DNA from: a virus
Taxonomy: Duplodnaviria > Heunggongvirae > Uroviricota > Caudoviricetes
DNA: 31,280 nucleotides
Direction: 5' to 3' (one strand)
IMG/VR virus record: IMGVR_UViG_3300045988_033906
Location: 1 to 31,280 of that record
Part shown: positions 1 through 31,280 of the stretch, piece after piece
Layout of the letters: each line of letters starts with the position of its first letter
How positions within the stretch are numbered: position 1 is the stretch's first letter
Translations under genes and position numbers: made by a program
Notes under the pieces: generated by a model
The model's input: the letters and a program-made list of their open reading frames with translations, nothing else
Database searches by the model: none
What the model was told of the DNA's origin: nothing

Positions 1-35
1 ACTTCAAGGAACCTTTTGTGAGTCAGGCAACCAGT

Positions 36-209
36 ATGCGAAAACGACACCGATTTAACAGTCGCATGACCCGTATCGTACTGCTCATCAGCTTTATCTT
101 CTTCTTTGGCCGTTTTATCTACTCGTCCGTCGGTGCCTGGCAGCACCATCAGAGCAAAAAAGAAGCTCAGCAATCCACACTCTCCGTCGAATCACCGGTA
201 CAACGTTAG
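36..209 (+). CDS. hypothetical small protein with one hydrophobic segment
   Basis: ORF-track frame 18-209 begins at GTG; first ATG at 36 gives MRKRHRFNSRMTRIVLLISFIFFFGRF... (basic N-terminus then hydrophobic stretch). No homolog recognised, no clear RBS. Confidence 0.25.
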   Translation: MRKRHRFNSRMTRIVLLISFIFFFGRFIYSSVGAWQHHQSKKEAQQSTLSVESPVQR

Positions 210-519
210 CGGTTACCTTCTCCACTTTCACAGAACCTAACGGCACTTCGCTGTCGGATGCTTTTGCTCTTTGGAATTATCAAAGCGGCAGATATTCTTT
301 CATCTTAAATTTTACGTCTTTGTCCTGACTGATGTTTATCCTGTTTGGCTGCGAAATAAATATAAAATTAATATATATGTTGTAATGATATATTTTTATA
401 AATTATTCCCTGCATGAATTTTAATAAATTTAATCTATCCCTTTATACGCAATACATTTACTTTCCTCTTTTGATGATCTTAAATGTCTTATTTTTCGTA
501 ATGTGTATAACAAGGAATA

Positions 520-1038
520 GTGATGAAATTTAAAAAATGTCTTCTGCCTGTGGCAATGTTAGCGTCATTCACTCTGGCAGGATGCCAGTCAAATGCTGAC
601 GATCATGCCGCCGATGTTTATCAAACCGATCAACTGAATACCAAACAAGAAACTAAAACCGTTAATATTATTTCCATTCTTCCCGCAAAAGTTGCCGTAG
701 ACAACTCCCAAAATAAACGGAACGCACAAGCCTTCGGCGCGCTTATTGGCGCAGTCGCTGGCGGTGTTATCGGCCACAACGTCGGTTCTGGCAGCAATTC
801 CGGAACGACGGCAGGGGCAGTTGGCGGCGGAGCTGTAGGCGCGGCAGCGGGTTCTATGGTGAATGATAAAACCTTAGTGGAAGGTGTTTCTTTAACATAT
901 AAGGAAGGCACCAAAGTGTATACCTCTACCCAGGTGGGTAAAGAGTGCCAGTTTACGACAGGTTTAGCCGTTGTTATTACCACAACGTATAACGAAACGC
1001 GTATTCAGCCAAATACTAAATGTCCTGAAAAGAGCTAA
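520..1038 (+). CDS. outer-membrane lipoprotein, glycine-zipper (SlyB/Pcp 17-kDa-antigen-like)
   Basis: Signal peptide with lipobox LAGC (MMKFKKCLLPVAMLASFTLAGCQ), then Gly/Ala-rich glycine-zipper segment (GALIGAVAGGVIGHNVGSGSNSGTTAGAVGGGAVGAAAGS) as in SlyB-family lipoproteins; RBS AAGGAA upstream; AT-rich promoter region 220-519. Confidence 0.7.
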   Translation: MMKFKKCLLPVAMLASFTLAGCQSNADDHAADVYQTDQLNTKQETKTVNIISILPAKVAVDNSQNKRNAQAFGALIGAVAGGVIGHNVGSGSNSGTTAGAVGGGAVGAAAGSMVNDKTLVEGVSLTYKEGTKVYTSTQVGKECQFTTGLAVVITTTYNETRIQPNTKCPEKS

Positions 1039-1053
1039 TAATCAGGAGGAGTC

Positions 1054-1593
1054 ATGAAGAAAGTTTTTCTTTGCGCCATCTTGGCCTCCTTAAGCTATCC
1101 GGCTATCGCCTCATCATTGCAGGATCAACTCTCTGCTGTAGCAGAAGCTGAACAGCAAGGTAAAAATGAAGAGCAAAGGCAGCATGACGAATGGGTCGCG
1201 GAGCGCAACAGGGAAATCCAGCAAGAGAAGCAACGTCGCGCAAATGCCCAGGCCGCCGCTAACAAAAGAGCGGCAACGGCAGCAGCAAATAAGAAAGCTC
1301 GTCAGGATAAACTGGACGCCGAAGCCTCTGCGGACAAAAAACGCGATCAAAGTTATGAAGATGAGCTACGCAGCTTAGAGATTCAGAAACAAAAACTGGC
1401 GCTGGCGAAAGAAGAAGCCCGCGTTAAGCGAGAAAACGAATTTATCGATCAGGAACTGAAGCACAAAGCTGCGCAAACCGATGTGGTGCAATCTGAAGCT
1501 GACGCCAACAGAAATATGACTGAAGGCGGTCGCGATCTGATGAAAAGCGTGGGCAAAGCAGAAGAGAACAAATCGGACAGCTGGTTTAATTAA
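1054..1593 (+). CDS. secreted/periplasmic charged coiled-coil protein (unknown function)
   Basis: Strong RBS AGGAGG 6 nt before ATG; N-terminal signal peptide (MKKVFLCAILASLSYPAIASS); remainder highly charged K/E/Q/A-rich helical repeats; 15 nt downstream of the lipoprotein gene, likely same operon. Confidence 0.6.
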   Translation: MKKVFLCAILASLSYPAIASSLQDQLSAVAEAEQQGKNEEQRQHDEWVAERNREIQQEKQRRANAQAAANKRAATAAANKKARQDKLDAEASADKKRDQSYEDELRSLEIQKQKLALAKEEARVKRENEFIDQELKHKAAQTDVVQSEADANRNMTEGGRDLMKSVGKAEENKSDSWFN

Positions 1594-1631
1594 TCGATGT
1601 TAGTAACTTCAAGCCTATGATTCTTGAAGAT

Positions 1632-1668
1632 AAAAAACCCTCTGTAGTAACAGAGGGTTTTGTTCATT
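1632..1668. terminator. bidirectional rho-independent terminator between convergent units
   Basis: Stem ACCCTCTG (1637-1644) / CAGAGGGT (1651-1658), loop TAGTAA, A-run upstream and TTTTGTT downstream, so a U-tract follows the hairpin on both strands; lies between the + strand lipoprotein operon and the minus-strand lysis cassette. Confidence 0.6.
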
Positions 1669-1812
1669 CATAGTGCAGGGATTAAAATCATTCCCACTCA
1701 ATTATTTACGGATAACATAAGCAATTGACTGGCAACAACTTTTAAAACATTTAAATTTTCCATACCGTTTTATATACCGTCACCGGAAATCAGTACCATG
1801 AAAAATGCCATG

Positions 1813-2295
1813 TCACCTGGTCAGCGAATCGTACTGCTTTTCACAGACTCGTCCGGCTTCGGATGCCCGATCAGCGTACTCTGCCAGTTGTCGGTTTCGC
1901 TCGAGAGATTTGCTGAGCACGTCGGCAAGCAAAACACCGGTGTCTGCGGCTGACGGCCCAGAGCCGACAATGGCGTTATACTGCCTGAGCTGCTCACGGA
2001 TGGCAACGAGCTGTTGCTGCAACCTGCCAGCGCGAGCGGCAGCATCAAGAGCATCATTGCGCGCCTGGTCGATCCTCTGCTGCGCTTCACGTTCATTGGT
2101 CGCTTTCTCCTGTTCGTCGTGCTTACGGGCTTTATCATCTTCTGCTTTACGATCTGCCTGCGCCTGAGCATACCCGGCGGCATACTGTCGGTCGCCGTGA
2201 ACATTCCACGCGACCACTCCACCGATAACCAGCGCAGCAAGCATCACTACGATAAGCAACTGTTTCCAGTACGCTTTGACGAATGCCAAGATCAT
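1813..2295 (-). CDS. Rz-like i-spanin (inner-membrane spanin subunit)
   Basis: Last gene of lysis cassette; N-terminal TM segment ([18 protein letters not shown]) followed by charged coiled-coil periplasmic domain; start ATG overlaps endolysin stop (ATGA); contains an embedded lipoprotein frame (Rz1). Confidence 0.7.
1821..2057 (-). CDS. Rz1-like o-spanin (outer-membrane lipoprotein) embedded in Rz in another frame
   Basis: Within ORF-track frame 1821-2240: internal start [17 protein letters not shown]... gives a 78-aa lipoprotein with lipobox LALAGC and Pro/Ser-rich mature part; alternative start at 2096 ([17 protein letters not shown]...) also possible. Fully embedded in Rz, classic Rz/Rz1 architecture. 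Confidence 0.55.
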   Translation of the reverse strand: MMLLMLPLALAGCSNSSLPSVSSSGSITPLSALGRQPQTPVFCLPTCSANLSSETDNWQSTLIGHPKPDESVKSSTIR

Positions 2296-2921
2296 AACGC
2301 CAGCGCCTTACGGGCAGTACCGTAACGCGCCCGCCTGTCGTCGATGCCGTTCTGGCCACCGTTAATGATCTGCGTGACGCGCACCAGGTCGCCGGTGTAC
2401 TTCATGCAACCTTTACTGGCGAAGAACCACGCCGCGCTACGGGCCGCATACTCATCCTGCGCCAGCAGTTCAGGCTGAGCAACCAAATCAACCTTCAGAC
2501 CATTGCCGCAATCCCGGTAGTTGTTCAGACCGGTGATCTGAATAAGCCCGCGCCCTCGGTAATTCCAACCGTCGCCCGGTCCGTTGTTTCCCATGCGCTT
2601 GCTGTACACTAGGTTGGCGATCGCGCGCTGGCGTTCCAAAGGCAGAGACTTCTCATATGTTTTTCGTCCCAGCGCGTTGGCCTGGTCCGGAGTGATGCGT
2701 CCGGCGCGGATAAACCCGGACAGCCCGTTTACGCTGTAGTTGAAGTTCTCCTGTAACCGGGTAAACCCTCCTGACTCATGCCCGACCTGTGCAATAAACA
2801 TCGCCTGGTCATCTGGCTTGGTAATACCAAACTCATTCATTGCTACGGTGATATGTGGATACCAGCGCGTGGCCAGTTGTTCAGTGATGCCGGCTGCGCG
2901 CCGGAACTGGTTAATGTCCAT
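2292..2921 (-). CDS. endolysin, glycoside hydrolase family 19 (chitinase-like lysozyme)
   Basis: 209 aa; motifs QVGHESGGF and [16 protein letters not shown] typical of GH19 phage endolysins; RBS GAGG upstream of ATG at 2921; sits between holin-like genes and Rz. Confidence 0.85.
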
Positions 2922-3219
2922 GTTGAGACCTCGATATTTTGAATATCTGCACGACGTTACCGCGCGTCTTCAGGACGGCGGCAAGCATGACAGCGTTGAT
3001 GATGACCTCTGATAAATCAGCGGCCATTGGCGTGTGATACCAGATTGCGTATGCGGCGCGGACGGGGATACTGGCTGACGCCACGATAAGGAAGTAGGCT
3101 ATCCACCCACCCCACCGGCGATGTTGCGATCCATTTCGCCGGAAGGTTCCGACGCGGATTGCTATCGCAGAACAGATAACCGCATTGGCAATGAGTAAAA
3201 GCAGCTCATGAGTTGTCAT
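2911..3219 (-). CDS. holin/antiholin-like small membrane protein
   Basis: 102 aa with about three hydrophobic segments; RBS GGGGAG before ATG at 3219; overlaps endolysin start by 11 nt; position immediately upstream of endolysin. Confidence 0.5.
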
Positions 3220-3610
3220 CGTCTTTTCTCCCCGGGATTAAATCGCGTGGATTGTCTGAACGGTGATAGAGCCAGATACCAATACGTACTGCGACGATTG
3301 CCGACACGAACGCGCCAGCAGAGAAGACGATCCCTTTCTCGAAAGAGTCCTGCGTGATAGTTGGGATCAGGCTGGCTACGCCGATAAGGATTGATGCAGT
3401 TGGTTTGTAGAAGAGAAGCCCGCATAAAAAGCTGAGCATCGACAGGAGAACCCGGCGGCGTATTGGATACTCAACGGCTGAGGTAATAAATATTACCGCA
3501 CCAGATAAAGCACCAAGCGCCACTTCGGGAGGAACTCCGGCGACAACTGCAGCCAGTGAACCCATGCTAAGCCACTGATTTAAAGACTCACTGGTTAGCT
3601 GGGCTGACAT
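3206..3610 (-). CDS. holin-like membrane protein
   Basis: ORF-track start at 3619 is GTG; first ATG at 3610 (MSAQLTSES...) preceded by GGTGG; 134 aa with several hydrophobic segments; first gene of lysis cassette. Confidence 0.5.
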   Translation of the reverse strand: MSAQLTSESLNQWLSMGSLAAVVAGVPPEVALGALSGAVIFITSAVEYPIRRRVLLSMLSFLCGLLFYKPTASILIGVASLIPTITQDSFEKGIVFSAGAFVSAIVAVRIGIWLYHRSDNPRDLIPGRKDDDNS

Positions 3611-3781
3611 AGTGACCACCGTTTACTGTGCATAAAAACCCCCTTAGTTGGTGAGTTCATCATACACAATAAACCATATATGGAGTAAATTACCTAAGAT
3701 AACTCCTACCAAAATTACCTTTAAGGTGATATGCTCTGTACAATTATTAATATACCGATAAACAAATAGTGAAGAAATATA

Positions 3782-4873
3782 ATGTTTACACCATCAATTA
3801 TTTCTATTGCATTCTCTTTGTCTATAATTATATTTTTTATAGCTTTAACTTATCCTGTTAGGAAATTAGTATATCAAAACGAAAAATTAAACCACTCAAT
3901 TGAAGGGCTCAGGGGTATCGCATGTATACTTGTATTTGTAAATCACTCAGCATGGATGCTGACAAACAATCATGTTGAGTCTGCAAAAATTGATTATACA
4001 AACTTCAATTATTTTGGTAATTTTGGTTCATTTGGGGTTGAATTATTTTTCTGTATAACAGGGTATCTTTTTTCTTCAAAAATAAAAAGTGGTGAGTTTG
4101 ATATAGAATTCTTTGGTAAGAGGATTAAAAGACTGGCGCCAGCTTATTTATTTGTGTCATTAATAACATTTATTCTTTTTATTGTAAAATACAACAATCT
4201 AATAGTTACTTTTGATGATATATCAAGAGTTATACAGCAGATATTTGGGTTTGGTTTTTTTGGTTCTGGAATTAGAGTGCAGGGTAGCACAATAACATCT
4301 CTAAATGCTGTGGTGTGGACGTTACCTTTCGAATGGAAGTTTTACGCAGCTATACCATTTATAGCATATTGCTTTAGAAGAAGAACAATTCTAATACCAT
4401 TATTTATATTTTCATTCTTTGTTATATATTCTCAGTACGCTGAAGATAATACGCTGTGGGTGTACTTTATAACTGGGTTTATCTGTTCTTATATTAAACC
4501 ATGCAAGAATAAAATTCTTTGTTTTGCATGTTCTATATCAGCTCTAGTTCTGATTATATATATTATATTAAGTAACTATTATCAATACAGCGCAATGAGG
4601 GTTATACCTATTAGTGCATTTTTTATTCTTTGCGTTTTTTCCAATCCAAAATGGATAAAAATAAAACCATTATCAATTGCTGGAACTCTTAGTTATAGCA
4701 TATATCTAACACACCAAGCGGCAATGTTTTGCATTGTTAACATAGCAAGCATTTTATTTAATGATTTTGATTTCACAACAGTCCATTTATTAATCTTAGC
4801 AATTATTTCAGCAATTTTAACGATTATCGCATCATTGCTCTTATACTCTAAGATTGAGAGAAGGTTTATCTAA
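3782..4873 (+). CDS. acyltransferase family 3 integral membrane protein (O-antigen acetyltransferase-like, candidate seroconversion gene)
   Basis: 363 aa, about 10 hydrophobic helices; N-terminal AT3 signature with conserved Arg/His (IEGLRGIACILVFVNH); gene is strikingly AT-rich compared with flanking phage genes; opposite strand to the late operon, between tailspike and lysis genes (typical moron slot). Confidence 0.8.
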   Translation: MFTPSIISIAFSLSIIIFFIALTYPVRKLVYQNEKLNHSIEGLRGIACILVFVNHSAWMLTNNHVESAKIDYTNFNYFGNFGSFGVELFFCITGYLFSSKIKSGEFDIEFFGKRIKRLAPAYLFVSLITFILFIVKYNNLIVTFDDISRVIQQIFGFGFFGSGIRVQGSTITSLNAVVWTLPFEWKFYAAIPFIAYCFRRRTILIPLFIFSFFVIYSQYAEDNTLWVYFITGFICSYIKPCKNKILCFACSISALVLIIYIILSNYYQYSAMRVIPISAFFILCVFSNPKWIKIKPLSIAGTLSYSIYLTHQAAMFCIVNIASILFNDFDFTTVHLLILAIISAILTIIASLLLYSKIERRFI

Positions 4874-4877
4874 AAAC

Positions 4878-4908
4878 AAAGCCCCATTATAAACGGGGCT
4901 TTTATTTT
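4878..4908. terminator. bidirectional rho-independent terminator
   Basis: GCCCC (4881-4885) / GGGGC (4894-4898) stem flanked by A-run and TTTTATTTT; serves convergent acyltransferase (+) and tailspike (-) genes. Confidence 0.6.
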
Positions 4909-7018
4909 AAATGTGACAAGTAAAACTTAGTTCTATTGTTGCATTTCCTGTAATTAAATCAGATATTAAAACATCAACTGGGCTGCCAGACCTAAAAATC
5001 CTTCTAAAAAATATTTTACCCCCACTTATGTATCCTTGCACATCAAGAAGGTTTGAATCAGTTCTTATTGTATTGTTTAATATTGGTATAATAGATCCAA
5101 CACAATCACCTTTGAAAGAACTTAAATATGTAGGTAATGATATAGCAAAAGCTAAAGATCCAGTATTGCTGGTGATGTTGCATGATATTGAAAGTCTGCC
5201 AGTAACACTTCTTTGGGTAATTTCATGCCTATAAATCTGAGATGTGTATGTGCAAGGTGCGTTTATTGTTGGGTTGAACCCAGTTGACTGAGGGAAAACA
5301 TAGAAGCTTTGTAAGTTACCACCAGACACAGTGGTATTGATTGGTGTTGCTGAACCAGCAAACACATATACTCCATCATCTTCTATACCAGAAACATCAG
5401 AACTAACTGGTTCTTTAATGTTATTTTCTGTCCCGCTAATATAAAACACCTTTCCATACTTAGGACCATCATTAACATGAAAAAGAACTCTTGGACCAAT
5501 TAGGTTGTTATTGAAACCAGATATTACATACCCAATCCCACCGTTAGATATACTGGCTGGTTGCGTCTTGTCAAGTTTATGCGGGGTGTCAGAATAAAAA
5601 TTAACAACATTATTTGAGCTGCCTCCTAGTTTTAATCCTATCAACATTACGCGTGTTGTTCTTATGCCATCCAGTCCCCATACATGCGTATTAACTATAT
5701 CATTGGCCCCACCTGTTATTTCCATACCGACAGGATAACCAACCACTGTAGTATTAACATACATACTATCAGACGTACGATGCAATATCCCACTAACGCC
5801 AGATGTTCCAAGCTGGTCTTCCGGAGCTACAACTGATGTATTATTGAATTTCCACTCATAACCTTTTTCAACATTAATACCTCCATTTAGCATGTTGAAT
5901 ATTCTTGCGTTATTTATTACAGGACCAACGCCATCAGTACCATAAATACCTATCGCAGAGACAGATGAGTCAGGCTCAATATACAGATTATCAAGTAGAA
6001 CCCTGTTACCAGTCTGAATGGCTGTTATTCCATCATTGTATGGAGCCCTCCAAGCATCATCCTTTATCTCTATAACAACCGTATCAGTAAAATTTTTTGG
6101 AACAATGGAACCGATATTCTCCATTCTCGCTCCACTTTTCAGAACAAGCCGAGAAGATATACATGTTTTACCAATGAATAATACAGCTCTTTTATTATCT
6201 GAAGACCAATCAAGAGCTTGCTGATTAGGAATGGTATCATCATCAATACCATTGCACTTAGCTCCAAATGAACGGTTTGTAATACAATCGGTCAGCACAT
6301 CTTCAACAACTCTAGTTGGAAATCCAGCAGGGCCAAATCCAATCAACCCTGCACCGGTTGGTTTTGCCAGCTCAATTAACACATCGGTGGCGCTACCTGA
6401 TGGGGGTAATGTTGTAAACGGCTGGCCAGCGCTATCAAAAGCAACAATTTTGTTTGCCCTGGAAATCGCATCAGGAAGAGCTTGAATAGCTTCAGGTGTT
6501 CTTAGTGTTTTGTTGAGGTTTGTATCCGCAACGCTATCAACATAATTTTTTGTTGCCGCATCCTGCGGGCGTGAAGGATCTCGCAGGTTTCTGATGTAGT
6601 TATTAAGAGCATCATAATAGTTAGCCACGAACGAAGGCTTTCTGAGGGCCAGACTCAACAAGCTGCGTACCTGCTGTATCAGCATCGTCAGTTTATCAAA
6701 TGCGTCTTCATGCACCTCAGCGAAGAACTTACCCTGGTTGCGCAGATCGGTTTCCTGCGTAACCGGTAGCTCTCTTGATATAGAAATCTGATAACCGTTA
6801 GCCAACGCCTTCGACAGAATTACATTACCACCGTTATACCCTCCCGCCCCGGTAACTGTGTAATCAGTATCAAGAGCAAGAACAGTGATATTTTCATCAA
6901 GGTCAACCACTTGCACTACCAGATCAGATTTCTGGAAAATCCTGAAAGTATACGGAAATGATGTCGTAACGCCGTTACCGGTGTATTCGTTGTGGTCAAC
7001 TTCGGTTGAGACCGTCAT
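4907..7018 (-). CDS. tailspike protein: T7 gp17-like N-terminal particle-binding domain fused to a beta-helix (polysaccharide depolymerase-like) receptor-binding domain
   Basis: 703 aa; N-terminus (MTVSTEVDHNEYTGNGVTTSFPYTFRIFQKSDLVVQVV...DTDYTV) follows the conserved pattern of podovirus tail-fiber N-domains; remainder Gly/Asn/Ser/Thr-rich repeats typical of parallel beta-helix; RBS GGAG before ATG 7018; 3' (C-terminal) half is AT-rich like the adjacent acyltransferase. Confidence 0.85.
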   Translation of the reverse strand: MTVSTEVDHNEYTGNGVTTSFPYTFRIFQKSDLVVQVVDLDENITVLALDTDYTVTGAGGYNGGNVILSKALANGYQISISRELPVTQETDLRNQGKFFAEVHEDAFDKLTMLIQQVRSLLSLALRKPSFVANYYDALNNYIRNLRDPSRPQDAATKNYVDSVADTNLNKTLRTPEAIQALPDAISRANKIVAFDSAGQPFTTLPPSGSATDVLIELAKPTGAGLIGFGPAGFPTRVVEDVLTDCITNRSFGAKCNGIDDDTIPNQQALDWSSDNKRAVLFIGKTCISSRLVLKSGARMENIGSIVPKNFTDTVVIEIKDDAWRAPYNDGITAIQTGNRVLLDNLYIEPDSSVSAIGIYGTDGVGPVINNARIFNMLNGGINVEKGYEWKFNNTSVVAPEDQLGTSGVSGILHRTSDSMYVNTTVVGYPVGMEITGGANDIVNTHVWGLDGIRTTRVMLIGLKLGGSSNNVVNFYSDTPHKLDKTQPASISNGGIGYVISGFNNNLIGPRVLFHVNDGPKYGKVFYISGTENNIKEPVSSDVSGIEDDGVYVFAGSATPINTTVSGGNLQSFYVFPQSTGFNPTINAPCTYTSQIYRHEITQRSVTGRLSISCNITSNTGSLAFAISLPTYLSSFKGDCVGSIIPILNNTIRTDSNLLDVQGYISGGKIFFRRIFRSGSPVDVLISDLITGNATIELSFTCHI

Positions 7019-7121
7019 GTTAAATCTCCAGATAGTTGCAGCACCCGTTGCGCCGCATATCTGGTTATTCTATTACCTGAAAAACCACATATGGATAGAA
7101 AGACTGTAAATACGAATAGAT

Positions 7122-7138
7122 ATTACCTTTCTGGTAAT
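7122..7138. promoter_or_regulatory. perfect inverted repeat ATTACC-N5-GGTAAT (candidate operator), copy A
   Basis: ATTACCTTTCTGGTAAT at 7122-7138; same IR architecture recurs at 23733-23747 and 30377-30393 (and weaker at 30316-30330); about 40 bp upstream of the LexA box. Confidence 0.4.
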
Positions 7139-7176
7139 TTGCAAAACGTGCTGGATAGCAAACAAATTATTTGCTA

Positions 7177-7192
7177 CTGTATAAATATACAG
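7177..7192 (+). promoter_or_regulatory. LexA (SOS) box overlapping probable promoter of the 85-aa gene
   Basis: taCTGTATAAATATACAGtt matches the enterobacterial LexA consensus TACTGTATATATATACAGTA at 18 of 20 positions; contains TATAAAT (-10-like); RBS GGAG at 7202-7205 and ATG at 7214 follow. Confidence 0.65.
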
Positions 7193-7213
7193 TTATTGCA
7201 TGGAGAAGATAAG

Positions 7214-7471
7214 ATGCAGCAGTATCACTATCCACTGGAAGACGGATTTACCGAAAGGATTCACACGCCGGGAGGCGTCAGGTCACTGGTGGAGGGATCG
7301 CACTTGATGAAATTACTCCGGGATCTCGATAAGGATGGATTTAATGTCGATGGCCCACTTGCCGAACTGACTGCACTGATTAACTACGTCACCAGCTCAC
7401 AGATGTCTATGCAGGATCTGCAAACACATCTCGACTATTGTGCCGAACAATTACGAAAACAAACCACATAA
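7214..7471 (+). CDS. SOS-regulated small protein of unknown function (85 aa); candidate antirepressor-type moron
   Basis: ORF-track frame 7091-7471; internal ATG at 7214 has RBS GGAG 8 nt upstream and sits just downstream of the LexA box; MQQYHYPLEDGFTERIHTPGG...; no homolog recognised; opposite strand to the late operon. Confidence 0.6.
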   Translation: MQQYHYPLEDGFTERIHTPGGVRSLVEGSHLMKLLRDLDKDGFNVDGPLAELTALINYVTSSQMSMQDLQTHLDYCAEQLRKQTT

Positions 7472-7477
7472 AGAAAA

Positions 7478-7493
7478 GGCCGCGAAAGCGGCC
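7478..7493 (-). terminator. rho-independent terminator (minus strand; may also stop the + strand moron)
   Basis: GGCCGC GAAA GCGGCC hairpin; on the minus strand it is followed by TTTTCTTTAT; lies between the 46-aa minus-strand ORF and the + strand 85-aa gene stop (7471). Confidence 0.55.
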
Positions 7494-7494
7494 T

Positions 7495-7506
7495 GTGACA
7501 TGTCAC
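7495..7506. repeat. 12-bp perfect palindrome GTGACATGTCAC, copy 1 of 3
   Basis: Identical 12-mer also at 24688-24699 and 27139-27150; here it lies between a stop codon and the terminator hairpin. Confidence 0.5.
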
Positions 7507-7513
7507 GCTCACG

Positions 7514-7654
7514 TTATGACAAACCTATATACCCTGCTACACCAGATAATATCAAAACAACTGCAACAGCAAATTCACCATCACCAATGATACATTTACG
7601 GTTCATAACGCCAAGTGCAACAAGAGCGAACACAACGAGAATAAAAGCAATCAT
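7514..7654 (-). CDS. unannotated 46-aa hydrophobic micro-protein (two predicted TM segments)
   Basis: Below ORF-track size cutoff. ATG at 7654 with AAGGA about 6 nt upstream, immediately after the stop (7664-7666) of the 824-aa gene; translation MIAFILVVFALVALGVMNRKCIIGDGEFAVAVVLILSGVAGYIGLS; followed by the palindrome and terminator. Confidence 0.45.
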   Translation of the reverse strand: MIAFILVVFALVALGVMNRKCIIGDGEFAVAVVLILSGVAGYIGLS

Positions 7655-7663
7655 TTCTCATCC

Positions 7664-10138
7664 TTATTGCGGAGTGACATCCTGCGGTCGCCACCAGTAT
7701 GTCTGATTAAACTCTTTCTTCGAACGTTGCTCCATTTTACGCAAATAGCCTGGTGAAAAATACTCCTGCATCTGGTTAAAGATCATGTGATCGAGAGCCG
7801 CCTTCAAGTACCAGAGATTCGCACCTGGCATCAGCCCCTTCCCAAGCTTAACCAGATCACCACCAGTCTGCTCATTCTTCCCTTCCACAGCATTTAACGG
7901 TATGCCCTGAGCAATCTTCACTACGTCATCAACCAGACCAGCTACCGGGCCAAGCATCGACGCCAGCGCGCCGCTTCCGTACCTAGTGTGATCTGACAAT
8001 AAAAAGTCACCGTAAAGGCCAAGACCACCACCTTTCAGTAGAGCACCAAGCCAAAATTTAGCAGCATCTTCCCCCGTCATCTCGCGAGGATTACGACCAG
8101 ACGCAAGGTCGTTAAGTTGCTGCGACAAAGCGCCAAGAATGGTCGTACTGGCAATAAACGTCGCAATATATGCCGCACGCCCACCAGCAGACGGCATCCC
8201 CATAGCGCGTGACCAGTGACGCATAACAACCGAGATAGGGAACGATTTAAACAGGAAAACACTTCTCGTTAATTCACCTTTCCATGTTCCACGCTGAATA
8301 CCAGAACCGGTTATCAGTTGCTCACGTGCTCCCGGTGTAATAACAGCCATATCAATTTCTTCAGTTACGGCACCGAGCAGTTTACGCATTGCCTCAAATT
8401 TCACGCGTTCAGGCTCACCAAGATGTTTAACTGCTGAATCAGGGATACGCATAATGCTTTCCGGTGTCAGCATCGTATTATTACCGTTCCCCCAGTCCTC
8501 CTGTTGCGCCAGCTTCCATACGCTCCAGTCTGTGTCAGTAATCCCTTTGCTTTTCAGGATACGAAAATCAGAGTCATCGAGGCTACGAAGGTCTGGTGTC
8601 CGTGACACTACTTCTCCCAGGCTTCCCATCATAGTTACGCCATAGGCGCGCTTGTGCGCATCTGACCATGCTGTAAGCCCACTGGCACGCATTACCGCCG
8701 TTGCCGCCCAACGAGACACAGACGGCCCCATATTATCCATCGCCCAGCGGTTAACGCTGCCAAGTAGAGATTCCATCGCCAGACCAGCTCGGCGCGCCCG
8801 CGCAAGCTCAGTACGGTTCGTTGGGTCAATAGCTTCAAGCTGGTTGCGGAATAACTGGTTCATTGGAAGGTTGGTAACCTTCGCAGACAGATACATGGTT
8901 CCAAGATCAGAGAACGATGACAGCAACGCGGATCCGAGTCTGCTGGCAACCAGCCAGTTGCGGATATTGTCAGACCATCGCGCGATGTGCGGATTCGCTA
9001 CAGGCTGTGTCTTTCCGGAAATAAAGTTGTACAGATTCTCTGTGTTGTTCGCCAGCCGCTCGACTTTACCGGTTTTACTCGGGTTAGCTGTTGCCGTTTC
9101 TGCCTTAACCTGATCAAGAAGGGAGCGGAAAACATGATCGGGGTTTGGACCATATGTTTCCACCAGTGCAATATCTTTACTGATACCTTCCAGGTGACCG
9201 ACCATGATTTCCCATAGAGAGCGATCGCCATAAAGTTGCTGATATTGCAGATAGGAATCTGCATCTTTGAAATGTATCTGTCGTGATGCATTACCACGGT
9301 TAGCACGTGCGCCGGAAATTCGCATTCCGGTATCAGTAAGCTTATTCAGCCCACCAGTAGCGATCGTGTTATAAGCCTCTCCAAGAAATGCAGACAACTC
9401 GGCATCGTTCATCAGTTGTCCATCGGCTCGGATATAATATTTGCGATCCAGCTTACCTATAACATCGCTAACCCACTTATCCTTTGATACCGCCCCAACC
9501 TTTTCCATAGAATGATGTTGAGGGATCCCCCAGTTTTCGAGATAGCCAATGTCCCCACCAGCATCATTAAACCGGCGGCGCAGTAGCTCTGTCACTTCTC
9601 TCCACGCCTTAGCACCTTTTCTTGCTTTAGCATTGCCAGTATTTTGCCCCCGCATTTCATATACCAGGTCACGTACGCCCGCTTCATCTTCAAACAGACC
9701 AAAAAAGCGAGGATCAACTGCTTCGAATGCCTCCTGCAATTGACTCAATGCATAATCACGGGTGGCTTTTGTTCTGGATTCAACAGAGAGGAAATTCGAT
9801 TTACCGTCTGCATTAAAAGCAATAGTACGGTTAAGAGCGCCAAGTTTCCCATCAGCCCCTTGATAGCTATTGATAAATTTATCCAATCTCTGACGTGCGG
9901 CTATAGTGAGGGCCACACGACGTTTCTTTAATGCCGCTTCTCGCTGTAATTCTTCAGATGCCAATTGTGCTGCACGATATAGCCGCTCTGATTCGGAAAG
10001 TTGTCTCCACGACATCGTGTCATCACGAGCAATGGAGCGCATATTTCGATAAATGCGGTCTTCAATGTTCTGTATTTCTCGCGCCGTTAACGTGCGCTGC
10101 GCCGCCTGCTGGACCGCTTGTATACATTCCTGTCTCAT
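7664..10138 (-). CDS. internal virion / ejection protein (large)
   Basis: 824 aa; RBS GAGAGG before ATG 10138; last of a run of large genes between tail tubular genes and tailspike, the position of T7 gp15/gp16-type core proteins; no enzymatic motif recognised. Confidence 0.7.
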   Translation of the reverse strand: MRQECIQAVQQAAQRTLTAREIQNIEDRIYRNMRSIARDDTMSWRQLSESERLYRAAQLASEELQREAALKKRRVALTIAARQRLDKFINSYQGADGKLGALNRTIAFNADGKSNFLSVESRTKATRDYALSQLQEAFEAVDPRFFGLFEDEAGVRDLVYEMRGQNTGNAKARKGAKAWREVTELLRRRFNDAGGDIGYLENWGIPQHHSMEKVGAVSKDKWVSDVIGKLDRKYYIRADGQLMNDAELSAFLGEAYNTIATGGLNKLTDTGMRISGARANRGNASRQIHFKDADSYLQYQQLYGDRSLWEIMVGHLEGISKDIALVETYGPNPDHVFRSLLDQVKAETATANPSKTGKVERLANNTENLYNFISGKTQPVANPHIARWSDNIRNWLVASRLGSALLSSFSDLGTMYLSAKVTNLPMNQLFRNQLEAIDPTNRTELARARRAGLAMESLLGSVNRWAMDNMGPSVSRWAATAVMRASGLTAWSDAHKRAYGVTMMGSLGEVVSRTPDLRSLDDSDFRILKSKGITDTDWSVWKLAQQEDWGNGNNTMLTPESIMRIPDSAVKHLGEPERVKFEAMRKLLGAVTEEIDMAVITPGAREQLITGSGIQRGTWKGELTRSVFLFKSFPISVVMRHWSRAMGMPSAGGRAAYIATFIASTTILGALSQQLNDLASGRNPREMTGEDAAKFWLGALLKGGGLGLYGDFLLSDHTRYGSGALASMLGPVAGLVDDVVKIAQGIPLNAVEGKNEQTGGDLVKLGKGLMPGANLWYLKAALDHMIFNQMQEYFSPGYLRKMEQRSKKEFNQTYWWRPQDVTPQ

Positions 10139-10143
10139 TTAAT

Positions 10144-11946
10144 TTAACCTCTCAAGAAACACGCCACAGCGACATCAAACAGGCTGGAATCCTGTATTGC
10201 CTGCTCACTTTCCCTGTTCGCTTCATCCAGTACTTCACGCGCGCTGCGCGATTGTGGATTACCATCATCATCCAGCACGGTGATTATCATGTCCGGAGAT
10301 TCAAGCAGCGAGTCTTCAGCTATACGCAGATCAATATCTCCTGCCGGATCTGCCATCATTTTTTGTTCTGTCTGTTGCAATATCTTACCGGGCTCAAAAG
10401 GAGCTACTTCGTCTGGCGTCCTGACCTCTGCTGTTTTATAGAATGAAACAGCCTGAGTATTAAGTTCACTTTCTGCCTGCTGTCGCCGTGCCAGTTCTGC
10501 TCGAGCTTCAAAAAACTGACCGCCAGGCTCATGCGGTGCCAACGCGTTACGGGAAAATTCCAGGCGTTCTTGTGCCTGCCGGATTCGTTGGTCAATATCG
10601 CGAAGTCTGGCCTGTTTATCTGATCGAGCACGAGATAAAGCCTTACCGCTACCGGTTGGCTCTTCTGCAAGAATTTGTGCGCGCTGTTCAGTGAGATTTT
10701 CAATAATTCGTTGGCTATTAGCGATTTCAGACTGGTAAACCTGTCTATCGCCACGCGGCAAAAGCTGCGCGGCCTGTTCTTCAAGCAACCGATTTTCTAT
10801 AGCGCGCGCCGTTACTCCATCATCTACAGATGACAGAGCCTCATTAACTGCCTGAGACAGCAGACTCCTGTGCCCAGGAATTTCACTGAAAGATGCAGAC
10901 TCAACAATGCTGGCAACGTCTACAGGTCTCCCCTGGCTAACATCAGACATGGCTTTTCGCAGAGCCTGAATGTGCGAATTACGCGAAAGCACGTTGATCG
11001 GAACGCCGGGAGCAATATCAATTTCAGCATGATGAGCGGCATTCGCCGCCAGTGCAGCATCGATATCAACTGGTGAAAAATTTGGTGCGCTTGTAGACTC
11101 GCCGCGAGAGTTAATAAATCTGCCGACACCACCAAACGCCACCCCAAGAACAGCATCAATAGCAATTGCCTGTCGATCCAACACATCATACTGGTTAGCC
11201 ATTTCGCTATAGCCACCATCACGAAGCGTTTTTGCAGTAAGCCCACGCTGTGCCATACCGAACGCAATATTTGTACCTGCGGCATAGGCAATATCTGGCG
11301 TTGCACGTACTGCTGTTGCTGCGGCGCGTCGCACTGAACTTTCACCCGTCCGCGCAAGCTGGGCCGCCACACCTTCCGCCAGCGCACCACCAGCACGTAA
11401 CCCGAGGCTCATAGGGATCAGTGTTCCGGCACCAGCAGTAATACCCTGCACTAATCCCGCTTCCTGCGCCGTCCTGAAATCAACACCCTGTGCTGTCAGC
11501 CGTTCAAACTCAGAAAAACCCTGTAGAGAAGTTACCGCCGCAGCACCTCCGACCGGACCACCGAGCGTTGTACCGACAACAGCCTGCCCTCCCATATCGA
11601 ACAACCCATAAAGGACCTGCCCGGCGGTTCCGGTTGTCGCGGCATCAGGCGTCAGCCGCTTAACCTGCTGCTCTGCTAGTTTTCTCTGCTCGGCAATGTA
11701 TGAAACTGAAGTGTCATTGAGCGAGGTGTTTTCGTTAACAAACTGAGCAATCGGGGATACGATTTTATCCACCCCTGCCCATAGCAACTGATCTGGCTTT
11801 GCCACCAGCCCGGAGTACAAACCAGACAATGCCGCTCCTACAGCATTGTCGAAAAAACCAACATCGCTGTTAAAGCCAGCTGGATTTGATGCTGCTTCGT
11901 CAAGCTGCTGATTCTGGTTTACTGGATTAAGGCCAAAGTAACTCAT
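10144..11946 (-). CDS. internal virion / ejection protein, Gly/Ala-rich with coiled-coil C-terminal part
   Basis: 600 aa; ATG at 11946 overlaps stop of upstream gene (ATGA); position in ejection-protein block. Confidence 0.65.
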   Translation of the reverse strand: MSYFGLNPVNQNQQLDEAASNPAGFNSDVGFFDNAVGAALSGLYSGLVAKPDQLLWAGVDKIVSPIAQFVNENTSLNDTSVSYIAEQRKLAEQQVKRLTPDAATTGTAGQVLYGLFDMGGQAVVGTTLGGPVGGAAAVTSLQGFSEFERLTAQGVDFRTAQEAGLVQGITAGAGTLIPMSLGLRAGGALAEGVAAQLARTGESSVRRAAATAVRATPDIAYAAGTNIAFGMAQRGLTAKTLRDGGYSEMANQYDVLDRQAIAIDAVLGVAFGGVGRFINSRGESTSAPNFSPVDIDAALAANAAHHAEIDIAPGVPINVLSRNSHIQALRKAMSDVSQGRPVDVASIVESASFSEIPGHRSLLSQAVNEALSSVDDGVTARAIENRLLEEQAAQLLPRGDRQVYQSEIANSQRIIENLTEQRAQILAEEPTGSGKALSRARSDKQARLRDIDQRIRQAQERLEFSRNALAPHEPGGQFFEARAELARRQQAESELNTQAVSFYKTAEVRTPDEVAPFEPGKILQQTEQKMMADPAGDIDLRIAEDSLLESPDMIITVLDDDGNPQSRSAREVLDEANRESEQAIQDSSLFDVAVACFLRG

Positions 11947-14456
11947 TGCGGAATATCTCCAGAGAATCTCTGACGCTTCTGTGTCAGATTAAGAACAACG
12001 GGAGAACCATCATCTTTCAGCAGATAACCAGTACCAAGTTTCACCAGGTACTGACTATCGCCGTAACTTTGCAAACCATACTGACCAGGCGGTGTTTTTA
12101 TCCCGGAGCCGACAACTTGTTCATTCCAAGCCTGATTAACCTGCTTATCGAATTGCTCCGCAGACATTCCCCACGGCAAAAGGACATTCCCCATTCCGTT
12201 ATAGTCATGCACGCCACCTGTAGCTACGTTAACAGCCTGTTTCCAGACATCATTGTCAATTTCGCCTGATACCACGCCTTTTTTCGCCATCACACCAGCG
12301 TAATAATCCTTTGCGATCTCGTATGCCATTGATGCCCCCTGAGCGTCACCAGCAAATGCATCCTTCACCATGTCAGAAAACTCAAGGCGAAGATCAGCAT
12401 CTTTAGGCATCGGAATACCTTTCGCATCATCAGTACCTTTACGAGCCGCCGCGCCAGCAAGAATTGTCTGCGCAGCGGTTTCAGGAGACACGGAAACATC
12501 CGGATTAAACCAGTTTTTTTCTGCCAAAATACCACCTGGCTTATCCATCAGTATCCCGGCAACGGCAGCAGATGGAGCGTTGGCACTGATCTGCTGTAGT
12601 GCTGACATATACACCTGCCCACCACCAGTGCTCTGCCTGATGGTATCGAGATATGCTGCCTGTTGGGAAACTGGAGCATCACGAAAGAAAACACCGATCT
12701 GATTGGCCTCATTTTTGGAAAAGAACGTCAGTGGAGTGCCATATGACTTAGCAAGGTCACTGACCTGAGCGGCACGCAAGGCAACGCTCTGTCCAAAGTT
12801 ATCCTTATTGCTCATGTCGATAGGCTTTGCCTGTCCGGCGGCAAGAGAGAACTGCACAGGATCCGATTGCCGCTGCTTTATCACCTGATTTGCAGCCGAA
12901 ACAACGTTGTCATAAAGAGCTGCGCGTGCCGCATACCCCTCCCCTGTCTCACCAGTATCCGGGCGTAATTGCTCAACATATGCTGTAATGCTGCTTGTCG
13001 GCATGTTGCGGAAAGAGCCTATATACTGTCCGGCGATTTGCGTATTTCTGAACTCGGTATATCGCAGGTTTCCTTCTCTGACTCCATAAGCTGCAATAAA
13101 ATCAGCCTCACCAGGTGGGTTAGGAAATTCAACGCCACGCATATACGCAGATGTCGCATCGCGAACTTGGCTGTCAATCATCGTTTTATATTCAGCCTGC
13201 TGCTGCCGACGCAGTTGATCCGCCTGTCGCATAAAACTTGCCTGCGCCTCAGGAGATGCCGCATCGAATGCTGCATTACCGGTATAGCGTTTGGTGTTGG
13301 TTGGAATTGTTGATAAACCAAGTGCTGCACTGACACCAGCAGTTAACTGCTGATCACTGTATGGCTGGCTACCGTTCTCATGATGGATAATGGCTGCACA
13401 AAGCGCCTTCAGGGTATCAGGATTAGATGCATCGAGAGGCTCATCAGCAGAAACGCCAAGTTGTTCGCACACTGCTTTGATATACGACATAGTGTCATTT
13501 TTATCAGTAGGCGGTGCCCAGCGATTAATTATCTCGCTGACGGTATCGATACCCTGCCGCTGATACGACATCAGGTTACGCCCTAATGCACGAATCCCGT
13601 GCTCAGGTGTTTCGAATTTAGCAAATCGACCATCATCACCGGTCTGGCCTACCCACGGATTAGTTTTGCTGTATTCGAGATTTCCTGGGTTATTGTTGCG
13701 TATGCCACGGACACGCTCGGAAGAGCCACTATCTGCTACAGCACGGCGAGCTCCAGAAGCAGTATCACTTAATTCGCCATTACTTTGGATGAATGCGCTC
13801 GCATTGTTTGCCGACCACTGTGACAATGCAGCATCAGCAACCTTCTCTTTAAACTCGACTTTCTTGGCCTGGATTTGCTCGTCGCTCCAGCCATGCGCAA
13901 TGCCGTAATCCTCAATTTGCTGGAAAGTTTGCTTATTAGCCAATACGTATGCGGCGTTGTCGCCATACAATGCTGCGGCATTTTTACCATTGTTCAGCAG
14001 CGTAGCCTGAAACTGGCCTTCTTCGTATGCATTTATTTGCCCTATCTCGTGCCGCCCGGCCTGTGTAGTGAACTGAATGCGCTGCTGCTGCGCCTGCTGC
14101 ATGAAAGCATTACGAGCCTGTTCATCCGGCAGCGACATAGCCAGTTGCTCGACCTGGGCATCAAACTGCTGCGTATACTCCTGACCTTTTCCAATAGCAT
14201 TTTTCCCTTTCAGGTTAAGCAAACCTGTTTCAGGGTTATTCAGCAAATCGCTGCTTATCTGACTGAGGTTAAGAGATGCCTCCTGAGCCAGAGCGATATT
14301 GGCACGCTGTTTTGCCTGACCAAAAACATCAATTGCCTCTTCCCCTGCCCGAACAAAAGCATCACCAATACCTGGCTGAGAAAACGTCTGCAAGCCTGCT
14401 GACTGAACTCCACGACTCTCAACCTGACGTCCGGATACTGTTGGTACGACTGGCAT
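11943..14456 (-). CDS. internal virion / ejection protein (837 aa); contains conserved GIRNNNPGNLEY motif region, possibly cell-wall-active
   Basis: ORF-track start 14531 is GTG; in-frame ATG at 14456 has strong RBS GGAGG and overlaps the upstream stop (TAATG), so 14456 is the likelier start. Size and position match T7 gp15/gp16-like core proteins; enzymatic assignment of the NNPGN motif is unverified. Confidence 0.7.
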   Translation of the reverse strand: MPVVPTVSGRQVESRGVQSAGLQTFSQPGIGDAFVRAGEEAIDVFGQAKQRANIALAQEASLNLSQISSDLLNNPETGLLNLKGKNAIGKGQEYTQQFDAQVEQLAMSLPDEQARNAFMQQAQQQRIQFTTQAGRHEIGQINAYEEGQFQATLLNNGKNAAALYGDNAAYVLANKQTFQQIEDYGIAHGWSDEQIQAKKVEFKEKVADAALSQWSANNASAFIQSNGELSDTASGARRAVADSGSSERVRGIRNNNPGNLEYSKTNPWVGQTGDDGRFAKFETPEHGIRALGRNLMSYQRQGIDTVSEIINRWAPPTDKNDTMSYIKAVCEQLGVSADEPLDASNPDTLKALCAAIIHHENGSQPYSDQQLTAGVSAALGLSTIPTNTKRYTGNAAFDAASPEAQASFMRQADQLRRQQQAEYKTMIDSQVRDATSAYMRGVEFPNPPGEADFIAAYGVREGNLRYTEFRNTQIAGQYIGSFRNMPTSSITAYVEQLRPDTGETGEGYAARAALYDNVVSAANQVIKQRQSDPVQFSLAAGQAKPIDMSNKDNFGQSVALRAAQVSDLAKSYGTPLTFFSKNEANQIGVFFRDAPVSQQAAYLDTIRQSTGGGQVYMSALQQISANAPSAAVAGILMDKPGGILAEKNWFNPDVSVSPETAAQTILAGAAARKGTDDAKGIPMPKDADLRLEFSDMVKDAFAGDAQGASMAYEIAKDYYAGVMAKKGVVSGEIDNDVWKQAVNVATGGVHDYNGMGNVLLPWGMSAEQFDKQVNQAWNEQVVGSGIKTPPGQYGLQSYGDSQYLVKLGTGYLLKDDGSPVVLNLTQKRQRFSGDIPQ

Positions 14457-15001
14457 TATAATCCTCCGGGTAATCTGGTTCCTGCTGCTGCCCCGATTGG
14501 CGCAGGAGTGCTTTGAGTAAACGGACTCCACGTCCCACCAAACATCTGGTACGCACCGTATGCCTTCAGAGGCGCAGTGAGCAATGTTGTTGCTGCTCCC
14601 ACATTCCCCTGTTTACGGGCTGAACTGGCTTCTGCTTTATAGTTGGCAGCCTGAACCTGATAACCGTAAGCCTCGCGTTGCGCGTTATTCACCGTCGTCA
14701 GCGAATCAAGAACGCCAAACTGGGCAGTGTCGCCAAATATATCCAGCGCGTTACCTGTAGATAAATCAGCGCCGGTAGCCCCCATTGTCGCCGCCTGTGT
14801 ACCAAGCCGCTGTCGGGTCTCTCTGCGTCGTTGCTCAGCTTCAGCGTTACCTCTGTTTATTGCATCATTTGCCTGAGCTGTGGCTATATCTGCGTTCGCT
14901 TCTGCAACCTTCGAGGCATACTTTCCCTGTTGGTACTGGGTGTATGCCTGAATGCCACTCATGGCGAGCATTGCGCCACCAGCAATAACCGGATCGCACA
15001 T
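14456..15001 (-). CDS. internal virion protein (T7 gp14-like by size and position)
   Basis: 181 aa; RBS GGAGAG before ATG 15001; stop/start overlaps on both sides (TAATG). Confidence 0.6.
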   Translation of the reverse strand: MCDPVIAGGAMLAMSGIQAYTQYQQGKYASKVAEANADIATAQANDAINRGNAEAEQRRRETRQRLGTQAATMGATGADLSTGNALDIFGDTAQFGVLDSLTTVNNAQREAYGYQVQAANYKAEASSARKQGNVGAATTLLTAPLKAYGAYQMFGGTWSPFTQSTPAPIGAAAGTRLPGGL

Positions 15002-15465
15002 TATTTTCTCTCCATGTGAAATCTGTGGAAATTAAGACCAAGAGCACCATAAGGCGCGGCTTCTTCAAGCCTGAATCCAAGCCAGTGCAGCCATGCTTTG
15101 GCAACATGGTTTCGCTCGTCGACGTAGTTTTCCAGGCGCGGATAAACTGCCAGCATCTGCTGCAATACAGGGCGGCAGTGGCGAAGAAATGTCTTCTGAT
15201 ATTTTTCAATACGGCTGGTTCCTACCAACCATGGCGTACCATTGCCACCGATCATTGACGCCGGAGATACGCCAAACATGGTTACCAGTTCTCCGTTCGC
15301 AAATCCTGACCAGGCCATAGTCGCAGTGCGAAGACCAACACGCAGCGCATCTTCGGTAGTCATCAGCGATACCGCATACAGTTCGTCAATATCAGCCTGA
15401 CGAACATCCGGCAAAATCATCTGAAGATGCTCTTCGGTAGCGGGAATAATTTGAACATCAATCAT
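15001..15465 (-). CDS. internal virion / assembly protein (T7 gp13-like by size and position)
   Basis: 154 aa; ATG 15465 overlaps stop of tubular B gene (ATGA). Confidence 0.55.
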   Translation of the reverse strand: MIDVQIIPATEEHLQMILPDVRQADIDELYAVSLMTTEDALRVGLRTATMAWSGFANGELVTMFGVSPASMIGGNGTPWLVGTSRIEKYQKTFLRHCRPVLQQMLAVYPRLENYVDERNHVAKAWLHWLGFRLEEAAPYGALGLNFHRFHMERK

Positions 15466-17936
15466 CAGAATCCCCCAACAGTAAGGCGAGGAATAACGGC
15501 AAGAACAGACAGCGGCAACGGGTCAAGCTGACGGATTCTTACGCGTCCGTTTTTACCCCAGTTACTGTCCAGTTTCACTTCTACTTTTCCGGTAGCGTCA
15601 TCAACAGGATCATCGTAGAACTCGAATTCACGCTGTGGATATTCGTACCATTTACCGCCGGGCGTAGTCGCCCAGATGCCGCGACTGGCATTCACAACCA
15701 GAGTAACGGACGGGATCACCTGTTTTTTGTCCAGCAGCGTTTCCTGTCCGTTAATGTTGATATCCAGTGTTTCGAATTCAGCAGTTATTGGCAGGCCGAT
15801 GTGCACTACAGCCCCCGGAGATTCCAGCGTGACGGCACCTCCGGAAACCACTTTCTGTGGTTCCACGTTCGCATCAGAGAGAATGTTTACGGTCTGGCCT
15901 TCAAGATGAGACAGGCCTCCAAATGTCCGGCGCGCCATCTGCCAGTTCGTGGTGGCCACATTCCTGAGGGATAGCGGGACGTTCCTGTTAGCACGAACCA
16001 CTACTGCGGTATTACTGGTTACAGAAATAATGTCGCAACGTAATTCTTTTGACACTTCATCGCCAGTATCAGGATCAGTTCCGGTATAAGGGAACTGTAG
16101 TTGCGCGCCGACATCACTACTGGTGAAGTACGCACCACCAGAAACACTGATTGTATATTCCGCACGGTAATCCCATTCACCAGAACCACCAGTGATGGTC
16201 ATCGTTCTGTCAGACGTATTTCTTCCATCATAGCTAAGGCCAGAATCAACAAAGAAAGCATCTTCATCGCTGGTAAATAAACGACTGGACAGTCTCTCGA
16301 TGTATCTCACTGTTTGCCCGTTAACGGTTCTGTTAACGACGAAATACACCGCATCTTCATTGCCTTCGCTGATACTGCATGTGCTTTCATATTTTCCGGT
16401 ACTGGATTGTGGTGCCCATGCAAAAACCTGCTGATCACGCAAATAGGTCATCACCAGTAATTTACCGTCATCACGAATGCAGAAGGCGCTGGAGTAAGGG
16501 ACAATCGAGAAGCACCAGTCAACAATGCTGTGCTTCTGAAAAAGATGATTGGCAAGGATAGTCAGGTCGTTCCCCTGATAGCCGTCAACATCGAATGAAT
16601 AGGCCAGATCACGGACAACACTGCCTTTCTCCTGGACGAACAGAGCAATATTCGCCACAGCAATTGGTGGGACGTTGCTCGAGCCATTTGATCCCTGAGA
16701 GCTGAATGCAAATGATGATGGGGTTAACACTTTGTTCTGGTCGCCGGTGATGACGTACTCACCTCCGGAAGTCAGTGCCACCAGCGAACCGACATCAATC
16801 AGGTGGCGGATCTCATTAACCTGACGCCCGGCATAGGTGTAGATAATTCTGTCGTCATCCTGCGTAGGATTGCTTTTGCCAAAATCCTTATAATCCCCGG
16901 TACGGCTGGCCCAGATAGTCTGAGGGAACGCAGTCGATGCGGCGAAGTAAAGACGTTGTTGATAATAAACAACAGTGCCAGGATAACCATTAACACTGTT
17001 CCAGGCATATTTAGCCCATTTATAGCTGGCATTATCCTCGCCAACTACCTGCGAAGGGATATAGGAAATCACCTCGGCAGTTGCAGTAGTTCCATTTGCA
17101 GCAGTGATACGGGCAATGCCAAAACCACTGTGCAGATATTCCCACTCAATGCCAGTATCATCATCACCGGATCCGCCCCAGCCATCCCATGATGTGCCTT
17201 CTGTATGCGAAGGGCGCAAAGTGCCTGTTTTGCCTGCTGTAACGGCGCGATAGTAGTTACTGTCTGCACGGCGAATATCGCCAATCGACGTACTCTTACT
17301 GGTTTCCCATACCTGCACTGAATCCACTGCAGGCTGTTCCAGATAGAACAATTTGCCTACCTGCTCCGCGCCAAAAATAGAGGCGCTTGCCGTTAACGTA
17401 ATTGTCCCGGTGCTGGCGCTGGCATAAACCGTCACTGACTCGTCAATATTGATATCTTCAAATGGCCCGTTCTTCGTTACCACATCAACCAGTTGCCAGT
17501 TGTCATGCGCATAGCGACGCAACTCTTTCGGCGGGTATGCCGGATGAACCAGCGTAAGCACGTCTGCGCTTTGCGTGAATTTAATTCGGAACAGATCGGC
17601 TTCAGTATATGGAGTGGCAATTTCATAAATAACATTGCTGCTGTTCAGCACCAACGCACCATCTTTGATAACGCGCATGTACTGGTGTCCGAACTCCAGA
17701 GCATAGGTCTGAACCGTCGAGAACTGGAACGGGATCAGGCGGCATTTCCGATTTTGGTATTTGGCGGCACCGACAAAACGCGTACCAGGTCGATTCTCAA
17801 CGCCGCCATACTGCCGCACGATAAAGTTATCGCACTTGCGCAATGCCACCTGGTACTTCGCCATGTCGATACGTCCGTACAACGACGGTCCAATCTCACC
17901 ACCAGCAAAGCTGGGCTGGATCCAACTGATAGCCAT
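15465..17936 (-). CDS. tail tubular protein B-like (nozzle)
   Basis: 823 aa; N-terminus MAISWIQPSFAGGEIGPS...GVENRPGT parallels T7 gp12 N-terminus (MALISQSIKNLKGGISQQP...GLQKRPPL); follows the gp11-like gene with ATGA overlap. Confidence 0.75.
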   Translation of the reverse strand: MAISWIQPSFAGGEIGPSLYGRIDMAKYQVALRKCDNFIVRQYGGVENRPGTRFVGAAKYQNRKCRLIPFQFSTVQTYALEFGHQYMRVIKDGALVLNSSNVIYEIATPYTEADLFRIKFTQSADVLTLVHPAYPPKELRRYAHDNWQLVDVVTKNGPFEDINIDESVTVYASASTGTITLTASASIFGAEQVGKLFYLEQPAVDSVQVWETSKSTSIGDIRRADSNYYRAVTAGKTGTLRPSHTEGTSWDGWGGSGDDDTGIEWEYLHSGFGIARITAANGTTATAEVISYIPSQVVGEDNASYKWAKYAWNSVNGYPGTVVYYQQRLYFAASTAFPQTIWASRTGDYKDFGKSNPTQDDDRIIYTYAGRQVNEIRHLIDVGSLVALTSGGEYVITGDQNKVLTPSSFAFSSQGSNGSSNVPPIAVANIALFVQEKGSVVRDLAYSFDVDGYQGNDLTILANHLFQKHSIVDWCFSIVPYSSAFCIRDDGKLLVMTYLRDQQVFAWAPQSSTGKYESTCSISEGNEDAVYFVVNRTVNGQTVRYIERLSSRLFTSDEDAFFVDSGLSYDGRNTSDRTMTITGGSGEWDYRAEYTISVSGGAYFTSSDVGAQLQFPYTGTDPDTGDEVSKELRCDIISVTSNTAVVVRANRNVPLSLRNVATTNWQMARRTFGGLSHLEGQTVNILSDANVEPQKVVSGGAVTLESPGAVVHIGLPITAEFETLDININGQETLLDKKQVIPSVTLVVNASRGIWATTPGGKWYEYPQREFEFYDDPVDDATGKVEVKLDSNWGKNGRVRIRQLDPLPLSVLAVIPRLTVGGF

Positions 17937-18541
17937 CAGGACAACCTCGCAATGGTAAACTCATCAACCGGTGGCTGTGGTTCCTGTGATTCATTCTGGC
18001 TATGCGAGCCAGCACTAAGAATCACGCGATTGTACATATTGAGGGCAAACGTACCGAGGTCTGCATTCCCAGTCAGCGCCATGTTAATAGCTGCCGCAAG
18101 ACGCCAGGCCAACGCCTCCATAAAAATGGCATCAAACATGTTCACATCTGTAACGCGAGAGACATACTTGAGCCATGCCTGAGGCTGGTCTGTGTAGATC
18201 AACTTTCCTGTTCCGTTGGTGTCTGCACCAACTTCGTACTGAACGCGCATTGCTGCTGTTGGATTGCGTACACCAGGAAGCATAATTTCAGTAATGCGCA
18301 GACAATCGGACGGGTACTGGTATGCGTATTCCCAGTCTGGCGGCGGATTGTTCGTATCTGCAAGCGTCACGCGTTTGGTAGCAAAGTTCCAGTCAAAATC
18401 AGAAAGCACAGCATCACGGCAGGCCTCAAAGTGCAGCGAACATTCCCCCGCTTCCTTGCTGGCTTCCGTCAGGCTGTTAATGCTGCGGCTGTTGCCAATA
18501 TTGGACAGCGCACGATTACAGATCTCTACTACAGAGGCCAT
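17936..18541 (-). CDS. tail tubular protein A-like (adaptor/gatekeeper)
   Basis: ORF-track start 18544 is GTG; ATG at 18541 overlaps upstream stop. 201 aa; N-terminal region (EICNRALSNIGNSRSINSL...DWNF) resembles T7 gp11 (AVNDILASIGEPPVSTL...GWTF). Confidence 0.7.
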   Translation of the reverse strand: MASVVEICNRALSNIGNSRSINSLTEASKEAGECSLHFEACRDAVLSDFDWNFATKRVTLADTNNPPPDWEYAYQYPSDCLRITEIMLPGVRNPTAAMRVQYEVGADTNGTGKLIYTDQPQAWLKYVSRVTDVNMFDAIFMEALAWRLAAAINMALTGNADLGTFALNMYNRVILSAGSHSQNESQEPQPPVDEFTIARLS

Positions 18542-18864
18542 CACTCACCTCCGTTACCGTACAGAGTTTCAGCCGCTGATTTTTCTACATCCCCGGAAAC
18601 AGGAGCGATCGCCATATCAGTGATCTGCAGATCGGCGCTGCGATTAACGCCATCGTCAGTTTCTCTGGCAGACAGGCCTCGAATAACAGCCTTTGCAGTT
18701 ATCATCACTTCTGTTCCGACGCCCTGAGGTTGCGCCTTCAGCTTATTCAATGTGTCGTTATTAAGAGTGATGCACAGCCCCCACGGGTATTCATCGCGAG
18801 TTCTGGTTTCTCCGCTCTCATCCTGGTAGCTGTCAGTGCCGGTTTTGAGGTTTACGAGTTCCAT
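18541..18864 (-). CDS. hypothetical virion-module protein
   Basis: ORF-track start 18870 is GTG; ATG at 18864 has RBS AGGAG 6 nt upstream; 107 aa; no homolog recognised. Confidence 0.5.
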   Translation of the reverse strand: MELVNLKTGTDSYQDESGETRTRDEYPWGLCITLNNDTLNKLKAQPQGVGTEVMITAKAVIRGLSARETDDGVNRSADLQITDMAIAPVSGDVEKSAAETLYGNGGE

Positions 18865-18882
18865 ATACACTCCTGCAATAAA

Positions 18883-18896
18883 GGGGCCGAAGCCCC
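18883..18896 (-). terminator. short GC hairpin with UUCG loop followed by U-tract (possible attenuating terminator after capsid genes)
   Basis: On minus strand GGGGC TTCG GCCCC then TTTATTG; located between the 111-aa gene stop and the next RBS. Stem is only 5 bp, so weak. Confidence 0.3.
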
Positions 18897-18914
18897 TTGT
18901 CTGATCCGCGAGGC

Positions 18915-19250
18915 TTACACGCCCAGTTCTTTACGCTTATCTGCGATCTTCTCGCGGAGCGTTTCGGCTTTGGCGTTATGGTGTGGCTTCTCGTTAAAGA
19001 GCAATTCGTACTCTTCACGGAGCTTATCCAGTTCACCATCATCTGACACATCGTTGATGATTTTGGTGCTGGTTGCTGCCATTGACACCTTTCCTGCAAC
19101 TTTTGCTTTTGCCTGTCTGGCTGCATCGTTAACAGGTTCCAGTGCGCTACCAGGCTCACCTTCGTATTCGATTTCTGCCCCCTCCGGCCACAGAGTGTTA
19201 TGGATATGAGAGAGGCGCAGAACGCGGTATCTTGGTTTCTCACCTGACAT
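18915..19250 (-). CDS. hypothetical virion-module protein
   Basis: ORF-track start 19259 is GTG; ATG at 19250 has RBS AAGGTGA; 111 aa, acidic, no homolog recognised. Confidence 0.5.
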   Translation of the reverse strand: MSGEKPRYRVLRLSHIHNTLWPEGAEIEYEGEPGSALEPVNDAARQAKAKVAGKVSMAATSTKIINDVSDDGELDKLREEYELLFNEKPHHNAKAETLREKIADKRKELGV

Positions 19251-19260
19251 CGATATCACC

Positions 19261-19698
19261 TTAACCAGTTACTTTTGAGCGGATCGGATACGGCGTATTG
19301 GCATCAACATCAAGACTGATACCAGCAGTGAATTCGCCAGCCGTTAGTGGGCCAGTTGCGACGGAGTAGTTAACACGCAGATATCGCTGAACACCGGCAG
19401 GCACCTTTGCAGAAACAACTCGTTTACCTGCTGTCAGGGCGGTCTTTGCCAGTGCGCCACTATCATAAATAGTGGTCCATGAGCTGTTATTCTCACTCGT
19501 CTGCAACTGGATGTTTACAGTTGCATCACCGCTTGCCGCGGCGGCTGTGTTAACCAGCGCCCAAAACTCAAGCGGGTAACCCACGCCGATATCACGACGT
19601 TTTCCGTCAATTGGACCGAGATCGATTACGTCAGTAGAAGCCGCGGTATTCGTAACCGCCTGAGCTTCGGAGAACATCAACAGTTTGTCGGTGATCAT
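19261..19698 (-). CDS. putative capsid decoration / cement protein
   Basis: 145 aa, Ala/Thr/Gly-rich beta-type composition; RBS GGAGAAAG; immediately downstream of the major capsid gene (position-based call). Confidence 0.45.
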   Translation of the reverse strand: MITDKLLMFSEAQAVTNTAASTDVIDLGPIDGKRRDIGVGYPLEFWALVNTAAAASGDATVNIQLQTSENNSSWTTIYDSGALAKTALTAGKRVVSAKVPAGVQRYLRVNYSVATGPLTAGEFTAGISLDVDANTPYPIRSKVTG

Positions 19699-19749
19699 CT
19701 TCTTTCTCCATTAGTGGGTCTGTTACGACCCACAGGTTAATAACAGGCG

Positions 19750-20742
19750 TTACACCACGCGGGCTTCTGTTTCCAGAAGCGCATCAGTCTCACGGATTGG
19801 TACACCACGGAATGAAGTCCACCACTCGCCTTCTGTCTCTTTTACGCTGATCGCCAGAGATGTTTTCTCCAGAGATTGCAGATCAAGAGCCTGGCCTACA
19901 GTGCGGTTCATGTAGAACACCGGGCGGCCCATGCCACGGTTTGGAATGCGATGCAGTGCTTTAACCATCAACTTCGCAATATTTGCTGCAGAGGAAGGTT
20001 CTGAAAGATTGCTGACATCGATGTTTGCAATGCGAACGACATAACGCCAGTCACGCAGAGCAAGTCCGTTATCCCATTTGTAATGGGTACGGTAGCCTTC
20101 GTACTTGCCGCCATTAGCATCTTCCAGTGTCACCTGGCCTTTATCTTCCATCTGAATGCCAGCCTTCTGCCCTTTCGGGAAGATGCCATGCACGGTGTTT
20201 TCGCCCCACACCACTAACCAGATTGAGGTGTTATCTGTACCCGTGCCACCAGCATCAATGATGTTCTGAGCATTACCCGCAGACAGGCTGGAATAGCGGG
20301 AGGACAGTCCCATAAACTGCTGAGGGTTAACGCTGGAATCACCATAAAACAGCGTCTGCGCCATCTGCTGATTCATCGCTTCAATAAATGCGCGGTCTTC
20401 AGACAGGCGGAATTCGGCGGTATTGCCGTTCAGATCAGCCAGTGACTTATCGACTTCAGCATAGGTTTCCAGCATGCCAACGGAATCGGTTACCTGCACT
20501 GTGGTTGATTTGCTTGGCTGTACGCCATAGTTCAGCAAACGCCAGGTAGCTGAAGGTAAACCAGAACGAATGGTGGTTCGGTGTCCGGTAGGAAGGTTCC
20601 CTTCGACAAAAGGCATATCCTGAAGGATCGGGTTAGTTTGACCGAGAAGCTCGATAATCTTATCGACTTTCCCGTTTGGATCGACGCGCTTACCCCAGTC
20701 AGCCAGCGTTAGCGCAGTTAAGCCTTTAACAGCCATTGTCAT
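19750..20742 (-). CDS. major capsid protein
   Basis: 330 aa; strong RBS GAGAGGAA; directly after scaffolding gene and before decoration gene; size and order typical of podovirus major capsid proteins. Confidence 0.8.
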   Translation of the reverse strand: MTMAVKGLTALTLADWGKRVDPNGKVDKIIELLGQTNPILQDMPFVEGNLPTGHRTTIRSGLPSATWRLLNYGVQPSKSTTVQVTDSVGMLETYAEVDKSLADLNGNTAEFRLSEDRAFIEAMNQQMAQTLFYGDSSVNPQQFMGLSSRYSSLSAGNAQNIIDAGGTGTDNTSIWLVVWGENTVHGIFPKGQKAGIQMEDKGQVTLEDANGGKYEGYRTHYKWDNGLALRDWRYVVRIANIDVSNLSEPSSAANIAKLMVKALHRIPNRGMGRPVFYMNRTVGQALDLQSLEKTSLAISVKETEGEWWTSFRGVPIRETDALLETEARVV

Positions 20743-20750
20743 TTCCTCTC

Positions 20751-21446
20751 TTATTTGCCATAGAGCACTTCGGCCGCACTACGCTGGCCTTCATTACCAC
20801 CGGTGACCATGCCATCTTCAGACATCGCCTTTCCGATTTTCACGAACGTCTTGACCAGATCAGGGTGATTACCCAGTCCGGTGGTGTTCAGATATTCTTT
20901 GAGCTCAGGTGTCCCGAACTGGTCAAGCGCACGCTGCGCGGCGCTAAGGTTAGAAATCAACTTGTCGCCACCGATTTCTTTGTCAGCTTTTACATCAGCA
21001 GCCCACTGCTCGGTTGTTTTCTGCCAGGCGTCTGCCTGGCGCTGCTGAACACCTGCCAGAATCTTCGGATAAGCATCAACCAGCTTTTGCGCTTGCTCGT
21101 TGGTCAGGTTTAGTTCTCGCGCCACCGGCTCGAATTCCTTCAACGCTTCTGTATCCAGCTCTACGCCTTCGGCAGCCTGAAACTCGTACTTCTCAGGCGC
21201 ACCCTCTGGTTTATCGCCGTCCTTTTTTTCATCCTGCTTATCGTTTTCAGGCTTTTTGTCAGCAGCAGGTTTATCACCATCAGCAACAGGTTGTGGCTTA
21301 TCACCTTCCTGTTGTGATGGATCACCAACTGGAGCAGGGTTATCACCTGCAGGCGCTGACGGTTCTGACGCAGCCGGAGCTGCTCCACCATCGACTGGTT
21401 GCTCATTGCAAAGACGGCTATACAGCAAACGCTCAAATAAATTCAT
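20751..21446 (-). CDS. scaffolding protein
   Basis: ORF-track start 21452 is GTG; ATG 21446 has RBS AGGAG. Pro/Ala/Asp-rich low-complexity N-terminus then helical charged region, between portal and capsid genes. Confidence 0.7.
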   Translation of the reverse strand: MNLFERLLYSRLCNEQPVDGGAAPAASEPSAPAGDNPAPVGDPSQQEGDKPQPVADGDKPAADKKPENDKQDEKKDGDKPEGAPEKYEFQAAEGVELDTEALKEFEPVARELNLTNEQAQKLVDAYPKILAGVQQRQADAWQKTTEQWAADVKADKEIGGDKLISNLSAAQRALDQFGTPELKEYLNTTGLGNHPDLVKTFVKIGKAMSEDGMVTGGNEGQRSAAEVLYGK

Positions 21447-21448
21447 GA

Positions 21449-21745
21449 TCACTCCTGTTCACTGGCCTCTTTGGCCATCTTCAAATACTGTTCAGGGCAA
21501 TGCGCCATAACGCGCTGAAACAGTTCCAGAGCCAGATTGCGTTGCCCCTCATTAAATGCCATTGCCATAGCGTCCATCGGCGAGATAGCGGAAAACACAC
21601 GGCCTTTCTCCAGTACCGACCAGACAACCCGACGCCCCTGTTCACAGCTCATGACAAAGCGAATGTCATCAATTTCACGCTGTGCCATGTCACGTTGCTT
21701 ACGGGCGTTTTCTTCTTTCAGTTGATCGTCTTCGTAATCTGTCAT
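21449..21745 (-). CDS. hypothetical small protein between portal and scaffold
   Basis: 98 aa; ATG overlaps portal stop (ATGA); charged helical protein; no function recognised. Confidence 0.5.
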   Translation of the reverse strand: MTDYEDDQLKEENARKQRDMAQREIDDIRFVMSCEQGRRVVWSVLEKGRVFSAISPMDAMAMAFNEGQRNLALELFQRVMAHCPEQYLKMAKEASEQE

Positions 21746-23421
21746 TGTGATTGCCCACCCTGACCACTAACTGCATTCGCCATAGCTGACAAAACACTCG
21801 GATCCGAAGTTTTAGCTTCGCTTAGCGTCTTGGCACCCTGTGCCGCCGCCATCCCCATCGCCATCATTTGTTGCTGCTGTTGCTGCTGTGCCCGTTGCTG
21901 GCGAGCCTGCTCAACCTGTTCCTGCGGAACAATGACGGTTGGAGACACTCCGGACATATCAGCGAATGCATCGATCGCCTGATCAACGTTGAGTTTGTCG
22001 AGAGCTTCTGGTTTCGCTTGCGCAAGTTGACCAATGAAGTTGACCGTGGATGCCAGACTGGACAGGCCGATAGACTTCTGCGCCTGAGCCATGACGGAAA
22101 TGTATTCGACCTTCAGGGGCATACCTTCCATCGCGTCAGGCGGTGGCGGCAGCATGTTTTTACGCACCATCATCGAGAAAGCGCGGTCAATGAGAGGATT
22201 AAGACATTCGTCGTTCAGACGCTCCAGAACCGGCCCCAACATCAGAAGTTTTTCTTCTTTCATTTCGATCACCGCTTCAACAGGCATCGAGCGGGTATTG
22301 ATGTTCTGCAACATCATGAACAGATCGACAAAGTAGGCGCTGTTAATGATTTGACGAGTGTCCTGAATGTCTGCCACCAAATCTGCTGTACTGGGGTTAA
22401 CCAGATAAGCAGGCCTGAAACCATCCTGACCAGTAATCTGATCGATATACGTGATGTCGCCAGGAAGAAGGGAGGCGCGCTGATTCTTGAGGGAAGTCGG
22501 AGCAACCATCGGCGGATTGGTGGCTTTATCAATCAACTGCGACTTGCGCTTCTGGAGAAGCTGCAATGCCTTAACAGGTCCAAGCGCCAGCATACCCGGG
22601 CATGATGATCCATAAACATCTTCGCCGTTAACTTCCCAGCGCGGAGCCATAATTGGAAACTCATCGAATCCGGACTCACGCAACAACTTGTCGTTATCGC
22701 CACCAACCTCGTAATAAACCGATTTGAATGGCTTGTTCTTGCTATCCAGCTTCGATGTATCGCGGTCAATGTTCGGGTAAACCGAATGCATCACTTCAAT
22801 CCACTTCTCGTAGGTGCCGCTTTCCCACATGCTTTTTACGGATTCGCTGACGTTATTTAGTCCGAATTCCTGAACAAGCTGACGAACAGTCATAGATAAC
22901 TTGCGAAAACAGGTGTCCACACTGCCACGAGGTGAGTTAGCCAGGTAGTAACTGCCTATCGGGAATGGCATTGTGCGAATGATGTCCTCGTCATCCTCCA
23001 GCACCGCCATTGCACCAGTGCTGTATGTGCCGAGGCTTCCGTATAACTGCGGCAGCGACTGATAGAGATTCGACTTATTGAACATATCGTTCATACGGTT
23101 CTGCACCGCCTCAAGCCACAACTTAACAGGGCCATAATCCATCATTTCAGGATCTGGCGTAGCCAGGCGAAACCACGGACGCGCGGGGCTTGTGATGCCT
23201 GACATCATGCCGCTGGCGAGAGTGCGCGCCGCCATAGTCCCGGTCGAATCAATAATGCGTGTATTGCGTCGATCGTTACGGTTGACCTCAGAAGTCAGAA
23301 AGCGGGAACCACGCGGGTTGATGTAATCACTCAACTCGCGCCAGTGCGGCTCGAACGACTGACGCTCGCTTTCAAGTTGTGCGAACTGTTTGTTCAATCG
23401 CTCTTTAGTTGTTTCCGCCAT
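21742..23421 (-). CDS. portal (head-tail connector) protein
   Basis: 559 aa; RBS GGAG; follows terminase in the late operon; size and position match podovirus portal proteins; C-terminus Gln/Ala-rich. Confidence 0.85.
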   Translation of the reverse strand: MAETTKERLNKQFAQLESERQSFEPHWRELSDYINPRGSRFLTSEVNRNDRRNTRIIDSTGTMAARTLASGMMSGITSPARPWFRLATPDPEMMDYGPVKLWLEAVQNRMNDMFNKSNLYQSLPQLYGSLGTYSTGAMAVLEDDEDIIRTMPFPIGSYYLANSPRGSVDTCFRKLSMTVRQLVQEFGLNNVSESVKSMWESGTYEKWIEVMHSVYPNIDRDTSKLDSKNKPFKSVYYEVGGDNDKLLRESGFDEFPIMAPRWEVNGEDVYGSSCPGMLALGPVKALQLLQKRKSQLIDKATNPPMVAPTSLKNQRASLLPGDITYIDQITGQDGFRPAYLVNPSTADLVADIQDTRQIINSAYFVDLFMMLQNINTRSMPVEAVIEMKEEKLLMLGPVLERLNDECLNPLIDRAFSMMVRKNMLPPPPDAMEGMPLKVEYISVMAQAQKSIGLSSLASTVNFIGQLAQAKPEALDKLNVDQAIDAFADMSGVSPTVIVPQEQVEQARQQRAQQQQQQQMMAMGMAAAQGAKTLSEAKTSDPSVLSAMANAVSGQGGQSQ

Positions 23422-23435
23422 TTCAATGACTCCGG

Positions 23436-23642
23436 TTACTGACCAAGCAGCGTTTTACCGCTGGTATTAGCGGTTGATGTGTCGCCCTGAGAACCGGTAA
23501 GCAGCGTAGAACTACGACCAGCAGCAGCGCGACGGCGACGAGTTTCTTCGTCGCGGGCATCAACAACGGCGGCATCCTGCTCCTGTGGTGCTGCCTGAAC
23601 TTCTGGTGTTGCAGGCACTGATGGTGAGCTACCCATGCACAT
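23436..23642 (-). CDS. hypothetical small acidic protein upstream of portal
   Basis: 68 aa; its RBS/start context (GGAGTCATTGATATG) is nearly identical to the portal start context (GGAGTCATTGAAATG) 220 nt downstream; low-complexity sequence, so weak. Confidence 0.35.
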   Translation of the reverse strand: MCMGSSPSVPATPEVQAAPQEQDAAVVDARDEETRRRRAAAGRSSTLLTGSQGDTSTANTSGKTLLGQ

Positions 23643-23732
23643 ATCAATGACTCCGTACGCAATTAAATTATTACCAATTTAACCACATATGATTTATTTA
23701 TCGTAGACAGTTGACATTTAACGCACAAATTA

Positions 23733-23747
23733 TTACCTTTCAGGTAA
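23733..23747. promoter_or_regulatory. inverted repeat TTACC-N5-GGTAA (copy B), with TTGACA 17 bp upstream
   Basis: ATTACCTTTCAGGTAAG at 23732-23748 matches copy A (ATTACCTTTCTGGTAAT) at 15 of 17 positions; TTGACA at 23711-23716; lies upstream of the tRNA on the same strand. Confidence 0.35.
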
Positions 23748-24069
23748 GCAAAGGGTTCATTCCGGTTATTAACCTGACTGGCTTGTCGTTAAATTGAACA
23801 GGTGGAGTGAACTTTTATTTTGAGCAGTACGGCGTATGGCACATGCGCCGATAGCGGTCTGGATACGTTTAAGGGGCATCCTCCCTTGCTCGGGCAAACG
23901 AACCAGGTAGCCGGAATGTGCAAGTCGAGCGGTTTTATTCCGCGCACGGGGATTCACCATCCCGGCGATTCGGTGTGACGCCTCGGAAGAGACGAGGGTA
24001 CAACGATGAGAGCATTTATGGAGCCGCGACAAAGTGTGGCGCCTTAACAGGCTAAGTGCTCTCAGCGTT

Positions 24070-24146
24070 GTGGCATTAGCTCAGCTGGACAGAGCAACCG
24101 CCTTCTAAGCGGTTGGTCGCAGGTTCGAATCCTGCATGCCACGCCA
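24070..24146 (+). tRNA. tRNA-Arg (anticodon UCU), phage-encoded
   Basis: Hand-folded cloverleaf: acceptor GTGGCAT/ATGCCAC (7 bp), D-stem GCTC/GAGC, anticodon stem ACCGC/GCGGT with loop CTTCTAA (anticodon TCT), T-stem GCAGG/CCTGC with loop TTCGAAT, discriminator G, encoded CCA. Confidence 0.85.
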
Positions 24147-24189
24147 GAATCACGCCTGAGGACCGTGATGCCAGAAGTTCCAGGTGCTT

Positions 24190-24233
24190 GGCGGTGATGG
24201 TTTCCCTTGAAGGACTATCACCGCCCTTTTTAC
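24190..24233 (+). terminator. rho-independent terminator downstream of tRNA
   Basis: GGCGGTGAT (24190-24198) pairs with ATCACCGCC (24217-24225), followed by CTTTTTAC. Confidence 0.6.
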
Positions 24234-24261
24234 AGCAGGACGCCATTGCGATGACTTCATG

Positions 24262-24277
24262 CTGTAAACCAGTACAG
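24262..24277 (+). promoter_or_regulatory. possible second LexA box (CTGT-N8-ACAG)
   Basis: CTGTAAACCAGTACAG; fits the CTGT-N8-ACAG core but the spacer is less AT-rich than consensus; about 70 bp upstream of the Gp49-like gene. Confidence 0.3.
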
Positions 24278-24309
24278 CCACGGAAGGCATAACTCATTGC
24301 TTCCAGTTC

Positions 24310-24333
24310 GCCCGGTTCGCCGGGCATTTTTTT
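24310..24333 (+). terminator. rho-independent terminator / attenuator abutting the RBS of the next gene
   Basis: GCCCGG TTCG CCGGGC then ATTTTTTTAA; the T-run runs directly into RBS AAGGTGAG of the 24345 gene. Confidence 0.55.
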
Positions 24334-24344
24334 AAGGTGAGATT

Positions 24345-24683
24345 ATGAACGACCAGCAAATCGAAAAAGAAATCGTTGAGAAAGGCAAAACCGCTCCGCG
24401 AGTTACGCCAGACCATATCGAAAGCATTATTCTTGCGGAAACGTACTTCACTGCTGCTGATGGAGCTATTGCAACTGGCGATGACTATCACGACAGTTTG
24501 GCTCTGCTGACATTTTGTGTATTGACTCTACAAAATGGCTTCACCGTCACCGGTGAAAGCGCCTGCGCCAGTCCTGAAAACTTTGATGCAGAAATTGGTC
24601 GGAAGATTGCCCGGCAAAATGCTGTAAACAAAATCTGGATGCTCGAAGGTTACTTGCTGAAGCAGAAGTTAAGCGAGCAATAA
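24345..24683 (+). CDS. phage Gp49/Sf6-gp66-like family protein (function unknown)
   Basis: 112 aa; RBS AAGGTGAG; conserved block LTFCVLTLQNGFTVTGESACASPENFDAEIGRKIARQNAVNKIWMLEGYLL recalled from this prophage protein family; opposite strand to the flanking terminase and portal genes. Confidence 0.55.
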   Translation: MNDQQIEKEIVEKGKTAPRVTPDHIESIILAETYFTAADGAIATGDDYHDSLALLTFCVLTLQNGFTVTGESACASPENFDAEIGRKIARQNAVNKIWMLEGYLLKQKLSEQ

Positions 24684-24687
24684 CACC

Positions 24688-24699
24688 GTGACATGTCAC
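24688..24699. repeat. 12-bp perfect palindrome GTGACATGTCAC, copy 2 of 3
   Basis: Lies 4 nt after the stop codon of the Gp49-like gene and just before a terminator hairpin, the same stop-palindrome-hairpin arrangement as copy 1. Confidence 0.5.
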
Positions 24700-24703
24700 A
24701 AAC

Positions 24704-24733
24704 AGCCAGCCGATGAGCTGGCTTTGTTTTATC
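24704..24733 (+). terminator. rho-independent terminator
   Basis: AGCCAGC (24704-24710) / GCTGGCT (24717-24723), loop CGATGA, then TTGTTTTAT. Confidence 0.55.
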
Positions 24734-24773
24734 CTCACCAGAGGATATCAGCAGCATTATCCCCTCCAGAGGA

Positions 24774-26249
24774 TTAAGCATAGGGATCGTAATCTGTAAT
24801 GGCCTTGCCTTGCTGGTTCTGCTGACCGGGAATTCGCAGACGCTTCGACACCGGGAAAGCAAACGTCAGCAGTAGCGCATCGCCTTTACCCGGCGAACGC
24901 CCAAGCCGCTCCTTGATATCTTCCTTCGGTTCGATAACGATTTTACCGTCCACGCGAACTTTGTACTCTGCCGCCGACAGTTCGTCCGCTGTTTCCTGGT
25001 CATCCAGCATGCCGCCCAGCCTCAGCCATGTCTTGCATGCATTGAACATCTCCCCACGCTTGTTAAGCATCTGCGGGTCAGTGGACGCACCACCGAACGG
25101 AACAAGTTGCCATGTGCGCCCCCAACCGTCACCGATTGACTTCAGCCCGGTACCGTAACCGAAGTCGATGAACACCGCGTCAGCCTGATACTGGTCTTCA
25201 AAGTCAGCGATACGCTTTGCCATAATCAGATCGTCAGTGGTCTTGTTGCCGGTCCACAGCACCTTACTGTGCAGCCCCTGCCGCAGGTATATCACCGCGT
25301 CATCAACACCGGAGTATGCAGGGTCAACGCCGATTATCACCGGAGCATGTGCCACCTGCGCAGCAGTTACCACCCGTTTCATTGCCTCGTCAGTAAGACC
25401 GGTAGGGATAAACTGCAATTCAGATGCATCAGGGAATATGCCGCGCACACGGATTTTAACGAAGTCGCTGTCTTCCCCGTAGTCATCAACCCATTTCTGC
25501 AACTGCTGTTTGTTGGTGCCTTCCACCGTCCGGCTGTCAATCTGCGCAGTTTTCCAGCGGTGTTTATATTTGCGGAAACATTCGCGGAAACGCCCGGTAT
25601 TACGCGTCGGGTTCCCGAACGCCACCCAGATGATTTCGGTGTCTTCGTCCGTCAGCGCACCCTCTGCTACCTCCCACACCAGATCGGCAATGTTGGATGC
25701 TTCGTCGAAAACCACGATGATGCGTTTGCGCTCGTTGTGTAGTCCGGCGAATGCCTCAGTGTTGTGCTCAGACCAGGGGATTGCGTCAGCTCGCCACCGC
25801 TTGTCGTGCCCATGGTCATTGCTGTACATCGCGGTAGCGGTACAGGTAAACCAGTCTTTCGTGATAGCAAGGTTCGACCACTTGATAATTTCCGGCCAGG
25901 TCTTCGTTCGTAGTTGGTTGTCGGTATTGGCGGTCACCACGACCTTACAATCCTCGCAAGTGGACATGCCCCAGTTGATCAGCATTGAGATGAATGCGGA
26001 TTTACCAATACCGTGACCCGAAGCACGTGCCAGCATAAGCGGCTGATAGCGCGTCTCTGGATTCTGCAGGTGATCACGTATCTCTCGGAACGCATCGGCC
26101 TGCCACTGACGTGGGCCGGTAGCATGTGCCAGTTCAGTCCCCTCTTCCCCCCACGGGAACGCATAGAGGGCATAACCAAGCGGATCGTGAGTAAACCCTG
26201 CAATATCCTCGATCAACTGCTCTTCAGGAGATAACGCTGCATCTGTCAC
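24774..26249 (-). CDS. terminase large subunit
   Basis: 491 aa; Walker A-like ARASGHGIGKS, Walker B-like IIVVFDEA, C-terminal nuclease-type region (IIGVDPAYSG...); GTG start overlapping TerS stop (GTGA). Confidence 0.9.
   Translation of the reverse strand: MTDAALSPEEQLIEDIAGFTHDPLGYALYAFPWGEEGTELAHATGPRQWQADAFREIRDHLQNPETRYQPLMLARASGHGIGKSAFISMLINWGMSTCEDCKVVVTANTDNQLRTKTWPEIIKWSNLAITKDWFTCTATAMYSNDHGHDKRWRADAIPWSEHNTEAFAGLHNERKRIIVVFDEASNIADLVWEVAEGALTDEDTEIIWVAFGNPTRNTGRFRECFRKYKHRWKTAQIDSRTVEGTNKQQLQKWVDDYGEDSDFVKIRVRGIFPDASELQFIPTGLTDEAMKRVVTAAQVAHAPVIIGVDPAYSGVDDAVIYLRQGLHSKVLWTGNKTTDDLIMAKRIADFEDQYQADAVFIDFGYGTGLKSIGDGWGRTWQLVPFGGASTDPQMLNKRGEMFNACKTWLRLGGMLDDQETADELSAAEYKVRVDGKIVIEPKEDIKERLGRSPGKGDALLLTFAFPVSKRLRIPGQQNQQGKAITDYDPYA

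Positions 26250-31280: not shown

Follow-up and report, generated by a model that had tools for sequence, protein, structure and literature searches.

Downstream of P22-like tailspikes, as in P22, BTP1 and related prophages, gtrABC modules are found in convergent orientation. The experimentally characterized oac gene of phiV10 encodes an O-antigen acetylase giving superinfection immunity (PMC9558356), and it is annotated as 'acetylates the host O-antigen; functions in superinfection immunity'. Oac/OacA of Sf6 and OacB-D of other S. flexneri phages are O-antigen O-acetyltransferases of the acyltransferase-3 (AT3)-only type with R-X10-H and RXXR motifs, corresponding to the AT3 family hallmarks of R/K-X10-H in TM1 and RXXR in the first cytoplasmic loop (PMC9558356). 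The Sf6-type Oac occurs alongside an O-antigen-cleaving tailspike and is associated with seroconversion and superinfection immunity (PMC9558356). Among tailspikes, the O153-specific TSP3 (WJJ54145.1) of the Agtrevirus AV101 degrades the O-antigen of E. coli O153, on which it produces halos; it has also given small halos on O8, and it inhibits infection of an O153 host by AV101 (PMC10791037).

The window, that is, the whole 31,280-nt stretch of DNA analyzed here, has by its sequence the backbone of a phiV10/epsilon15-like (Uetakevirus) E. coli prophage beside yfgI. Its genes run in the order Rz, endolysin, holin, holin_8-like gene, a slot, tailspike, gp19-like gene and a gene for an 824-aa virion protein, collinear with phiV10 at 85-94% nucleotide identity. 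As in phiV10, with its Oac (PhiV10p26) and tail fibre (PhiV10p25), an AT3-only gene convergent with the tailspike occupies the slot that separates the tailspike from the Phage_holin_8-like gene, and the upstream junction sequence is conserved. The contents differ, as the two AT3 proteins share just 33% identity over 95 aa, the receptor-binding parts (RBDs) of the tailspikes are unrelated, and phiV10 targets O157 whereas the module in the window is linked to O153-type hosts. The arrangement is of a known kind (seroconversion and superinfection exclusion), here with a rare AT3 lineage. Positions 3733-6491 probably form a host-recognition and host-masking module, in which a tailspike depolymerase is accompanied by an O-antigen-modifying AT3 protein (Table 1). 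Its two convergent units would have one bidirectional terminator in common.

Table 1. Features of the AT3-tailspike region (positions in the window)
Feature	Position	Strand	Remarks
Phage_holin_8-like membrane protein gene, first of lysis block (backbone flank)	3206..3619	-	PF16931; 85% nt identity to phiV10p27
Candidate extended -10 element TGaTATGCT for AT3 gene	3727..3735	+	Backbone/cassette junction; alignment A5, nine Uetakevirus-like loci
Exchangeable low-GC receptor module (AT3 gene + terminator + tailspike RBD)	3733..6491	.	In place of phiV10 oac + RBD segment; GC, blastn, Arg codons
AT3-only membrane acyltransferase, 363 aa; putative O-antigen O-acyl(acetyl)transferase	3782..4873	+	
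Bidirectional intrinsic terminator hairpin, common to both convergent genes	4878..4902	.	Terminator scan + fold; predicted
Tailspike RBD/depolymerase domain, aa 216-703: right-handed beta-helix + C-terminal beta-sandwich	4907..6373	-	
Tailspike N-terminal virion-anchor domain, aa 1-175, backbone-derived	6492..7018	-	88% nt identity to phiV10

The first-pass annotation had described an AT-rich island at 3640-5300 around the AT3 gene and the end of the tailspike, and windowed GC and codon usage both confirm the discontinuity. GC is 0.308 in this segment and 0.50 across the remaining prophage. Elsewhere in the sequence, 1661-bp windows, equal in size to the segment, have a mean GC of 0.502 (sd 0.019, minimum 0.428), which puts the segment more than 10 sd below the mean, and the lowest-GC 1661-bp window of the whole sequence starts at 3661. 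The extent first given was too small, as GC3 and homology breakpoints place the island at 3733-6491, with the AT3 gene and the whole RBD inside. The compositional island spans about 3620 to about 6500 (GC 0.346 at 3620-6500 against a background of 0.504), and in a local blastn against phiV10, positions 3005-3732 align at 85% and 6492-7471 at 88% with nothing between, so that the breakpoints at 3732 and 6492 coincide with the compositional edges.

An AT-rich gene for a hydrophobic membrane protein may merely reflect amino-acid composition and carry no sign of foreign origin, and the AT3 protein is indeed rich in residues with AT-rich codons (Ile 15.7%, Phe 11.6%). This explanation is hardly tenable and was rejected, as GC3 is equally low in the soluble RBD (0.25) and the AT3 gene (0.24; 0.236 before rounding, at an overall GC of 0.296) against 0.42-0.62 in backbone genes, and the compositional edges match the homology breakpoints. 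Arginine is encoded by AGA/AGG in 12 of 12 codons of the AT3 gene and 16 of 20 in the RBD, compared with 41 of 301 in nine backbone genes. The module also stays low in GC on every backbone that carries it.

The proposal that the gene at 3782-4873 encodes an acyltransferase-3 was borne out by an HMM search, in which residues 37-355 matched PF01757 over profile positions 1-325 of 326 (E 6.6e-32; 111.3 bits, the curated cut-off being 31 bits). The R-X10-H motif (R44...H55; LRGIACILVFVNH) and the RXXR motif (R114-I-K-R117) are invariant in alignments A2 and A4, with 18 and 22 sequences, respectively. The predicted fold is that of a polytopic, all-alpha membrane protein of the transmembrane acyltransferase type; topology was taken from AlphaFold secondary structure since Kyte-Doolittle hydropathy is too crude for counting TM helices. 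There is a single Pfam domain in the 363 aa and no fused SGNH domain. The protein thus resembles the Sf6-type Oac in being AT3-only and prophage-encoded, in its two motifs and in its tailspike partner; it differs in that its lineage has an extra N-terminal helix before the Pfam domain, and in that Sf6 oac adjoins int whereas the AT3 gene of the window adjoins the tailspike.

No close relationship (orthology) to a characterized Oac was found, with 33% identity to that of phiV10 and no more than 30% to OacB of Sf101. The latter was the best match in the phage database (30% over half of the protein), and a tblastn search of 50,697 phage genomes gave distant AT3s only, all at 30% identity or less. 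A database of 5.8 billion sequences contains 24 clusters of the lineage at E<=1e-10, and among 5426 complete E. coli genomes only 4 match the DNA of the gene. The gene is intact, and its non-synonymous differences lie far below the synonymous ones (pN 0.005 vs. pS 0.03 against L006 and pN 0.22 vs. pS 0.72 against TST3). For every pair except the closest, saturation of pS in AT3 gene and RBD alike prevents dating of co-transfer by dS. Judged by its sequence, the product is a true AT3-only acyltransferase of a separate, rare lineage, for which substrate and acyl group are extrapolated from distant characterized members.

The low-GC C-terminal part of the tailspike had been read as its receptor-binding end, and it is predicted to be a beta-helix depolymerase with 87% amino acid identity to AV101 TSP3 over 488 aa. 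Its predicted structure (pLDDT 80-95) matched Det7 gp208 (E 1.3e-10) as well as the HK620, Sf6 and CBA120 tailspikes in Foldseek. Within the gene (4907-7018, minus strand), GC3 drops from about 0.44-0.54 in codons 1-150 to 0.16-0.34 in codons 151-703. Over residues 1-215 the tailspike has 83% identity to that of phiV10 and 92% to that of L012, against only 27% to L012 in the RBD. The N-terminus therefore follows the backbone and the RBD follows the cassette, and the RBD family is found on Uetakevirus-type, PF09008, PF18668 and PF03906+PF18668 anchors. AV101 differs in its N-terminal anchor and in being a virulent Ackermannviridae phage with no functional modifier gene.

The AT3 gene and the tailspike lie tail-to-tail with a 33-nt spacer, and the bidirectional terminator noted between them was recovered as a predicted hairpin. 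An A-run and a T-run border it, and on either strand the stem is followed by a U-tract. Its folding energy is -14.0 kcal/mol (z -4.0) for the plus strand and -20.9 kcal/mol (z -5.6) for the minus strand. TST3 and AV101 have the same hairpin with another stem sequence. Rfam returned no non-coding RNA in the region. A generic sigma-70 promoter scan gave no plus-strand site within 3620-3781; comparative alignment alone suggests TGaTATGCT as a possible promoter element of the AT3 gene. This candidate overlaps a conserved inverted repeat, ATTACC-N5-GGTGAT (3714-3730), and in the relative L013 the equivalent position shows a perfect TGaTATAAT.

An O153-type wzy, shared with strain CE-O153H30, was present in five of the five complete E. 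coli genomes that have the whole RBD and an assessable O-type (2017C-4173W12, Ecol_545, C1, FG31-1 and PRO_A-1504-6M-A), compared with only 80 of all 5426 genomes. TST3, the best complete-genome carrier of both AT3 gene and RBD, was discarded as a source of O-type, as its whole galF-gnd cluster is deleted (wcaM-IS1-gndA). Most likely, the RBD of the window recognizes and cuts the O153-type O-antigen (in-silico O153/O178 group), although at its level of identity to TSP3 the specificity could differ. The O153 and O178 gene clusters have been reported to be 99.9% identical by one group and distinct by another (PMC4732683). The published structure of the O153 antigen is not known to carry O-acetyl groups, and a literature search on this point found nothing.

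The first-pass annotation took the AT3 gene and the tailspike end to have been acquired together as a cassette. Joint movement is favored by the co-occurrence of the AT3 lineage and the RBD family on three phage backbones (Uetakevirus-like, P22-like and sipho-like), with the tailspike tail-to-tail to every AT3-lineage member whose context was read. Amino acid identities of AT3 and RBD to the window fall in parallel (99/99, 65/83 and 52/75%, and beyond these about 41/27% or an RBD without a match). Downstream of tsp3, the virulent AV101 still has the terminator and 206 nt from the 3' part of AT3. Against strict joint acquisition speak the tailspikes of TST3 and L032, which are 99.3% identical yet differ in what comes after them, AT3 in TST3 but gtrABC in L032, the breakpoint lying within the tailspike gene, 10 nt from its 3' end; the modifier is thus swappable on its own. 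In L036, a window-like RBD (95%) is paired with a TST3-like AT3 (94%), showing that alleles reassort. Together, swap and reassortment imply that the pair consists of two linked sub-modules and is not one indivisible unit.

The same swap and reassortment, along with the slot lacking a gene in four of four other sampled Uetakevirus prophages, would also fit a permissive moron hot spot between tailspike and lysis genes, where the two genes arrived separately and are adjacent without a shared target. We consider this unlikely, as the three backbones on which the AT3 lineage adjoins the RBD family are unrelated, AV101 captured its AT3 fragment along with the RBD, and the divergence of the two is rank-correlated. 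AT3 gene and RBD also have matching GC3 and the same AGA/AGG bias, and the alternative neighbor of the RBD family, gtrABC, is likewise an O-antigen modifier. Indeed, gtrABC in place of AT3 is expected if the job of the neighboring gene is to mask that O-antigen. The gtrABC modules resemble AT3 in position, convergent orientation and presumed masking of the tailspike's O-antigen, and differ in that they glucosylate through three proteins whereas AT3 would acylate through one.

For the linked module of tailspike and AT3, the following mechanism is proposed. On the virion, the C-terminal 490-530 residues of the tailspike would bind and cleave the host O-antigen to reach the cell surface. By analogy with the Oac proteins of Sf6 and phiV10, prophage-expressed AT3 in the inner membrane of the lysogen would draw on cytoplasmic acyl-CoA for an acyl group, probably an acetyl. 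The group would pass the membrane domain with participation of the conserved Arg and His of R-X10-H and of RXXR, and on the periplasmic side it would be attached to a hydroxyl of a sugar in the O-unit. So altered, the O-antigen would be a poor substrate for tailspikes of O153-type specificity; the lysogen would change serotype and resist superinfection, and the virions it releases would escape trapping. We infer the acceptor sugar, the acyl group, lysogen expression and exclusion, and homology and context suggest O-antigen acylation and superinfection exclusion. The serotype-conversion module of a temperate podovirus proposed at first reading is in keeping with the phiV10 oac slot, the AT3 domain, the O153-like depolymerase and the compositional and homology break, its function being predicted from sequence.

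AT3 substrates are diverse, including ECA for WecH, peptidoglycan for OatA and PNAG for IcaC (PMC9558356), and the protein is too far from characterized members for substrate prediction. It may therefore acylate another envelope glycan (ECA, colanic acid/capsule, peptidoglycan or LPS core) or transfer a non-acetyl acyl group, for a purpose unrelated to the receptor. This appears very unlikely given that the lineage is confined to prophage tailspike neighborhoods, that gtrABC is interchangeable with it at the same position, and that the slot is shared with phiV10, whose Oac acts on the O157 antigen. By analogy, AT3 most likely masks in lysogens the same O-antigen that the tailspike cuts.

These observations name the O153-type O-antigen as the likely receptor of an uncharacterized prophage tailspike and make the rare AT3 lineage a candidate O153-modifying enzyme, and they show one RBD family with AT3 and gtrABC as alternative masking systems. 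In AV101, the relic of AT3 is a concrete footprint of transfer from a prophage to a virulent phage. For the choice of phages or depolymerases against O153 ESBL/ETEC strains, lysogens with such modules may resist despite the 'right' genotype. The observations also bear on in-silico serotyping, which ignores prophage-encoded modifications. A more speculative idea, which we regard as quite unlikely, is that the AT3 or gtrABC modifiers attached to this RBD family create unrecognized chemical subtypes of the O153/O178-type O-antigen. Such subtypes might contribute to the disputed O153/O178 typing and to the resistance of genotypically 'right' strains to phages such as AV101. On this view, AT3, terminator and RBD would make up a mobile 'key and lock-changer' cassette passing from prophages to virulent phages, of which the dead fragment in AV101 is a footprint.

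In the lysis block next to the module, the true start of the holin_8-like gene is probably the ATG at 3610, giving a product of 134 aa, the length of its homologues in all relatives.

Positions 3640-5300 have a GC content of 0.308 in a windowed calculation, against a mean of 0.502 (sd 0.019, minimum 0.428) for same-size windows (1661 bp) elsewhere in the window, and the lowest-GC 1661-bp stretch of the entire sequence starts at 3661. Within the tailspike gene, codons 1-150 have a GC3 of about 0.44-0.54, and codons 151-703 only 0.16-0.34. Arginine is encoded by AGA/AGG in 12/12 instances in the acyltransferase-3 (AT3) gene and 16/20 in the tailspike receptor-binding part (together 28/32), compared with 41/301 in nine backbone genes. 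Local blastn against Escherichia phage phiV10 (Uetakevirus) gave homology at 3005-3732 (85%) and 6492-7471 (88%) and none between, so the intervening segment was exchanged; along with the AT3 gene and the terminator it contains the tailspike, starting near codon 176, and it coincides with the compositional island. The island is genuine and strong, and the GC3 and breakpoint data refute the explanation that low GC is purely an artefact of amino acid composition. The first-pass annotation, which had placed the island at 3640-5300, was correct about the compositional break but not about its extent, as the GC3 drop near codon 150 of the tailspike carries it to about 6500. The module is low-GC in all carriers. 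The prophage tRNA-Arg(UCU) may aid translation of the imported tailspike end, since the module is rich in AGA/AGG.

The gene layout is identical to that of phiV10, in which oac occupies the same slot in the same orientation and is annotated with host O-antigen acetylation and a role in superinfection immunity (reviewed in PMC9558356). The pairing of AT3 with a tailspike is, as the earlier annotation held, a textbook arrangement, with phiV10 as direct precedent on the same backbone. No gene was found in the slot in 4/4 other sampled Uetakevirus prophages. The left recombination junction of the slot bears a conserved inverted repeat, present at the same place in loci L002, L006, L012, L013, L015, L021 and L028, that is, in AT3-bearing relatives and one of two aligned AT3-less prophages (L021, not L023). 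The repeat shares bases with an extended -10-like sequence and is a candidate operator, recombination site or promoter.

The same prophage end adjoins T6SS Hcp/Tlde1 genes rather than yfgI in L006 (GCA_025399405.1) and an integrase gene in L005, and a 99%-identical tailspike (P0056) has Enterobacter cloacae as annotated source; the element is therefore not confined to this site, and may not be confined to this host. For the 126-aa ORF beyond the tailspike, the true gene is probably one of 86 aa with its start at 7214, because the phrog_450 match begins only with residue 42 and the homologous genes of relatives, phiV10p24 among them, encode 85-86 aa.

Coordinates of features in the window and in compared loci
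Feature	Sequence	Position	Strand	Remarks
yfgG-yfgH-yfgI region	window	1-1800		99% identity to E. coli
Prophage	window	about 1810 onward
Rz (DUF2514), endolysin, holin, Phage_holin_8-like gene	window		-	first in prophage gene order
Inverted repeat ATTACC-N5-GGTGAT	window	3714-3730		3714-3735 together with the overlapping -10-like sequence
Extended -10-like TGaTATGCT	window	3727-3735		exactly on backbone/cassette junction
Exchanged segment	window	3733-6491
AT3 ORF	window	3782-4873	+	between Phage_holin_8-like gene and tailspike; GC 0.296, GC3 0.236
Additional AT3 N-terminal helix (aa 1-29)	window	3782-3868
Hairpin	window	4878-4902	both	A-run and T-run at its sides
Tailspike	window	4907-7018	-	with virion genes, after AT3 gene
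126-aa ORF	window	7091-7471	+
tRNA-Arg(UCU)	window	24070-24146	+	Rfam 71.7 bits; ARAGORN
AT3 fragment, phage AV101	L001, OQ973471.1	2998-3203		downstream of tsp3
O-antigen cluster deletion, strain TST3	L020, NZ_CP154406.1	1834272-1836612		galF-to-gnd absent; wcaM-IS1-gndA remains
Truncated flippase gene, strain 2017C-4173W12	L018	1871-4260		beside IS1 insertion

The AT3 and tailspike genes are convergent with a 33-nt spacer, and the hairpin between them folds at -14.0 kcal/mol (z -4.0) on the + strand and -20.9 kcal/mol (z -5.6) on the - strand, which fits the bidirectional terminator proposed earlier.

The predicted acyltransferase likewise held up, matching PF01757 with 111 bits (cut-off 31) and phrog_3333 "O-acetyltransferase" (E 7e-43). 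Its architecture is AT3-only, and its AlphaFold model is confident (pLDDT 88, pTM 0.88) and all-helical. The motifs R44-X10-H55 and R114-x-x-R117, of the kinds stressed in the AT3 literature (PMC9558356), do not vary in alignments with relatives; F89/G94, W185, Y188 and Y308 are invariant in alignments of 18 and 22 sequences, and H311 is invariant in the first and nearly so in the second. The gene is intact, with non-synonymous differences far below synonymous ones. Its small lineage comprises 24 clusters at E<=1e-10, and only 4/5426 complete E. coli genomes have a DNA match. Orthology was ruled out to phiV10 Oac (33% identity over 95 aa) and to any AT3 of deposited phage genomes (at most 30%). 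Unlike phiV10 Oac, the lineage has an additional N-terminal hydrophobic helix before the Pfam domain; the alleles of TST3 (E. coli with a P22-like prophage) and L036 are homologous at the nucleotide level only from codon 30 (3869) on. In a Uetakevirus prophage (L028-L030) with a 56%-identical receptor-binding domain (RBD), the slot holds another AT3; this protein, of 342 aa, shares 28% identity with phiV10 Oac and gave no significant BLASTP match to that of the window.

The N-terminal 215 residues of the tailspike go with the backbone: they share 83% identity with phiV10, and 92% with a relative that has only 27% identity in the C-terminal part. Residues 216-703 share 87% identity with TSP3 of AV101, a virulent Agtrevirus; TSP3 produces translucent zones on E. 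coli O153 and interferes with infection of an O153 host by AV101 (PMC10791037). Their confident model (pLDDT 80-95) matches the beta-helix tailspike depolymerases Det7 gp208 (E 1.3e-10), HK620, Sf6 and CBA120 TSP2/TSP4. This RBD family occurs behind at least four N-terminal anchors: Uetakevirus-type, P22 head-binding (PF09008), PF18668, and a T7-tail PF03906+PF18668 combination. P0124, a 437-aa protein that bears the annotation LysR-family D-serine deaminase activator, is 72% identical to half of the RBD, which suggests that a tailspike fragment survives there in the chromosome as a fusion or remnant.

All AT3 lineage members whose neighbourhood was read converge tail-to-tail on a tailspike gene: they occupy the Uetakevirus slot or else follow a tailspike that is P22-like or has a PF18668 anchor. 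AT3 and RBD diverge in parallel, with amino acid identities to the window of 99% and 99% in L006, 65% and 83% in TST3, 52% and 75% in L008, and 40-41% and 26-27% in L012, L013 and L015; in L009 (46%) and the Proteus locus L016 (41%) only AT3 matches. Three mutually unrelated backbones carry the pair: those of the window (Uetakevirus-like), of TST3 (P22-like) and of L036 (siphovirus-like). Downstream of tsp3, AV101 carries, along with the terminator, a 206-nt in-frame AT3 fragment (the last 68 residues) that is 99.5% identical to the TST3 allele; the record's annotation at this place is a "hypothetical protein" read from the other strand. This relic, which is new, is a direct footprint of joint AT3 and RBD capture from a prophage.

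The three backbones and the AV101 relic favour the earlier proposal that the pair was acquired together as a cassette. Against it, and in the direction of the less likely independent acquisition of AT3 and tailspike end in a hot spot, the TST3 and L032 tailspikes are 99.3% nucleotide-identical but are followed by AT3 and gtrABC (O-antigen glucosylation), respectively, homology being lost 10 nt before the tailspike gene ends, and L036 pairs an RBD resembling that of the window (95%) with a TST3-like AT3 (94% to TST3, 67% to the window). We read the module as two linked but separable sub-modules that meet at the terminator. P22-like carriers of the RBD mostly have gtrABC beside it, and such alternation of AT3 and gtrABC beside a single RBD family is also new.

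It is unlikely that the AT3 protein acts on a glycan other than O-antigen. That the RBD neighbour in the prophages examined is an O-antigen modifier, AT3 or gtrABC, is the best contextual support for its acting on the O-antigen recognised by the tailspike, as we infer. In a lysogen, AT3 would be transcribed rightward, possibly from the extended -10-like sequence, whose position is kept among AT3-bearing relatives (a perfect TGaTATAAT in L013), up to the common hairpin. With cytoplasmic acyl-CoA as donor, the protein would acylate, probably acetylate, a sugar of the O-unit on the periplasmic side; tailspikes of this family would act poorly on the modified polymer, hence the proposed seroconversion and exclusion of superinfecting phages, both reported for Sf6 and phiV10 (PMC9558356). 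This whole course, from transcription to exclusion, is a putative one.

Strain 2017C-4173W12 carries the RBD on a siphovirus-like tail, and its wzy is 99.9-100% identical in 80/5426 complete genomes, CE-O153H30 among them. Among the matches listed for that wzy (60 of 80, covering all but two further RBD carriers) are 4/4 other complete genomes with the whole RBD (Ecol_545, C1, FG31-1 and PRO_A-1504-6M-A) and two with RBD fragments. The association is strong, because the background frequency of this wzy is only 1.5%, and it is consistent with the AV101 experiment. An O153-type O-antigen is thus the likely target of the tailspike and of this rare AT3 lineage, both lineage and target being new. 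In silico, "O153" is tangled with O178, the clusters being 99.9% identical according to one study and contested by another (PMC4732683).

In TST3, which among complete genomes is the best carrier of AT3 and RBD, an IS1 deletion has removed the entire O-antigen cluster, yet the strain retains a degraded P22-like prophage with an O-antigen-specific tailspike and the AT3 gene. The O153-type strain 2017C-4173W12 may be rough, because its O-antigen flippase gene is truncated, although its prophage has RBD and gtrABC.

Follow-up and report, generated by a model that had tools for sequence, protein, structure and literature searches.

The analysed window was the whole 31,280-nucleotide stretch of viral DNA, and the element that it contained was an E. 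coli prophage of the phiV10-like type (Uetakevirus). Across 99% of positions 7100–27000, its backbone and phiV10 shared 97.8% identity; its capsid was of the epsilon15 GP7 type, and it was integrated next to host genes. An intact open reading frame with an ATG start on the minus strand (4907–7018) encoded a tailspike of 703 residues, which matched PHROG tail fibre and tailspike families (phrog_1640; E = 3.8e-151). Residues 1–215 (6374–7018, minus strand) constituted a virion-anchor module of the epsilon15/phiV10 type, and residues 216–703 with the stop codon (4907–6373, minus strand) constituted an exchangeable receptor-binding body; the two were delimited by identity to relatives, by identity to bodies on other anchors, and by codon composition. 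The convergent gene on the plus strand (3782–4873) encoded a 363-residue membrane acyltransferase of the Acyl_transf_3 family, a putative O-antigen acetylase. Its Pfam match was full-length (PF01757; profile positions 1–325 of 326; 111.3 bits against a cut-off of 31 bits), and its match to the PHROG O-acetyltransferase family had an E-value of 7e-43. Between the convergent genes, a terminator scan detected a hairpin (4878–4902) with an 11-pair stem, AAAGCCCC...GGGGCTTT, flanked by T-runs on both sides and conserved beside tsp3 of phage AV101, which is likely a bidirectional intrinsic terminator. Within the collection, 38 indexed blocks contained the identical 703-residue protein, and three NCBI E. 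coli assemblies were among the 23 contigs with this protein that were read; an assembly chimera was rejected on these grounds. Carriers of the identical gene include GCA_009869035.1, GCA_005393015.1, and GCA_003291575.1 as well as SRA runs. At ≥80% coverage, the gene was present in none of 5426 complete E. coli genomes and in no phage record.

Module-by-module comparison revealed that the N- and C-terminal parts of the tailspike had different relatives. One protein (P0070) was 100% identical over residues 1–215 without detectable similarity beyond, another (P0004) was 38% identical over the N-terminal module and 98.8% identical over residues 216–703, and a third (P0005) showed 97% identity in the N-terminal module and 56% in the body. 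At the DNA level, an E. cloacae prophage with a different backbone (L027) shared 97.7% identity with the window over 3706–6397 only, and its acyltransferase, adjoining a 99%-identical body, was 97% identical to that encoded here. A sister E. coli prophage (L028) was 97–99% identical on both flanks and unrelated across 3696–6344. Because these two homology maps were complementary, the unit of exchange was identified as a segment of ~2.65 kb that comprises the body and the convergent acyltransferase gene (3706–6397; ~2.65–2.7 kb). The original prediction had proposed a recombinational swap of the receptor-binding module, and the complementary maps, together with replicated breakpoints, bore this out; the body was indeed swapped, but the exchanged unit also included the acyltransferase gene, as the extent of the homology to L027 demonstrated.

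The breakpoints lay at nucleotides ~622–674 of the tailspike gene and ~76–86 bp upstream of the acyltransferase gene. The right-hand boundary corresponded to a junction zone of residues 208–228 (6335–6397, minus strand; GSATDVLIELAKPTGAGLIGF), where homology to L027 began at 6397 and homology to L028 extended to 6345. A three-way alignment placed the crossover within the KPTGAG codons of this zone, in which L217 and G222 were nearly invariant. At the left-hand boundary, DNA comparison identified a 27-bp element (3706–3732; ATATCACCTTAAAGGTAATTTTGGTAG in the minus-strand reading), at which the homology to L027 ended, and the homology to L028 resumed at 3695. Two mutually unrelated cassettes, set in two backbones that are also unrelated, shared this near-palindromic element, which occurred once per locus. 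Exact-pattern searches returned no match to it in IMG/VR or in a set with a single genome for each species, and BLAST with a 43-bp query spanning it returned none in complete E. coli genomes, possibly through low-complexity masking. In these two backbones, the second, unrelated cassette was bounded at the same positions, with 98.5% identity over 2641 bp from nucleotide 622 of the gene (L032 versus L034). Exchange of the cassette across backbones and across genera was shown.

A narrower reading, to which we assign a minor share of the probability, holds that the body alone is exchanged and that the acyltransferase gene adjoins it by chance or moves independently. Lytic phages carry the body only (a T7-like phage, Lewi, and AV101), and a siphovirus-type prophage has the body with gtrABC instead. 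The identities of the two genes were also discordant: in one locus (L033), the body was 95% identical and the acyltransferase 67% identical, and between L033 and TST3 the values were 84% and 94%, respectively. The linkage of the two genes is therefore not strict. Against this reading, two recent transfers that occurred independently (97.7% and 98.5% nucleotide identity) covered both genes without interruption and had the same ends. Among the contexts examined that had this body family, a convergent Acyl_transf_3 gene was found in all five of the temperate podovirus type (the window, L027, L003, L032, and L034) and also in L033. Even AV101 has kept a fragment of the acyltransferase gene.

We favor, with a probability of about 0.88, the interpretation that the gene encodes a phiV10-like prophage tailspike of two independent modules, whose body was gained with the acyltransferase gene as one cassette. 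The two genes arrived as a single low-GC segment of ~2.65 kb, and homologous recombination may have mediated the exchange at two short conserved stretches, the DVLIELAKPTGAG codons and the 27-bp element. A more general proposal, to which we give slightly less than an even chance, is that the body and its cognate acyltransferase form a discrete and recurrent ~2.65-kb recognise/mask cassette, bounded by the DVLIELAKPTGAG codons and the 27-bp element, that unrelated temperate podoviruses trade across genera and that feeds lytic phages. The direction from temperate to lytic was assigned because only a truncated acyltransferase remnant adjoins tsp3 of the lytic Agtrevirus AV101.

Next, we focused on the structure of the body. 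Structure prediction, which the original prediction had named as the check on its proposed beta-helix, confirmed the fold: residues ~240–570 (5309–6301, minus strand) formed the right-handed parallel beta-helix of tailspike depolymerases (pectin-lyase fold), and residues ~580–703 (4910–5281, minus strand) formed a C-terminal beta-sandwich, with predicted strands at 589–702 and a pLDDT of 84–95, that was always co-inherited with the beta-helix. Residues 216–703 matched no Pfam family even at E ≤ 10; the structural neighbors of the body included hydrolases and lyases. Seven residues, D417, H445, W447, R456, Y475, D477, and K481 (5576–5770, minus strand), marked candidate active-site or binding rungs. 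They were invariant in 67 close and five distant relatives (25–27% identity) and were located ~28–32 residues apart on successive predicted strands. The catalytic residues, whose identification had also been proposed as a check, could be narrowed to candidates chosen by conservation; the invariant D417, D477, H445, and Y475 are the putative catalytic residues. The tailspike is probably a homotrimer, by analogy with known spikes, and the structure models were of monomers.

The body was 79–99% identical to bodies borne by five other anchor types, among them P22-type, TSP1/gp66-type, true T7-type, and Ackermannviridae anchors, so that this O153-type body occurs in nature on six different anchors. 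By Pfam, these other anchors were assigned to PF09008 (P22 head-binding), PF18668, and PF03906 with PF18668 (the T7-like phage), besides the AV101 anchor. The assignment to O153 derives from the lytic Ackermannviridae phage AV101, whose O153-specific TSP3 (WJJ54145.1) was 87% identical to the body over 488 residues. Translucent zones are the standard read-out of depolymerase activity. AV101 TSP3 produced such zones on O153 strains and inhibited their infection, and the purified protein was also weakly active on O8 (PMC10791037). By analogy with AV101 TSP3, the body would bind an O-antigen and most likely cleave the polymer, and its predicted target is E. coli O153 or an antigen close to it; the 13% of residues that differ from AV101 TSP3 could change this specificity.

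That the protein is instead an adhesin without enzymatic activity (strictly speaking, a tail fibre), which binds the O-antigen and leaves it uncleaved, appears improbable. Residues 216–703 contained no catalytic motif and no Pfam glycosidase or lyase family, and some beta-helix proteins among the structural neighbors are adhesins, such as PfbA. Such an adhesin would be difficult to reconcile with the stacking of invariant D417, H445, Y475, and D477 on successive rungs, or with the clearing of O153 lawns to translucent zones by the purified 87%-identical TSP3 (PMC10791037).

We also compared the anchor with those of other tailspikes. Residues 1–215 were at least 71% identical in at least 150 representatives of 50%-identity clusters, which carried unrelated bodies; the identity was 83% to Salmonella phage 66FD, 78% to phiV10, and 69% to epsilon15 (residues 1–285). 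Among the representatives, 670 proteins matched the anchor at E ≤ 1e-30, and 187 anchor-bearing proteins had bodies that formed at least 119 mutually dissimilar groups. N-anchored BLAST alignments with relatives stopped, in most cases, at residues 220–229. A conserved podovirus N-domain had been expected over the first ~120 residues; the N-terminus proved to be conserved, but over 215 residues. The close similarity of the anchor and the position of the gene, after a gene for an 824-residue virion protein and before conversion and lysis genes, were those of Uetakevirus tailspikes, and the sequence comparisons identify the epsilon15/phiV10 (Uetakevirus) tailspikes as the immediate family of the anchor.

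The more distant relationship of the anchor to T7 gp17 was evident from profile and fold comparisons. In hhalign, residues 8–155 (6554–6997, minus strand; a beta-sandwich and a long helix) were collinear with residues 7–149 of T7 gp17 (95.5% probability, E = 1.5e-8), a comparison that was informative only with diverse anchors and diverse T7-family N-domains and yielded ~1% probability with shallow, near-identical alignments. A profile search of PDB sequences from the anchor retrieved T7 gp17 at E = 0.024 and Dpo31 D1 at E = 7e-74, and residues 1–130 were homologous to Dpo31 D1 (E = 2.9e-26), which is located at the virion base in the cryo-EM map of Carin-1 (PMC13317679). The anchor was poorly modeled in the full-length AlphaFold prediction (pLDDT 30–58), and a separate N-terminal model was therefore made, the confidence of which was only moderate outside residues 10–85. 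In Foldseek, this model matched the T7 gp17 N-domains 7ey9_a (9e-5) and 7boz_a (1.1e-4) as well as 8ck1_B (3e-11), and the best 24 matches were all podovirus tail-complex proteins, nearly all of them N-domains of fibres or spikes. The fold was shared with the T7 gp17 N-domain (PF03906), Carin-1 Dpo31 D1, Kp9, PhiM1, and P-SCSP1u, and T7 gp17 and other podovirus fibre N-domains were collinear with the anchor over ~150 residues, whereas the identity to T7 gp17 was only ~20–23% and the Pfam score was below the threshold. The anchor additionally contained a conserved neck (residues 156–215) that the T7 gp17 N-domain lacks and that was related to a segment of the Klebsiella KN1 depolymerase (9m4d). 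By analogy with T7 and Carin-1 virions, the beta-sandwich and helix would dock the spike on the tail, a role presumably common to podovirus fibre N-domains; the short neck follows this part. Two further proteins encoded in the window, of 202 residues (17936–18544) and 823 residues (15465–17936), were similar in size to the T7 adaptor and nozzle, respectively, and matched no Pfam family.

By sequence and fold, the first ~155 residues are thus distantly homologous to the N-domain of T7 gp17, and the T7-type anchor of the original prediction holds at the level of superfamily and fold but not for the immediate family. Strict membership in the T7 tail-fibre family, with the element as a T7-like phage or its remnant, is very improbable and was rejected. 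The fold matches to T7 gp17, a T7-type portal (PF12236), a gp14-like protein, and a PF03906 match of residues 1–215 alone (18.4 bits, E = 0.0018) point in that direction, but the last was below the gathering threshold of 25.2 bits, the whole protein did not match PF03906 at E ≤ 0.01, and a BLASTP comparison between the anchor and T7 gp17 yielded no match. The genome was not of the Autographiviridae type, given its phiV10-like backbone, its epsilon15 GP7-type capsid, and its integration as a prophage beside host genes, and a genuine T7-like phage with the same body has a different, PF03906-positive anchor.

The distal part had been described as compositionally distinct and AT-rich, and this was confirmed by a decrease in GC3 at the junction from 0.44 (codons 1–215) to 0.25 (codons 216–703; Fisher p = 6e-7). 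The GC content of the whole tailspike gene was 0.402, versus 0.485 in the window; the adjoining acyltransferase gene had a GC3 of 0.24 and a GC content of 0.296, and the GC3 of the remaining phage genes was 0.42–0.62. Low GC alone does not prove foreign origin because tailspike bodies, unrelated ones included, were AT-rich in every context examined (GC3 0.25–0.32). This uniformity is also what would favor divergence of the distal part in place, under diversifying selection and with drift to AT, while the N-terminus was kept because it must fit the tail, but such divergence has almost no chance of being correct and was rejected, since an unrelated-backbone prophage of another genus shares only 3706–6397 at 97.7% nucleotide identity, no similarity was detectable within the cassette span in the sister prophage, which is 97–99% identical outside it, and the same boundaries recur with a second cassette.

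Tailspike mosaicism of this sort is already well known, and the locus represents a clear but ordinary case of phage host-range change. The body would set the O-serogroup that can be infected, and the linked acyltransferase probably alters the O-antigen of the lysogen: from the gene position and the annotation of phiV10 Oac, it would acylate the same O-antigen in lysogens and thereby mask the prophage's own receptor. From the similarity to AV101 TSP3, the host serogroup of an entire group of prophages can be predicted and the prediction put to the test, and the boundary at residues 215/216, in the LAKPTGAGLIG motif, represents a natural splice point for chimeric spikes. Recombination with prophages or virulent phages was suggested for AV101 from protein similarity only (PMC10791037); the cassette of two genes and the fossil of it that a lytic phage retains add concrete sequence-level evidence that receptor-binding domains pass from temperate phages to virulent ones.

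Finally, the locus was compared with known systems. In phiV10 (PhiV10p25 and Oac), the gene order was the same, with a virion protein, small genes, the tailspike, a convergent acyltransferase, and holin/lysis genes, apart from an extra Bro-N gene upstream; oac is convergent to the tail fibre gene and annotated as O-antigen acetylation for superinfection immunity. The phiV10 anchor was of the same type (78–83% protein identity), whereas its body had no BLAST similarity to the one here and its acyltransferase was barely related (33% over 95 residues); phiV10 targets O157, and the present tailspike is predicted for O153 or a similar antigen. AV101 TSP3 shared the downstream terminator and the start of the body at the same LAKPTGAGLIG motif, whereas its N-module consisted of 160 different residues that assemble into a branched TSP complex. 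In Salmonella phage epsilon15, the virion type with the GP7 capsid and the anchor type of gp20 were the same, but the body differed; a 2026 preprint on epsilon15 describes it, in the abstract, as a barrel from which esterase domains project. The tailspikes of P22, Sf6, HK620, and BTP1 exhibited the same two-module design of a particle-binding domain and a beta-helix, and the gene arrangement was also the same, with gtrABC or oac adjoining the tailspike gene. In the P22-type arrangement, the convergent O-antigen-modifying gene shields the O-antigen of the lysogen from the phage's own spike (PMC4413052). The P22-type anchor is a head-binding domain (PF09008) with the junction at residues 116/117 rather than 215/216, and P22-like E. 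coli prophages carried the same body at 79–83% identity, together with an acyltransferase.

The tailspike gene (4907–7018, minus strand) forms an intact open reading frame with an ATG start, encoding 703 aa. Its GC content was 0.402 compared with 0.485 for the window, and GC3 stepped down from 0.44 in codons 1–215 to 0.25 in codons 216–703 (Fisher p = 6e-7). The GC3 of the adjoining gene (3782–4873) was 0.24 and that of seven other phage genes of the window ranged from 0.42 to 0.62; an unbroken low-GC stretch extended from ~3620 to ~6370. The intact frame and the GC3 step confirmed the contrast between N-terminal and distal parts claimed in the original prediction, although the conserved part comprised 215 residues rather than ~120.

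Matches to approximately 20 PHROG tail-fiber/tailspike families were confined to residues 1 to ~160–290. The phage database contained epsilon15-like tailspikes 69–83% identical to residues 1 to ~227–285, and residues 216–703 were 87% identical to TSP3, a tailspike of the lytic Agtrevirus AV101; no record covering 80% of the protein was found in this database or in any of 5426 complete E. coli genomes. A BLAST matrix of 120 database homologs placed the junction between the anchor (residues 1–215) and the body (residues 216–703) at residue 215/216 in every case. P0070 showed 100% identity in the anchor and none detectable in the body, and P0005 97% and 56%, respectively. The body of P0004 from Enterobacter cloacae was 98.8% identical and its anchor 38%, and P0006 combined a 95% identical body with a different N-module containing PF18668 and lacking similarity to the anchor. 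Four further anchor types carried the same body at 79–87% identity: PF09008, the head-binding domain of P22, in numerous E. coli prophage proteins of 604 aa, a PF18668 anchor in a siphovirus-type prophage beside gtrABC, a PF03906 plus PF18668 anchor in a true T7-like phage (39 kb) that encodes RNA polymerase and gp13–16, and the AV101-type Ackermannviridae TSP3 anchor. In an exhaustive search with residues 1–215, cluster representatives numbered 31,291 at E ≤ 1e-3, of which 670 reached E ≤ 1e-30. Identity over these residues was 71% or more in all of the 150 best of the 31,291, although each stood for a separate 50%-identity cluster. The bodies of 187 anchor-bearing proteins fell into at least 119 groups with no BLAST similarity to one another, and the ends of their anchored alignments were commonest at residues 220–229. 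Together, these comparisons demonstrated that the tailspike comprises two modules with independent histories, with a sharp boundary between them at a conserved motif.

The anchor had been described as T7-type. Pfam gave no match to the whole protein, PF03906 remained below its cut-off with residues 1–215 alone (18.4 bits, E = 0.0018; cut-off 25.2), and BLASTP between the anchor and T7 gp17 found nothing. The P0004 anchor, a full-length relative of the window anchor at 38% identity (hhalign 99.9%), cleared PF03906 at 31.9 bits. Profile–profile comparison of 19 diverse anchors with eight T7-family N-domains yielded 95.5% probability (E = 1.5e-8), with anchor residues 8–155 collinear with gp17 residues 7–149. 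A 12-sequence anchor profile searched against PDB sequences matched Carin-1 Dpo31 (7e-74), LME-1 orf22, PhiM1 gp47, the cyanophage P-SCSP1u fiber (2.6e-4), the N-terminal tail-fiber chains 8e4g and 8dsp (~8e-4; T7 structures by entry titles), and full-length T7 gp17 (E = 0.024; residues 10–156 versus 9–150), all ranking above noise. Foldseek with an AlphaFold model of residues 1–240 (pLDDT 84–88 at residues 10–85) matched Carin-1 at 3e-11 and T7 gp17 N-domains at 9e-5 to 1e-4; the 24 best matches were all podovirus tail-complex proteins, nearly all of them fiber/spike N-domains. These sensitive profile and fold matches indicated that the anchor shares its fold and a distant ancestry with T7-type anchors; most immediately, however, it belongs to the epsilon15/phiV10 anchor family, in which there is an additional conserved neck (residues 156–215) related to a segment of the Klebsiella KN1 depolymerase (9m4d, E = 1e-8). 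The anchor was also unevenly conserved: ~98% identical backbones (e.g., that of phiV10, locus L031) carried anchors only 78–83% identical at the protein level, and among phages ZX5, phiv142-3, and HEMP4, megablast-level similarity to the gene ended after the first 119 nt in some; further breakpoints thus lie in the N-module, at approximately residue 40 and at residues 160–177.

At the DNA level, L028, which encodes P0070 and is a sister prophage integrated at the same site of the E. coli chromosome, was 99.1% identical to the window over 1–3695 and 97.1% over 6345–11000, with no similarity between 3695 and 6345, where both its body and its acyltransferase (382 aa) were different. The E. cloacae prophage L027, whose backbone is otherwise unrelated, was 97.7% identical over 3706–6397 only, its sole similarity beyond being one weak 25% protein match. 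These complementary homology maps defined an exchanged unit of ~2.65–2.7 kb, containing the body from residue 208–224 on, an intergenic hairpin (4878–4902), the convergent Acyl_transf_3 gene (3782–4873, plus strand), and ~76 bp upstream of the latter. Three-way alignment placed the right-hand crossover within the K-P-T-G-A-G codons of the conserved motif DVLIELAKPTGAGLIGF; the left-hand crossover was located at a 27-bp element. A second, unrelated cassette, with a 56% identical body and a 342-aa acyltransferase without similarity to that of the window, showed the same pattern between the same two backbones: L032 and L034 were 98.5% identical over 2641 bp, in a block that began, like that of the first cassette, at nucleotide 622 of the gene and ended 82 bp before the start codon of the acyltransferase. 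These data demonstrated exchange of a low-GC two-gene cassette between unrelated prophages, across genera.

The near-palindromic 27-bp element ATATCACCTTAAAGGTAATTTTGGTAG (3706–3732, read on the minus strand) lies upstream of the acyltransferase gene, ~50–76 bp from its start codon, and was common to both unrelated cassettes and both unrelated backbones, with one copy per locus; phiV10 contained only a diverged version. Scans of IMG/VR and of one genome per species detected no exact copies, and a 43-bp query spanning the element had no BLAST match in complete E. coli genomes. The element could be a promoter or operator doubling as a recombination homology patch.

Linkage of the body with the acyltransferase was not absolute. 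L033 (6001–8975) shared a 95% identical body with the window (3782–7018) and an acyltransferase of just 67% identity, and with a P22-like TST3 prophage (L003: 6911–9848 among the regions compared) it shared 84% and 94%, respectively. These discordant identities indicated that exchange can also break between the two genes, implying additional crossovers at or near the hairpin. In AV101 (L001; OQ973471.1), a truncated Acyl_transf_3 remnant was located immediately downstream of tsp3, at ~9470–9700 of the locus on its minus strand. It consists of the last ~66 codons (...SIAGTLSYSIYLTHQ...KVEKKFI-stop) and the shared hairpin, is homologous to window 4671–4906, and matched Pfam profile positions 267–325 of 326 (E = 2.6e-4). 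This remnant, unmentioned in the AV101 paper (PMC10791037), implies that the TSP3 receptor-binding domain was probably acquired from a temperate body-plus-acyltransferase cassette.

Structural prediction demonstrated the folds of both modules. Across 67 close and five distant (25–27% identity) relatives, the invariant body residues were D417, Y428, H445, W447, R456, Y475, D477, and K481, together with Y327, Y596, and the N-cap D260. D417, H445, and Y475/D477 lie 28–32 residues apart on consecutive predicted rungs, the spacing that a groove along one face would be expected to show; these residues are candidates only. Purified AV101 TSP3 produced translucent zones on O153 strains and smaller ones on O8, and lowered the plating of AV101 on an O153 host by ~5 logs (PMC10791037). 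Because the body is 87% identical to TSP3, the best prediction for the receptor is O153 or a close relative.

By analogy with homologs, the spike would be a trimer whose anchor docks on the tail and whose body binds and cleaves O-antigen. In lysogens, the acyltransferase may modify this O-antigen and so prevent readsorption or superinfection, as suggested by the annotation of phiV10 oac (O-antigen acetylation and superinfection immunity) and by BTP1, in which GtrC counters the phage's own convergently transcribed tailspike (PMC4413052). The mechanism of cassette exchange would be homologous recombination within the short conserved sequence on either flank, again as judged from homologs.

P22, Sf6, and phiV10 are known examples of such modularity, transfer, and conversion-gene adjacency. 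Modular tailspikes, receptor-binding-domain transfer between phage families, and conversion genes adjoining tailspike genes were also established previously (PMC10791037, PMC4413052). Our analysis adds modestly to this: it places the cassette boundaries at base-pair level and replicates them with a second cassette, identifies a recent transfer between genera and a short conserved element at the boundary, and reveals the acyltransferase remnant beside AV101 tsp3.

The window is a phiV10-like (Uetakevirus) prophage, 97.8% identical to phiV10 across 99% of the length of 7100–27000, with a capsid protein of Pfam GP7 (epsilon15 type), a PF12236 portal, and a T7_gp14-like protein. The gene order (824-aa virion protein, small genes, tailspike, convergent Acyl_transf_3 gene, holins, endolysin, and spanin) is the same in phiV10. 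The collection contained the exact tailspike protein in 38 indexed blocks, and three NCBI E. coli assemblies were among the 23 contigs read. Host genes (DUF5384 protein, glycine-zipper lipoprotein, MASE1-EAL protein, ppx, and ppk) followed the lysis genes in five of the six places shown; in the sixth (L011: 15639–22112; GCA_003291575.1), an integrase-bearing element with AlpA, RepA_C, and NikA-like genes followed the lysis genes of the same prophage, and may be a second integrative element inserted at the prophage end. The interval between the tailspike and the 824-aa virion protein gene (7019–7663) was polymorphic among prophages: phiV10, L010, and L032 had an extra insert of at least ~1 kb bearing an antirepressor-like Bro-N gene not present in the window, and the window ORF at 7091–7471 matched phrog_450 and the C-terminus of an anti-repressor PHROG. 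The ORF at 11943–14531, a putative internal virion protein, encodes 862 aa here (GTG start) and 837 or 935 aa in the near-identical prophages L007–L012, suggesting start-site ambiguity or indel polymorphism.

What the first reader, a model, noticed from the sequence alone, without database searches (positions are those of the whole stretch)
7122..7471. SOS-box-controlled 85-aa gene embedded antisense in the late operon (candidate antirepressor / induction switch)
A near-consensus LexA operator (TACTGTATAAATATACAGTT, 7175-7194) overlaps a -10-like TATAAAT and is followed by an RBS and an 85-aa ORF with no recognisable homology. The gene is on the opposite strand from the surrounding structural genes, has its own terminator, and is preceded by the recurrent ATTACC-N5-GGTAAT inverted repeat. 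In several enterobacterial prophages, induction is triggered by small LexA-repressed antirepressors encoded at moron positions far from the immunity region; this gene has exactly that signature.
Basis: partly seen in the sequence, partly recalled or inferred. Interest (0 to 1): 0.75.

Follow-up and report, generated by a model that had tools for sequence, protein, structure and literature searches.

The report
Known SOS-controlled phage antirepressor Ant

Summary
A near-consensus LexA box lies at 7175-7194. It scores 27.3 bits, against 10.2 for the next best site in the window and 20.2 for the best of 500 shuffles. It sits 20 nt upstream of an 85-aa ORF (7214-7471, + strand), antisense between the tailspike gene and the virion-protein operon of an integrated Uetakevirus (epsilon15/phiV10-like) prophage.

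The claim of "no recognisable homology" is wrong. The protein matches PDB 5D50 chain E, "Anti-repressor protein" of Salmonella phage SPC32H (E = 1.3e-47, 88% identity). It occupies the same position as the annotated ant gene (SPC32H_020).

SPC32H and its sister phage SPC32N differ by one base inside this LexA box. The box is the only strong LexA site in the whole SPC32H and epsilon15 genomes.

The recurrent ATTACC-N5-GGTAAT repeat is real (9 hits against 1 expected). It is the Rep operator, annotated as such in the epsilon15 RefSeq record. The copy at 7122 looks like part of the tailspike promoter module rather than part of ant's control.

The hairpin after ant carries its T-run on the opposite strand. 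The rep gene lies outside the window.

Its main value is for annotation, because the gene is called "hypothetical protein" in 531 of 5426 complete E. coli genomes.

The parts
7175..7194 (.). LexA operator (SOS box) TACTGTATAAATATACAGTT, overlapping the ant promoter region
   Evidence: It matches 18 of 20 consensus positions and is the only hit with up to 3 mismatches, against 0 expected. The PWM score is 27.3 bits against a shuffle maximum of 20.2. The box is conserved at the same place in E. coli, Salmonella and Enterobacter uetakeviruses, and is weaker (ATGT left half) in Klebsiella ones. SPC32H and SPC32N differ by one base in the CAG half-site. It is the only LexA site above 12 bits in the whole SPC32H and epsilon15 genomes.
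7152..7186 (+). Candidate ant promoter. Option 1: -35 TGGATA (7152-7157), 17-nt spacer, -10 TACTGT (7175-7180). Option 2: extended -10 TGtATAAAT (7178-7186). The transcription start is not mapped.
   Evidence: CTGGA(T/A)A and TAC-TGT are invariant across 11 relatives, whereas TATAAAT is not conserved. Neither option passes the stringent sigma-70 scan. This assignment is inference.
7202..7205 (+). Shine-Dalgarno GGAG, 8 nt before the ant ATG
   Evidence: GGAG is invariant in alignment A1. Sequence read.
7214..7471 (+). ant, an 85-aa antirepressor (stop codon included in the coordinates)
   Evidence: PDB 5d50_E 'Anti-repressor protein', E = 1.3e-47, aligned over residues 2-85. It is 88% identical to SPC32H_020 'ant' and 100% identical to the TL-2011b and EC.W1-9 homologs. 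Synteny is shown. It matches phrog_450 at E = 1.4e-47. The upstream in-frame extension is interrupted by stop codons in epsilon15 and in a Klebsiella phage.
7477..7494 (-). G+C-rich hairpin between the convergent ant and late-operon genes. It is an intrinsic terminator with its T-run on the minus strand and may act in both directions.
   Evidence: The terminator scan calls it on the - strand only. Folding gives -17.9 kcal/mol on the + strand and -17.5 kcal/mol on the - strand. epsilon15 annotates the equivalent stem-loop on the late-gene strand.
7122..7138 (.). Rep (phage repressor) operator ATTACC-N5-GGTAAT in the ant-tailspike intergenic region
   Evidence: The motif is enriched in the window, 9 hits against 1.0 expected, and in SPC32H, 18 against 0.9, with two clusters of three flanking rep. 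The positional equivalent in epsilon15 is annotated 'protein_bind repressor, lysogeny'. It is invariant in the alignment.
7072..7093 (-). Conserved late-strand promoter module downstream of the operator: CATATGTGGTTT (7082-7093) plus a GGTAAT half-site (7072-7077). It probably belongs to the tailspike promoter.
   Evidence: The same motif, with up to 1 mismatch, lies 30-45 bp downstream of Rep operators on the - strand at 3671, 7082, 23680 and 30335. The block is conserved in alignment A1. Its function is inferred.
4907..7018 (-). Tailspike gene, divergent neighbour of ant
   Evidence: ORF. The N-terminal region is syntenic with the annotated tailspike or tail fibre genes of PAS61, SPC32H and epsilon15.
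7514..7654 (-). 46-aa putative integral membrane protein, the last gene of the virion operon and convergent with ant
   Evidence: It matches phrog_7892 at E = 1.2e-31. It is syntenic with SPC32H_019 and PhiV10p21, both 'putative integral membrane protein'.

Best explanation
The gene at 7214-7471 is ant, the SPC32H-type antirepressor of Uetakevirus (epsilon15/phiV10-like) prophages.

Proposed mechanism:
1. In the lysogen, a host LexA dimer sits on the SOS box at 7175-7194, which overlaps the -10 region of the ant promoter, so ant is silent.
2. The phage repressor Rep, encoded about 2-3 kb beyond the right end of the window, occupies ATTACC-N5-GGTAAT operators at the phage promoters.
3. DNA damage activates RecA, and LexA cleaves itself.
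4. ant is then transcribed.
5. Ant, a tetramer, binds the C-terminal domains of Rep, splits the Rep tetramer into dimers and releases it from the operators.
6. The prophage enters lytic growth.

Shown here: the SOS box, the homology and synteny with the crystallised Ant, the operators in the window, and a Rep homolog in the closest relatives.

Inferred: LexA binding at this particular site, and Ant-Rep binding in this E. coli lineage.
For: - Homology: PDB 5d50_E 'Anti-repressor protein', E = 1.3e-47. tblastn gives 88% identity to SPC32H 'ant: anti-repressor protein', 100% to TL-2011b and 97.6% to phiV10 gp24.
- Synteny: in SPC32H the gene sits antisense between the membrane-protein gene 019 and tsp, as it does in the window.
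- SOS box strength: 27.3 bits, unique in the window, and unique in the whole SPC32H and epsilon15 genomes.
- Conservation: the box is conserved while the flanking sequence diverges. SPC32H and SPC32N differ by one base in its CAG half, which lowers the score from 25.1 to 18.8 bits.
- Operators: Rep operators are enriched in the window at positions equivalent to those of SPC32H and are annotated as repressor sites in epsilon15.
- Co-occurrence: Rep homologs are found in essentially the same set of phage records as Ant, 36 against 35.
- Closest relatives: PAS61 and the E. coli GF4 prophage encode a full-length Rep homolog that matches PDB 5d50_A and 5d4z and is flanked by the same operators.
- Literature through secondary sources. 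Ant is made after LexA self-cleavage and inhibits the repressor by protein-protein interaction (PMC7380047). The Ant tetramer binds two Rep dimers and breaks the tetramer (PMC9638917). The Rep C-terminal domain mediates both tetramerisation and Ant binding (PMC9986798).
Against: - rep is not in the window: tblastn with SPC32H Rep found nothing. The cognate target in this particular prophage is therefore inferred from relatives.
- In the E. coli lineage Rep is only 42% identical to SPC32H Rep, so Ant-Rep binding there is untested.
- No canonical sigma-70 promoter is called on the + strand, and the transcription start is unknown.
- The two primary papers (Kim & Ryu 2013, J Virol 87:11775; Kim et al. 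2016, PNAS 113:E2480) could not be read here. Details such as the phenotype of the SPC32N LexA-box mutation rest on my memory of the abstract plus the sequence difference seen.
Confidence: 0.93

Rival explanations
1. ant is under dual control. The Rep operator at 7122-7138, whose centre lies 54.5 bp upstream of the SOS box centre, also represses the ant promoter or loops to it. Ant production would then be self-reinforcing once Rep starts to fall off. This is a refinement of the main explanation, not an alternative identity for the gene.
For: The operator is invariant, and its spacing to the LexA box is conserved at 35-36 bp across 11 phages from four host genera. Rep is described as a tetramer able to bridge sites.
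Against: The operator is accompanied, on the tailspike side, by the same CATATGTGGTTT plus half-site module that follows operators in front of three other minus-strand operons. It is therefore most simply the tailspike operator. It lies upstream of the likely -35 of ant. From my memory of the Kim & Ryu 2013 abstract, the single LexA-box mutation of SPC32N is enough for constitutive Ant synthesis, which argues that Rep does not hold ant off by itself.
Confidence: 0.2
2. The switch is decayed or rewired in this prophage. ant and its SOS box are retained, but the resident repressor is no longer an Ant-sensitive Rep, so the gene has no effect on induction here.
For: rep is outside the window. The early region is mosaic: the window has a lambda-P-like helicase loader, and no complete E. 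coli genome covers at least 80% of 28500-31280. E. coli-lineage Rep is only 42% identical to the Rep whose Ant complex was solved.
Against: The window carries the same Rep operators at all five expected promoter regions. The closest E. coli prophage (GF4, with an ant region 99.4% identical) has a full-length Rep homolog with operators next to the same P-type replication genes. The Ant protein is under strong purifying selection: 88% amino-acid identity against 79% nucleotide identity with SPC32H.
Confidence: 0.06
3. The real product is the 126-aa protein starting at ATG 7091, as annotated in phage PAS61. In that case the LexA box and the operator would be coding sequence.
For: An open frame runs from 7091 to 7471. 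The PAS61 record annotates the 381-nt version.
Against: The extension contains in-frame stop codons in epsilon15 and in the Klebsiella phage. The alignment of the upstream region has frame-breaking indels. A conserved GGAG precedes ATG 7214. The crystallised chain is 86 aa and aligns to residues 2-85.
Confidence: 0.02
4. It is an SOS-induced moron with some other role, such as a DinI-like SOS modulator, a toxin or an exclusion factor, and not an antirepressor.
For: Curated family libraries give no function. Pfam gives only a sub-threshold DUF724 hit, NCBIfam gives nothing, and phrog_450 is 'unknown function'.
Against: The protein is 88% identical over its full length to a protein crystallised in complex with its repressor. 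It also shows weaker similarity to the C-terminal domain of annotated anti-repressors: phrog_1760 at E = 4.5e-7, and Tyrion gp20 and the Klebsiella phage ST11-OXA245phi3.2 Bro-N protein at E = 2e-19 and 8e-21.
Confidence: 0.02

Closest known systems
Ant antirepressor of Salmonella phage SPC32H (SPC32H_020; PDB 5D50 chains E-H; Kim & Ryu 2013 J Virol 87:11775; Kim et al. 2016 PNAS 113:E2480)
   Same: 88% amino-acid identity over the full length and the same size (85 aa against 86). It has the same antisense position between the small membrane-protein gene and the tailspike gene, the same SOS box just upstream, the same Rep operator 36 bp further upstream, and the same ATTACC-N5-GGTAAT operators elsewhere in the genome.
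   Different: The host is Escherichia rather than Salmonella. The SOS box is closer to consensus (27.3 bits against 25.1). The cognate Rep of this lineage is only 42% identical to SPC32H Rep. The early and replication region is a different mosaic module. No experiment has been done on this lineage as far as I could find.
epsilon15 gp19 and phiV10 gp24 (Uetakevirus 'hypothetical proteins')
   Same: Orthologs at 84.5% and 97.6% identity in the same position. The epsilon15 RefSeq record already annotates the 17-bp inverted repeats as repressor-binding sites.
   Different: These records still call the protein hypothetical. phiV10 has an extra Bro-N gene inserted downstream of ant, which the window lacks.
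LexA-controlled antirepressors of other phages: Tum (coliphage 186, Fels-2), GfoA, GftA and GfhA (Gifsy prophages), AntC (N15)
   Same: The logic is the same. The repressor is not cleaved. A small antirepressor gene sits far from the immunity region behind a LexA box, and its product inactivates the repressor by binding it (PMC3121763; PMC7380047).
   Different: No sequence relationship was detected: no Pfam hit to DinI, Tum or any other family. The location is different, since here the gene is antisense inside the virion-gene block. The reported mechanism also differs, because Ant binds the repressor's C-terminal tetramerisation domain rather than competing for its DNA-binding surface.
Bro-N domain 'anti-repressor' proteins (COG3617-like; phrog_1760), e.g. 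Enterobacter phage Tyrion gp20
   Same: Their C-terminal ~80 residues are homologous to the whole of Ant: 38% identity, E = 2e-19 and 8e-21, and phrog_1760 at E = 4.5e-7. In Tyrion, phiV10 and a Klebsiella prophage they are encoded immediately downstream of ant on the same strand.
   Different: The window protein has no Bro-N domain, and the window has no such downstream gene.

Membership tests
SPC32H-type Ant antirepressor (Uetakevirus Ant/Rep switch) | Full-length sequence homology to SPC32H Ant | tested here: met
   PDB 5d50_E, E = 1.3e-47, residues 2-85 aligned to 3-86. 88.1% identity by tblastn.
SPC32H-type Ant antirepressor (Uetakevirus Ant/Rep switch) | Small free-standing protein (~86 aa) encoded antisense between the last virion-operon gene and the tailspike gene | tested here: met
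   Window ORFs compared with the SPC32H annotation 019/ant/tsp. The same arrangement is found in 65FD, epsilon15 and BUCT554.
SPC32H-type Ant antirepressor (Uetakevirus Ant/Rep switch) | LexA box overlapping the ant promoter | tested here: met
   The box at 7175-7194 scores 27.3 bits and is unique. It aligns with the SPC32H box, which carries the SPC32H/SPC32N single-base difference. The promoter position itself is inferred.
SPC32H-type Ant antirepressor (Uetakevirus Ant/Rep switch) | Cognate Rep repressor (N-terminal HTH plus C-terminal tetramerisation and Ant-binding domain) in the same element | tested here: inconclusive
   No Rep is encoded in the window. By synteny it lies beyond the right end. 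The closest relatives, PAS61 and the E. coli GF4 prophage, have a 194-aa Rep homolog that matches 5d50_A (E = 4e-42) and 5d4z.
SPC32H-type Ant antirepressor (Uetakevirus Ant/Rep switch) | Rep operators (ATTACC-N5-GGTAAT) at the phage promoters | tested here: met
   9 sites against 1.0 expected in the window, at positions equivalent to SPC32H sites. Annotated as repressor sites in epsilon15.
SPC32H-type Ant antirepressor (Uetakevirus Ant/Rep switch) | SOS-dependent expression, and physical inactivation of Rep by Ant | not testable with these tools
   This needs EMSA, ChIP, RNA-seq and binding assays. It is known only for SPC32H, through secondary citations.
Tum / DinI-fusion and Gifsy-type LexA-controlled antirepressors | Sequence homology to Tum, DinI or the Gifsy antirepressors | tested here: not met
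   A Pfam scan at E up to 1 gave only a sub-threshold DUF724 hit and no DinI or Tum family. NCBIfam gave nothing. Direct pairwise comparison with GfoA, GftA or Tum was not done.
Bro-N / COG3617 prophage antirepressors | N-terminal Bro-N domain (PF02498) | tested here: not met
   There is no Bro-N hit in the 85-aa protein. Only the C-terminal domain of such proteins resembles Ant.

The most novel reading that the evidence does not exclude
The free-standing Ant may be the same protein module as the C-terminal domain of a set of Bro-N 'antirepressors'. It is also conserved far more tightly (88%) than the Rep it targets (42%). Ant could therefore be a shared inducer module that recognises a small conserved patch on otherwise divergent Rep C-terminal domains. 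That would allow SOS-triggered cross-induction between different Uetakevirus prophages. It would also link the supposedly separate 'podovirus class' of antirepressors to the large Bro-N family. A related possibility is that the invariant Rep operator 36 bp upstream of the SOS box gives ant positive feedback.
Probability: 0.25. Interest if true: 0.35.

Novelty: already known. Interest (0 to 1): 0.1.

Why it matters
Biologically this adds nothing new. The Ant/Rep/LexA switch of epsilon15-like phages was described genetically in 2013 and structurally in 2016, and the operators were already annotated in epsilon15.

Its practical value is for annotation:
- The gene has no Pfam or NCBIfam model, and its PHROG family is labelled 'unknown function'.
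- It is called 'hypothetical protein' in all 12 listed records among the 531 of 5426 complete E. coli genomes that carry the locus.
- Several phage records give it a wrong start: 126 aa in PAS61 and 54 aa in Tyrion.

Recognising it identifies these common guaA-yfgI prophages as SOS-inducible through an antirepressor rather than through repressor cleavage.

Tried and rejected
- Primary papers: attempts to read them failed (PMC3807360, PMC4983836, DOI 10.1128/JVI.02173-13, and the epsilon15 genome paper PMC2698709). I used secondary citations and database annotation instead.
- CTGT-N8-ACAG core: the core alone is not enriched (9 hits against 11.2 expected with up to 1 mismatch), so I scored the full 20-mer.
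- Second LexA-like site: the site at 7102-7121 scores only 6.9 bits and is not conserved. Rejected.
- Promoter scan: no + strand promoter was found.
- Pfam DUF724 hit: 17.6 bits against a cut-off of 38.4. Rejected as noise.
- Rep in the window: tblastn found nothing.
- Exact source genome: a search for the window's right end found only mosaic matches with at most 72% coverage.
- 126-aa extended ORF: rejected because of stop codons in the orthologous regions.
- Large searches: I did not run the protein-database searches or structure prediction, because 88% identity to a solved structure already settles the identity.

Full report
**Context.**
The window is an integrated Uetakevirus (epsilon15/phiV10-like) prophage in an Escherichia chromosome.
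- Its first ~1.7 kb are the host genes yfgG, yfgH and yfgI.
- The rest is collinear, in reverse orientation, with Salmonella phage SPC32H from the Rz gene round to the replication genes.
- The best phage match for the region of interest is E. coli phage vB_EcoP_PAS61 at 96% identity.

**The observation.**
- TACTGTATAAATATACAGTT is at 7175-7194.
- It is the only sequence in the window within 3 mismatches of the LexA consensus, against 0.00 expected.
That is above every training site (maximum 26.7), far above the next site in the window (10.2) and above the best of 500 shuffles (20.2).
- The CTGT-N8-ACAG core alone is not enriched.
- The ORF runs from ATG 7214 to the stop at 7471, 85 aa, and is preceded by GGAG at 7202-7205.
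- It is antisense to the tailspike gene (4907-7018) on one side and to the virion operon (7514-7654, 7664-10138 and onward) on the other.

**What it is.**
- It matches PDB 5D50 chain E, 'Anti-repressor protein', with E = 1.3e-47 over residues 2-85.
- By tblastn it is 88% identical to the gene annotated 'ant: anti-repressor protein' in phages SPC32H and SPC32N, 100% identical to the homologs of TL-2011b and EC.W1-9, 97.6% to phiV10 gp24 and 84.5% to epsilon15 gp19.
- The SPC32H record places ant (SPC32H_020) antisense between a small integral membrane protein gene (019) and tsp (021), as in the window.
- Phages 65FD and 66FD annotate their copy as 'putative anti-repressor protein'.

**Control region.**
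I aligned the ant-tailspike intergenic region of 11 phages from E. coli, Salmonella, Enterobacter and Klebsiella. The conserved islands are:
- the 17-bp inverted repeat ATTACC-N5-GGTAAT;
- a CTGGA(T/A)A block;
- the SOS box;
- the Shine-Dalgarno GGAG;
- the ATG.

SPC32H and SPC32N differ in this region by a single base, C to A in the CAG half of the box. This lowers the PWM score from 25.1 to 18.8 bits. It fits my recollection of the Kim & Ryu 2013 abstract, in which a single-nucleotide LexA-box mutation makes Ant constitutive in SPC32N. I could not read that paper here.

The ant SOS box is the only LexA site above 12 bits in the complete SPC32H and epsilon15 genomes. LexA input into these phages therefore goes through ant alone.

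The Klebsiella relatives have an ATGT left half and score 17-18 bits, still within the range of genuine sites.

The invariant TGGATA-N17-TACTGT pair is a better candidate promoter, but no canonical promoter is called and the transcription start is unknown. Under either option the SOS box covers the -10 region.

**The inverted repeat.**
- ATTACC-N5-GGTAAT is truly recurrent: 9 sites with up to 2 mismatches against 1.0 expected in the window, and 18 against 0.9 in SPC32H.
- In SPC32H it forms two clusters of three flanking rep, plus single or double sites ahead of the terminase, head, tailspike, lysis and resolvase operons.
- The window sites (3714, 7122, 23732, 26841/26859, 30315/30377) are the positional equivalents.
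- The epsilon15 RefSeq record annotates these sites as 'protein_bind: repressor, lysogeny', including the one between gp19 and gp20. The repeat is therefore the Rep operator, and this is already in the public annotation.
- On the minus strand, four of these operators are followed 30-45 bp downstream by CATATGTGGTTT (up to 1 mismatch), three of them with a GGTAAT half-site further on. This holds ahead of the lysis, tailspike, head and resolvase genes.
- The operator at 7122-7138 therefore looks like part of the tailspike promoter module rather than part of ant's control. Its fixed 35-36 bp spacing to the SOS box leaves a role at ant open.

**The terminator.**
- The hairpin at 7477-7494 is strong on both strands, at -17.9 and -17.5 kcal/mol.
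- The T-run is on the minus strand, and epsilon15 annotates it as the late-operon terminator.
- On the ant strand it is followed by TGTGACATG, so for ant it is at best the back side of a bidirectional terminator.

**Start codon.**
- PAS61 annotates a 126-aa version starting at the ATG equivalent to 7091.
- In epsilon15 and in a Klebsiella phage that extension carries in-frame stop codons.
- The extension would also run through the operator and the SOS box.
- The crystallised chain is 86 aa.
- The 85-aa product is therefore correct.

**The target.**
- Rep is not encoded in the window.
- In the E. coli GF4 prophage, whose ant region is 99.4% identical, the order is guaA | int ... recT ... HTH regulator (194 aa) ... 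DnaT-like, P .... This puts rep about 2-3 kb beyond the window's right end.
- That protein, like PAS61's 'putative repressor', is a full-length homolog of SPC32H Rep (42% identity, E = 2e-53). It matches PDB 5d50_A and 5d4z and is flanked by ATTACC-N5-GGTAAT sites.
- Rep homologs occur in essentially the same set of phage records as Ant, 36 against 35.

**Mechanism.**
For SPC32H the literature, read only through secondary sources, states three things:
1. [quoted passage not shown]
2. Rep binds DNA as a tetramer, and Ant, a tetramer, binds two Rep dimers and breaks the tetramer (PMC9638917).
3. The Rep C-terminal domain mediates both tetramerisation and Ant binding (PMC9986798).

By homology, synteny and the conserved cis elements, the window element works the same way. 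LexA binding and Ant-Rep binding in this E. coli lineage are inferred and have not been shown.

**Comparison with other systems.**
- The logic is that of Tum (phage 186), the Gifsy antirepressors GfoA and GftA, and N15 AntC (PMC3121763). No sequence relationship to those was detected.
- Ant is homologous to the C-terminal ~80 residues of Bro-N 'anti-repressors' encoded just downstream of ant in Tyrion and in a Klebsiella prophage (38% identity, E about 1e-20). The phiV10 copy is truncated, and phrog_1760 matches at E = 4.5e-7. The window lacks that gene.

**Verdict.**
- The system is already known, so interest is low.
- The residual value is for annotation. There is no Pfam or NCBIfam family, and PHROG 450 is 'unknown function'. 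The listed PGAP annotations call the gene 'hypothetical protein', and 531 of 5426 complete E. coli genomes carry the locus.

Noticed in passing
window 1-1812: The left end is host chromosome (yfgG, yfgH, yfgI; about 96-97% identical to E. coli). The prophage-host junction (attR) must lie in 1594-1812, between yfgI and the Rz-like gene. 367 of 5426 complete E. coli genomes cover at least 80% of the first 2.4 kb of the window, which spans this junction. In strain GF4 the other end of the prophage abuts guaA.
   Followed up: partly
window 3671-3682, 7082-7093, 23680-23691, 30335-30346 (all - strand): A second conserved motif, CATATGTGGTTT (up to 1 mismatch), lies 30-45 bp downstream of Rep operators in front of four minus-strand operons: lysis, tailspike, head and resolvase. 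Three of the four are followed by a GGTAAT half-site. It is probably a shared promoter or activator element, and it does not look like a sigma-70 -10/-35 pair. All hits with up to 1 mismatch are at these operator-linked positions.
   Followed up: partly
L015 618-1322 (Tyrion gp20), L016 1041-1730 (Klebsiella phage ST11-OXA245phi3.2), L014 647-1231 (phiV10p23): Several relatives carry a Bro-N domain 'anti-repressor' immediately downstream of ant on the same strand. Its C-terminal ~80 aa are homologous to Ant itself (38% identity, E = 2e-19 and 8e-21). The phiV10 copy is truncated within that domain. No separate LexA box precedes these genes. The window and SPC32H lack this gene.
   Followed up: partly
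L017 1501-2085 (PAS61 Rep), L018 8081-8665 (E. coli GF4 prophage Rep), compared with L003 33739-34335 (SPC32H Rep): Conservation is asymmetric. Ant is 88% identical between the E. coli and Salmonella lineages, whereas the Rep it should bind is only 42% identical. The operator consensus ATTACC-N5-GGTAAT is nevertheless the same in both.
   Followed up: partly
window 7091-7471; L002 3190-3570; L007 491-655: Annotation of ant is inconsistent in public records: 126 aa in PAS61 (start too early), 54 aa in Tyrion (start too late), 'hypothetical protein' in epsilon15, phiV10 and in all 12 listed E. coli RefSeq records (531 genomes carry the locus). There is no Pfam or NCBIfam model, and phrog_450 is labelled 'unknown function'.
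   Followed up: yes
window 3782-4873 (+): A 363-aa O-acetyltransferase or O-antigen acetylase-like gene (phrog_3333, E = 7e-43) lies between the tailspike gene and the lysis cassette, on the opposite strand. It is a likely serotype-conversion moron, at the position of oac in SPC32H but much shorter.
   Followed up: no
window 24070-24146 (+): A tRNA-Arg (anticodon TCT) lies between the terminase and head operons, at the position of the tRNA-Arg annotated in SPC32H.
   Followed up: no
window 28500-31280: The early and replication region is mosaic relative to other uetakeviruses. It has a lambda-P-like helicase loader (30430-31230, phrog_109) and ead/Ea22-like genes, and no complete E. coli genome covers at least 80% of this stretch.
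   Followed up: partly

Follow-up and report, generated by a model that had tools for sequence, protein, structure and literature searches.

A translationally coupled micro-protein gene with two predicted transmembrane helices in an exchangeable slot behind the last ejection-protein gene of a Uetakevirus prophage

Gene content of the locus

The window analysed here, i.e. the whole stretch of 31,280 nucleotides, is an E. coli prophage of the genus Uetakevirus (epsilon15/phiV10/SPN1S-like). [quoted passage not shown] The protein is 99% identical to PhiV10p20, 94% to Tyrion gp18 and 28% to epsilon15 gp17, and hydropathy places Gly/Ala-rich hydrophobic segments at residues ~620-745. According to Hardies et al. 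(PMC4819975), epsilon15 gp17 is homologous to IVP-D of T7, and gp15 and gp16 are homologous to IVP-C.

Immediately downstream, also on the minus strand, lies a 46-codon coding sequence at 7654..7514 (stop included), referred to below as the micro-ORF, which was delimited from the ORF list and the sequence, matches phrog_7892 and is predicted to encode a two-helix inner-membrane hairpin protein. It starts with ATG at 7654-7652, ends with TAA at 7516-7514, and its product is MIAFILVVFALVALGVMNRKCIIGDGEFAVAVVLILSGVAGYIGLS. Eight bases after the stop lies a perfect, strandless 12-bp palindrome, GTGACATGTCAC (7495..7506), and directly next to it stands the intrinsic terminator of the ejection-protein operon (7494..7467, minus strand), as detected by a terminator scan and RNA folds. 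The terminator is composed of the hairpin AGGCCGC-TTTC-GCGGCCT followed by a TTTCTTTATG tail. The hairpin itself (7494-7477), with 7 bp and GC-rich, is followed by TTTCTTT and is recognised as an intrinsic terminator in the minus-strand reading only; in the RNA fold, its plus-strand reading is without a U-tract. In ~48 of the 56 loci collected for the conservation analysis below, a conserved stem carries a variable loop, and no Rfam match was found in 6800-8200. An earlier reading made from the sequence only had described a ribosome binding site, an ATG and a 46-codon ORF directly after the 824-aa gene, with a palindrome and then a terminator behind it, and all these elements are present on the minus strand as described.

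Convergent to the micro-ORF, on the plus strand at 7214..7471, is an 85-aa gene resembling epsilon15 gp19 and SPC32H ant, as derived from the SPC32H annotation ('ant: anti-repressor protein') and phrog_450, with a weak match to the anti-repressor family phrog_1760. Upstream of this ant-like gene there is a near-consensus LexA box, CTGTATAAATATACAG, at 7177-7192, in line with the suggestion that the micro-ORF is convergent to an SOS-regulated gene, as well as an epsilon15-type repressor operator at 7123-7139 (the epsilon15 operator, for comparison, is ATTACCTTACAGGTAAT). The order in the window is hence gp17 homolog, micro-ORF, ant-like gene, tailspike and O-antigen acyltransferase, and in many relatives 1-3 kb of other genes are found between ant and the micro-ORF. 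A complete lysis cassette, consisting of two holin-family genes, an endolysin and an Rz-like spanin, is located at 3619-1813, beyond the tailspike and acyltransferase genes and ~4 kb from the micro-ORF.

The micro-ORF is a protein-coding gene and the last cistron of the late operon

The micro-ORF is joined to the upstream gene by a translation-coupling junction (7666..7655, minus strand), in which the Shine-Dalgarno sequence AAGGA (7665-7661) shares bases with the TAA stop of the 824-aa gene (7666-7664) and is followed by a 6-nt spacer and the ATG, so that the gap from stop to start amounts to 9 nt. The junction sequence TAAGGAT(G) is kept in 54 of 56 copies; in the other two, which are the most divergent (L053 and L054), other sequences, GAGG and GGGAG, provide a purine-rich Shine-Dalgarno. 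In every locus that extends far enough upstream, 9-10 nt separate the start from the preceding stop. A consensus-based scan, which may miss weak promoters, yielded no sigma70-like promoter upstream of the micro-ORF. Because it has no promoter of its own and the terminator follows directly, the micro-ORF is tied to late transcription and not to prophage expression, and since it has the orientation of the late operon and is coupled to it, its expression in a lysogen is not evident. The conserved position, the ribosome binding site and the terminator show that the micro-ORF closes the late ejection-protein (internal virion protein) operon of this Uetakevirus prophage, as the sequence-only reading had claimed, and that it is a late-operon gene translationally coupled to its upstream neighbour.

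A promoter embedded in the 3' end of the gp17 gene was also considered and set aside; the consensus scan shows none there, and the low synonymous diversity of this region is a weak hint only. Over the last 40 codons this diversity is 0.75 of expectation (resampling P ~0.002), with another window reaching 0.77, and a ribosome binding site or a recombination junction could fit the reduction equally well.

Concerning the coding capacity of the micro-ORF, its GRAVY of 1.84 stands out against 1.06 for the next most hydrophobic among the 63 ATG ORFs of 40-70 aa in the window. The conservation sample comprises 56 DNA copies, 25 distinct intact alleles of which were used for the codon-position analysis. 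The frame is intact in 47 of the 56 copies (coding for 46 aa, except for two divergent ones with 48 aa); the nine altered ones show frameshifts or stop loss, and in seven of these the change is confined to the C-terminal one to six residues. Neither start nor stop varies among copies. The variable columns at codon positions 1, 2 and 3 number 20, 10 and 30, respectively, distributed over the whole ORF, and the pooled pS of 0.237 versus a pN of 0.058 results in a pN/pS of 0.24. Against the most distant copies (L053 and L054, 70% identity) the values are a pS of 0.83 and a pN of 0.17-0.20. The micro-ORF is a real protein-coding gene under purifying selection, and the conservation and synonymous-site bias proposed earlier as a check both point this way.

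It should be noted that the antisense frame sharing the wobble positions has a pN/pS of 0.22, by necessity the same ratio as the sense frame. The corresponding plus-strand ORF of 88 aa (7440-7706) was rejected as a gene, its start, length and stops being inconsistent among relatives: depending on the relative, the frame spans 44 to 228 codons and begins at different places, and stop codons interrupt it in phiV10, L053 and L014. It could be argued, from this shared ratio and from the nine disrupted copies, that no functional protein is made and that the frame is open only through DNA or RNA constraints at a cassette junction and terminator region. We regard this as extremely unlikely in view of the third-position-biased variation along the whole ORF, the excess of pS over pN at 70% identity, the constant start, Shine-Dalgarno and stop, the confinement of most alterations to the very C-terminus and the inconsistency of the antisense ORF.

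The predicted structure agrees with the two-helix membrane protein anticipated in the sequence-only reading. Besides the hydropathy, an AlphaFold run with the family alignment yields a helical hairpin with helices at residues 2-19 and 25-45 (pLDDT 92.6). The hydrophobic helices are separated by a tight, highly conserved turn, N-R-K-x-I-I-x-D-G-E, and this turn with its flanks (N18 R19 K20, I22 I23, D25 G26 E27 F28) is the most conserved part of the protein. Small-xxx-small motifs often mediate helix packing, and helix 2 contains such motifs (SGVAGYIG). The C-terminus reads ...GYIGLS, with zero charged residues after E27.

Homologs of the micro-protein are 72-96% identical, and the whole protein is covered by phrog_7892 (hmmscan E=1.2e-31, residues 1-46 of a 46-position profile), a family of unknown function. 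The family is narrow in range, being found in E. coli, Salmonella, Citrobacter and Hafnia, and an exhaustive profile search among 1.84 billion proteins returned only 5 representatives at 50% identity, all of them this same small protein. Pfam, NCBIfam and PADLOC contain no significant match, defence or immunity models do not match either, and a Foldseek search against the PDB retrieved generic helical hairpins only (E>1). The term 'unannotated' given to the gene earlier is correct for the ORF track on which that reading relied, but not for the public records. RefSeq WP_172907443.1 is identical to the product in the window, PhiV10p21 of phiV10 (AAZ95943.1) is annotated as 'putative integral membrane protein; two predicted transmembrane helices', SPC32H_019 (AGR48757.1) carries the same name, and WMX19000.1 of PAS61, like the RefSeq E. 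coli records, is labelled 'hypothetical protein'. These members share with the micro-ORF the length of 46 aa, the two predicted transmembrane helices and the place between the gp17 homolog and the terminator; they differ from it in nothing of substance, and the records give no function. No experimental or functional study of the gene was found in the searchable literature. The feature is hence already known as an annotated protein of unknown function, and the micro-ORF as given, being the rediscovery of an annotated hypothetical membrane protein, adds little. Its interest lies mainly in the architecture of the slot that it occupies and in the palindrome.

An exchange slot bounded by a conserved palindrome

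In all enterobacterial Uetakeviruses examined, the first gene after the gp17/IVP-D homolog encodes a small protein with two transmembrane segments, although the families are unrelated. The 46-aa protein occupies this place in the window, phiV10 and SPN1S, whereas epsilon15 has the 64-aa gp18 (AAO06081.1, phrog_29212), Tyrion an unrelated 103-aa two-transmembrane protein, gp19, behind a 94% identical gp17 homolog, and E. coli GF4 and Klebsiella BUCT711 an unannotated 57-codon ORF with a GTG/TTG start together with a 98-aa protein (phrog_3075). Like the micro-ORF, all of these are coupled to or overlap the gp17 stop, encode small two-transmembrane proteins and are bounded downstream by GTGACATGTCAC and a hairpin; lengths, loop charges and tails differ, and the proteins belong to separate PHROGs. 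Profile comparison gave no homology among the slot families (hhalign probability <1%). A common origin, prompted by a loop pattern that they share (basic-K-G-aliphatic ... acidic), was discarded on these same hhalign probabilities.

Alignment shows sharp homology breakpoints: similarity ends at ...CCGCAATAAGG, comprising the gp17 stop and Shine-Dalgarno, and resumes at CGTGACATGTCAC and the hairpin. The flanks of GF4 are 99% identical to the window with the cassette replaced, hence this exchange must be recent. Among 5426 complete E. coli genomes, 317 contain the gp17 3' end, 53 with the micro-ORF cassette and 216 with the alternative cassette. Slot families can also be combined, as seen in one divergent locus (L067), where a 92-aa protein of the Tyrion type is followed by a 45-aa homolog of the micro-ORF. 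The IVP-D of that locus has 1129 aa and aligns with the 824-aa protein only over the hydrophobic C-terminal ~200 aa, at 26%. The distant family members there and in L066 are in the same context, after IVP-D and before the terminator.

A same-strand gene for a small transmembrane protein follows IVP-D in 8 of the 16 lineages sampled, including, outside the enterobacterial group, Pseudomonas Shamal, Acinetobacter 4316 and Stenotrophomonas BUCT709. No such gene was found in BcepC6B, YeP4, Flu_PA14_4, VP5, Skadi-3, DU_RP_II, Vibrio 1.182.O and SC2. The absence from some lineages implies that it is an accessory gene and does not belong to the core of the ejection machinery. As judged from these comparisons of sequence, the micro-ORF gene occupies a modular, exchangeable accessory slot. 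This architecture, with its sharp breakpoints, a palindrome that supplies stop codons and two main cassettes in E. coli, would explain how such genes are shuffled.

The right-hand boundary of the slot is the invariant palindrome, which is present behind every cassette type, and the TGA inside it is the stop codon of the last cassette gene in GF4, BUCT711 and epsilon15. The window contains three perfect copies, at 7495, 24688 and 27139, and 5 matches when up to 2 mismatches are allowed, versus 1.24 expected from shuffles. Each of these perfect copies lies between genes, is on the late strand and is linked to a terminator. One follows the exchange slot, a second comes after a gp49-like regulator gene (phrog_536), upstream of terS, and the third after terL, where a hairpin and a convergent PF13876 gene lie next to it; epsilon15 has copies at the same syntenic sites, and the phiV10 record contains two of the three. 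The palindrome carries no annotation in the records examined, nor was its sequence found in the searchable literature. Its role may be that of an operator connected with termination or read-through, or that of a conserved junction for recombination; it may also serve as both.

Possible functions and comparison with known systems

Small membrane proteins encoded beside ejection-protein genes are candidate superinfection-exclusion or self-immunity factors, and to our knowledge P22 SieA is the only mechanistically studied case in podophages. By analogy with it we tentatively favour, with a probability of roughly 0.3, that the micro-protein is a late-made inner-membrane antagonist of ejection-protein conduits, SieA-like in its action and not homologous to SieA. 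In an infected or induced cell, the hairpin would enter the inner membrane while the ejection proteins are made, and there it would interfere with the membrane insertion or conduit formation of IVP-D-type ejection proteins. The producer would thus be protected against the membrane-active ejection proteins that it makes itself, and superinfecting relatives would be prevented from injecting their DNA. The position of the micro-ORF, always directly after an IVP-D homolog, even in L067 where the latter is so divergent, speaks for such an antagonist, and so do the predicted membrane hairpin, the late, coupled expression and the accessory nature of the gene. Several points count against it: a protein of 46 residues exposes hardly any surface outside the membrane by which a partner could be recognised specifically, such a gene is missing from half of the IVP-D lineages, and there is no evident route of expression in a repressed prophage. 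Moreover, the pairing of unrelated proteins with the same gp17 argues against a tightly co-evolved interaction. Of the three functions suggested by the sequence-only reading, i.e. pinholin-like, exclusion or toxin-like factor, exclusion would be the most plausible.

The hairpin could instead serve assembly or the virion, made in fixed ratio with IVP-D and either escorting the hydrophobic C-terminal region of the latter during morphogenesis or being packaged and delivered itself to seed the inner-membrane channel. Such a helper would account for the late expression, the translational coupling to the IVP-D gene in all 56 loci and the presence of a two-transmembrane hairpin of one family or another first after IVP-D in every enterobacterial Uetakevirus examined. 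It sits badly, however, with the non-homologous proteins found behind IVP-D genes that are 94-99% identical and with the absence of the gene after IVP-D in 8 of 16 lineages (e.g. BcepC6B, VP5, Skadi-3 and DU_RP_II); an integral membrane protein would also be hard to load into a procapsid assembled in the cytoplasm, and virion proteomics of epsilon15 reportedly list gp15-17 and not gp18, all of which leads us to consider a helper unlikely. The mosaic behaviour of the slot, with alternative and combinable cassettes, the polymorphic prevalence in E. coli and the narrow taxonomic range with so few representatives would also be expected of another kind of accessory membrane factor of the moron type, one that modulates a host transporter, sensor kinase or secretion component and has no link to DNA ejection. 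But a gene without its own promoter and with a terminator directly behind it is bound to late transcription, and the post-IVP-D position is retained even in very divergent phages; we consider this explanation as unlikely as the helper.

Less probable still is a factor for lysis timing, in which a late two-transmembrane peptide oligomerises or binds the phage holins, in the manner of a holin, pinholin or antiholin. The micro-protein is small, late and has two transmembrane segments, as have the class II holins and pinholins, of which phage 21 S68 is an example. The small-xxx-small motifs of helix 2 would suit oligomerisation or binding of this kind, and the 98-aa protein of the alternative cassette weakly matches a holin family (E=0.027, sub-threshold). 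In contrast to those proteins, the micro-ORF does not adjoin an endolysin gene and its product lacks a charged C-terminal tail on the cytoplasmic side; a complete lysis cassette of the phage is present 4 kb away, and no holin family in Pfam or PHROGs matches the micro-protein, so the pinholin-like role proposed from the sequence was not supported. A type I-style membrane toxin, checked by antisense transcription from the convergent SOS-controlled ant gene, is very improbable. It would draw on the hydrophobicity of the micro-protein, on the LexA box at the convergent gene and on the shared hairpin, which is without a plus-strand U-tract, so that ant transcripts could run antisense into the micro-ORF. 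Nevertheless, ant is 1-3 kb away in many relatives and so the antisense arrangement is not conserved, the micro-ORF is coupled to a structural operon, no promoter of its own was detected, and neither an Rfam antisense or toxin RNA family nor a toxin family was matched, which leaves the earlier toxin-like suggestion without backing.

The idea of a conduit antagonist can be extended to the slot as a whole, in a form that we hold to be rather speculative and unlikely to be correct in full. The post-IVP-D site, from the gp17 stop and Shine-Dalgarno to the genus-wide GTGACATGTCAC and terminator, would then be a dedicated exchange slot for non-homologous inner-membrane hairpins, all neutralising ejection conduits and so conferring producer immunity and superinfection exclusion, as a late-coupled counterpart of SieA, while the palindrome would be an unrecognised operator for a phage regulator, e.g. 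the phrog_536 protein, controlling termination or read-through of the late operon.

The phages phiV10, SPC32H and SPN1S are in use as reporter and biocontrol phages, and a SieA-like action of the micro-protein would be of relevance for their engineering. If the 46-residue hairpin does the job of SieA, it would also provide a minimal model for blocking a phage DNA conduit.

The comparison with P22 SieA (NP_059639.1) deserves to be made explicit. The micro-protein shows no similarity to it (BLASTP E=47), the two share no PHROG or Pfam family, and the motif FxRYPxEAxxFNK of SieA types A-C does not occur in the micro-protein. SieA is 162-164 aa long with three transmembrane segments, and its family has about 160 aa and three or four such segments (PMC10883804); the micro-protein has 46 aa and two. 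An analogy extending to the same orientation was dropped, as the P22 annotation puts sieA on the opposite strand with its own promoter; P22 sieA is expressed from the prophage, whereas the micro-ORF runs in the direction of the late operon and is coupled to it.

[quoted passage not shown] It is up-regulated upon induction and was found in only 22 of 66 P22-like phages (PMC10883804). Both genes are accessory, being carried by some relatives only, and both have highly divergent alternative types. The sieA gene falls into the interval that separates the last ejection gene from the tailspike gene (Leavitt et al. 2024, PMC10883804), the gene order in P22 being 16, sieA, mnt/arc/ant, 9, gtr, and the micro-ORF of the window occupies the corresponding interval. 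SieA and, as predicted, the micro-protein are therefore alike in being inner-membrane proteins of temperate podophages encoded between the last ejection gene and a block of antirepressor, tailspike and O-antigen-conversion genes.

Cassette variation downstream of gp17

The slot that follows the gp17 homolog, i.e. the gene for the last ejection protein (IVP-D), is occupied by differing small membrane proteins. In the divergent relative L053 a 48-aa homolog of the two-helix hairpin is followed by an additional protein of 103 aa that bears a signal peptide at its N-terminus (3171-3482, same strand as the hairpin) and then by the convergent ant-like gene, an arrangement that is one more cassette variant. 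The micro-ORF itself carries a 1-nt indel or has lost its stop in 9 of 56 copies (L043, L045-L047; L044, L048, L049; L052; L059), the outcome being a C-terminus changed from residue 41, a product extended to 90 aa by read-through, or one cut short at 15 or 33 aa. Such copies may be sequencing errors or may reflect decay in defective prophages; L054, too, has a frameshift, in gp17.

Of 5426 complete E. coli genomes, 216 have an alternative cassette in the slot. Its first ORF, of 57 codons and with two TM segments, begins with GTG or TTG 9 nt 3' of the gp17 stop, and is absent from the annotation of both records compared, E. coli GF4 (~3770-3945, minus strand) and Klebsiella BUCT711 (3985-4158). 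Between these two pS is 0.47 versus a pN of 0.12, and therefore the ORF appears to be protein-coding.

A second family of membrane proteins encoded after IVP-D, of 92-103 aa, displays two TM segments and a conserved C-terminal tail, SLW[LI]KR[KR][KR]LE. It is common to Enterobacter, one uncultured enterobacterial phage and one Stenotrophomonas phage (34% identity, E=3e-11), its members being gp19 of Tyrion (4972-5283) and proteins of the uncultured enterobacterial phage (L067, 4668-4946) and of Stenotrophomonas BUCT709 (3133-3420), and in L067 it is found together with the 45-aa hairpin. Pseudomonas phage Shamal has an unannotated ORF of ~116 aa with two hydrophobic segments (4062-4412), flanked by the genes for the IVP-D homolog and the tail fibre.

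Synonymous diversity at the end of gp17

Across 42 alleles, the 40 codons at the 3' end of the 824-aa gene (window 7667-7786) show the lowest synonymous diversity in its 3' 1.8 kb, 0.75 of the same-amino-acid expectation (resampling P ~0.002). The signal is weak, since another window reaches 0.77. It could correspond to the micro-ORF translation-initiation region, a weak embedded promoter or the recombination junction.

A palindrome at three intergenic sites

The perfect 12-bp palindrome GTGACATGTCAC occurs in the window at 7495-7506, 24688-24699 and 27139-27150, always intergenic and terminator-adjacent, with near-copies at 21682 and 1805. Uetakevirus genomes carry it at the same three intergenic sites, each adjoining a terminator: between the gp49-like phrog_536 regulator and terS, 3' of terL, and 3' of the small-membrane-gene slot. 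Copies lie at 2142, 19517 and 39612 in epsilon15 and at 2262 and 19493 in phiV10, and in several phages the gene ahead of the palindrome uses the TGA within it as its stop codon. No record annotates it, and its sequence was not found in the searchable literature.

Sites upstream of the convergent ant-like gene

Upstream of the ant-like gene (7214-7471, plus strand) lie an epsilon15-type repressor operator, ATTACCTTTCTGGTAAT (7123-7139), and a near-consensus LexA box, CTGTATAAATATACAG (7177-7192). This pair of sites fits an antirepressor of the SPC32H kind, which is reportedly under SOS and repressor control.

Follow-up and report, generated by a model that had tools for sequence, protein, structure and literature searches.

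The prophage and its Chi sites

The window, that is, the whole stretch of 31,280 nucleotides analyzed here, is, judging by its sequence, a part of the E. coli chromosome joined to a phiV10/epsilon15-like (Uetakevirus) prophage, which is integrated between yfgI and guaA. The chromosomal flank (1..1593, + strand) carries yfgG, yfgH and yfgI at 99% identity and was found in all 5426 E. coli genomes searched; in MG1655 the same three genes occupy positions 2,629,290-2,630,865, also on the + strand, and are followed by guaA. Thus, the flank fixes both the identity of the host and the orientation of the prophage on the chromosome, and the E. coli-type host proposed in the earlier note is supported. 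The phage homology begins at about 1686, and the prophage/host junction is marked by the att core ATTGAGTGGGAATGATT (1686..1702, - strand), an exact match to the attP core published for the phage vB_EcoP_ZX5 (PMC9782041). The region 7600-26300 is 97.5-98.1% identical, over 98-100% of its length, to phiV10, ZX5, PAS61 and the O157 typing phages 9 and 10, and approximately 288 E. coli genomes have a place covering at least 80% of it. Hence the assignment of the prophage to Uetakevirus rests both on the virion module, which is collinear with these phages at the nucleotide level, and on the shared attachment site. The presumed direction of packaging is read relative to the genes of the small (26246-26920, - strand, a Terminase_2 match) and large (24774-26249, - strand) terminase subunits; the large subunit had neither a Pfam match nor a PDB sequence match.

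It is established, and restated in the Chi literature, that the E. coli RecBCD enzyme reads the octamer GCTGGTGG (Chi), and the E. coli flank beside the att core places the prophage DNA in an enteric host with the matching RecBCD. In an exhaustive scan of both strands we observed eight Chi sites, all of them on the - strand (seen as CCACCAGC on the + strand, starting at 8181, 9555, 11387, 11802, 14976, 16778, 17899 and 20246), and none on the + strand. The six coordinates listed in the earlier note are all exact, but the list was incomplete, the sites at 11802-11809 and 16778-16785 having been missed. The location in virion genes holds for all eight sites, each lying on the sense strand of its gene.

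Two sites fall in the phiV10 p20-like virion structural gene (7664-10138), both read as GCT GGT GGG: one at 8181..8188 (Ala651-Gly-Gly), the other at 9555..9562 (Ala193-Gly-Gly). Both are common to phiV10, while Tyrion has GCC GGT GGG and GCC GGT GGC, respectively, at these places. The p19-like gene (10144-11946) also contains two sites, of which the one at 11387..11394 (GCT GGT GGT, Ala185-Gly-Gly) is kept in phiV10 and Tyrion, and the one at 11802..11809, in the frame GGG CTG GTG GCA (Gly46-Leu-Val-Ala), is common to phiV10 and has one mismatch in Tyrion (GGC CTG GTG GCA). The site at 14976..14983 (GCT GGT GGC, Ala7-Gly-Gly), in the p17-like internal virion protein gene (14456-15001, T7 gp14 family), is again common to phiV10, and epsilon15 and Tyrion have different amino acids there. 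In the p15-like tail protein gene (15465-17936), the site at 16778..16785, in the frame TCG CTG GTG GCA (Ser384-Leu-Val-Ala), is shared, of the relatives compared, with phiV10 only. The second site of this gene, at 17899..17906 (GCT GGT GGT, Ala11-Gly-Gly), occurs in none of the three relatives compared: each of phiV10, epsilon15 and Tyrion reads GCC GGT GG at this place and is one synonymous C/T difference away from Chi. The last site, at 20246..20253 in the major capsid protein gene (19750-20742, Pfam GP7), is read as GCT GGT GGC (Ala164-Gly-Gly) and is kept in phiV10 and epsilon15, with GCA GGC GGT in Tyrion. An extended or repeated motif around Chi was rejected, since the flanks of the eight sites are unrelated, and hence the sites are independent octamers rather than copies of a repeat.

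The density of Chi in the window is about one per 3.7-3.9 kb. The exhaustive scan found no site in 20254-31280, the 11 kb that contain the protease, portal, terminase and replication genes, and in phiV10 the nearest Chi upstream of the terminase end is likewise 11 kb away. The sites stay away from the regions next to pac and from the Rec module.

Strand bias, location and number of the sites

Shuffling of synonymous codons within each gene yields averages of 1.65-1.71 Chi sites for the - strand and 0.08 for the + strand, favoring the former about 20:1. No amino-acid context able to encode Chi exists in the + strand genes of the window; there are only eight, all requiring rare codons, in the late-gene antisense, and from zero to three in the opposite-strand genes of the relatives. 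Thus, all Chi sites are one-stranded because all Chi-capable codon contexts sit on one strand, and the co-orientation of Chi demonstrates no adaptation here. The earlier note was right that the + strand is devoid of GCTGGTGG, but this absence carries no information, as codon shuffling reproduces it. The relatives behave in the same way: the numbers of Chi on the late and the other strand are 8/0 in phiV10, 6/0 in epsilon15 and 9/1 in Tyrion, in all four phage genomes each Chi is found in the sense strand of the gene that contains it, and the only opposite-strand Chi of Tyrion follows the coding strand of its gene and not a genome-wide orientation. More generally, presence of all sites on one strand is no evidence of function when the Chi-capable codon contexts are themselves one-stranded.

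Clustering of the sites in 8181-20253 was also considered as a possible signal and rejected, since 65-74% of Chi generated by shuffling fall in the same interval, due to the Ala/Gly-rich proteins encoded there; the chance that all eight would do so is 0.03-0.09.

As for the number of sites, the earlier note's chance estimate of approximately half a site per strand agrees with the dinucleotide shuffle (n = 100), where the mean for both strands together was 1.11, the maximum was four, and eight sites were reached in 0/100 cases. However, this is the wrong null for coding DNA. Under the synonymous-codon shuffle, eight sites were reached in 0/3000 cases in one run and in 1/2000 in another (Poisson P = 3.3e-4 under the synonymous-codon expectation), and when the dinucleotides at codon junctions were preserved as well, 1.99 sites were expected and eight were reached in 0/2000 cases. 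Thus, synonymous-codon shuffling, by which the earlier note proposed to check its observation, reproduces the strand bias but not the count, and the excess of Chi over codon-aware nulls is real, about 4-5 fold.

Chi is only the 7th (P = 3e-4) when octamers are ranked blindly, and about nine octamers are expected at that P by chance. Among the enriched words there is a Chi-like one, ACTGGTGG (6 observed vs 1.15 expected), and the enrichment of ACTGGTGG, TGCTGGTG and CTGGTGGT is equal to that of Chi; the most over-represented octamer of the window (9 observed vs 1.37 expected) is a word discussed by Zheng et al. 2025. The case for Chi rests on the motif having been specified a priori and on the context controls, and not on the blind ranking.

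Codon contexts in the window, relatives, lambda and the host

The proteins of the window permit a synonymous Chi in 22 sense contexts, and eight of them, about one third, actually carry it. The respective fractions in the relatives are 8/26, 6/18 and 9/27, whereas in lambda 0/22 contexts are used (Fisher P = 0.004). Similarly, NCT GGT GGN is used in 13/27 contexts in the window compared to 0/22 in lambda (P = 1.4e-4), and lambda under-uses CTG GTG (6 observed vs 10.7 expected). Each of phiV10, epsilon15 and Tyrion exceeds its own shuffle expectation for Chi. At the same time, most Chi positions are not common to these genomes, and the sites turn over rapidly.

Three codon pairs of the window, GCT GGT, GGT GGN and CTG GTG, show an enrichment of about 2-fold each. 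For the first of these pairs, usage may be compared with and without the eighth base that completes Chi. Before Gly, where Chi is completed, GCT GGT is the choice for Ala-Gly in 6/8 cases, compared to 4/17 before Val, Ala, Asp or Glu codons and 5/40 elsewhere; the share rises from 24% to 75% only where the eighth base completes Chi. When the window, epsilon15 and Tyrion are pooled, the figures are 17/28 against 9/65 (P about 1e-5). If the codon-pair estimates are made without the Chi sites, 1.7 Chi are expected in the eight Ala-Gly-Gly contexts of the window, compared to the six observed (P = 0.002). Hence the excess appears to be specific to the full octamer. This comparison of one codon pair with and without the completing base provides an internal control for selection on the full octamer and, together with the caution about one-stranded contexts, is the useful addition of the present analysis, which is methodological.

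The same shuffle applied to a 50-kb segment of MG1655 yields 5.3 expected Chi compared to 18 observed, with 18/62 contexts used. The density and the excess of Chi in the window are host-like and not above those of the host core DNA, and may therefore also reflect passive host-like evolution. The reading frames are not alike, as Ala-Gly-Gly accounts for 6/8 phage Chi and for 1/18 sense-strand host Chi (P = 8e-4), and in the host the Leu-Val frame dominates.

A separate observation concerns the Ala-Gly-Gly contexts of the virion genes, which are nearly saturated with Chi in the window (6/8) and carry it in 17/28 cases across three diverged genomes.

Possible causes of the Chi excess

The excess of Chi in this phage group is already published, and the understanding of the interplay between RecBCD and phages is not changed by the window. 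For eight Epsilon15-like genomes, Bobay, Touchon & Rocha (2013 PLoS Genet, PMC3784561) reported the median Chi O/E of 2.69 and the density of 0.2 per kb, comparable to that of the host; these phages have a recombinase, no RecBCD inhibitor was found in them, and the excess was read as protection from RecBCD. The window shows the over-representation of Chi characteristic of the Rec+Inh- class of that study (8 vs 1.65-2.0). Strand or orientation, reading frame and individual Chi sites, which were not examined there, are analyzed here. Thus, we have a single-genome illustration of the published rule that temperate enterobacterial phages sparing RecBCD have Chi at the host level or higher, and phages with Gam or Abc2 have none.

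The window ORFs scanned, which do not cover the early-left operon lying outside the window, contain neither Gam (PF06064) nor Abc2 (PF11043), and neither domain was found in the early-left ORFs of phiV10, where p38 and p39 have no family match. The same phiV10 region encodes a fusion of PDDEXK (DUF3799) and RecT, and in epsilon15 and Tyrion the RecE-like and RecT genes are separate; as the relatives encode their own RecE/RecT, their recombination does not depend on RecBCD. By analogy with these relatives, the prophage would have RecE/RecT functions and lack Gam and Abc2.

We consider selection on the Chi octamer in a temperate phage without a known RecBCD inhibitor to be the most likely cause, and on balance we favor it. 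RecBCD is then the presumed selective agent, and the "RecBCD evasion" of the earlier note is likewise a presumed function. The enzyme would enter replicating or packaging phage DNA, or the chromosome of the lysogen, at a free double-strand end and, moving against late transcription, would meet each Chi from the 3' side; at Chi the degradation would stop and RecA would be loaded, so that the DNA would be spared and channelled into recombination. If packaging runs in the lambda and P22 manner, with terS first and the head genes after it, the eight sites would be in the active orientation. All eight lie on the top strand once the map is drawn with the terminase genes on the left, and this is the orientation defined as active for lambda. 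No usable report on the DNA ends of Uetakevirus, epsilon15 or phiV10 was found in the literature. The distribution of the sites fits a role in the protection of the pac end poorly, and no concentration of Chi near the packaging site or replication origin was observed in the window. Also against this reading are the host-level density and excess of Chi, the enrichment of Chi-like words, the low blind rank, the RecE/RecT of the relatives and the Tyrion Chi that follows its coding strand. Altogether, the excess is real and probably selected, and it was known before for this phage group.

The excess might instead originate at the level of the chromosome, with Chi kept or gained during the prophage state, by leading-strand RecBCD-RecA repair of collapsed forks, or by drift to host-like oligonucleotides; we regard this as unlikely. 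The prophage resides at yfgI|guaA, at 2.63 Mb on the MG1655 map, which we take to be between the terminus and oriC, in the left replichore. With the replication direction taken from this map position, the - strand of the window is the leading strand, and all eight Chi are in the predominant orientation of the chromosome. (An attempt to derive the direction from the local host flank was abandoned, the GC skew of -0.006 over 21.7 kb being too weak and Chi being distributed 3 vs 1 in favor of the expected strand.) KOPS (GGGNAGGG) is polarized in the same way in the window, as reported for lambdoid prophages by Bobay, Rocha & Touchon (2013 Mol Biol Evol, PMC3603311). That study dealt with leading-strand polarized motifs of E. 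coli prophages, namely KOPS and matS rather than Chi (on the leading strand of the window, KOPS 5 vs 0 and Chi 8 vs 0); it found the replication polarity to be significant in lambdoid prophages and not significant in Myoviridae, the sole non-lambdoid group tested, and did not test epsilon15-like prophages separately. The host-like density and O/E of the window also agree with a chromosomal cause, and resident prophages are expected to accumulate Chi as the chromosome does (Zheng, Casjens, Davidson, Amundsen & Smith 2025 Genome Res, PMC12315714). However, virion isolates (phiV10, ZX5, PAS61 and the O157 typing phages) have the same sites, lambda-type phages, which are also long-term residents, have no Chi, the preference for Ala-Gly-Gly argues against simple convergence with the host, and eight sites in 30 kb add little where the chromosome has one Chi per 4.6 kb (PMC12315714).

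Less likely still, the sites could be a by-product arising without any selection on Chi, from virion proteins rich in Ala, Gly, Leu and Val combined with a preference for GCT, GGT, CTG, GTG and pyrimidine-ending codons before G. The reproduction of both the strand bias and the location by shuffling, the 2-fold enrichment of the codon pairs, the enrichment of ACTGGTGG, TGCTGGTG and CTGGTGGT to the same degree as Chi, the invariable position on the sense strand and the rapid turnover of the sites are all consistent with this. On the other hand, the count exceeds both codon-aware nulls, the excess persists in the Ala-Gly-Gly contexts after removal of Chi from the codon-pair estimates, the increase in GCT GGT is tied to the eighth base, and lambda, with the same host, uses none of its contexts. 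Moreover, in published large panels the Chi content tracks the presence of RecBCD inhibitors and not codon usage, and the comparison with lambda was used against the codon-usage explanation in PMC12315714 as well. We assign a small chance to yet another reading, by which the selection on Chi in this podovirus group takes an unusual route and serves an unusual purpose: rather than protecting the packaging end, the array might make the virion module a zone of RecBCD-RecA recombination, in which resident prophages would more readily swap structural modules, or Chi might assist fork repair in the lysogen despite the phage's own RecET.

Selection on the octamer, the reading we prefer, has close parallels with some differences in arrangement. 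Chi clusters of lambdoid phages are pac/cos-proximal (PMC3784561, PMC12315714), and occupy the stretch from the replication origin to cos, which precedes the structural genes (PMC3784561), whereas the sites of the window are within the virion genes, with none in the stretch from replication to terminase. Zheng et al. (PMC12315714) described co-oriented Chi arrays in temperate coliphages, for example LLS, and also in phage P1, the active orientation being the top strand with the terminase genes at the left; in this arrangement LLS has 20 vs 3 sites in favor of the top strand, and the window has 8 vs 0. In both LLS-type phages and the window, TGCTGGTG is the next most enriched octamer. At the same time, LLS-type phages lack a Rec module, their Chi density, 2.5 times that of the host, comes with clustering at the right end, and their RecBCD dependence was demonstrated by experiment, whereas the phage group of the window has RecE/RecT-type functions and Chi at the host density with no terminal clustering. 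In this respect it resembles the minority class of PMC12315714, which combines a Rec module with Chi, the latter being absent near the Rec module.

Identity of the DNA and its Chi sites

Over positions 7600-26300 the window is 97.5-98.1% identical, over 98-100% of the length, to Escherichia phages phiV10, vB_EcoP_ZX5, PAS61 and phiv142-3 and to the O157 typing phages 9 and 10; for Enterobacter phage Tyrion and Salmonella phage epsilon15 the identity is 77-81%. All of these phages belong to the genus Uetakevirus. About 288 complete E. coli genomes have a place that covers 80% or more of this segment. The E. coli core genes yfgG, yfgH and yfgI (1-1593), the phage homology and a 17-bp att core (1686-1702), the same as the core published for ZX5 (PMC9782041), together indicate that the window is a junction between chromosome and prophage. 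Past the junction come lysis genes, an acyltransferase, a tail fibre, virion genes, terminase and some of the replication region, all inverted with respect to the phiV10 record; the integrase-recET-repressor segment falls outside the window.

An exact-match search of both strands of the whole window found the Chi octamer GCTGGTGG eight times on the - strand (starts at 8181, 9555, 11387, 11802, 14976, 16778, 17899 and 20246) and never on the + strand. The earlier note had listed six of these with exact coordinates, overlooking 11802-11809 and 16778-16785, and had correctly placed them in the virion genes: all eight are on the sense strand of late genes, one each in the major capsid and p17-like internal virion protein genes, and two each in the p15-like tail protein, p19-like and p20-like genes. 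Chi of this phage group is mainly found in the Ala-Gly-Gly frame (GCT GGT GGN, 6/8 in the window), the other two sites being read as Leu-Val (xxG CTG GTG Gxx). No common sequence was found in the flanks of the eight sites, hence they are independent octamers.

Strand and number under coding constraints

The chance expectation of half a site per strand, as given in the earlier note, is right for random DNA, since a dinucleotide-preserving shuffle yields 1.11 sites on both strands together (maximum 4 in 100 shuffles). Synonymous codons shuffled within each gene yield 1.65-1.71 sites on the - strand and 0.08 on the + strand, and eight sites were reached in none of 3000 shuffles in one run and in one of 2000 in another; if the dinucleotide across each codon junction is also retained, the expectation is 1.99, and eight sites were never reached (0/2000). 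This shuffling, which the same note had named as its own refutation test for a codon by-product, thus fully reproduces the strand bias and does not reproduce the count: coding constraints account for the strand, not for the number.

The late genes contain 22 contexts able to encode Chi synonymously (8 Ala-Gly-Gly and 14 x-Leu-Val-x), of which 8 are used. There are no such contexts in the + strand genes, and each of the eight in the late-gene antisense requires rare codon combinations; hence the absence of Chi from the other strand, proposed previously as a functional signal, is uninformative, and the sites are co-oriented because the genes are.

Ala-Gly is written GCT GGT in 6 of 8 cases before a Gly codon, where Chi is completed, vs 4/17 before other codons starting with G (non-GG) and 5/40 before the remaining codons (P = 0.0013). 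With the window, epsilon15 and Tyrion pooled, the fractions are 17/28, 9/65 and 19/165 (P about 1e-5; two or three sites are shared among the genomes). Codon-pair estimates made without the Chi sites predict 1.7 Chi among the eight Ala-Gly-Gly contexts, vs 6 observed (P = 0.002). Selection on the complete octamer thus seems to underlie the excess.

That the sites are a pure by-product of coding, with no selection on Chi, seems quite unlikely given a count above both codon-aware shuffles, although the strand bias is reproduced by synonymous shuffling and a blind ranking of all octamers places Chi only seventh, with TGCTGGTG (9 vs 1.37 expected), CTGGTGGT (8 vs 1.43) and ACTGGTGG (6 vs 1.15) as enriched. 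TGCTGGTG is also a companion word in the Chi-rich phages LLS and P1, where it was interpreted as mutational traffic into and out of Chi (Zheng et al. 2025, PMC12315714). The Chi-like ACTGGTGG occurs on the late (-) strand at 7691, 7860, 9160, 9351, 12622 and 16186; the copy at 9160 (GCA CTG GTG GAA) has as its Tyrion homologue a true Chi (GCG CTG GTG GAG), a pair consistent with sites mutating into and out of Chi.

Relatives, host DNA and possible causes

Chi counts on the late and the other strand are 8/0 in phiV10, 6/0 in epsilon15 and 9/1 in Tyrion, in each above its own shuffle expectation of 1.9-3.3. The positions are mostly unlike: epsilon15 shares only the capsid site and Tyrion only the p19 residue-185 site. 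At several of the Tyrion sites the amino acids have changed, and the site at 17899 is found in the window only, being GCC, one synonymous C/T change away, in phiV10, epsilon15 and Tyrion. The number of sites, rather than their positions, is maintained among the relatives. In lambda, which has the same host and carries the RecBCD inhibitor Gam, there are no Chi vs 2.0 expected and none of 22 capable contexts is used; NCT GGT GGN is used in 13/27 contexts in the window vs 0/22 in lambda (P = 1.4e-4). The CTG GTG codon pair is under-used in lambda. In the phage, GCT makes up 27% of Ala, GGT 38% of Gly, CTG 37% of Leu and GTG 26% of Val codons, the latter two being higher in lambda (46% and 36%).

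Under the same shuffle null, a 50-kb MG1655 segment has 18 Chi vs 5.3 expected, and the 21.7-kb flank of the integration site has 4 vs 2.2. Host DNA uses 18/62 Chi-capable contexts, and the prophage (8/22; one Chi per 3.7-3.9 kb) is not above it (P = 0.59); thus its Chi content is host-like, not richer. In MG1655, yfgG-yfgI adjoin guaA on the + strand at 2.63 Mb; with oriC at about 3.93 Mb and dif at about 1.59 Mb, this is on the left replichore. Hence the window - strand is the leading strand, and all eight Chi are in the orientation predominant in the chromosome. A motif search for KOPS (GGGNAGGG) found no copy on the + strand and five on this one (7836, 11773, 12937, 14343 and 26959), a polarity that lambdoid prophages are reported to have as well (PMC3603311); for a G-rich motif on a G-rich coding strand, this bias may be a composition effect, as for Chi. 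A cause acting in the prophage state or in the chromosome would agree with the eight Chi and five KOPS all on the leading strand of the lysogen and with host-like density and context usage, but we consider it doubtful, as the ratio of Ala-Gly-Gly to Leu-Val frames is 6:2 in the phage vs 1:17 in the host (P = 8e-4; 18 Chi on the sense strand of genes in sampled E. coli core DNA).

When the map is drawn with terminase on the left, the top strand carries all eight Chi. In lambda, Chi so oriented is active for RecBCD that enters at the end freed by terminase (Zheng et al. 2025, PMC12315714), and the eight sites would thus be active for the presumed lambda-like packaging direction. The large terminase had no match in Pfam or among PDB sequences, and a literature search found no paper on the DNA ends of this phage family. 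Transcription, lysogen replication and presumed packaging share one direction and coding constraints force the strand, so these data cannot separate them. All Chi lie within 8181-20253, but so do 65-74% of the shuffle-generated sites, hence this clustering is not significant. The 11 kb that run from the capsid gene past terminase into the replication genes gave no Chi in a scan of both strands, and the nearest Chi upstream of the terminase end of phiV10 lies 11 kb off, in the integrase gene. This distribution differs from the origin-to-cos clustering in lambdoid phages (Bobay et al. 2013, PMC3784561) and from the right-end cluster of LLS (Zheng et al. 2025, PMC12315714), and it fits poorly with protection of the packaging end. 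It resembles a minority class in the latter study, whose members combine Chi with a Rec module and lack Chi around that module.

We lean towards selection for Chi that would act through interplay with RecBCD in the phage life cycle; neither of the other causes excludes it or the other. RecBCD evasion, as suggested in the earlier note, is plausible and already published for this group, though the strand bias, being reproduced by coding constraints, is no evidence for it. A Pfam scan of the phiV10 early-left operon found a PDDEXK+RecT fusion and neither of the RecBCD inhibitors Gam and Abc2. The finding is thus one more case of a known pattern in a phage group already described for it: for eight 'Epsilon15-like' temperate genomes with a recombinase, Bobay, Touchon and Rocha (2013, PMC3784561) reported a median O/E of 2.69 (Z 2.19), found no RecBCD inhibitor and considered Chi a likely protection from RecBCD, as in Rec+Inh- lambdoid phages; orientation and reading frame, not analysed there, are analysed here for the window. 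Zheng, Casjens, Davidson, Amundsen and Smith (2025, PMC12315714) described Chi arrays with strong co-orientation in temperate coliphages, showed RecBCD dependence experimentally for LLS, and rejected codon usage as the explanation through comparison with lambda.

Other features of the prophage and its site

A low-GC block at 3782-7018 (GC 0.34-0.40 vs about 0.50 elsewhere) comprises an O-antigen acyltransferase gene (3782-4873, +; Acyl_transf_3) and a tail fibre gene (4907-7018, -; 703 aa, no Pfam match), and phiV10 aligns over only 42% of window 1-7700, at about 86% identity. Together these suggest a swapped host-range and serotype-conversion cassette. A tRNA-Arg gene (anticodon TCT; 24070-24146, +) separates the large terminase gene from the portal gene, runs counter to the late genes and overlaps the start region of a small - strand ORF (24076-24327) annotated as p04 in phiV10. 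E. coli OkiPb01680 (21800-41800 of the sampled stretch L004) carries a related prophage at the same yfgI site, with the same lysis cassette and additional YafO-family toxin, Arc-family and antirepressor genes; an ISEc8 (IS66-family) element interrupts its transglycosylase virion gene, so this prophage is probably defective.

Follow-up and report, generated by a model that had tools for sequence, protein, structure and literature searches.

We have analysed a stretch of 31,280 nt of viral DNA, which we will call the window (IMG/VR record IMGVR_UViG_3300045988_033906), and in particular its positions 7664–23421. The phages phiV10, phiv142-3 and ZX5 match this region over 100% of its length with 98.2–98.4% nucleotide identity, and each protein is 96–100% identical to its phiV10 counterpart in a protein by protein comparison. 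The region is completely collinear with the annotations of phiV10 and epsilon15, the phages which the original prediction had correctly chosen for comparison. All the ORFs it named are found on the minus strand, like every gene described below, with exactly the sizes it gave. By these comparisons they are genuine genes and not chance ORFs, since near-identical DNA and proteins are present in sequenced phages. Gene identities and homologies, as well as the conservation of catalytic residues discussed below, are direct observations. At least 80% of window positions 1–25,000 is present in 236 complete E. coli genomes, and a prophage–host junction is found at about position 1686, beside yfgG-yfgH-yfgI. 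Judged by its sequence, the window is a phiV10-like prophage adjoining host yfgI. It spans one end of the prophage; the integrase/immunity end lies outside.

The lysis cassette (1813–3619) codes for two holin-like proteins, a GH19 endolysin and an Rz spanin (PF16931, PF05449, PF00182, PF10721) and is collinear with phiV10p27–p30. It occupies the end of the prophage that adjoins the host junction, in agreement with the distal position that had been predicted for it. The lambda P-like helicase loader is also confirmed, at 30430–31230 (PF06992, E = 1e-56; phrog_109, E = 5.6e-92). Together with the cassette it bears out the temperate lambdoid context that had been proposed.

The head genes come first in the direction of reading. 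The portal (21742–23421, 559 aa) is 98.9% identical to that of phiV10 and belongs to PF12236 (E = 5e-187), the Pfam family to which T7 gp8 is also assigned; their hhalign alignment has E = 4e-11 over 442 columns. It is followed by a Bbp19-like small head-module protein of 98 aa (21449–21745; PF25181 Phage_Bbp19, E = 1.9e-16; phrog_528) and by a 233-aa protein (20751–21452), which falls in phrog_458 'protease' and had been called the scaffold. We found no match for the latter in Pfam, NCBIfam or PDB, and its comparison with T7 gp9 is not significant (hhalign E = 0.08). Its N-terminus is acidic, rich in proline and of low complexity, and Ala, Glu and Lys abound in the remainder. This composition is scaffold-like, and a scaffold role is probable. 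The major capsid protein (19750–20742, 330 aa) is of the epsilon15 gp7 type (PF20911 GP7, E = 2e-149); T7 gp10A belongs to a different Pfam family, PF21703, and hhalign finds no significant similarity with gp10 (E = 0.045). Three small genes follow: a Bbp16-like capsid cement protein of 145 aa (19261–19698; PF21190 Bbp16, E = 4.7e-47), a 111-aa homolog of phiV10p12 and epsilon15 gp9 (18915–19250; phrog_590), which is 100% identical to phiV10 and has no match in Pfam, and an epsilon15 gp10-like capsid decoration protein of 107 aa (18541–18864; PF21628 Gp10-like, E = 1.1e-51). The gene order given in the original prediction is right for the genes it named, but it omitted these three and the 98-aa gene. 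The head would be made of a T7-family portal and a gp7-type HK97-fold capsid with gp10-like and Bbp16-like decoration.

The tail is represented by two genes whose homologs have been solved in PDB 8ck1. The adaptor (17936–18544, 202 aa), analogue of tubular protein A, matches the 'Connector Protein' 8ck1_E (E = 7.6e-27) and phrog_394, a tail protein. Its alignment with the T7 gp11 group is weak when taken alone (hhalign E = 1.1e-4, 164 columns, probability 56%). The nozzle (15465–17936, 823 aa), analogue of tubular protein B, matches the 'Tail Nozzle' 8ck1_A (E = 6e-218), and its residues 320–572 align with residues 349–603 of the T7 gp12 group (hhalign E = 6e-11). BLASTP against T7 is not significant for either of them (E = 2.5 for nozzle and gp12). 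The gp11/gp12-like N-terminal patterns that had been reported were not reproduced: the profile match of the nozzle is central. The tailspike (4907–7018, 703 aa), which had been counted in the region, lies outside it, beyond about 650 bp with plus-strand ORFs that separate it from the 824-aa gene. It is chimeric: residues 1–285 have 69–74% identity with the N-termini of epsilon15-type tailspikes, residues 216–703 have 84–87% identity with tail fibre genes of phages AV101 and EcoIv28_Lewi, and the full-length chimera is absent from phage records. The short tail would be formed by the adaptor and the nozzle, which are distantly related to T7 gp11 and gp12, and would bear O-antigen-specific tailspikes.

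After the nozzle there are five genes for internal proteins. The first, internal virion protein A (15001–15465, 154 aa; phrog_308), is a relative of T7 gp13 (hmmsearch E = 6e-8, hhalign E = 8e-11) and could be a gp13-like assembly factor. Internal virion protein B (14456–15001, 181 aa) belongs to the T7 gp14 family (PF24072 T7_gp14, E = 6.7e-7; 29.8 bits, the cutoff being 27); the hhalign comparison with the gp14 group (E = 0.014) is weak alone. By analogy it is presumed to be the outer-membrane component of the ejection channel, a gp14-like pore. At the far end, the 824-aa protein (7664–10138) is a homolog of epsilon15 gp17, which Hardies (2016) placed in IVP-D, and falls in phrog_684, a virion structural protein. 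Its residues 308–422 align with 796–904 of the gp16 group (hhalign E = 3e-5), which suggests a distant relative of T7 gp16 lacking the SLT domain of the latter, possibly a gp16-like component of the inner membrane or tube. Its AlphaFold model has a pLDDT of 37.5, unusable for a structure-based domain check.

The 837-aa protein (11943–14456; phrog_992), homolog of epsilon15 gp15, is 97.5% identical to phiV10p18 and has additional matches to PHROGs named endolysin and transglycosylase. The NNPGN motif is present as predicted, at residues 255–259 (nt 13680–13694), but it is not unassigned: residues ~245–370 (13347–13724) match the PDB entries 7q47, the Enc34 endolysin (E = 3e-17), and 9vvp_L, Gp29 (E = 4e-38). 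W313, Y325 and E360 align with W79, Y95 and E131 of Enc34, whose muralytic activity and catalytic triad have been described (PMC8943055). According to these alignments NNPGN opens a known PHA02564/Enc34-type peptidoglycan hydrolase domain. The segment has no model in Pfam or NCBIfam. In four sampled relatives (PfDIW6, BMP-1, Ab9 and Usaquen) the homolog of this protein has an SLT domain in its central region; the homologs in Ab31, Vibrio 1.021.C and DC33 have no recognisable muralytic domain. Of the two genes in which a search for cell-wall hydrolase domains had been suggested, the one at 11943–14456 contains this Enc34-type domain, while Pfam, NCBIfam and PDB sequence/profile searches detected none at 7664–10138.

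The 600-aa protein (10144–11946) is a homolog of epsilon15 gp16 and a candidate virion protein from its gene position and family context; it belongs to phrog_1145, of unknown function, and has no match in PDB searches. Its N-terminal module is helical and rich in Gly and Ala; a coiled coil is also present, and the C-terminal 'CFLRG' tail is conserved. The AF2 model of the protein is all-helical (pLDDT 80.8). A membrane-active role is probable for this helical, Gly-rich protein, and the versions found in relatives would also carry effector cargo. Its family has 1344 representative clusters. Longer members, whose genes are situated among virion genes, contain ART-PolyVal, ddrB-ParB, GGDEF, RelA/SpoT, Zeta toxin, LPD3 or SLT domains. 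They can be likened to the polyvalent phage proteins (Iyer et al. 2017, PMC5512222); the copy in the window differs from these in having no recognisable effector domain, only its N-terminal module, coiled coil and tail. The presence of effector domains in this same gene slot may be less well documented.

The gene order of the region is collinear with T7 gp8 to gp17. Profile–profile comparison links the portal, adaptor, nozzle and the 154-, 181- and 824-aa proteins with gp8, gp11, gp12, gp13, gp14 and gp16; in the hhalign matrix all matches are on the diagonal and every off-diagonal pair has E of at least 0.05. Only the portal and the gp14-like protein share a Pfam family with T7, whereas the adaptor, nozzle, gp13-like and gp16-like proteins are linked by hhalign alone (E = 1e-4 to 6e-11). 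The T7-type virion module of the original prediction thus holds, at the profile level, for the portal, the tail and some internal proteins. It does not hold for the capsid, its decoration and cement proteins or the 233-aa protein, which are of the epsilon15/BPP-1 type. As had been stated, there is no one-to-one correspondence between the ejection set and the proteins of T7: the 837- and 600-aa proteins have no matching T7 protein.

The collinearity and the two common Pfam families could suggest that a T7-family (Autographiviridae-type) structural module was lately captured by a lambdoid prophage, forming a new hybrid. We consider this extremely improbable, as it is contradicted by several results: BLASTP is not significant against gp8, gp11 and gp12; a tblastn search with the nozzle matched 221 of 50,697 phage records, and none of the 45 matches listed is from Autographiviridae; the capsid, decoration and scaffold proteins belong to non-T7 families. 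Furthermore, named Uetakevirus phages have this module with 98% identity, and phages of Pseudomonas, Bordetella, Burkholderia, Vibrio and Pelagibacter have it with 30–45%, which indicates an old separate lineage.

Two other possibilities are to be considered. The window might be a decayed, non-inducible prophage remnant whose genes no longer make virions: it reaches just one end of the prophage, its moron region, situated between tailspike and 824-aa gene, falls short of that of phiV10 by about 1 kb, and no phage record has the tailspike chimera in full. However, all 15 structural ORFs are full-length, without frameshifts and 96–100% identical to those of infectious phiV10, and the terminase, lysis and replication genes are intact, so that decay is very unlikely. 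It is also very unlikely that the NNPGN segment is a structural or binding motif and not an active hydrolase. The absence of Pfam and NCBIfam models would allow it, and the Ab31, Vibrio 1.021.C and DC33 homologs indicate that the carrier can function without a muralytic domain. But the segment matches an enzyme of measured muralytic activity and keeps all three proposed catalytic residues, and the central SLT domain of the four relatives points to selection for muralytic function.

We are highly confident in reading positions 7664–23421 as an intact module for virion assembly and genome delivery. It would belong to a temperate podophage of the phiV10 type (Uetakevirus, epsilon15 group), integrated in E. 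coli beside yfgI. By analogy with the T7 and epsilon15 literature, the five proteins encoded after the nozzle would be packaged in the head, expelled before the DNA and form a channel through the cell envelope, with the Enc34-type glycosidase domain cutting peptidoglycan locally. In epsilon15 a core is seen inside the head above the portal, and a tube is built during infection (cryo-EM and cryo-ET; PMC5850374). The region is an ordinary one, the head, tail and DNA-injection block of a well-known type of temperate E. coli phage. Its gene arrangement is the known Uetakevirus architecture and no new combination; the gene identities, homologies and muralytic domain are already in public annotation and in Hardies et al. 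2016.

The closest known system is phiV10 (NC_007804; Uetakevirus), with the near-identical phiv142-3 and vB_EcoP_ZX5. They have the same gene order, and phiV10 also shares the terminase, tRNA-Arg, P loader and lysis cassette. It differs in the O-acetyltransferase gene, in the moron region and in the C-terminal receptor-binding part of the tailspike; only residues 1–239 of the tailspike align (78%). Salmonella phage epsilon15 (NC_004775) has the same order from gp4 to gp20, and its gp15 also contains a PHA02564-type domain. Its portal, adaptor and nozzle are 81%, 85% and 88% identical to those of the window, but the capsid protein only 43%, gp16 33% and gp17 28%; the capsid genes of the window are closer to Burkholderia and Bordetella phages. 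The Enc34 catalytic domain (PDB 7q47; PHA02564) and the PM2 P5-type lysins align with the window's domain from their 'RNNNPGN' start through the Trp of 'RWAPP', the Tyr and the Glu of 'HENGS'. In Enc34 the domain belongs to a free lysis enzyme that is anchored to the membrane at its C-terminus, whereas here it is embedded mid-way in an 837-aa virion protein and would for this reason work during entry instead of lysis. With T7 there is no pairwise similarity (BLASTP, gp8, gp11 and gp12). Its capsid and scaffold are of other families, homology with gp16 is confined to the central part, and a gp15 homolog is missing: hhalign finds no similarity between gp15 and the 837-aa protein (E = 0.46), which together with the 600-aa protein fills its slot. 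The muralytic SLT domain of T7 is at the N-terminus of gp16, the Enc34-type domain in the first large protein of the window. The phage studied here is temperate, and the phiV10 genome has no annotated phage RNA polymerase. The mechanism is presumably shared with T7: ejected internal proteins would lengthen the short tail across the envelope.

The virion gene block at 7664–23421, on the minus strand, is 98.2–98.4% identical over 100% of its length to Escherichia phages phiV10, phiv142-3, vB_EcoP_ZX5 and others. Comparison with epsilon15/phiV10-like phages, which the original prediction had proposed as a check, thus has a clear outcome: identity to phiV10 is 98.2% and the genes are collinear. 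The proteins are all full-length, and each is 96–100% identical to its counterpart in phiV10. Outside this block, 77% of the region 23400–31280 is covered at 96.6% identity by two close phiV10 relatives, O157 typing phages 9 and 10; phiV10 covers 44% of positions 1–8000 at about 87% identity. The window represents 31 kb out of a phage genome of roughly 39 kb. In ICTV practice the genus threshold is roughly 70% nucleotide identity, and the element has a high genome-wide nucleotide identity to a type member of Uetakevirus. It also has the gene order of this genus: terminase, portal, capsid, adaptor, nozzle, five internal proteins, tailspike, serotype-conversion gene, lysis cassette and att, collinear with the phiV10 and epsilon15 annotations. 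At the left edge the phage homology starts at about 1686, so that the attachment site is placed just downstream of yfgI; the host genes yfgG, yfgH and yfgI are found to the left (window 1–1700). From the identity of the phage and the presence of these host genes it follows that the window is one end of an integrated phiV10-like prophage of the genus Uetakevirus. Such prophages are common: we have found 236 complete E. coli genomes which hold at least 80% of window 1–25000. The nozzle gene has 484 relatives in IMG/VR, and the 80 loci listed are all 99–100% identical. The whole arrangement is the already known architecture of a named phage genus.

The genes form a continuous run on the minus strand, in which every ORF size originally given is exact. 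The small terminase (26246–26920) and large terminase (24774–26249) are followed by the portal (21742–23421), a 98-aa and then a 233-aa protein, the major capsid protein (19750–20742) and three small proteins of 145, 111 and 107 aa. Then come the tail proteins of 202 aa (adaptor, 17936–18544) and 823 aa (nozzle, 15465–17936), five proteins of 154, 181, 837, 600 and 824 aa, and the tailspike of 703 aa (4907–7018), with a short plus-strand insert between the 824-aa gene and the tailspike. Beyond a plus-strand O-acetyltransferase gene, the prophage ends with a minus-strand lysis cassette (1813–3619) which contains two holin-like proteins, a GH19 endolysin and Rz. The lambdoid replication module is represented by a helicase loader of the lambda P family (PF06992, E 1e-56). 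In phiV10 a DnaT-like initiator is annotated upstream of P; the corresponding stretch lies beyond the end of the window. The P loader and the position of the lysis genes at the prophage end had been described correctly, and both are the same in phiV10.

Some features of this region deserve a comment. A tRNA-Arg with anticodon TCT is found on the plus strand between the terminase and portal genes (24070–24146); the annotations of O157 typing phages 9 and 10 include it too. An O-antigen acetyltransferase-like gene on the plus strand (3782–4873) has about 30% G+C, compared with about 50% around it, and has no DNA-level alignment to the oac region of phiV10; the gene is probably a serotype-conversion moron that has been swapped. 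The tailspike is a chimera. Residues 1–285 are the epsilon15-type virion-binding part, 69–78% identical to Uetakeviruses, and residues 216–703 are 84–87% identical to tail fibre genes of AV101, a 157-kb phage, and of EcoIv28_Lewi. The full-length combination was found in no phage record. Mosaicism within the genus is also apparent when 18541–20742 is compared with epsilon15: the adaptor and nozzle are 85–88% identical to those of epsilon15, the capsid, cement and decoration proteins only 36–43%. For the capsid protein, the scores against Burkholderia KL4 and Bordetella BMP-1 exceed the one against epsilon15.

The original prediction described a T7-type virion module in this prophage. The features of Autographiviridae were not found in it. 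The capsid protein is of the epsilon15 gp7 type (PF20911) and not gp10A-like, as T7 gp10A belongs to PF21703; the head accessory proteins are a gp10-like decoration protein (PF21628), a Bbp16-like cement protein (PF21190) and a Bbp19-like protein (PF25181). There is no gp9-type scaffold either, the 233-aa protein having no PF05396 match. As for a phage-encoded single-subunit RNA polymerase, the annotation of the complete phiV10 genome has no RNA polymerase at all, but does have an integrase and a repressor-like HTH protein. The lifestyle is not strictly lytic, since the window itself is an integrated prophage. The 233-aa protein (20751–21452, minus strand) is called “protease” or “endoprotease” in PHROGs and GenBank. 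It has no match among the Pfam or NCBIfam protease families or PDB sequences, and the label is without support. Its acidic, proline-rich N-terminus and charged remainder look like the composition of a scaffold.

Pairwise searches show very little of a relation with T7. BLASTP of the portal, adaptor and nozzle against T7 gp8, gp11 and gp12 is non-significant (E 0.05, 25 and 2.5). In a tblastn search with the nozzle, 221 of 50,697 phage records were matched, with hosts which include Pseudomonas, Xanthomonas, Vibrio, Pelagibacter, Bordetella, Burkholderia, Liberibacter and others; no Autographiviridae are present among the 45 of these 221 matches which were listed. The only Pfam families in common with T7 are those of the portal (PF12236) and of the 181-aa protein (PF24072, T7_gp14, E 6.7e-7, 29.8 bits for a cutoff of 27). 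T7 gp11, gp12, gp13, gp9 and gp10A have their own Pfam families, none of which is matched by the proteins of the window; in particular the adaptor and nozzle have no Tube or Phage_nozzle match. Their near homologs with a solved structure are the “Connector Protein” (E 7.6e-27) and “Tail Nozzle” (E 6e-218) of PDB 8ck1, and more distant homologs are found in a Legionella phage (PDB 9efk).

Two peculiarities were noted among the relatives. Limnohabitans phage DC33 (PQ492659, 39 kb) has a taxonomy line of Inoviridae, which are filamentous ssDNA phages; its capsid, adaptor and nozzle are of the epsilon15 type, and it also encodes an internal protein of 3125 aa, so it is apparently misclassified. 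In Pseudomonas phage UFJF_PfDIW6 (locus L084, 7562–10031) and Xanthomonas phage Usaquen (locus L086, 13992–17095) the nozzle gene is found as two ORFs; it may truly be split, or the cause could be a frameshift or an error in sequencing.

Profile-profile comparison was the third level of the test, after BLAST searches and Pfam families. We used hhalign with alignments of the window proteins and those of epsilon15, Tyrion, PfDIW6, Ab31, Usaquen, BMP-1, KL4, Vibrio 1.021.C, Skadi-4, DC33 and Ab9 on one side, and of T7, SP6, phiKMV and P-SSP7 proteins on the other. The portal matches gp8 (E 4e-11) and is thus of the T7 gp8 family. The nozzle matches gp12 in its central region, residues 320–572 (E 6e-11), and the adaptor matches gp11 over nearly its full length (E 1.1e-4, a weak link on its own); off-diagonal comparisons for this pair all have E of at least 0.2. 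By these profiles the adaptor is homologous to gp11 and the nozzle to gp12. After the nozzle, homologs of internal virion proteins A, B and D are present: the 154-aa protein matches gp13 (E 8e-11), the 181-aa protein gp14 (E 0.014) and the 824-aa protein gp16 (E 3e-5), the latter in a central region only, residues 308–422 against 796–904. No homolog of internal virion protein C (gp15) was detected, either with the 837-aa protein (E 0.46), the 600-aa protein (E 0.2) or profile A1, a 77-sequence alignment of the 600-aa family (E of at least 0.2). The comparisons of the 233-aa protein with gp9 (E 0.08) and of the capsid with gp10 (E 0.045) are not significant, and the remaining off-diagonal values are at least about 0.05.

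The hhalign matrix is cleanly diagonal. Hardies et al. 2016 (PMC4819975) reached the same conclusions on the T7-related module, including the absence of a gp15 homolog, and spoke of a “transient tail homology group”. Portal, tail and some of the internal core thus have an old and distant kinship with the T7 set. As judged from these profiles, the T7 relation is real but remote, and limited to these components. The T7-type module of the original prediction thus stands for the portal, the tail and internal proteins A, B and D; it does not extend to the head shell, which belongs to other Pfam families. The ejection set indeed does not correspond one-to-one with that of T7, the 837- and 600-aa proteins having no similarity to gp15. 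The epsilon15 RefSeq record cites HHpred matches of gp11 to T7 tubular protein A, of gp13 to GNAT acetyltransferases and of gp15 to soluble lytic transglycosylase. The finding changes little: it re-describes a published epsilon15/phiV10-type architecture, and its distant kinship with the T7 tail and internal core had already been established by Hardies et al. and stands in the RefSeq notes. The practical gain is a cleaner annotation: a predicted hydrolase in the 837-aa protein, a gp16-like 824-aa protein without a hydrolase domain and a 233-aa “protease” which is unsupported.

The 837-aa protein (11943–14456) contains an NNPGN motif (residues 255–259) which had been considered unassigned. It does have an assignment: the motif lies in a domain of the PHA02564/Enc34 type. 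Residues 248–398 match the N-terminus of the cryo-EM chain Gp29 (PDB 9vvp_L, E 4e-38) and residues 248–367 the catalytic domain of the Hafnia phage Enc34 endolysin (PDB 7q47, E 3e-17). This endolysin (ORF39) defines the PHA02564 family; its muralytic activity has been measured with permeabilised Gram-negative cells, its fold is all-helical and similar to the lysozyme alpha lobe, and Trp79, Tyr95 and Glu131 are its proposed catalytic residues (PMC8943055). All three are conserved, aligned with W313 (in RWAPP), Y325 and E360 (in HENGS). The search of this gene for a hydrolase domain thus gave an Enc34-type peptidoglycan hydrolase domain, and the so-called head protein is predicted to be a virion-associated cell-wall hydrolase of this type. 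The phiV10 record names PM2 protein P5 as similar to its counterpart of this gene; P5 was later placed in the same type of lysin (PMC9502842).

Among the relatives sampled, the Enc34-type domain (window 13347–13724, minus strand) is found only in Uetakeviruses. The homologous carrier protein has a central SLT domain in PfDIW6, BMP-1, Ab9 and Usaquen and a C-terminal T4-type lysozyme domain in Skadi-4; no muralytic domain was found in that of Ab31, Vibrio 1.021.C or DC33. In KL4 the SLT domain sits on the protein of the 600-aa family instead. Since its type, presence and place differ among these phages, the muralytic cassette is exchangeable within a conserved carrier. A plug-in logic similar to the one considered below for the 600-aa family may thus apply to the 837-aa protein, with an SLT domain in some phages and an Enc34-type domain in others.

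The parallel search in the 824-aa protein (7664–10138) found no hydrolase family in Pfam, NCBIfam, PHROGs or PDB sequences, and its match to T7 gp16 is outside the gp16 SLT domain. This negative result comes from sequence searches, as the AlphaFold model, built on a shallow alignment, has a pLDDT of 37.5. The homologue searches, with the single sequence and with a diverse alignment of six sequences, gave listed matches which are all at least 85% identical. The protein is best described as the gp16-like component, without a detectable hydrolase domain.

We infer the roles of the internal proteins in a channel by analogy. If one goes by homology to T7 and epsilon15, the five proteins whose genes follow that of the nozzle would be packaged inside the head, above the portal, and would leave ahead of the DNA. 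Epsilon15 virions have an internal core, and a tube during infection, as reported in reviews (PMC5850374). The gp14-like 181-aa protein is presumably the outer-membrane part of the channel, and the 837-aa protein would open the peptidoglycan through its Enc34-type domain. The gp16-like 824-aa protein, which has glycine-rich hydrophobic C-terminal segments, presumably contributes the inner part. The 600-aa protein is probably membrane-active; a strongly hydrophobic stretch of 19 residues (260–278) is found in this protein and nowhere else in the set.

The 600-aa protein (10144–11946, minus strand; epsilon15 gp16/phiV10p19 family) is “hypothetical” everywhere, the only member of the set with no annotation. 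Its family is large, with at least 1344 representative clusters in a full-library HMMER search. The common parts are an N-terminal helical module rich in glycine and alanine (about 1–390) and a C-terminal tail ending in AV.CFLRG; Cys596 is invariant throughout the A1 alignment. AlphaFold predicts helices throughout, with good confidence (pLDDT 80.8). The model has no significant match among PDB folds (best E 0.49), profile A1 gives only low-complexity noise against PDB sequences, and the protein has no similarity to T7 proteins. Single-sequence matches to PET hydrolase (E 0.13–1) were rejected as chance, because they did not recur in the profile search and the structure prediction consists of helices only. 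In the BFVD viral structure library the best matches are ddrB-like proteins, a “large polyvalent protein associated domain” and putative internal virion proteins.

Longer members of the family, up to 2125 aa, retain both ends. In between they have inserts of up to about 1400 aa, with ART-PolyVal, ddrB-ParB, GGDEF, RelA/SpoT, Zeta toxin, LPD3 or SLT domains. A 1740-aa member occupies exactly this position in a syntenic module on a 35-kb contig, in the order portal, capsid, adaptor, nozzle, 140 aa, gp14-like, 674 aa, the 1740-aa protein, 833 aa, tailspike and lysis. This cargo-slot pattern is a side observation with moderate support. The 600-aa protein could, as a tentative reading that we would not yet favour, be the minimal, cargo-less form of a widespread podophage carrier chassis, with a fixed slot in the ejection-protein operon. 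If true, this slot would be the place where such phages load proteins injected with their DNA, and the observation could help to locate injected anti-defence effectors in podophage genomes. The 600-aa protein of the window has no Pfam domain and is not itself polyvalent, in the sense of at least two disparate effector domains in one virion-associated polypeptide. Only the longer members have this property, and they fit the polyvalent-protein concept of Iyer et al. 2017 (PMC5512222).

Follow-up and report, generated by a model that had tools for sequence, protein, structure and literature searches.

The window, that is, the whole 31,280-nucleotide stretch of Caudoviricetes DNA that was analysed, contains a 1.13-kb gap between its terL and portal genes. 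This interval had been described in a first-pass annotation as about 1.1 kb of non-coding insert. Its size is essentially as given, however, the gap also contains a 68-aa gene on the minus strand (23436-23642), an ORF of the Gp49/Sf6 gp66 family on the plus strand (24345-24683; Pfam PF13876, Phage_gp49_66, E 1.8e-34) and, after this ORF, a third terminator referred to as T3 (24704-24723). The family identity of the ORF, which represents the downstream cargo of the locus, is also given by the RefSeq annotation of close relatives, and phage TL-2011b carries a different ORF at the same position. All sequence features previously named between 23663 and 24340 could be located where they had been placed. 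Positions 23825-24233 of the plus strand form a single RNA module consisting of a domain of about 245 nt, a slot holding a tRNA gene, a trailer hairpin and a terminator (T1).

Upstream of the module, a consensus scan identified a sigma-70-like promoter candidate on the plus strand (TAGACA-18-AATTAT, 23704-23733, 9/12 matches), which overlaps the TTGACA at 23711-23716. It is directly followed by an operator-like perfect palindrome, TTACCTTTCAGGTAA (23733-23747), with a companion motif, AACCACATATG, at about 23683-23693. The proposed promoter-like region with TTGACA and an inverted repeat is therefore supported at 23704-23747. Eight copies of the palindrome with at most two mismatches are found in the window, compared with 0.66 expected, a number reached in 0 of 100 shuffles; intergenic copies are located at 3715, 7123, 30316 and 30378. 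Phage epsilon15 keeps the position of the promoter candidate, and its counterpart of the palindrome carries a repressor-binding-site annotation. When aligned to epsilon15 by BLAST and compared by eye, the sequence further revealed a degenerate remnant of an upstream unit on the plus strand, GGTGGAGTGAAC...GAGCAGT (23782-23829), where epsilon15 and Klebsiella-type copies have GGAGTGCGCTTTCAGGTGTGTAGCAGT. Between T1 and the Gp49-family ORF, no promoter-like site was found in the window by consensus scan.

The 3' part of the locus was said to carry two strong terminators, and a terminator scan agrees: both T1 and the following T2 are predicted from their hairpins and U-tracts to be intrinsic. T1 (24190-24233, plus strand) consists of a 14-bp hairpin (24190-24225) followed by CTTTTTAC. 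It is an integral part of the module, its base GGCGG/CCGCC being conserved across family types, while its upper stem appears, by eye, to covary. T2 (24310-24333, plus strand) is formed by the hairpin GCCCGG-TTCG-CCGGGC (24310-24325) and AT7, ends 12 nt ahead of the start of the Gp49-family ORF and is also present and annotated in epsilon15. The trailer hairpin AUCACG-CCUGAGGAC-CGUGAU (24149-24169, plus strand) precedes T1 and is found in most family types with any slot content.

The tRNA gene was confirmed by ARAGORN and by Rfam (RF00005, 71.7 bits at a threshold of 29, E 5e-14) as a canonical tRNA-Arg with anticodon UCU and encoded CCA (24070-24146, plus strand), and it shares 84.5% identity with tRNA-Arg genes of the host. 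It occupies a slot, defined as the site after the closing helix P7 of the domain, in which tRNA-Arg(UCU) is found in 36 of 160 family copies. Other copies carry a different tRNA or a stem-closed insert that is tRNA-shaped by eye, or are empty; altogether, 124 of the 160 have no recognisable slot tRNA, and some members have no slot at all and continue directly to the terminator. Slot elements of all kinds start with GUGG and are closed by ...CCAC, with the Klebsiella-type tRNA-Arg element closed by CUGC with wobble pairs. Slot tRNA variants include a G3:U70 pair and an AAU anticodon, and the non-tRNA inserts gave no Rfam tRNA score at E <= 1. E. coli genes contain on average about 2 AGA and 1 AGG per 1000 codons; the long ORFs of the window contain 8.2 and 5.5, respectively. 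The suggestion that the tRNA supplements rare AGA/AGG decoding is plausible from these frequencies, however, it leaves the upstream domain unexplained. The canonical AGA/AGG reader encoded by a phage rich in those codons is likewise seen for the argN/argO-type tRNA-Arg(UCU) genes of Stx and other lambdoid phages. Here, in contrast to those free-standing genes, the tRNA is an interchangeable insert of a conserved RNA scaffold.

Alignment of 81 distinct copies of the domain (23825-24071) resulted in a fold of seven helices, a hairpin-loop pseudoknot and a 19-nt invariant core. Pairing is observed in 96.2% of 4312 cells, compared with 34-44% after sliding the 3' partners by 1-3 columns, and compensatory changes on both sides are found in 19 pairs and 277 cells, which was matched by 0 of 500 shuffles. 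Folding energy is only mildly unusual and does not separate the strands (z = -2.5 for the plus and -2.9 for the minus strand); it is conservation and covariation that argue for a real structure. Because G·U pairs are frequent on the plus strand and tolerated only there, the domain is assigned to that strand, in line with the transcript direction proposed earlier, antisense to the late operon.

Helix P1, CGGCGUAUG-GCA-CAUGCGCCG (23830-23850), comprises nine pairs that are 98.6% paired, and in 16 sequences a G-C pair is replaced by A-U in a compensatory manner. Helix P2 (23855-23861 with 23904-23906 and 23910-23913) is 99.6-100% paired, shows a U-A to C-G change in 27 of 81 sequences and encloses a variable hairpin, P3 (23871-23876 with 23882-23887, 95.9% paired). 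The invariant core GGUAGCCGGAAUGUGCAAG (23906-23924) is unchanged in 81/81 aligned copies, although the first IMG/VR scan pattern itself consisted of 18 nt of it; copies that another search pattern retrieved nearly always have this core too. It is followed by helix P4 (23924-23926 with 23964-23966) and by helix P5 (23949-23952 with 23960-23963), which has compensatory changes in three of four pairs and whose UUCACCA loop engages in the pseudoknot (CACC, 23955-23958, with GGUG, 23972-23975). The latter is 99.7% paired and includes a pair that is C-G in 48 and A-U in 33 of the 81 sequences. Helix P6, CCUCG-GAAGAGA-CGAGG (23981-23997), with a conserved GGAAGAG loop, changes from C-G to G-C in 34 sequences and from G-C to A-U in 8. 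The closing helix P7 (24000-24017 with 24054-24071) contains seventeen pairs, seven of them compensatory, and is 92.3% paired. Its 3' strand reaches the tRNA without a linker and extends two bases into it, and it encloses a variable insert (24018-24053) that ranges from 30 to about 350 nt in other members. A long-range GCA/UGC pairing suggested by RNAalifold (columns 132-134 with 405-407) was replaced by the covarying P7. All these elements are on the plus strand.

The region had been viewed as structured and RNA-like, with several local hairpins. It is indeed structured, however, as one large domain that contains a pseudoknot and is closed by a long helix. Two of the three hairpins named, CCTCG-GAAGAGA-CGAGG (23981-23997) and GGGAT-TCACC-ATCCC (core 23949-23963), are backed by compensatory changes, the loop of the second being pseudoknotted as well. 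The third, CGGAAT...ATTCCG (around 23912/23939), is found in this sequence type only; its 5' arm falls in the invariant core and helix P2, and other types do not conserve the pairing. The covariation analysis that had been suggested for this region thus supports a conserved structure, though one without any matching Rfam family. On the complete window, Rfam returned only the tRNA at gathering score; between 23400 and 24800, relaxing the cut-off to E <= 10 added nothing meaningful. The 5' domain also remained unmatched at E <= 1 when the modules of mEp460, of a Klebsiella-type copy and of a P1-like plasmid were scanned. Other Rfam matches seen were tRNAs plus the unrelated C4/isrK.

The absence of a convincing ORF in 23663-24069 is borne out by the distribution of variable columns over codon phases (48/48/49, p = 0.96) and by synonymous and non-synonymous counts, which look neutral in all six frames. 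An 87-codon minus-strand ORF is frame-shifted or stop-bearing in other family types, the invariant core would be translated in three different frames among types with stops in many of them, and PGAP places no CDS there. Further, nothing tRNA-like was detected between 23663 and 24069 by ARAGORN or by Rfam, even with a cut-off of E <= 10, and ARAGORN in tRNA and tmRNA modes reported only the single tRNA gene, with no tmRNA or second tRNA upstream. Attempts to recover upstream degenerate tRNAs with ARAGORN at lowered thresholds or with introns allowed mostly gave uninterpretable noise, except for a tRNA(CAU) with an insertion in family member L097 (default threshold, introns allowed).

The domain family is large and confined to phages of Enterobacterales, specifically, Uetakeviruses, lambdoid prophages and phage P1, and the module of the window is a member of its Uetakevirus branch. 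Scans of IMG/VR yielded at least 58 clusters at about 90% identity. In GTDB, 23 of 27 matches are family members, 22 of which are located in named Enterobacterales genomes; the remaining one lies on a 1.7-kb contig of a Bacillota MAG and is probably misbinned. The tRNA form is found at >=80% coverage in about 500 of 5426 complete E. coli genomes, a figure that does not include further genomes with lambdoid and P1-type copies. Classic phages are represented by P1, phiV10 and the Stx2c and cdtI phages. The phage P1 copy resides in the unannotated trnI-ban spacer and was detected at 74.6 bits by model R1, which is a covariance model built on the part comprising helices P1-P2. It is a partial copy without P7, slot and T1, located just after trnI as the leader of ban. 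The element was not found described in the literature by keyword and core-sequence searches, nor in a catalogue of structured RNAs from viruses (PMC10690425), in a search that did not extend to King et al. 2011 on HK639. The RNA family thus appears to be previously undescribed.

In every context examined in detail, the module heads a co-oriented transcription unit, and this position, together with the tRNA or tRNA-shaped insert, suggests that it probably controls transcription of that unit. The Uetakevirus order is operator-bearing promoter-like site, module, T1, T2 and cargo ORF. In many lambdoid prophages, the module directly follows oL/pL and no N-like gene is found at the N position, a place that is occupied by nutL-N in lambda and by putL in HK022. 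The order in mEp460 is cI stop, terminator, a copy of an oR-region operator and module. Most lambdoid members have a plus-strand ORF of 218-240 aa, the size of cI, ending about 100-150 nt upstream of the module; it was identified as a repressor in mEp460 and XSLGL-2 only. An automatic survey of downstream ORF orientation was confounded by spurious antisense ORFs, leaving only this upstream pattern usable. The first downstream plus-strand ORFs sampled encode RdgC, a Tad2-like protein and proteins without a Pfam match, none of them N-like. Lambdoid module loci are annotated with yfdPQR-type genes. The early-left genes come after these first ORFs, and in XSLGL-2, the one annotated prophage concerned, int is located at the far end. 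In epsilon15, most of the domain is lost while T2 and an intact Gp49-family gene are kept.

A possible link to a known class of RNAs is provided by the base of helix P1. Including A 23829, it reads ACGGCG...CAUGCG(U/C)CG and is identical to the stem I base of putL from HK022 and HK639. Within 1.9 Mb of examined DNA, the pattern ACGGCG-N7-13-CATGCGYCG was found only in family members, HK022 putL and the annotated putL-like RNA of HK639. The shared 15-nt motif includes the same G·U pair and corresponds to put stem I C10-G34, a numbering that was checked against PMC9378689. Weaker similarity runs on into AUAG(G)CGG and CGG(C/A)AAU. The put RNAs of HK022 and HK639 are also encoded in cis, just past a repressor-controlled early promoter and before terminators and the early-left genes, and their phages are likewise lambdoid and without an N-like gene at the N position. 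The same arrangement of early promoter, RNA and terminators in an N-less phage is found for the lambdoid members mEp460 and XSLGL-2, and its analogue in the window is promoter/operator, module, T1, T2 and ORF. There are, however, clear differences. The put RNAs are about 70 nt long and consist of two stems with a short triplex (PMC9378689), whereas the family domain has about 245 nt, seven helices, a pseudoknot, another invariant core, a tRNA slot and its own terminator. G35 of put, essential in HK022, is replaced by U, A or C at the matching family position. Model R1 gave no match to HK022 and HK639 putL at E <= 10, and the shared motif was not found in the part of HK022 expected to hold putR.

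By analogy with put, our best guess, held tentatively and at somewhat less than even confidence, is that the module is a cis-acting read-through element with the tRNA as its cargo. The domain would fold on the nascent transcript and use its invariant core together with the base of helix P1 to act in cis on the RNA polymerase transcribing it, which would then be able to pass the untranslated tRNA segment, T1 and T2 and to continue into the downstream genes. RNase P and 3' processing would release the tRNA from the highly transcribed leader, and the released tRNA would add AGA/AGG decoding capacity. The structure, the family and its genomic contexts are shown by the data; polymerase modification, read-through and processing are inferred. 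Several observations are at odds with this proposal. Only one small ORF follows in this Uetakevirus, processive read-through would pass T3 and run antisense into terL, and epsilon15 has T2 and its Gp49-family gene intact without most of the domain. An RNA with defined, processed ends would better explain the conserved T1, the direct junction of P7 to the tRNA with zero nucleotides in between, and the GUGG...CCAC slot ends.

The close rival of read-through is accordingly a stable, trans-acting non-coding RNA that is transcribed up to T1 and whose domain would acquire its 3' end at P7 when RNase P cuts 5' of the slot element; the released pseudoknotted RNA would then bind a conserved host factor through the invariant core. 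We consider this possible, at a confidence only slightly below that of read-through. It would account for a P7 strand that stops at the tRNA 5' end, for the shared GUGG...CCAC (or CUGC) ends of slot elements of every kind, for slotless members that go directly to the terminator and for the conservation of T1 and the trailer hairpin in all contexts. The occurrence of the family behind different promoters, the lambdoid pL and the putative operator-bearing moron promoter of the window, also fits. However, expression of the lambdoid early-left operon, including int, past a strong terminator and without an N-like gene would be left unexplained, and the phage P1 copy leads directly into ban without P7, slot or T1. 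Fully paired 5' leaders are generally poor RNase P substrates, which counts against cleavage at the P7-tRNA junction, as does the missing Rfam tRNA score of the non-tRNA inserts.

Precedents exist for such processing. MALAT1/mascRNA, the C4 RNA of P1/P7 and the CI RNA of P4 are matured by RNase P, the phage examples being leader-encoded. As in these systems, the structured RNA of the present family is immediately followed on its 3' side by a tRNA or a tRNA-shaped element, an arrangement in which RNase P cleavage would define the RNA end. However, there is no sequence or Rfam similarity to them, the tRNA carried here is fully canonical, and the C4 family is represented in mEp460 at another locus and not at the module. 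Species 1 and 2 RNAs of T4, GOLLD and ROOL are structured non-coding RNAs of unknown role that are co-located or co-transcribed with phage tRNA genes; the T4 species are stable RNAs within tRNA clusters, whereas GOLLD and ROOL are large RNAs of prophages that adjoin or contain tRNAs. They differ from the present family, which is restricted to Enterobacterales, in host and size and show no sequence or model match to it; GOLLD and ROOL models are part of Rfam and none matched the window or family copies.

The positional evidence that favors read-through would equally suit a protein-dependent regulatory leader, that is, a nut- or riboswitch-like site at which a phage or host protein or a ligand sets the balance between termination and read-through at T1/T2, instead of the RNA modifying the polymerase on its own. 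The pseudoknotted fold and the invariant single-stranded core do resemble aptamer-like domains. Such a leader is nevertheless quite improbable, as the Uetakevirus, lambdoid and P1 contexts have no consistently linked protein gene in common and as a variable slot of 100-300 nt separates the domain from T1, making direct alternative pairing with the terminator unlikely. Slightly more doubtful still is an ordinary tRNA precursor leader, with a domain that only serves expression, folding, stability or processing of a tRNA that does nothing but decode AGA/AGG for the phage. The domain adjoins a tRNA here and in phage P1, slot tRNAs recur and AGA/AGG codons are enriched in the window ORFs; however, most copies have no recognisable slot tRNA, the tRNA of phage P1 is located upstream and not downstream of the domain, and 245 nt of pseudoknotted leader, including an invariant core of 19 nt, exceed by far the known needs of tRNA leaders. 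Small RNA and tRNA precursor leader, two of the three options initially offered for the upstream region, therefore remain under consideration, while the third, a degenerate tRNA array, does not: despite T-arm-like hairpins that some members show within their variable insert, open minus-strand frames of about 80 codons in many copies and hypothetical CDSs annotated there in some records (e.g. phiV10p04 and mEp460 gp37), the missing tRNA-like matches, the flat codon periodicity and neutral substitution counts and the multiple frames and stops of the core render both an array and a minus-strand protein gene highly improbable.

Taken more broadly, the module may represent an unrecognised class of large pseudoknotted phage RNAs, either a third and much larger kind of RNA antiterminator that reprograms host RNA polymerase and descends distantly from putL, or a modular scaffold for interchangeable tRNA or tRNA-like cargos, and it would take the place of N/nut in a large group of lambdoid prophages; we regard this as possible, at clearly less than even confidence. 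If the structure-level result is true, hundreds of E. coli genomes and also textbook phages contain an unannotated RNA family; this family should enter RNA family databases, and several "hypothetical protein" calls made over it should be removed. If the element is put-like, it would explain early-left transcription in a large group of N-less lambdoid phages and extend RNA-only control of polymerase past the two small put types. The slot architecture further suggests a natural platform for tRNA exchange, of relevance to codon adaptation in phages, to defence systems that target tRNAs and the corresponding counter-defence, and to RNA engineering.

The window represents an E. coli prophage of the phiV10/epsilon15 type (Uetakevirus), and the 1.4 kb around its tRNA region shares 94–98% identity with many E. 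coli prophages and with phages ZX5, phiV10 and the O157 typing phages. The genes for the small (26246-26920) and large (terL, 24774-26249) terminase subunits, a 68-aa gene (23436-23642) and the portal gene (21742-23421; Pfam Head-tail_con, E 5e-187) are all encoded on the minus strand. From the large terminase to the 68-aa gene, all meaningful features are found on the plus strand, which confirms the first-pass annotation of the terminase-portal insert as antisense to the late operon. The insert contains a module (23825-24233) consisting of a non-coding RNA domain of about 245 nt, a slot directly 3' of its closing helix, a trailer hairpin and a terminator (T1).

BLAST analysis revealed that positions 23829-24073 are ~83% identical to a segment found in unrelated lambdoid phages (mEp460, cdtI, Stx2c phages, Ayreon and 2H10), while the first 163 nt are ~80% identical to a P1-like plasmid segment. 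Two pattern scans of IMG/VR yielded at least 160 usable copies, forming at least 58 clusters at ~90% identity. We aligned 81 distinct copies and, with RNAalifold and a column-pair scan, derived a fold in which seven helices are nested and one pseudoknot is added (the tool counts nine helix segments): P1 (23830-23838 with 23842-23850), P2 (23855-23861 with 23904-23906 and 23910-23913), P3 (23871-23876 with 23882-23887), P4 (23924-23926 with 23964-23966), P5 (23949-23952 with 23960-23963), P6 (23981-23985 with 23993-23997) and the closing helix P7 (24000-24017 with 24054-24071), with the P5 loop CACC (23955-23958) pairing to GGUG (23972-23975). The region is structured, as first proposed, but instead of separate local hairpins it forms one conserved folded domain. 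Across the 81 copies, 96.2% of 4312 cells are paired compared with 34–44% after sliding partners by 1–3 columns, two-sided changes occur at 19 pairs (277 cells) and the covariation score is 0.218 versus 0.108 in shuffles, a value reached by none of 500 shuffles; because the copies are related by descent, none of these values can be read as a probability. Even so, several lineages are told apart by compensatory changes, and the pseudoknot pair reads C-G in 48 sequences and A-U in 33. Many positions switch between G-C and G·U, an alternation that is workable only on the plus strand, indicating that this is the strand of the RNA. A 19-nt stretch, GGUAGCCGGAAUGUGCAAG (23906-23924), is invariant in all 81 copies while neighboring helices vary; 18 of its nucleotides made up one of the two patterns used for scanning.

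The idea that the domain is a degenerate tRNA array can be dismissed, given that nothing tRNA-like was detected in 23663-24069 by Rfam (E ≤ 10) or ARAGORN. Translation fares no better: variable columns in the 81 distinct homologs are spread evenly over the three codon phases (48/48/49), other sequence types break or shift the long minus-strand frame of the window copy, the frame that runs through the invariant core differs among types (three in all), and synonymous and non-synonymous counts look neutral whichever of the six frames is taken. The initial impression that no convincing ORF precedes the tRNA was therefore correct, and the phase counts and broken frames rule out a conserved minus-strand protein. 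Separately, two hypothetical CDSs annotated on the minus strand are probably not real genes: phiV10p04 (with its PGAP equivalents), which lies opposite the tRNA and T1 (window 24076-24327), and mEp460 gp37, located over the RNA domain (L004 2443-2811).

The architecture is modular. P7 encloses a variable insert of 30 to ~350 nt, containing T-arm-like hairpins in some members, and the slot begins right after its 3' strand (...GCGUU|GUGG). Both ARAGORN and Rfam identify a single canonical tRNA in the window, the tRNA-Arg(UCU) recognized at first pass (24070-24146, CCA encoded), which is ~84.5% identical to host tRNA-Arg genes. The same tRNA type occupies the slot in 36 of 160 copies among the IMG/VR matches listed. 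Other slots hold a tRNA with anticodon AAU (Phytobacter ursingii, L176 and L198; 52.8 bits, Rfam tRNA) or a tRNA(CAU) with a 46-nt insertion (L097, IMG/VR), and some are empty. The most common content is a 75–230-nt element closed by GUGGUGA...(U/C)CACCAC, which by eye contains D-arm-like and T-arm-like hairpins and receives no Rfam tRNA score. A conserved hairpin (24149-24169) and then T1 follow the slot; the T1 base GGCGG/CCGCC-U5 is conserved and its upper stem looks covarying by eye in the listed sequences. In the long ORFs of the window, the frequency per 1000 codons is 8.2 for AGA and 5.5 for AGG, several-fold over typical E. coli usage, making the suggested supplementation of rare-codon decoding reasonable for a cargo tRNA. 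In six Klebsiella-type Uetakevirus copies (L025, L029, L080, L082, L146 and L148), the slot tRNA-Arg(UCU) has the acceptor stem GUGGCAU/AUGCUGC, in which U2·G71 and G3·U70 are wobble pairs. As alanyl-tRNA synthetase uses G3:U70 as its identity element, these tRNAs might be mischarged or dual-charged.

Upstream of the module, a promoter-like site (23704-23733, plus strand) is directly followed by the palindrome TTACCTTTCAGGTAA (23733-23747), of which the window contains eight copies at ≤2 mismatches versus 0.66 expected. Intergenic copies of the palindrome, TTACCTNNNAGGTAA, are located at 3715-3729, 7123-7137, 23733-23747, 30316-30330 and 30378-30392, accompanied by a AACCACATATG motif ~35–50 nt away. 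The copy at 3715 lies upstream of an Acyl_transf_3 ORF (3782-4873), at the place of the O-antigen acetyltransferase in phiV10, and the homologous site to 23733-23747 in epsilon15 carries a repressor-site annotation. The palindrome is a putative phage-specific regulatory site which, together with AACCACATATG, looks like the phage's own operator/promoter module for plus-strand accessory units. A terminator scan recovered both terminators previously noted after the tRNA, T1 (24190-24225, hairpin and U-tract) and T2 (24310-24325, GCCCGG-TTCG-CCGGGC followed by T7), as well as a third, T3 (24704-24723), after a Gp49-family ORF (24345-24683, plus strand). The end of T2 precedes the ATG of this ORF by 12 nt, and no promoter-like site was found between T1 and the ORF in the window; expression of the ORF would have to rely on terminator read-through.

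Uetakeviruses share the order promoter/operator, module, T1, T2, variable cargo ORF and T3, the whole unit being convergent with terL; the cargo is the Gp49-family ORF in the window and a different ORF in TL-2011b. Epsilon15 (L006 2290-2400) retains only the upstream motif, the first hairpin (P1) and the start of P2, which is joined to the 3' half of T1 via an 11-nt repeat, CCCTTGATGCT, identifying it as a deletion derivative; RNA domain and slot are cleanly deleted while T2 and the Gp49-family gene are kept. Lambdoid prophages are the most common home of the module, with a cI-sized plus-strand ORF (218–240 aa) ending ~100–150 nt upstream. In mEp460, the cI stop is followed by a terminator, a copy of an operator found in the cI-cro region and then the module, placing the module at the very start of the predicted pL transcript, the position occupied by nutL-N in lambda and putL in HK022. 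Beside its antirepressor gene, mEp460 also carries a P1/P22 immI-like region that encodes two RNAs, a C4 antisense RNA scoring 83.6 bits and an isrK-type one scoring 67 bits (L004 206-394, minus strand). The first downstream plus-strand ORFs sampled in lambdoid members include no N-like ORF; one is RdgC (L115), one is Tad2-like (L042) and the rest lack Pfam matches. The L042 ORF (IMG/VR), ~360 nt past the core, contains a Tad2-like (Thoeris anti-defence 2) domain (E 1e-9). Early-left cargo therefore includes anti-defence genes. yfdPQR-type genes are present in annotated lambdoid loci; in XSLGL-2, int comes last on the same strand. In phage P1, the unannotated 286-nt trnI-ban spacer (L201, NC_005856 71009-71294), also present in phage P7, encodes helices P1–P6 and scores 74.6 bits with a covariance model of helices P1-P2 (R1); helix P7, slot and terminator are missing, and the sequence leads directly into the ribosome-binding site of ban. 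Of 27 exact-core matches in GTDB, 23 are true members and four chance matches; 22 members reside in named Enterobacterales genomes and one in a 1.7-kb contig of a Bacillota MAG, which is probably misbinned.

Common to these contexts is a structured RNA heading a co-oriented unit beside untranslated tRNA-type sequence and, except in phage P1, followed by a strong terminator to be passed for downstream genes. Due to this leader position and the terminator ahead of downstream genes, we compared the module with the RNA antiterminators (put) of N-less lambdoids, using the annotated putL-like RNA after pL of HK639 and, found by similarity to it, HK022 putL, whose numbering was checked against the cryo-EM study (PMC9378689). 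The base of helix P1 (A-CGGCG ... CAUG-CG(U/C)CG, including a G·U pair) is identical to the putL stem I base, and a search of 1.9 Mb of fetched DNA found the motif ACGGCG-N7-13-CATGCGYCG nowhere outside family members and the HK022 and HK639 put RNAs. Weaker similarity extends into AUAG(G)CGG and CGG(C/A)AAU. However, the P1-P2 covariance model detects neither put RNA, put RNAs comprise only two stems in ~70 nt (PMC9378689) and their essential G35 is not conserved in the family, thus we do not class the element as a put RNA.

We tentatively propose that the RNA domain works in a put-like manner, modifying in cis the polymerase that transcribes it, which would then pass the untranslated tRNA segment and T1/T2, with the tRNA being cargo excised by RNase P. 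The main alternative, a discrete stable RNA whose 3' end would arise from RNase P cleavage at the junction of P7 and tRNA, seems only somewhat less likely to us; it better accounts for the conserved T1, the zero-nucleotide P7/tRNA junction and the conserved GUGG...CCAC slot closure, but leaves early-left expression in lambdoids unexplained. Both could be true.

No Rfam family matches the RNA domain, and neither the core sequences nor such an element are described in the literature searched; an anonymous entry in large candidate-RNA catalogs is possible. In phage P1, phiV10, epsilon15 and RefSeq prophages, the region is unannotated or covered by doubtful hypothetical CDSs. We rate the element as a large, pseudoknotted, tRNA-carrying phage RNA of the leader/antiterminator type, with a substantial chance that it represents a new RNA class.

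Follow-up and report, generated by a model that had tools for sequence, protein, structure and literature searches.

The DNA analysed here, a window of 31,280 nucleotides from a Uetakevirus (an epsilon15/phiV10-like phage), carries an island with a cargo slot, in which an Acb4-type gene stands directly behind an intrinsic terminator with a covarying hairpin, and at which related phages place a diverse set of other genes. Between the first terminator of the island, T1, and the ATG of this gene there is no recognisable promoter, no antiterminator fold and no credible LexA site, and we favour, with somewhat better than even confidence, the view that transcription of the cargo starts at a candidate promoter upstream, P_up, and reaches the gene because the internal terminators leak. 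The island (23643-24773, + strand) is flanked by terL and the portal-side genes, to which it runs antisense, has the Acb4-family open reading frame (ORF) at its 3′ end, and is organized in the order promoter candidate, structured leader, tRNA, T1, conserved element, second terminator (T2), Shine-Dalgarno sequence (SD), cargo and third terminator (T3), with the following features:

23711-23746, + strand: candidate promoter P_up, with TTGACA (23711-23716), a 17-nt spacer and TACCTT (23734-23739)
23743-24069, + strand: non-coding leader of ~325 nt, conserved and structured, extending from P_up to the tRNA
24070-24146, + strand: tRNA-Arg, anticodon UCU (ARAGORN; Rfam RF00005, 71.7 bits)
24190-24231, + strand: terminator T1 (terminator scan), a 14-bp hairpin (24190-24225), C and U5 (24227-24231)
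24229-24270, + strand: conserved element with predicted hairpin HPa, arms TTTACAGCA (24229-24237) and TGCTGTAAA (24260-24268), loop GGACGCCATTGCGATGACTTCA
24262-24277, no strand assigned: exact CTGT-N8-ACAG match, CTGTAAACCAGTACAG, not regarded as a LexA site
24283-24305, + strand: small variable hairpin HP2, GGAAG...CTTCC, dG -4.4 kcal/mol
24310-24333, + strand: terminator T2 (terminator scan), GCCCGG-UUCG-CCGGGC (24310-24325), A and U7 (24327-24333)
24334-24341, + strand: SD, AAGGTGAG, directly 3′ of U7 with zero spacer
24345-24683, + strand: Acb4-family gene (PF13876, Gp49/Sf6 gene 66), 112 aa, a putative cyclic-dinucleotide sponge (Pfam)
24688-24699, no strand assigned: perfect palindrome GTGACATGTCAC, 3′ of the cargo stop codon and ahead of T3
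24704-24732, + strand: terminator T3 (terminator scan), AGCCAGC-CGATGA-GCTGGCT then TTGTTTTAT, closing the island and facing the end of terL

The island was found in 530 of 5426 complete E. coli genomes, about one in ten, including that of EPEC E2348/69, whose prophage shares this layout; the EPEC Pas sRNAs are located in lambdoid prophages, and in the ZX5 paper transcript data for the island region were not found. In phiV10, T3 carries the annotation of a rho-independent terminator, and the palindrome GTGACATGTCAC is found again in E. coli, Salmonella and Klebsiella relatives whose cargo genes differ. An ORF on the - strand (24076-24327) is annotated in phiV10, TL-2011b and RefSeq and persists in 80 of 120 relatives, a persistence to be read in the light of the RNA features that themselves constrain this region; antisense to the tRNA, starting inside T2 and devoid of an SD, it is probably spurious as a gene.

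The 112-aa cargo gene, described as Gp49-like in the first-pass annotation, indeed matches PF13876 (Phage_gp49_66) over profile positions 1-82 of 82, with an E value of 1.8e-34 and 118.5 bits against a cut-off of 27. PF13876 has been equated with Acb4, anti-CBASS 4, the founding member of which is Acb4 of Bacillus phage SPO1 (PDB 9E4W) (bioRxiv 10.1101/2024.12.30.630793; 10.1101/2025.07.12.664507), and by its domain assignment the gene belongs to this anti-CBASS sponge family. The likeness to Acb4 extends to the full-length Pfam domain, to the small size of the phage protein and to the core motif F..V.G.S....ENF..EIGR, which aligns with 9E4W (E 1.2e-3, 42 residues), and related loci put other nucleotide sponges, Tad2-like and Acb2/Tad1-like, in the same slot. 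The two proteins differ in their ligand contacts: when the 9E4W alignment is read against the residue numbers of the Acb4 paper, only three of the eight aligned contact residues are identical (F48, F62 and I66), whereas E49, V56, Y57, N63 and T70 are not. We infer that the 112-aa protein has sponge activity, and an Acb4-type protein would, as a homotetramer, bind and sequester the cyclic-dinucleotide signals of CBASS.

The comparison with related loci delimits the slot in which this gene resides. Right behind the U-run, as in the window, an SD is found in 86 of 121 assessable relatives, in which the SD and the ATG fall within 26 nt of the U-run, leaving no room for a promoter, and precede many unrelated ORFs. 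The cargo types behind T2 and the SD comprise Acb4 variants, Tad2-like and Acb2/Tad1-like genes and ORFs of no assigned family, with about 55 of the 86 belonging to known sponge families (Acb4; Tad2-like, PF11195; Acb2/Tad1, PF24729). Some 30 loci instead hold a cassette with its own sigma70-like promoter (class b), the cargo of which, transmembrane (TM) and coiled-coil proteins, gave no Pfam or PADLOC family and only low-level coiled-coil matches. The genome of TL-2011b is 99% identical up to window position 24333 and divergent beyond it, and the AAGGTGA that follows the U-run is common to unrelated ORFs, the SD being part of what is conserved. Judged from these alignments, T2, U7 and the SD AAGGTGA are a conserved junction before a swappable cargo slot, and because the ORFs in it are both intact and diverse, the slot would be expressed. 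Uetakevirus phages possess a single, well-delimited slot that exchanges immune-signal sponges and several small uncharacterised proteins, and some of its contents, phrog_4846 and phrog_18493 among them, are candidates for new anti-defence genes.

The earlier annotation had placed a GC hairpin and a U-run just before the ribosome-binding site, and this anatomy is confirmed, with the hairpin at 24310-24325, U7 running to 24333 and the SD following from 24334 with no gap. T2 displays what is expected of an intrinsic terminator, namely a GC-rich stem-loop with a U-tract directly behind it in the transcript, and a structure that covariation places under selection; its stem is 6 bp long and entirely GC (dG -11.2 kcal/mol, hairpin probability 0.99), and no U-run accompanies the hairpin on the - strand. 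The hairpin is clearly not a chance structure, to judge from its evolution, because it is retained in nearly all of the ~120 related loci and because two of its stem pairs change on both sides in a compensatory manner (GG:CC to AC:GT). Over 20 distinct variants, 95% of the stem cells are paired, compared with 20-57% in slid controls. With its GC stem, UUCG loop and U7, T2 looks like a competent terminator; its discriminant of d = +2.5, by an approximate formula, is that of a marginal one.

This layout had been taken to indicate attenuation or antitermination rather than a simple promoter, a proposal of which one part stands, in that promoter scoring gave nothing sigma70-like above 4 bits from T1 to the ATG, and of which another, classical attenuation, is not supported, since no antiterminator fold competes with T2: with the 3′ arm blocked, the best fold reaches -22.0 instead of -31.9 kcal/mol, so that the best T2-free structure is ~10 kcal/mol worse. 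An alternative-hairpin attenuator was rejected for want of a competing fold of comparable stability, and so was a leader peptide, a 13-codon ORF from the ATG at 24251 that has no SD and the frame and length of which are not kept in the Salmonella and Klebsiella types; the conserved HPa element might nevertheless be bound by a factor. Because there is no promoter-like site between T1 and the ATG, and because the SD abuts the U-run, the gene would therefore be transcribed through T2.

The hairpin, U-run and SD might alternatively be mainly a portable 5′-UTR module and homology anchor for cassette exchange, in which the mRNA would owe stability to the stem-loop, the U-rich tract would enhance translation by binding ribosomal protein S1, and termination would be a side effect. 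Such an account agrees with the retention of the junction before many unrelated ORFs, with the same GGGCATTTTTTTAAGGTGA junction before an Acb4-family gene of L132, an unrelated element that bears an integrase, where it lies downstream of a DUF1281-like ORF, and with the near-identical Acb4 ORF that a Lederbergvirus late operon holds without the junction; ORF and junction are hence separable. A GC hairpin directly before U7 is, however, the canonical signal for intrinsic termination and would stop some polymerases, and a 5′-UTR module supplies no promoter, so that it complements read-through from P_up and does not replace it; as the main explanation we consider it distinctly improbable.

A CTGT-N8-ACAG palindrome had also been reported about 70 bp upstream of the gene, and it is present, 68 nt before the ATG at 24345, but the SOS coupling that was suggested for it is not borne out. 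CTGTAAACCAGTACAG has the core of the LexA operators of Enterobacteriaceae and differs from them in spacer, flanks, promoter overlap and conservation. Scored with a LexA PWM derived from a set of 26 SOS boxes, the absolute values of which are approximate, it obtains 9.0-9.3 bits and a heterology index of ~14.7, below the weakest SOS box of that set, polB (12.8 bits, heterology index 12.0), and its match to the 20-nt consensus TACTGTATATATATACAGTA falls outside the functional range. Its spacer, AAACCAGT, contains GC where the consensus is AT-rich, its flanks are likewise poor, and no promoter overlaps or adjoins it, there being no sigma70-like site above 4 bits in 24215-24345. Although it is the third-best PWM match in the window, ~1.7 equal or better matches are expected per shuffled window; the bare pattern occurs three times in the window against 0.38 expected. 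The ACAG half is moreover missing in 56 of 125 related loci, those of Salmonella- and Klebsiella-type phages, where the variants score from -13.6 to +1.2 bits even though the enterobacterial hosts share the same LexA consensus; the CTGT half belongs to the conserved element and to hairpin HPa. By these measures the palindrome is a lineage-specific coincidence on a conserved element and no LexA operator. The SOS box at 7175 (28 bits by this PWM) is, on its score, the genuine one of the window; its occurrence in the same phage, together with the perfect core and the rank of CTGTAAACCAGTACAG, speaks for LexA binding at 24262-24277 and an SOS-coupled Acb4-family gene, which in view of the above we regard as extremely improbable. 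A false SOS lead is thus removed for this gene.

The element with which the palindrome overlaps is non-coding, ~45 nt long and near-invariant in ~120 loci over three host genera, while the sequence 3′ of it diverges; HP2, further downstream, depends on the lineage in both sequence and length and is deleted in one locus (L038). An unrecognised promoter within the element (24229-24270) would produce a small RNA of ~70-100 nt that mostly ends at T2, which would then be an attenuator or an sRNA terminator, with the remainder of transcription continuing into the cargo. This would account for a non-coding element far better conserved than its flanks, which starts with TTTACA, matching five of the six positions of the -35 consensus, a hexamer kept even behind a different terminator (L006), and which is present in two loci without tRNA and T2 (L007 and L066); U7 terminators, furthermore, are typical of Hfq-binding sRNAs. 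Against it stands the lack of an acceptable -10, as TTTACA-17-TGACTT obtains 2.8 bits and ATGACT-16-TACAGC 2.0 bits, with the latter not being kept in the Klebsiella type; sigmaE-, sigma54- and sigma28-like patterns were inspected by eye in the element with nothing convincing emerging. The locus L158 does without the element and keeps T2 and the cargo. Resemblances to sRNAs in Rfam are at chance level only, that to RyhB (18 bits, with the gathering score at 55) being discarded, and for the T1-T2 segment Rfam gave nothing at the gathering level or at E<=10. All told, a promoter hidden in the element appears quite unlikely.

Upstream of the junction, P_up has the best sigma70-like + strand score within 23643-24350 (12.0 bits, where the 95th percentile of shuffle maxima is 11.9). 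Taken alone this significance is marginal, and the -10 TACCTT is poor; its hexamers and 17-nt spacing are kept in the E. coli, Salmonella and Klebsiella types with a varying spacer sequence. The -10 is overlapped by the palindrome TACCTTTCAGGTA (23734-23746), of a type with five copies in the window against 0.13 expected. For the leader that follows, RNAalifold on 34 diverse relatives predicted 45 pairs, of which nine show compensation; folded as a single sequence it has z = -4, and Rfam yielded no match even at E<=10, which marks it as an unclassified structured RNA. In many relatives the slot of tRNA-Arg holds non-canonical tRNA-like RNAs, for which Rfam returned no family beyond tRNA at the gathering level or at E<=10. 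The T1 hairpin (dG -22 kcal/mol) varies in its stem among relatives with compensating changes, and its short U-tract and d-score of -17.7, from the same approximate formula, suggest weak termination.

From these parts we derive the read-through model that we prefer. P_up, the only recognisable + strand promoter, would be active, and RNA polymerase starting from it (23711-23739) would pass T2, and most likely T1 too, into the cargo, which would be the distal gene of a unit of leader RNA, tRNA-Arg and cargo. The cargo ORF brings no promoter, the backbone supplying the SD and, presumably, transcription. As intrinsic terminators T1 and T2 would be partial, leaving stable RNAs plentiful and cargo mRNA a smaller, constant share. 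A single transcription unit fits the variants L158, in which T1 and the conserved element are absent and T2 alone lies between a tRNA-like gene and an intact cargo; L007 and L066, which lack both T2 and the tRNA and retain the element; and L006, L107 and L071, in which an additional ORF has its SD abutting the T1 U-run. We count in favour of read-through that the d-score formula makes T1 and T2 weak or marginal terminators, and against it that P_up is marginal alone, that T2 is seemingly competent and that the strength formula is approximate; a sponge, besides, would be expected in quantity, which is awkward to reconcile with passage through two terminators, and the model has no role for the near-invariant element of 45 nt that lies between them. 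The model offers a testable layout, in which a temperate phage would keep a counter-defence gene quiet, or dosed, by means of terminators and not of a dedicated promoter.

Polymerases from P_up might instead be made resistant to T1 and T2 by active (processive) antitermination, through a phage factor or an RNA (the leader and/or HPa) acting like lambda nut or HK022 put, so that cargo expression would begin at a set point of the infection. Two intrinsic terminators inside an apparent single unit, a long, conserved and covarying leader RNA of no known family upstream, a near-invariant hairpin element always directly upstream of T2 and the seeming efficiency of T2 itself would all find an explanation. 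Nevertheless, Pfam and PHROGs detected no N, Q or other antiterminator family in the ORFs of the window, which is part of a genome, and among ORFs 26917-31230 the search for antiterminator or regulator genes gave only an unnamed 'transcriptional regulator', phrog_536. The boxA-like TGCTCT(T/C) beside the tRNA forms one side of a covarying helix and is not a free boxA, L158 has no HPa yet keeps T2 and an intact cargo, and L132 has the hairpin-U7-SD junction in its unrelated element with neither leader nor HPa. We therefore judge active antitermination unlikely. It is quite unlikely, too, that the island is an RNA-guided platform, in which the ~325-nt leader and/or the T1-T2 hairpin would license read-through of both terminators in cis in a put- or nut-like manner; were this true, the anti-defence ORFs of the slot would be expressed only from phage-programmed transcription, and a new class of non-coding RNA would control a plug-in counter-defence slot.

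The island can be compared with several known systems. With processive antitermination, as in lambda N/nut and HK022 put, it shares RNA hairpins that precede the terminators within a phage transcription unit, but in the island no boxA/boxB match survives covariation analysis and in the window ORFs no antiterminator protein was found. Operons with internal partial terminators or tRNA-linked co-transcripts, such as rpsU-dnaG-rpoD, 3′ external spacers of tRNA operons like 3′ETS-leuZ, and the tRNA genes upstream of stx in Stx phages, are similar in having stable RNA genes, an intrinsic terminator and a protein gene beyond it, the ratio of which would be set by leakage; the island differs from them in its two tandem terminators with a conserved element between them and in the SD abutting the U-run. 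A phage moron, in the concept of Hendrix and Juhala, is a gene added between conserved late genes together with a promoter and a terminator of its own. The cassette in the window is likewise an extra gene between conserved late genes, replaced or absent in close relatives and with terminator T3 downstream, but it is without its own promoter; the class b cassettes of relatives (~30 loci) meet the moron definition fully. An anti-signalling and anti-defence hot spot has been described in N4-like phages (bioRxiv 10.64898/2026.06.04.730250), and it resembles the present locus in being compact, variable and placed between conserved genes, and in collecting Acb4, Tad2 and other sponges. By contrast, the locus in the window belongs to a Uetakevirus, a temperate podovirus, where it sits in antisense orientation with terL on one side and the portal gene on the other; it has a tRNA and a structured RNA linked to it, and is of a type that usually holds one promoterless ORF directly behind a terminator.

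As read from its sequence, the 112-aa gene is a putative Acb4-type anti-defence gene that occupies a promoterless, terminator-fronted cargo slot within a tRNA/ncRNA island. The window belongs to a Uetakevirus (epsilon15/phiV10-like) phage or prophage, its nearest records being vB_EcoP_ZX5, phiV10, the O157 typing phages and numerous E. coli prophages. The late genes lie on the - strand, and the 1.1-kb island (23643-24773) that contains the gene is located between terL and a 68-aa gene, with all its recognisable signals on the + strand: a candidate promoter (P_up), a non-coding stretch, tRNA-Arg, a first terminator (T1), a 45-nt element, a small variable hairpin, a second terminator (T2), the Shine-Dalgarno sequence (SD), the gene, a palindrome and a third terminator (T3). 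The LexA-like palindrome, the hairpin with its U-run, the SD and the 112-aa Gp49-like gene described in the first-pass annotation were all found where it had placed them, the hairpin also by terminator scan.

Features of the island and the flanking late genes
21742-23421, - strand: portal, late gene
23436-23642, - strand: 68-aa gene, late gene
23711-23739, + strand: candidate promoter P_up, TTGACA-17-TACCTT, overlapped by a TACC-N5-GGTA palindrome
23743-24069, + strand: conserved non-coding leader, ~325 nt, between candidate promoter and tRNA
24070-24146, + strand: tRNA-Arg(UCU)
24190-24225, + strand: T1 hairpin (terminator scan)
24262-24277: LexA-like CTGTAAACCAGTACAG
24310-24325, + strand: T2 hairpin GCCCGG-TTCG-CCGGGC, then A and seven T to 24333 (terminator scan)
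24334-24341, + strand: SD AAGGTGAG, with the ATG at 24345
24345-24683, + strand: 112-aa ORF, PF13876
24688-24699: perfect 12-bp palindrome GTGACATGTCAC, between cargo stop codon and T3
24704-24723, + strand: T3 hairpin (terminator scan)
24774-26249, - strand: terL, late gene
26246-26920, - strand: terS, late gene

An 83-aa ORF on the - strand (24076-24327), which the annotations of phiV10, TL-2011b and RefSeq prophages list as a hypothetical protein, is probably an annotation artefact, since it is antisense to tRNA-Arg, starts within the T2 hairpin and has no SD.

The 112-aa protein matches PF13876 (Phage_gp49_66; E 1.8e-34), which has been taken to define Acb4, as PF11195 has been taken to define Tad2 (10.1101/2025.07.12.664507). 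Members of the Acb4 (anti-CBASS 4) family are small phage proteins that form tetramers and sequester 3'3'-cGAMP along with similar CBASS signals (bioRxiv 10.1101/2024.12.30.630793). Among solved structures the window protein matches only Acb4 (9E4W, E 1.2e-3), in an alignment that conserves the ENF..EIGR core and the ligand-contact residues F48, F62 and I66, with five other contact residues changed. Because of these matches and the equation of PF13876 with Acb4 in the preprints, we regard family membership, a sequence-based assignment, as firm. A 97.6% identical copy of the ORF is 'gene 66' of the Lederbergvirus vB_EcoP-611R6 (L130, 2004-2342), in the late operon with the lysis genes on one side and the terminase on the other; in Lederbergvirus phages this late-operon gene has wholly different flanks and no hairpin. 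The swap is exactly ORF-sized and spans unrelated phage genera.

Relatives of the locus were drawn from annotated phages and from IMG/VR contigs carrying the conserved element or the T2-SD junction. TL-2011b and the window share 99% identity as far as 24333, where the U-run has its last T; beyond that point the two are unrelated. In 86 of the 121 loci assessable in the first scan, SD and ATG follow the U-run within 26 nt; about 30 of the 121 instead hold a cassette that brings its own sigma70-like promoter ((G/A)TGAC(T/C), 17 nt including TACC-N5-GG, then TAnnAT), and a few lack T2. The cargo of the former group comprises ~47 Acb4 variants, seven Tad2-like proteins (PF11195, E 1e-23 to 4e-26), one Acb2/Tad1-hairpin protein (PF24729), several small proteins with no family assigned, and an 'empty' remnant (L104, L112, L078, L115, L017, L058, L023) in which nothing but an 8-codon ORF (MKYEFDGF), the GTGACATGTCAC palindrome and T3 comes after T2 and SD. 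The promoter-bearing cassettes mostly encode a membrane and coiled-coil protein of 200-290 aa (phrog_4780; L100, L103, L105, L110, L006 and others) with an N-terminal membrane segment, a coiled coil and a conserved NP.GAF..SWC.FNWK motif; neither Pfam nor PADLOC offers a family for it, and its gene is a candidate for exclusion or defence expressed from the prophage. From this inventory it follows that the slot is an accessory hot spot in which immune-signal sponges predominate. Phages of E. coli, Salmonella and Klebsiella retain the GTGACATGTCAC palindrome next to cargo genes that are unrelated to one another; it forms the right-hand boundary of the exchangeable segment.

Judged from its variants, the T2 structure is maintained by selection: across 20 distinct variants 95% of stem positions are paired, against only 20-57% in slid controls, the inner two pairs change jointly (GG:CC to AC:GT), the loop is inverted in one variant, and the U-run of 5-10 T is never missing. 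Directly after the U-run the same AAGGTGA precedes ORFs unrelated to one another; the SD thus goes with the conserved junction, not with the cargo. An integrase-bearing element unrelated to the window phage (L132) has the GGGCATTTTTTTAAGGTGA junction of the window, but with a different stem, ahead of an Acb4-family gene, which shows that the junction moves among different mobile elements; there (1040-1490), the 137-aa gene sits behind hairpin-ATTTTTTT-AAGGTGA, 3' of a DUF1281-like ORF. In L006, L107 and L071 an extra ORF lies directly 3' of the T1 U-run, its SD likewise adjoining the U-run. Together with the conservation, these cases make a terminator set against the ribosome-binding site a recurrent conserved design, in which the hairpin and U-run may double as a 5' UTR that stabilises the mRNA and enhances translation.

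As to how the cargo is transcribed, the first-pass annotation had rightly suggested something other than a simple promoter, and with a simple sigma70 matrix of hexamer frequencies no site above 4 bits occurs between T1 and the ATG; nor did the terminator/promoter scan find a promoter-like site near T2. Between 23643 and the ATG the one good + strand sigma70 site is P_up (12.0 bits), by itself borderline against shuffles; all three lineages (E. coli, Salmonella, Klebsiella) share its hexamers and 17-nt spacing and differ in spacer sequence. The attenuation also proposed is unsupported: folding revealed no structure competing with T2 (pairing probability 0.99; blocking the 3' arm costs ~10 kcal/mol), and the short ORF at 24251, a leader-peptide candidate, lacks both an SD and conservation. 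Dozens of different ORFs are kept intact behind T2, so polymerase must pass it; by a terminator discriminant T1, with only U5, scores below threshold and T2, with a 6-bp stem, marginally. On these sequence grounds we prefer a model in which termination at T1 and T2 is passive and partial, the remaining polymerase reading into the cargo. Natural variants look as expected of one transcription unit whose internal signals are modular: L158, without T1 and the conserved element, still has a tRNA-like gene, T2 and an intact cargo, T2 is lost in L007 and L066, and its stem is crippled in L126.

The suggested SOS coupling is not supported. Against a matrix of 26 published E. coli SOS boxes, CTGTAAACCAGTACAG scores 9.0-9.3 bits (heterology index ~14.7; the weakest matrix member, polB, reaches 12.8 bits), ~1.7 sites scoring at least as high are expected per shuffled window, and it does not overlap a promoter. 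The left half of the site, TGCTGTAAA, belongs to the conserved element and pairs with TTTACAGCA (24229-24237) as the 3' arm of a hairpin; its right half occurs in 69 of 125 loci, only in the E. coli-type lineage, and its replacements in Salmonella- and Klebsiella-type relatives score -13.6 to +1.2 bits. The genuine LexA box of the window, the near-perfect TACTGTATAAATATACAGTT (7175-7194, + strand; 28 bits), lies directly upstream of the SD of an 85-aa ORF (7214-7471) with a match to phrog_450 and a weak one to an anti-repressor family, and the two probably form a LexA-controlled antirepressor-type induction switch.

The 45-nt element (TTTACAGCAGGACGCCATTGCGATGACTTCATGCTGTAAACC) is nearly invariant across three host genera and may hide an unusual promoter. 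The ~325-nt leader has a covarying consensus fold (45 predicted pairs, nine with compensatory change) with variable hairpins or insertions at its periphery, has no match in Rfam even with the cut-off at E<=10, and could represent a structured RNA not described before. Many relatives have, in place of the tRNA-Arg, non-canonical 110-150-nt RNAs with tRNA-like ends, GTGGTGAA...CCGGCCACCACA (L007, L103, L097, L119, L080, L024, L129), which give no ARAGORN call and no Rfam match; RefSeq annotates one, in E2348/69, as a pseudogenic tRNA-Gly. TACC-N5-GGTA occurs five times in the window against 0.13 expected (7124, 23734, 26861, 30317, 30379), with a gene start 5-110 nt downstream of each copy; three of them sit in a bigger repeat (ATTACC .. 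AACCACATA(T/A)G .. 41-53 nt .. ATTACC-N5-GGTAAT), the palindrome overlaps the -10 in relatives' promoter-bearing cassettes, and a conserved phage regulator probably uses it as its operator. Because of these elements we leave room for control by an RNA or a factor more elaborate than simple leakage, and read-through of T1 and T2 may be actively promoted.

The gene family is already known, and the locus with its layout is a fresh variation on anti-defence and accessory hot spots known from phages; in N4-like phages a comparable hot spot of anti-signalling genes has just been reported (10.64898/2026.06.04.730250).
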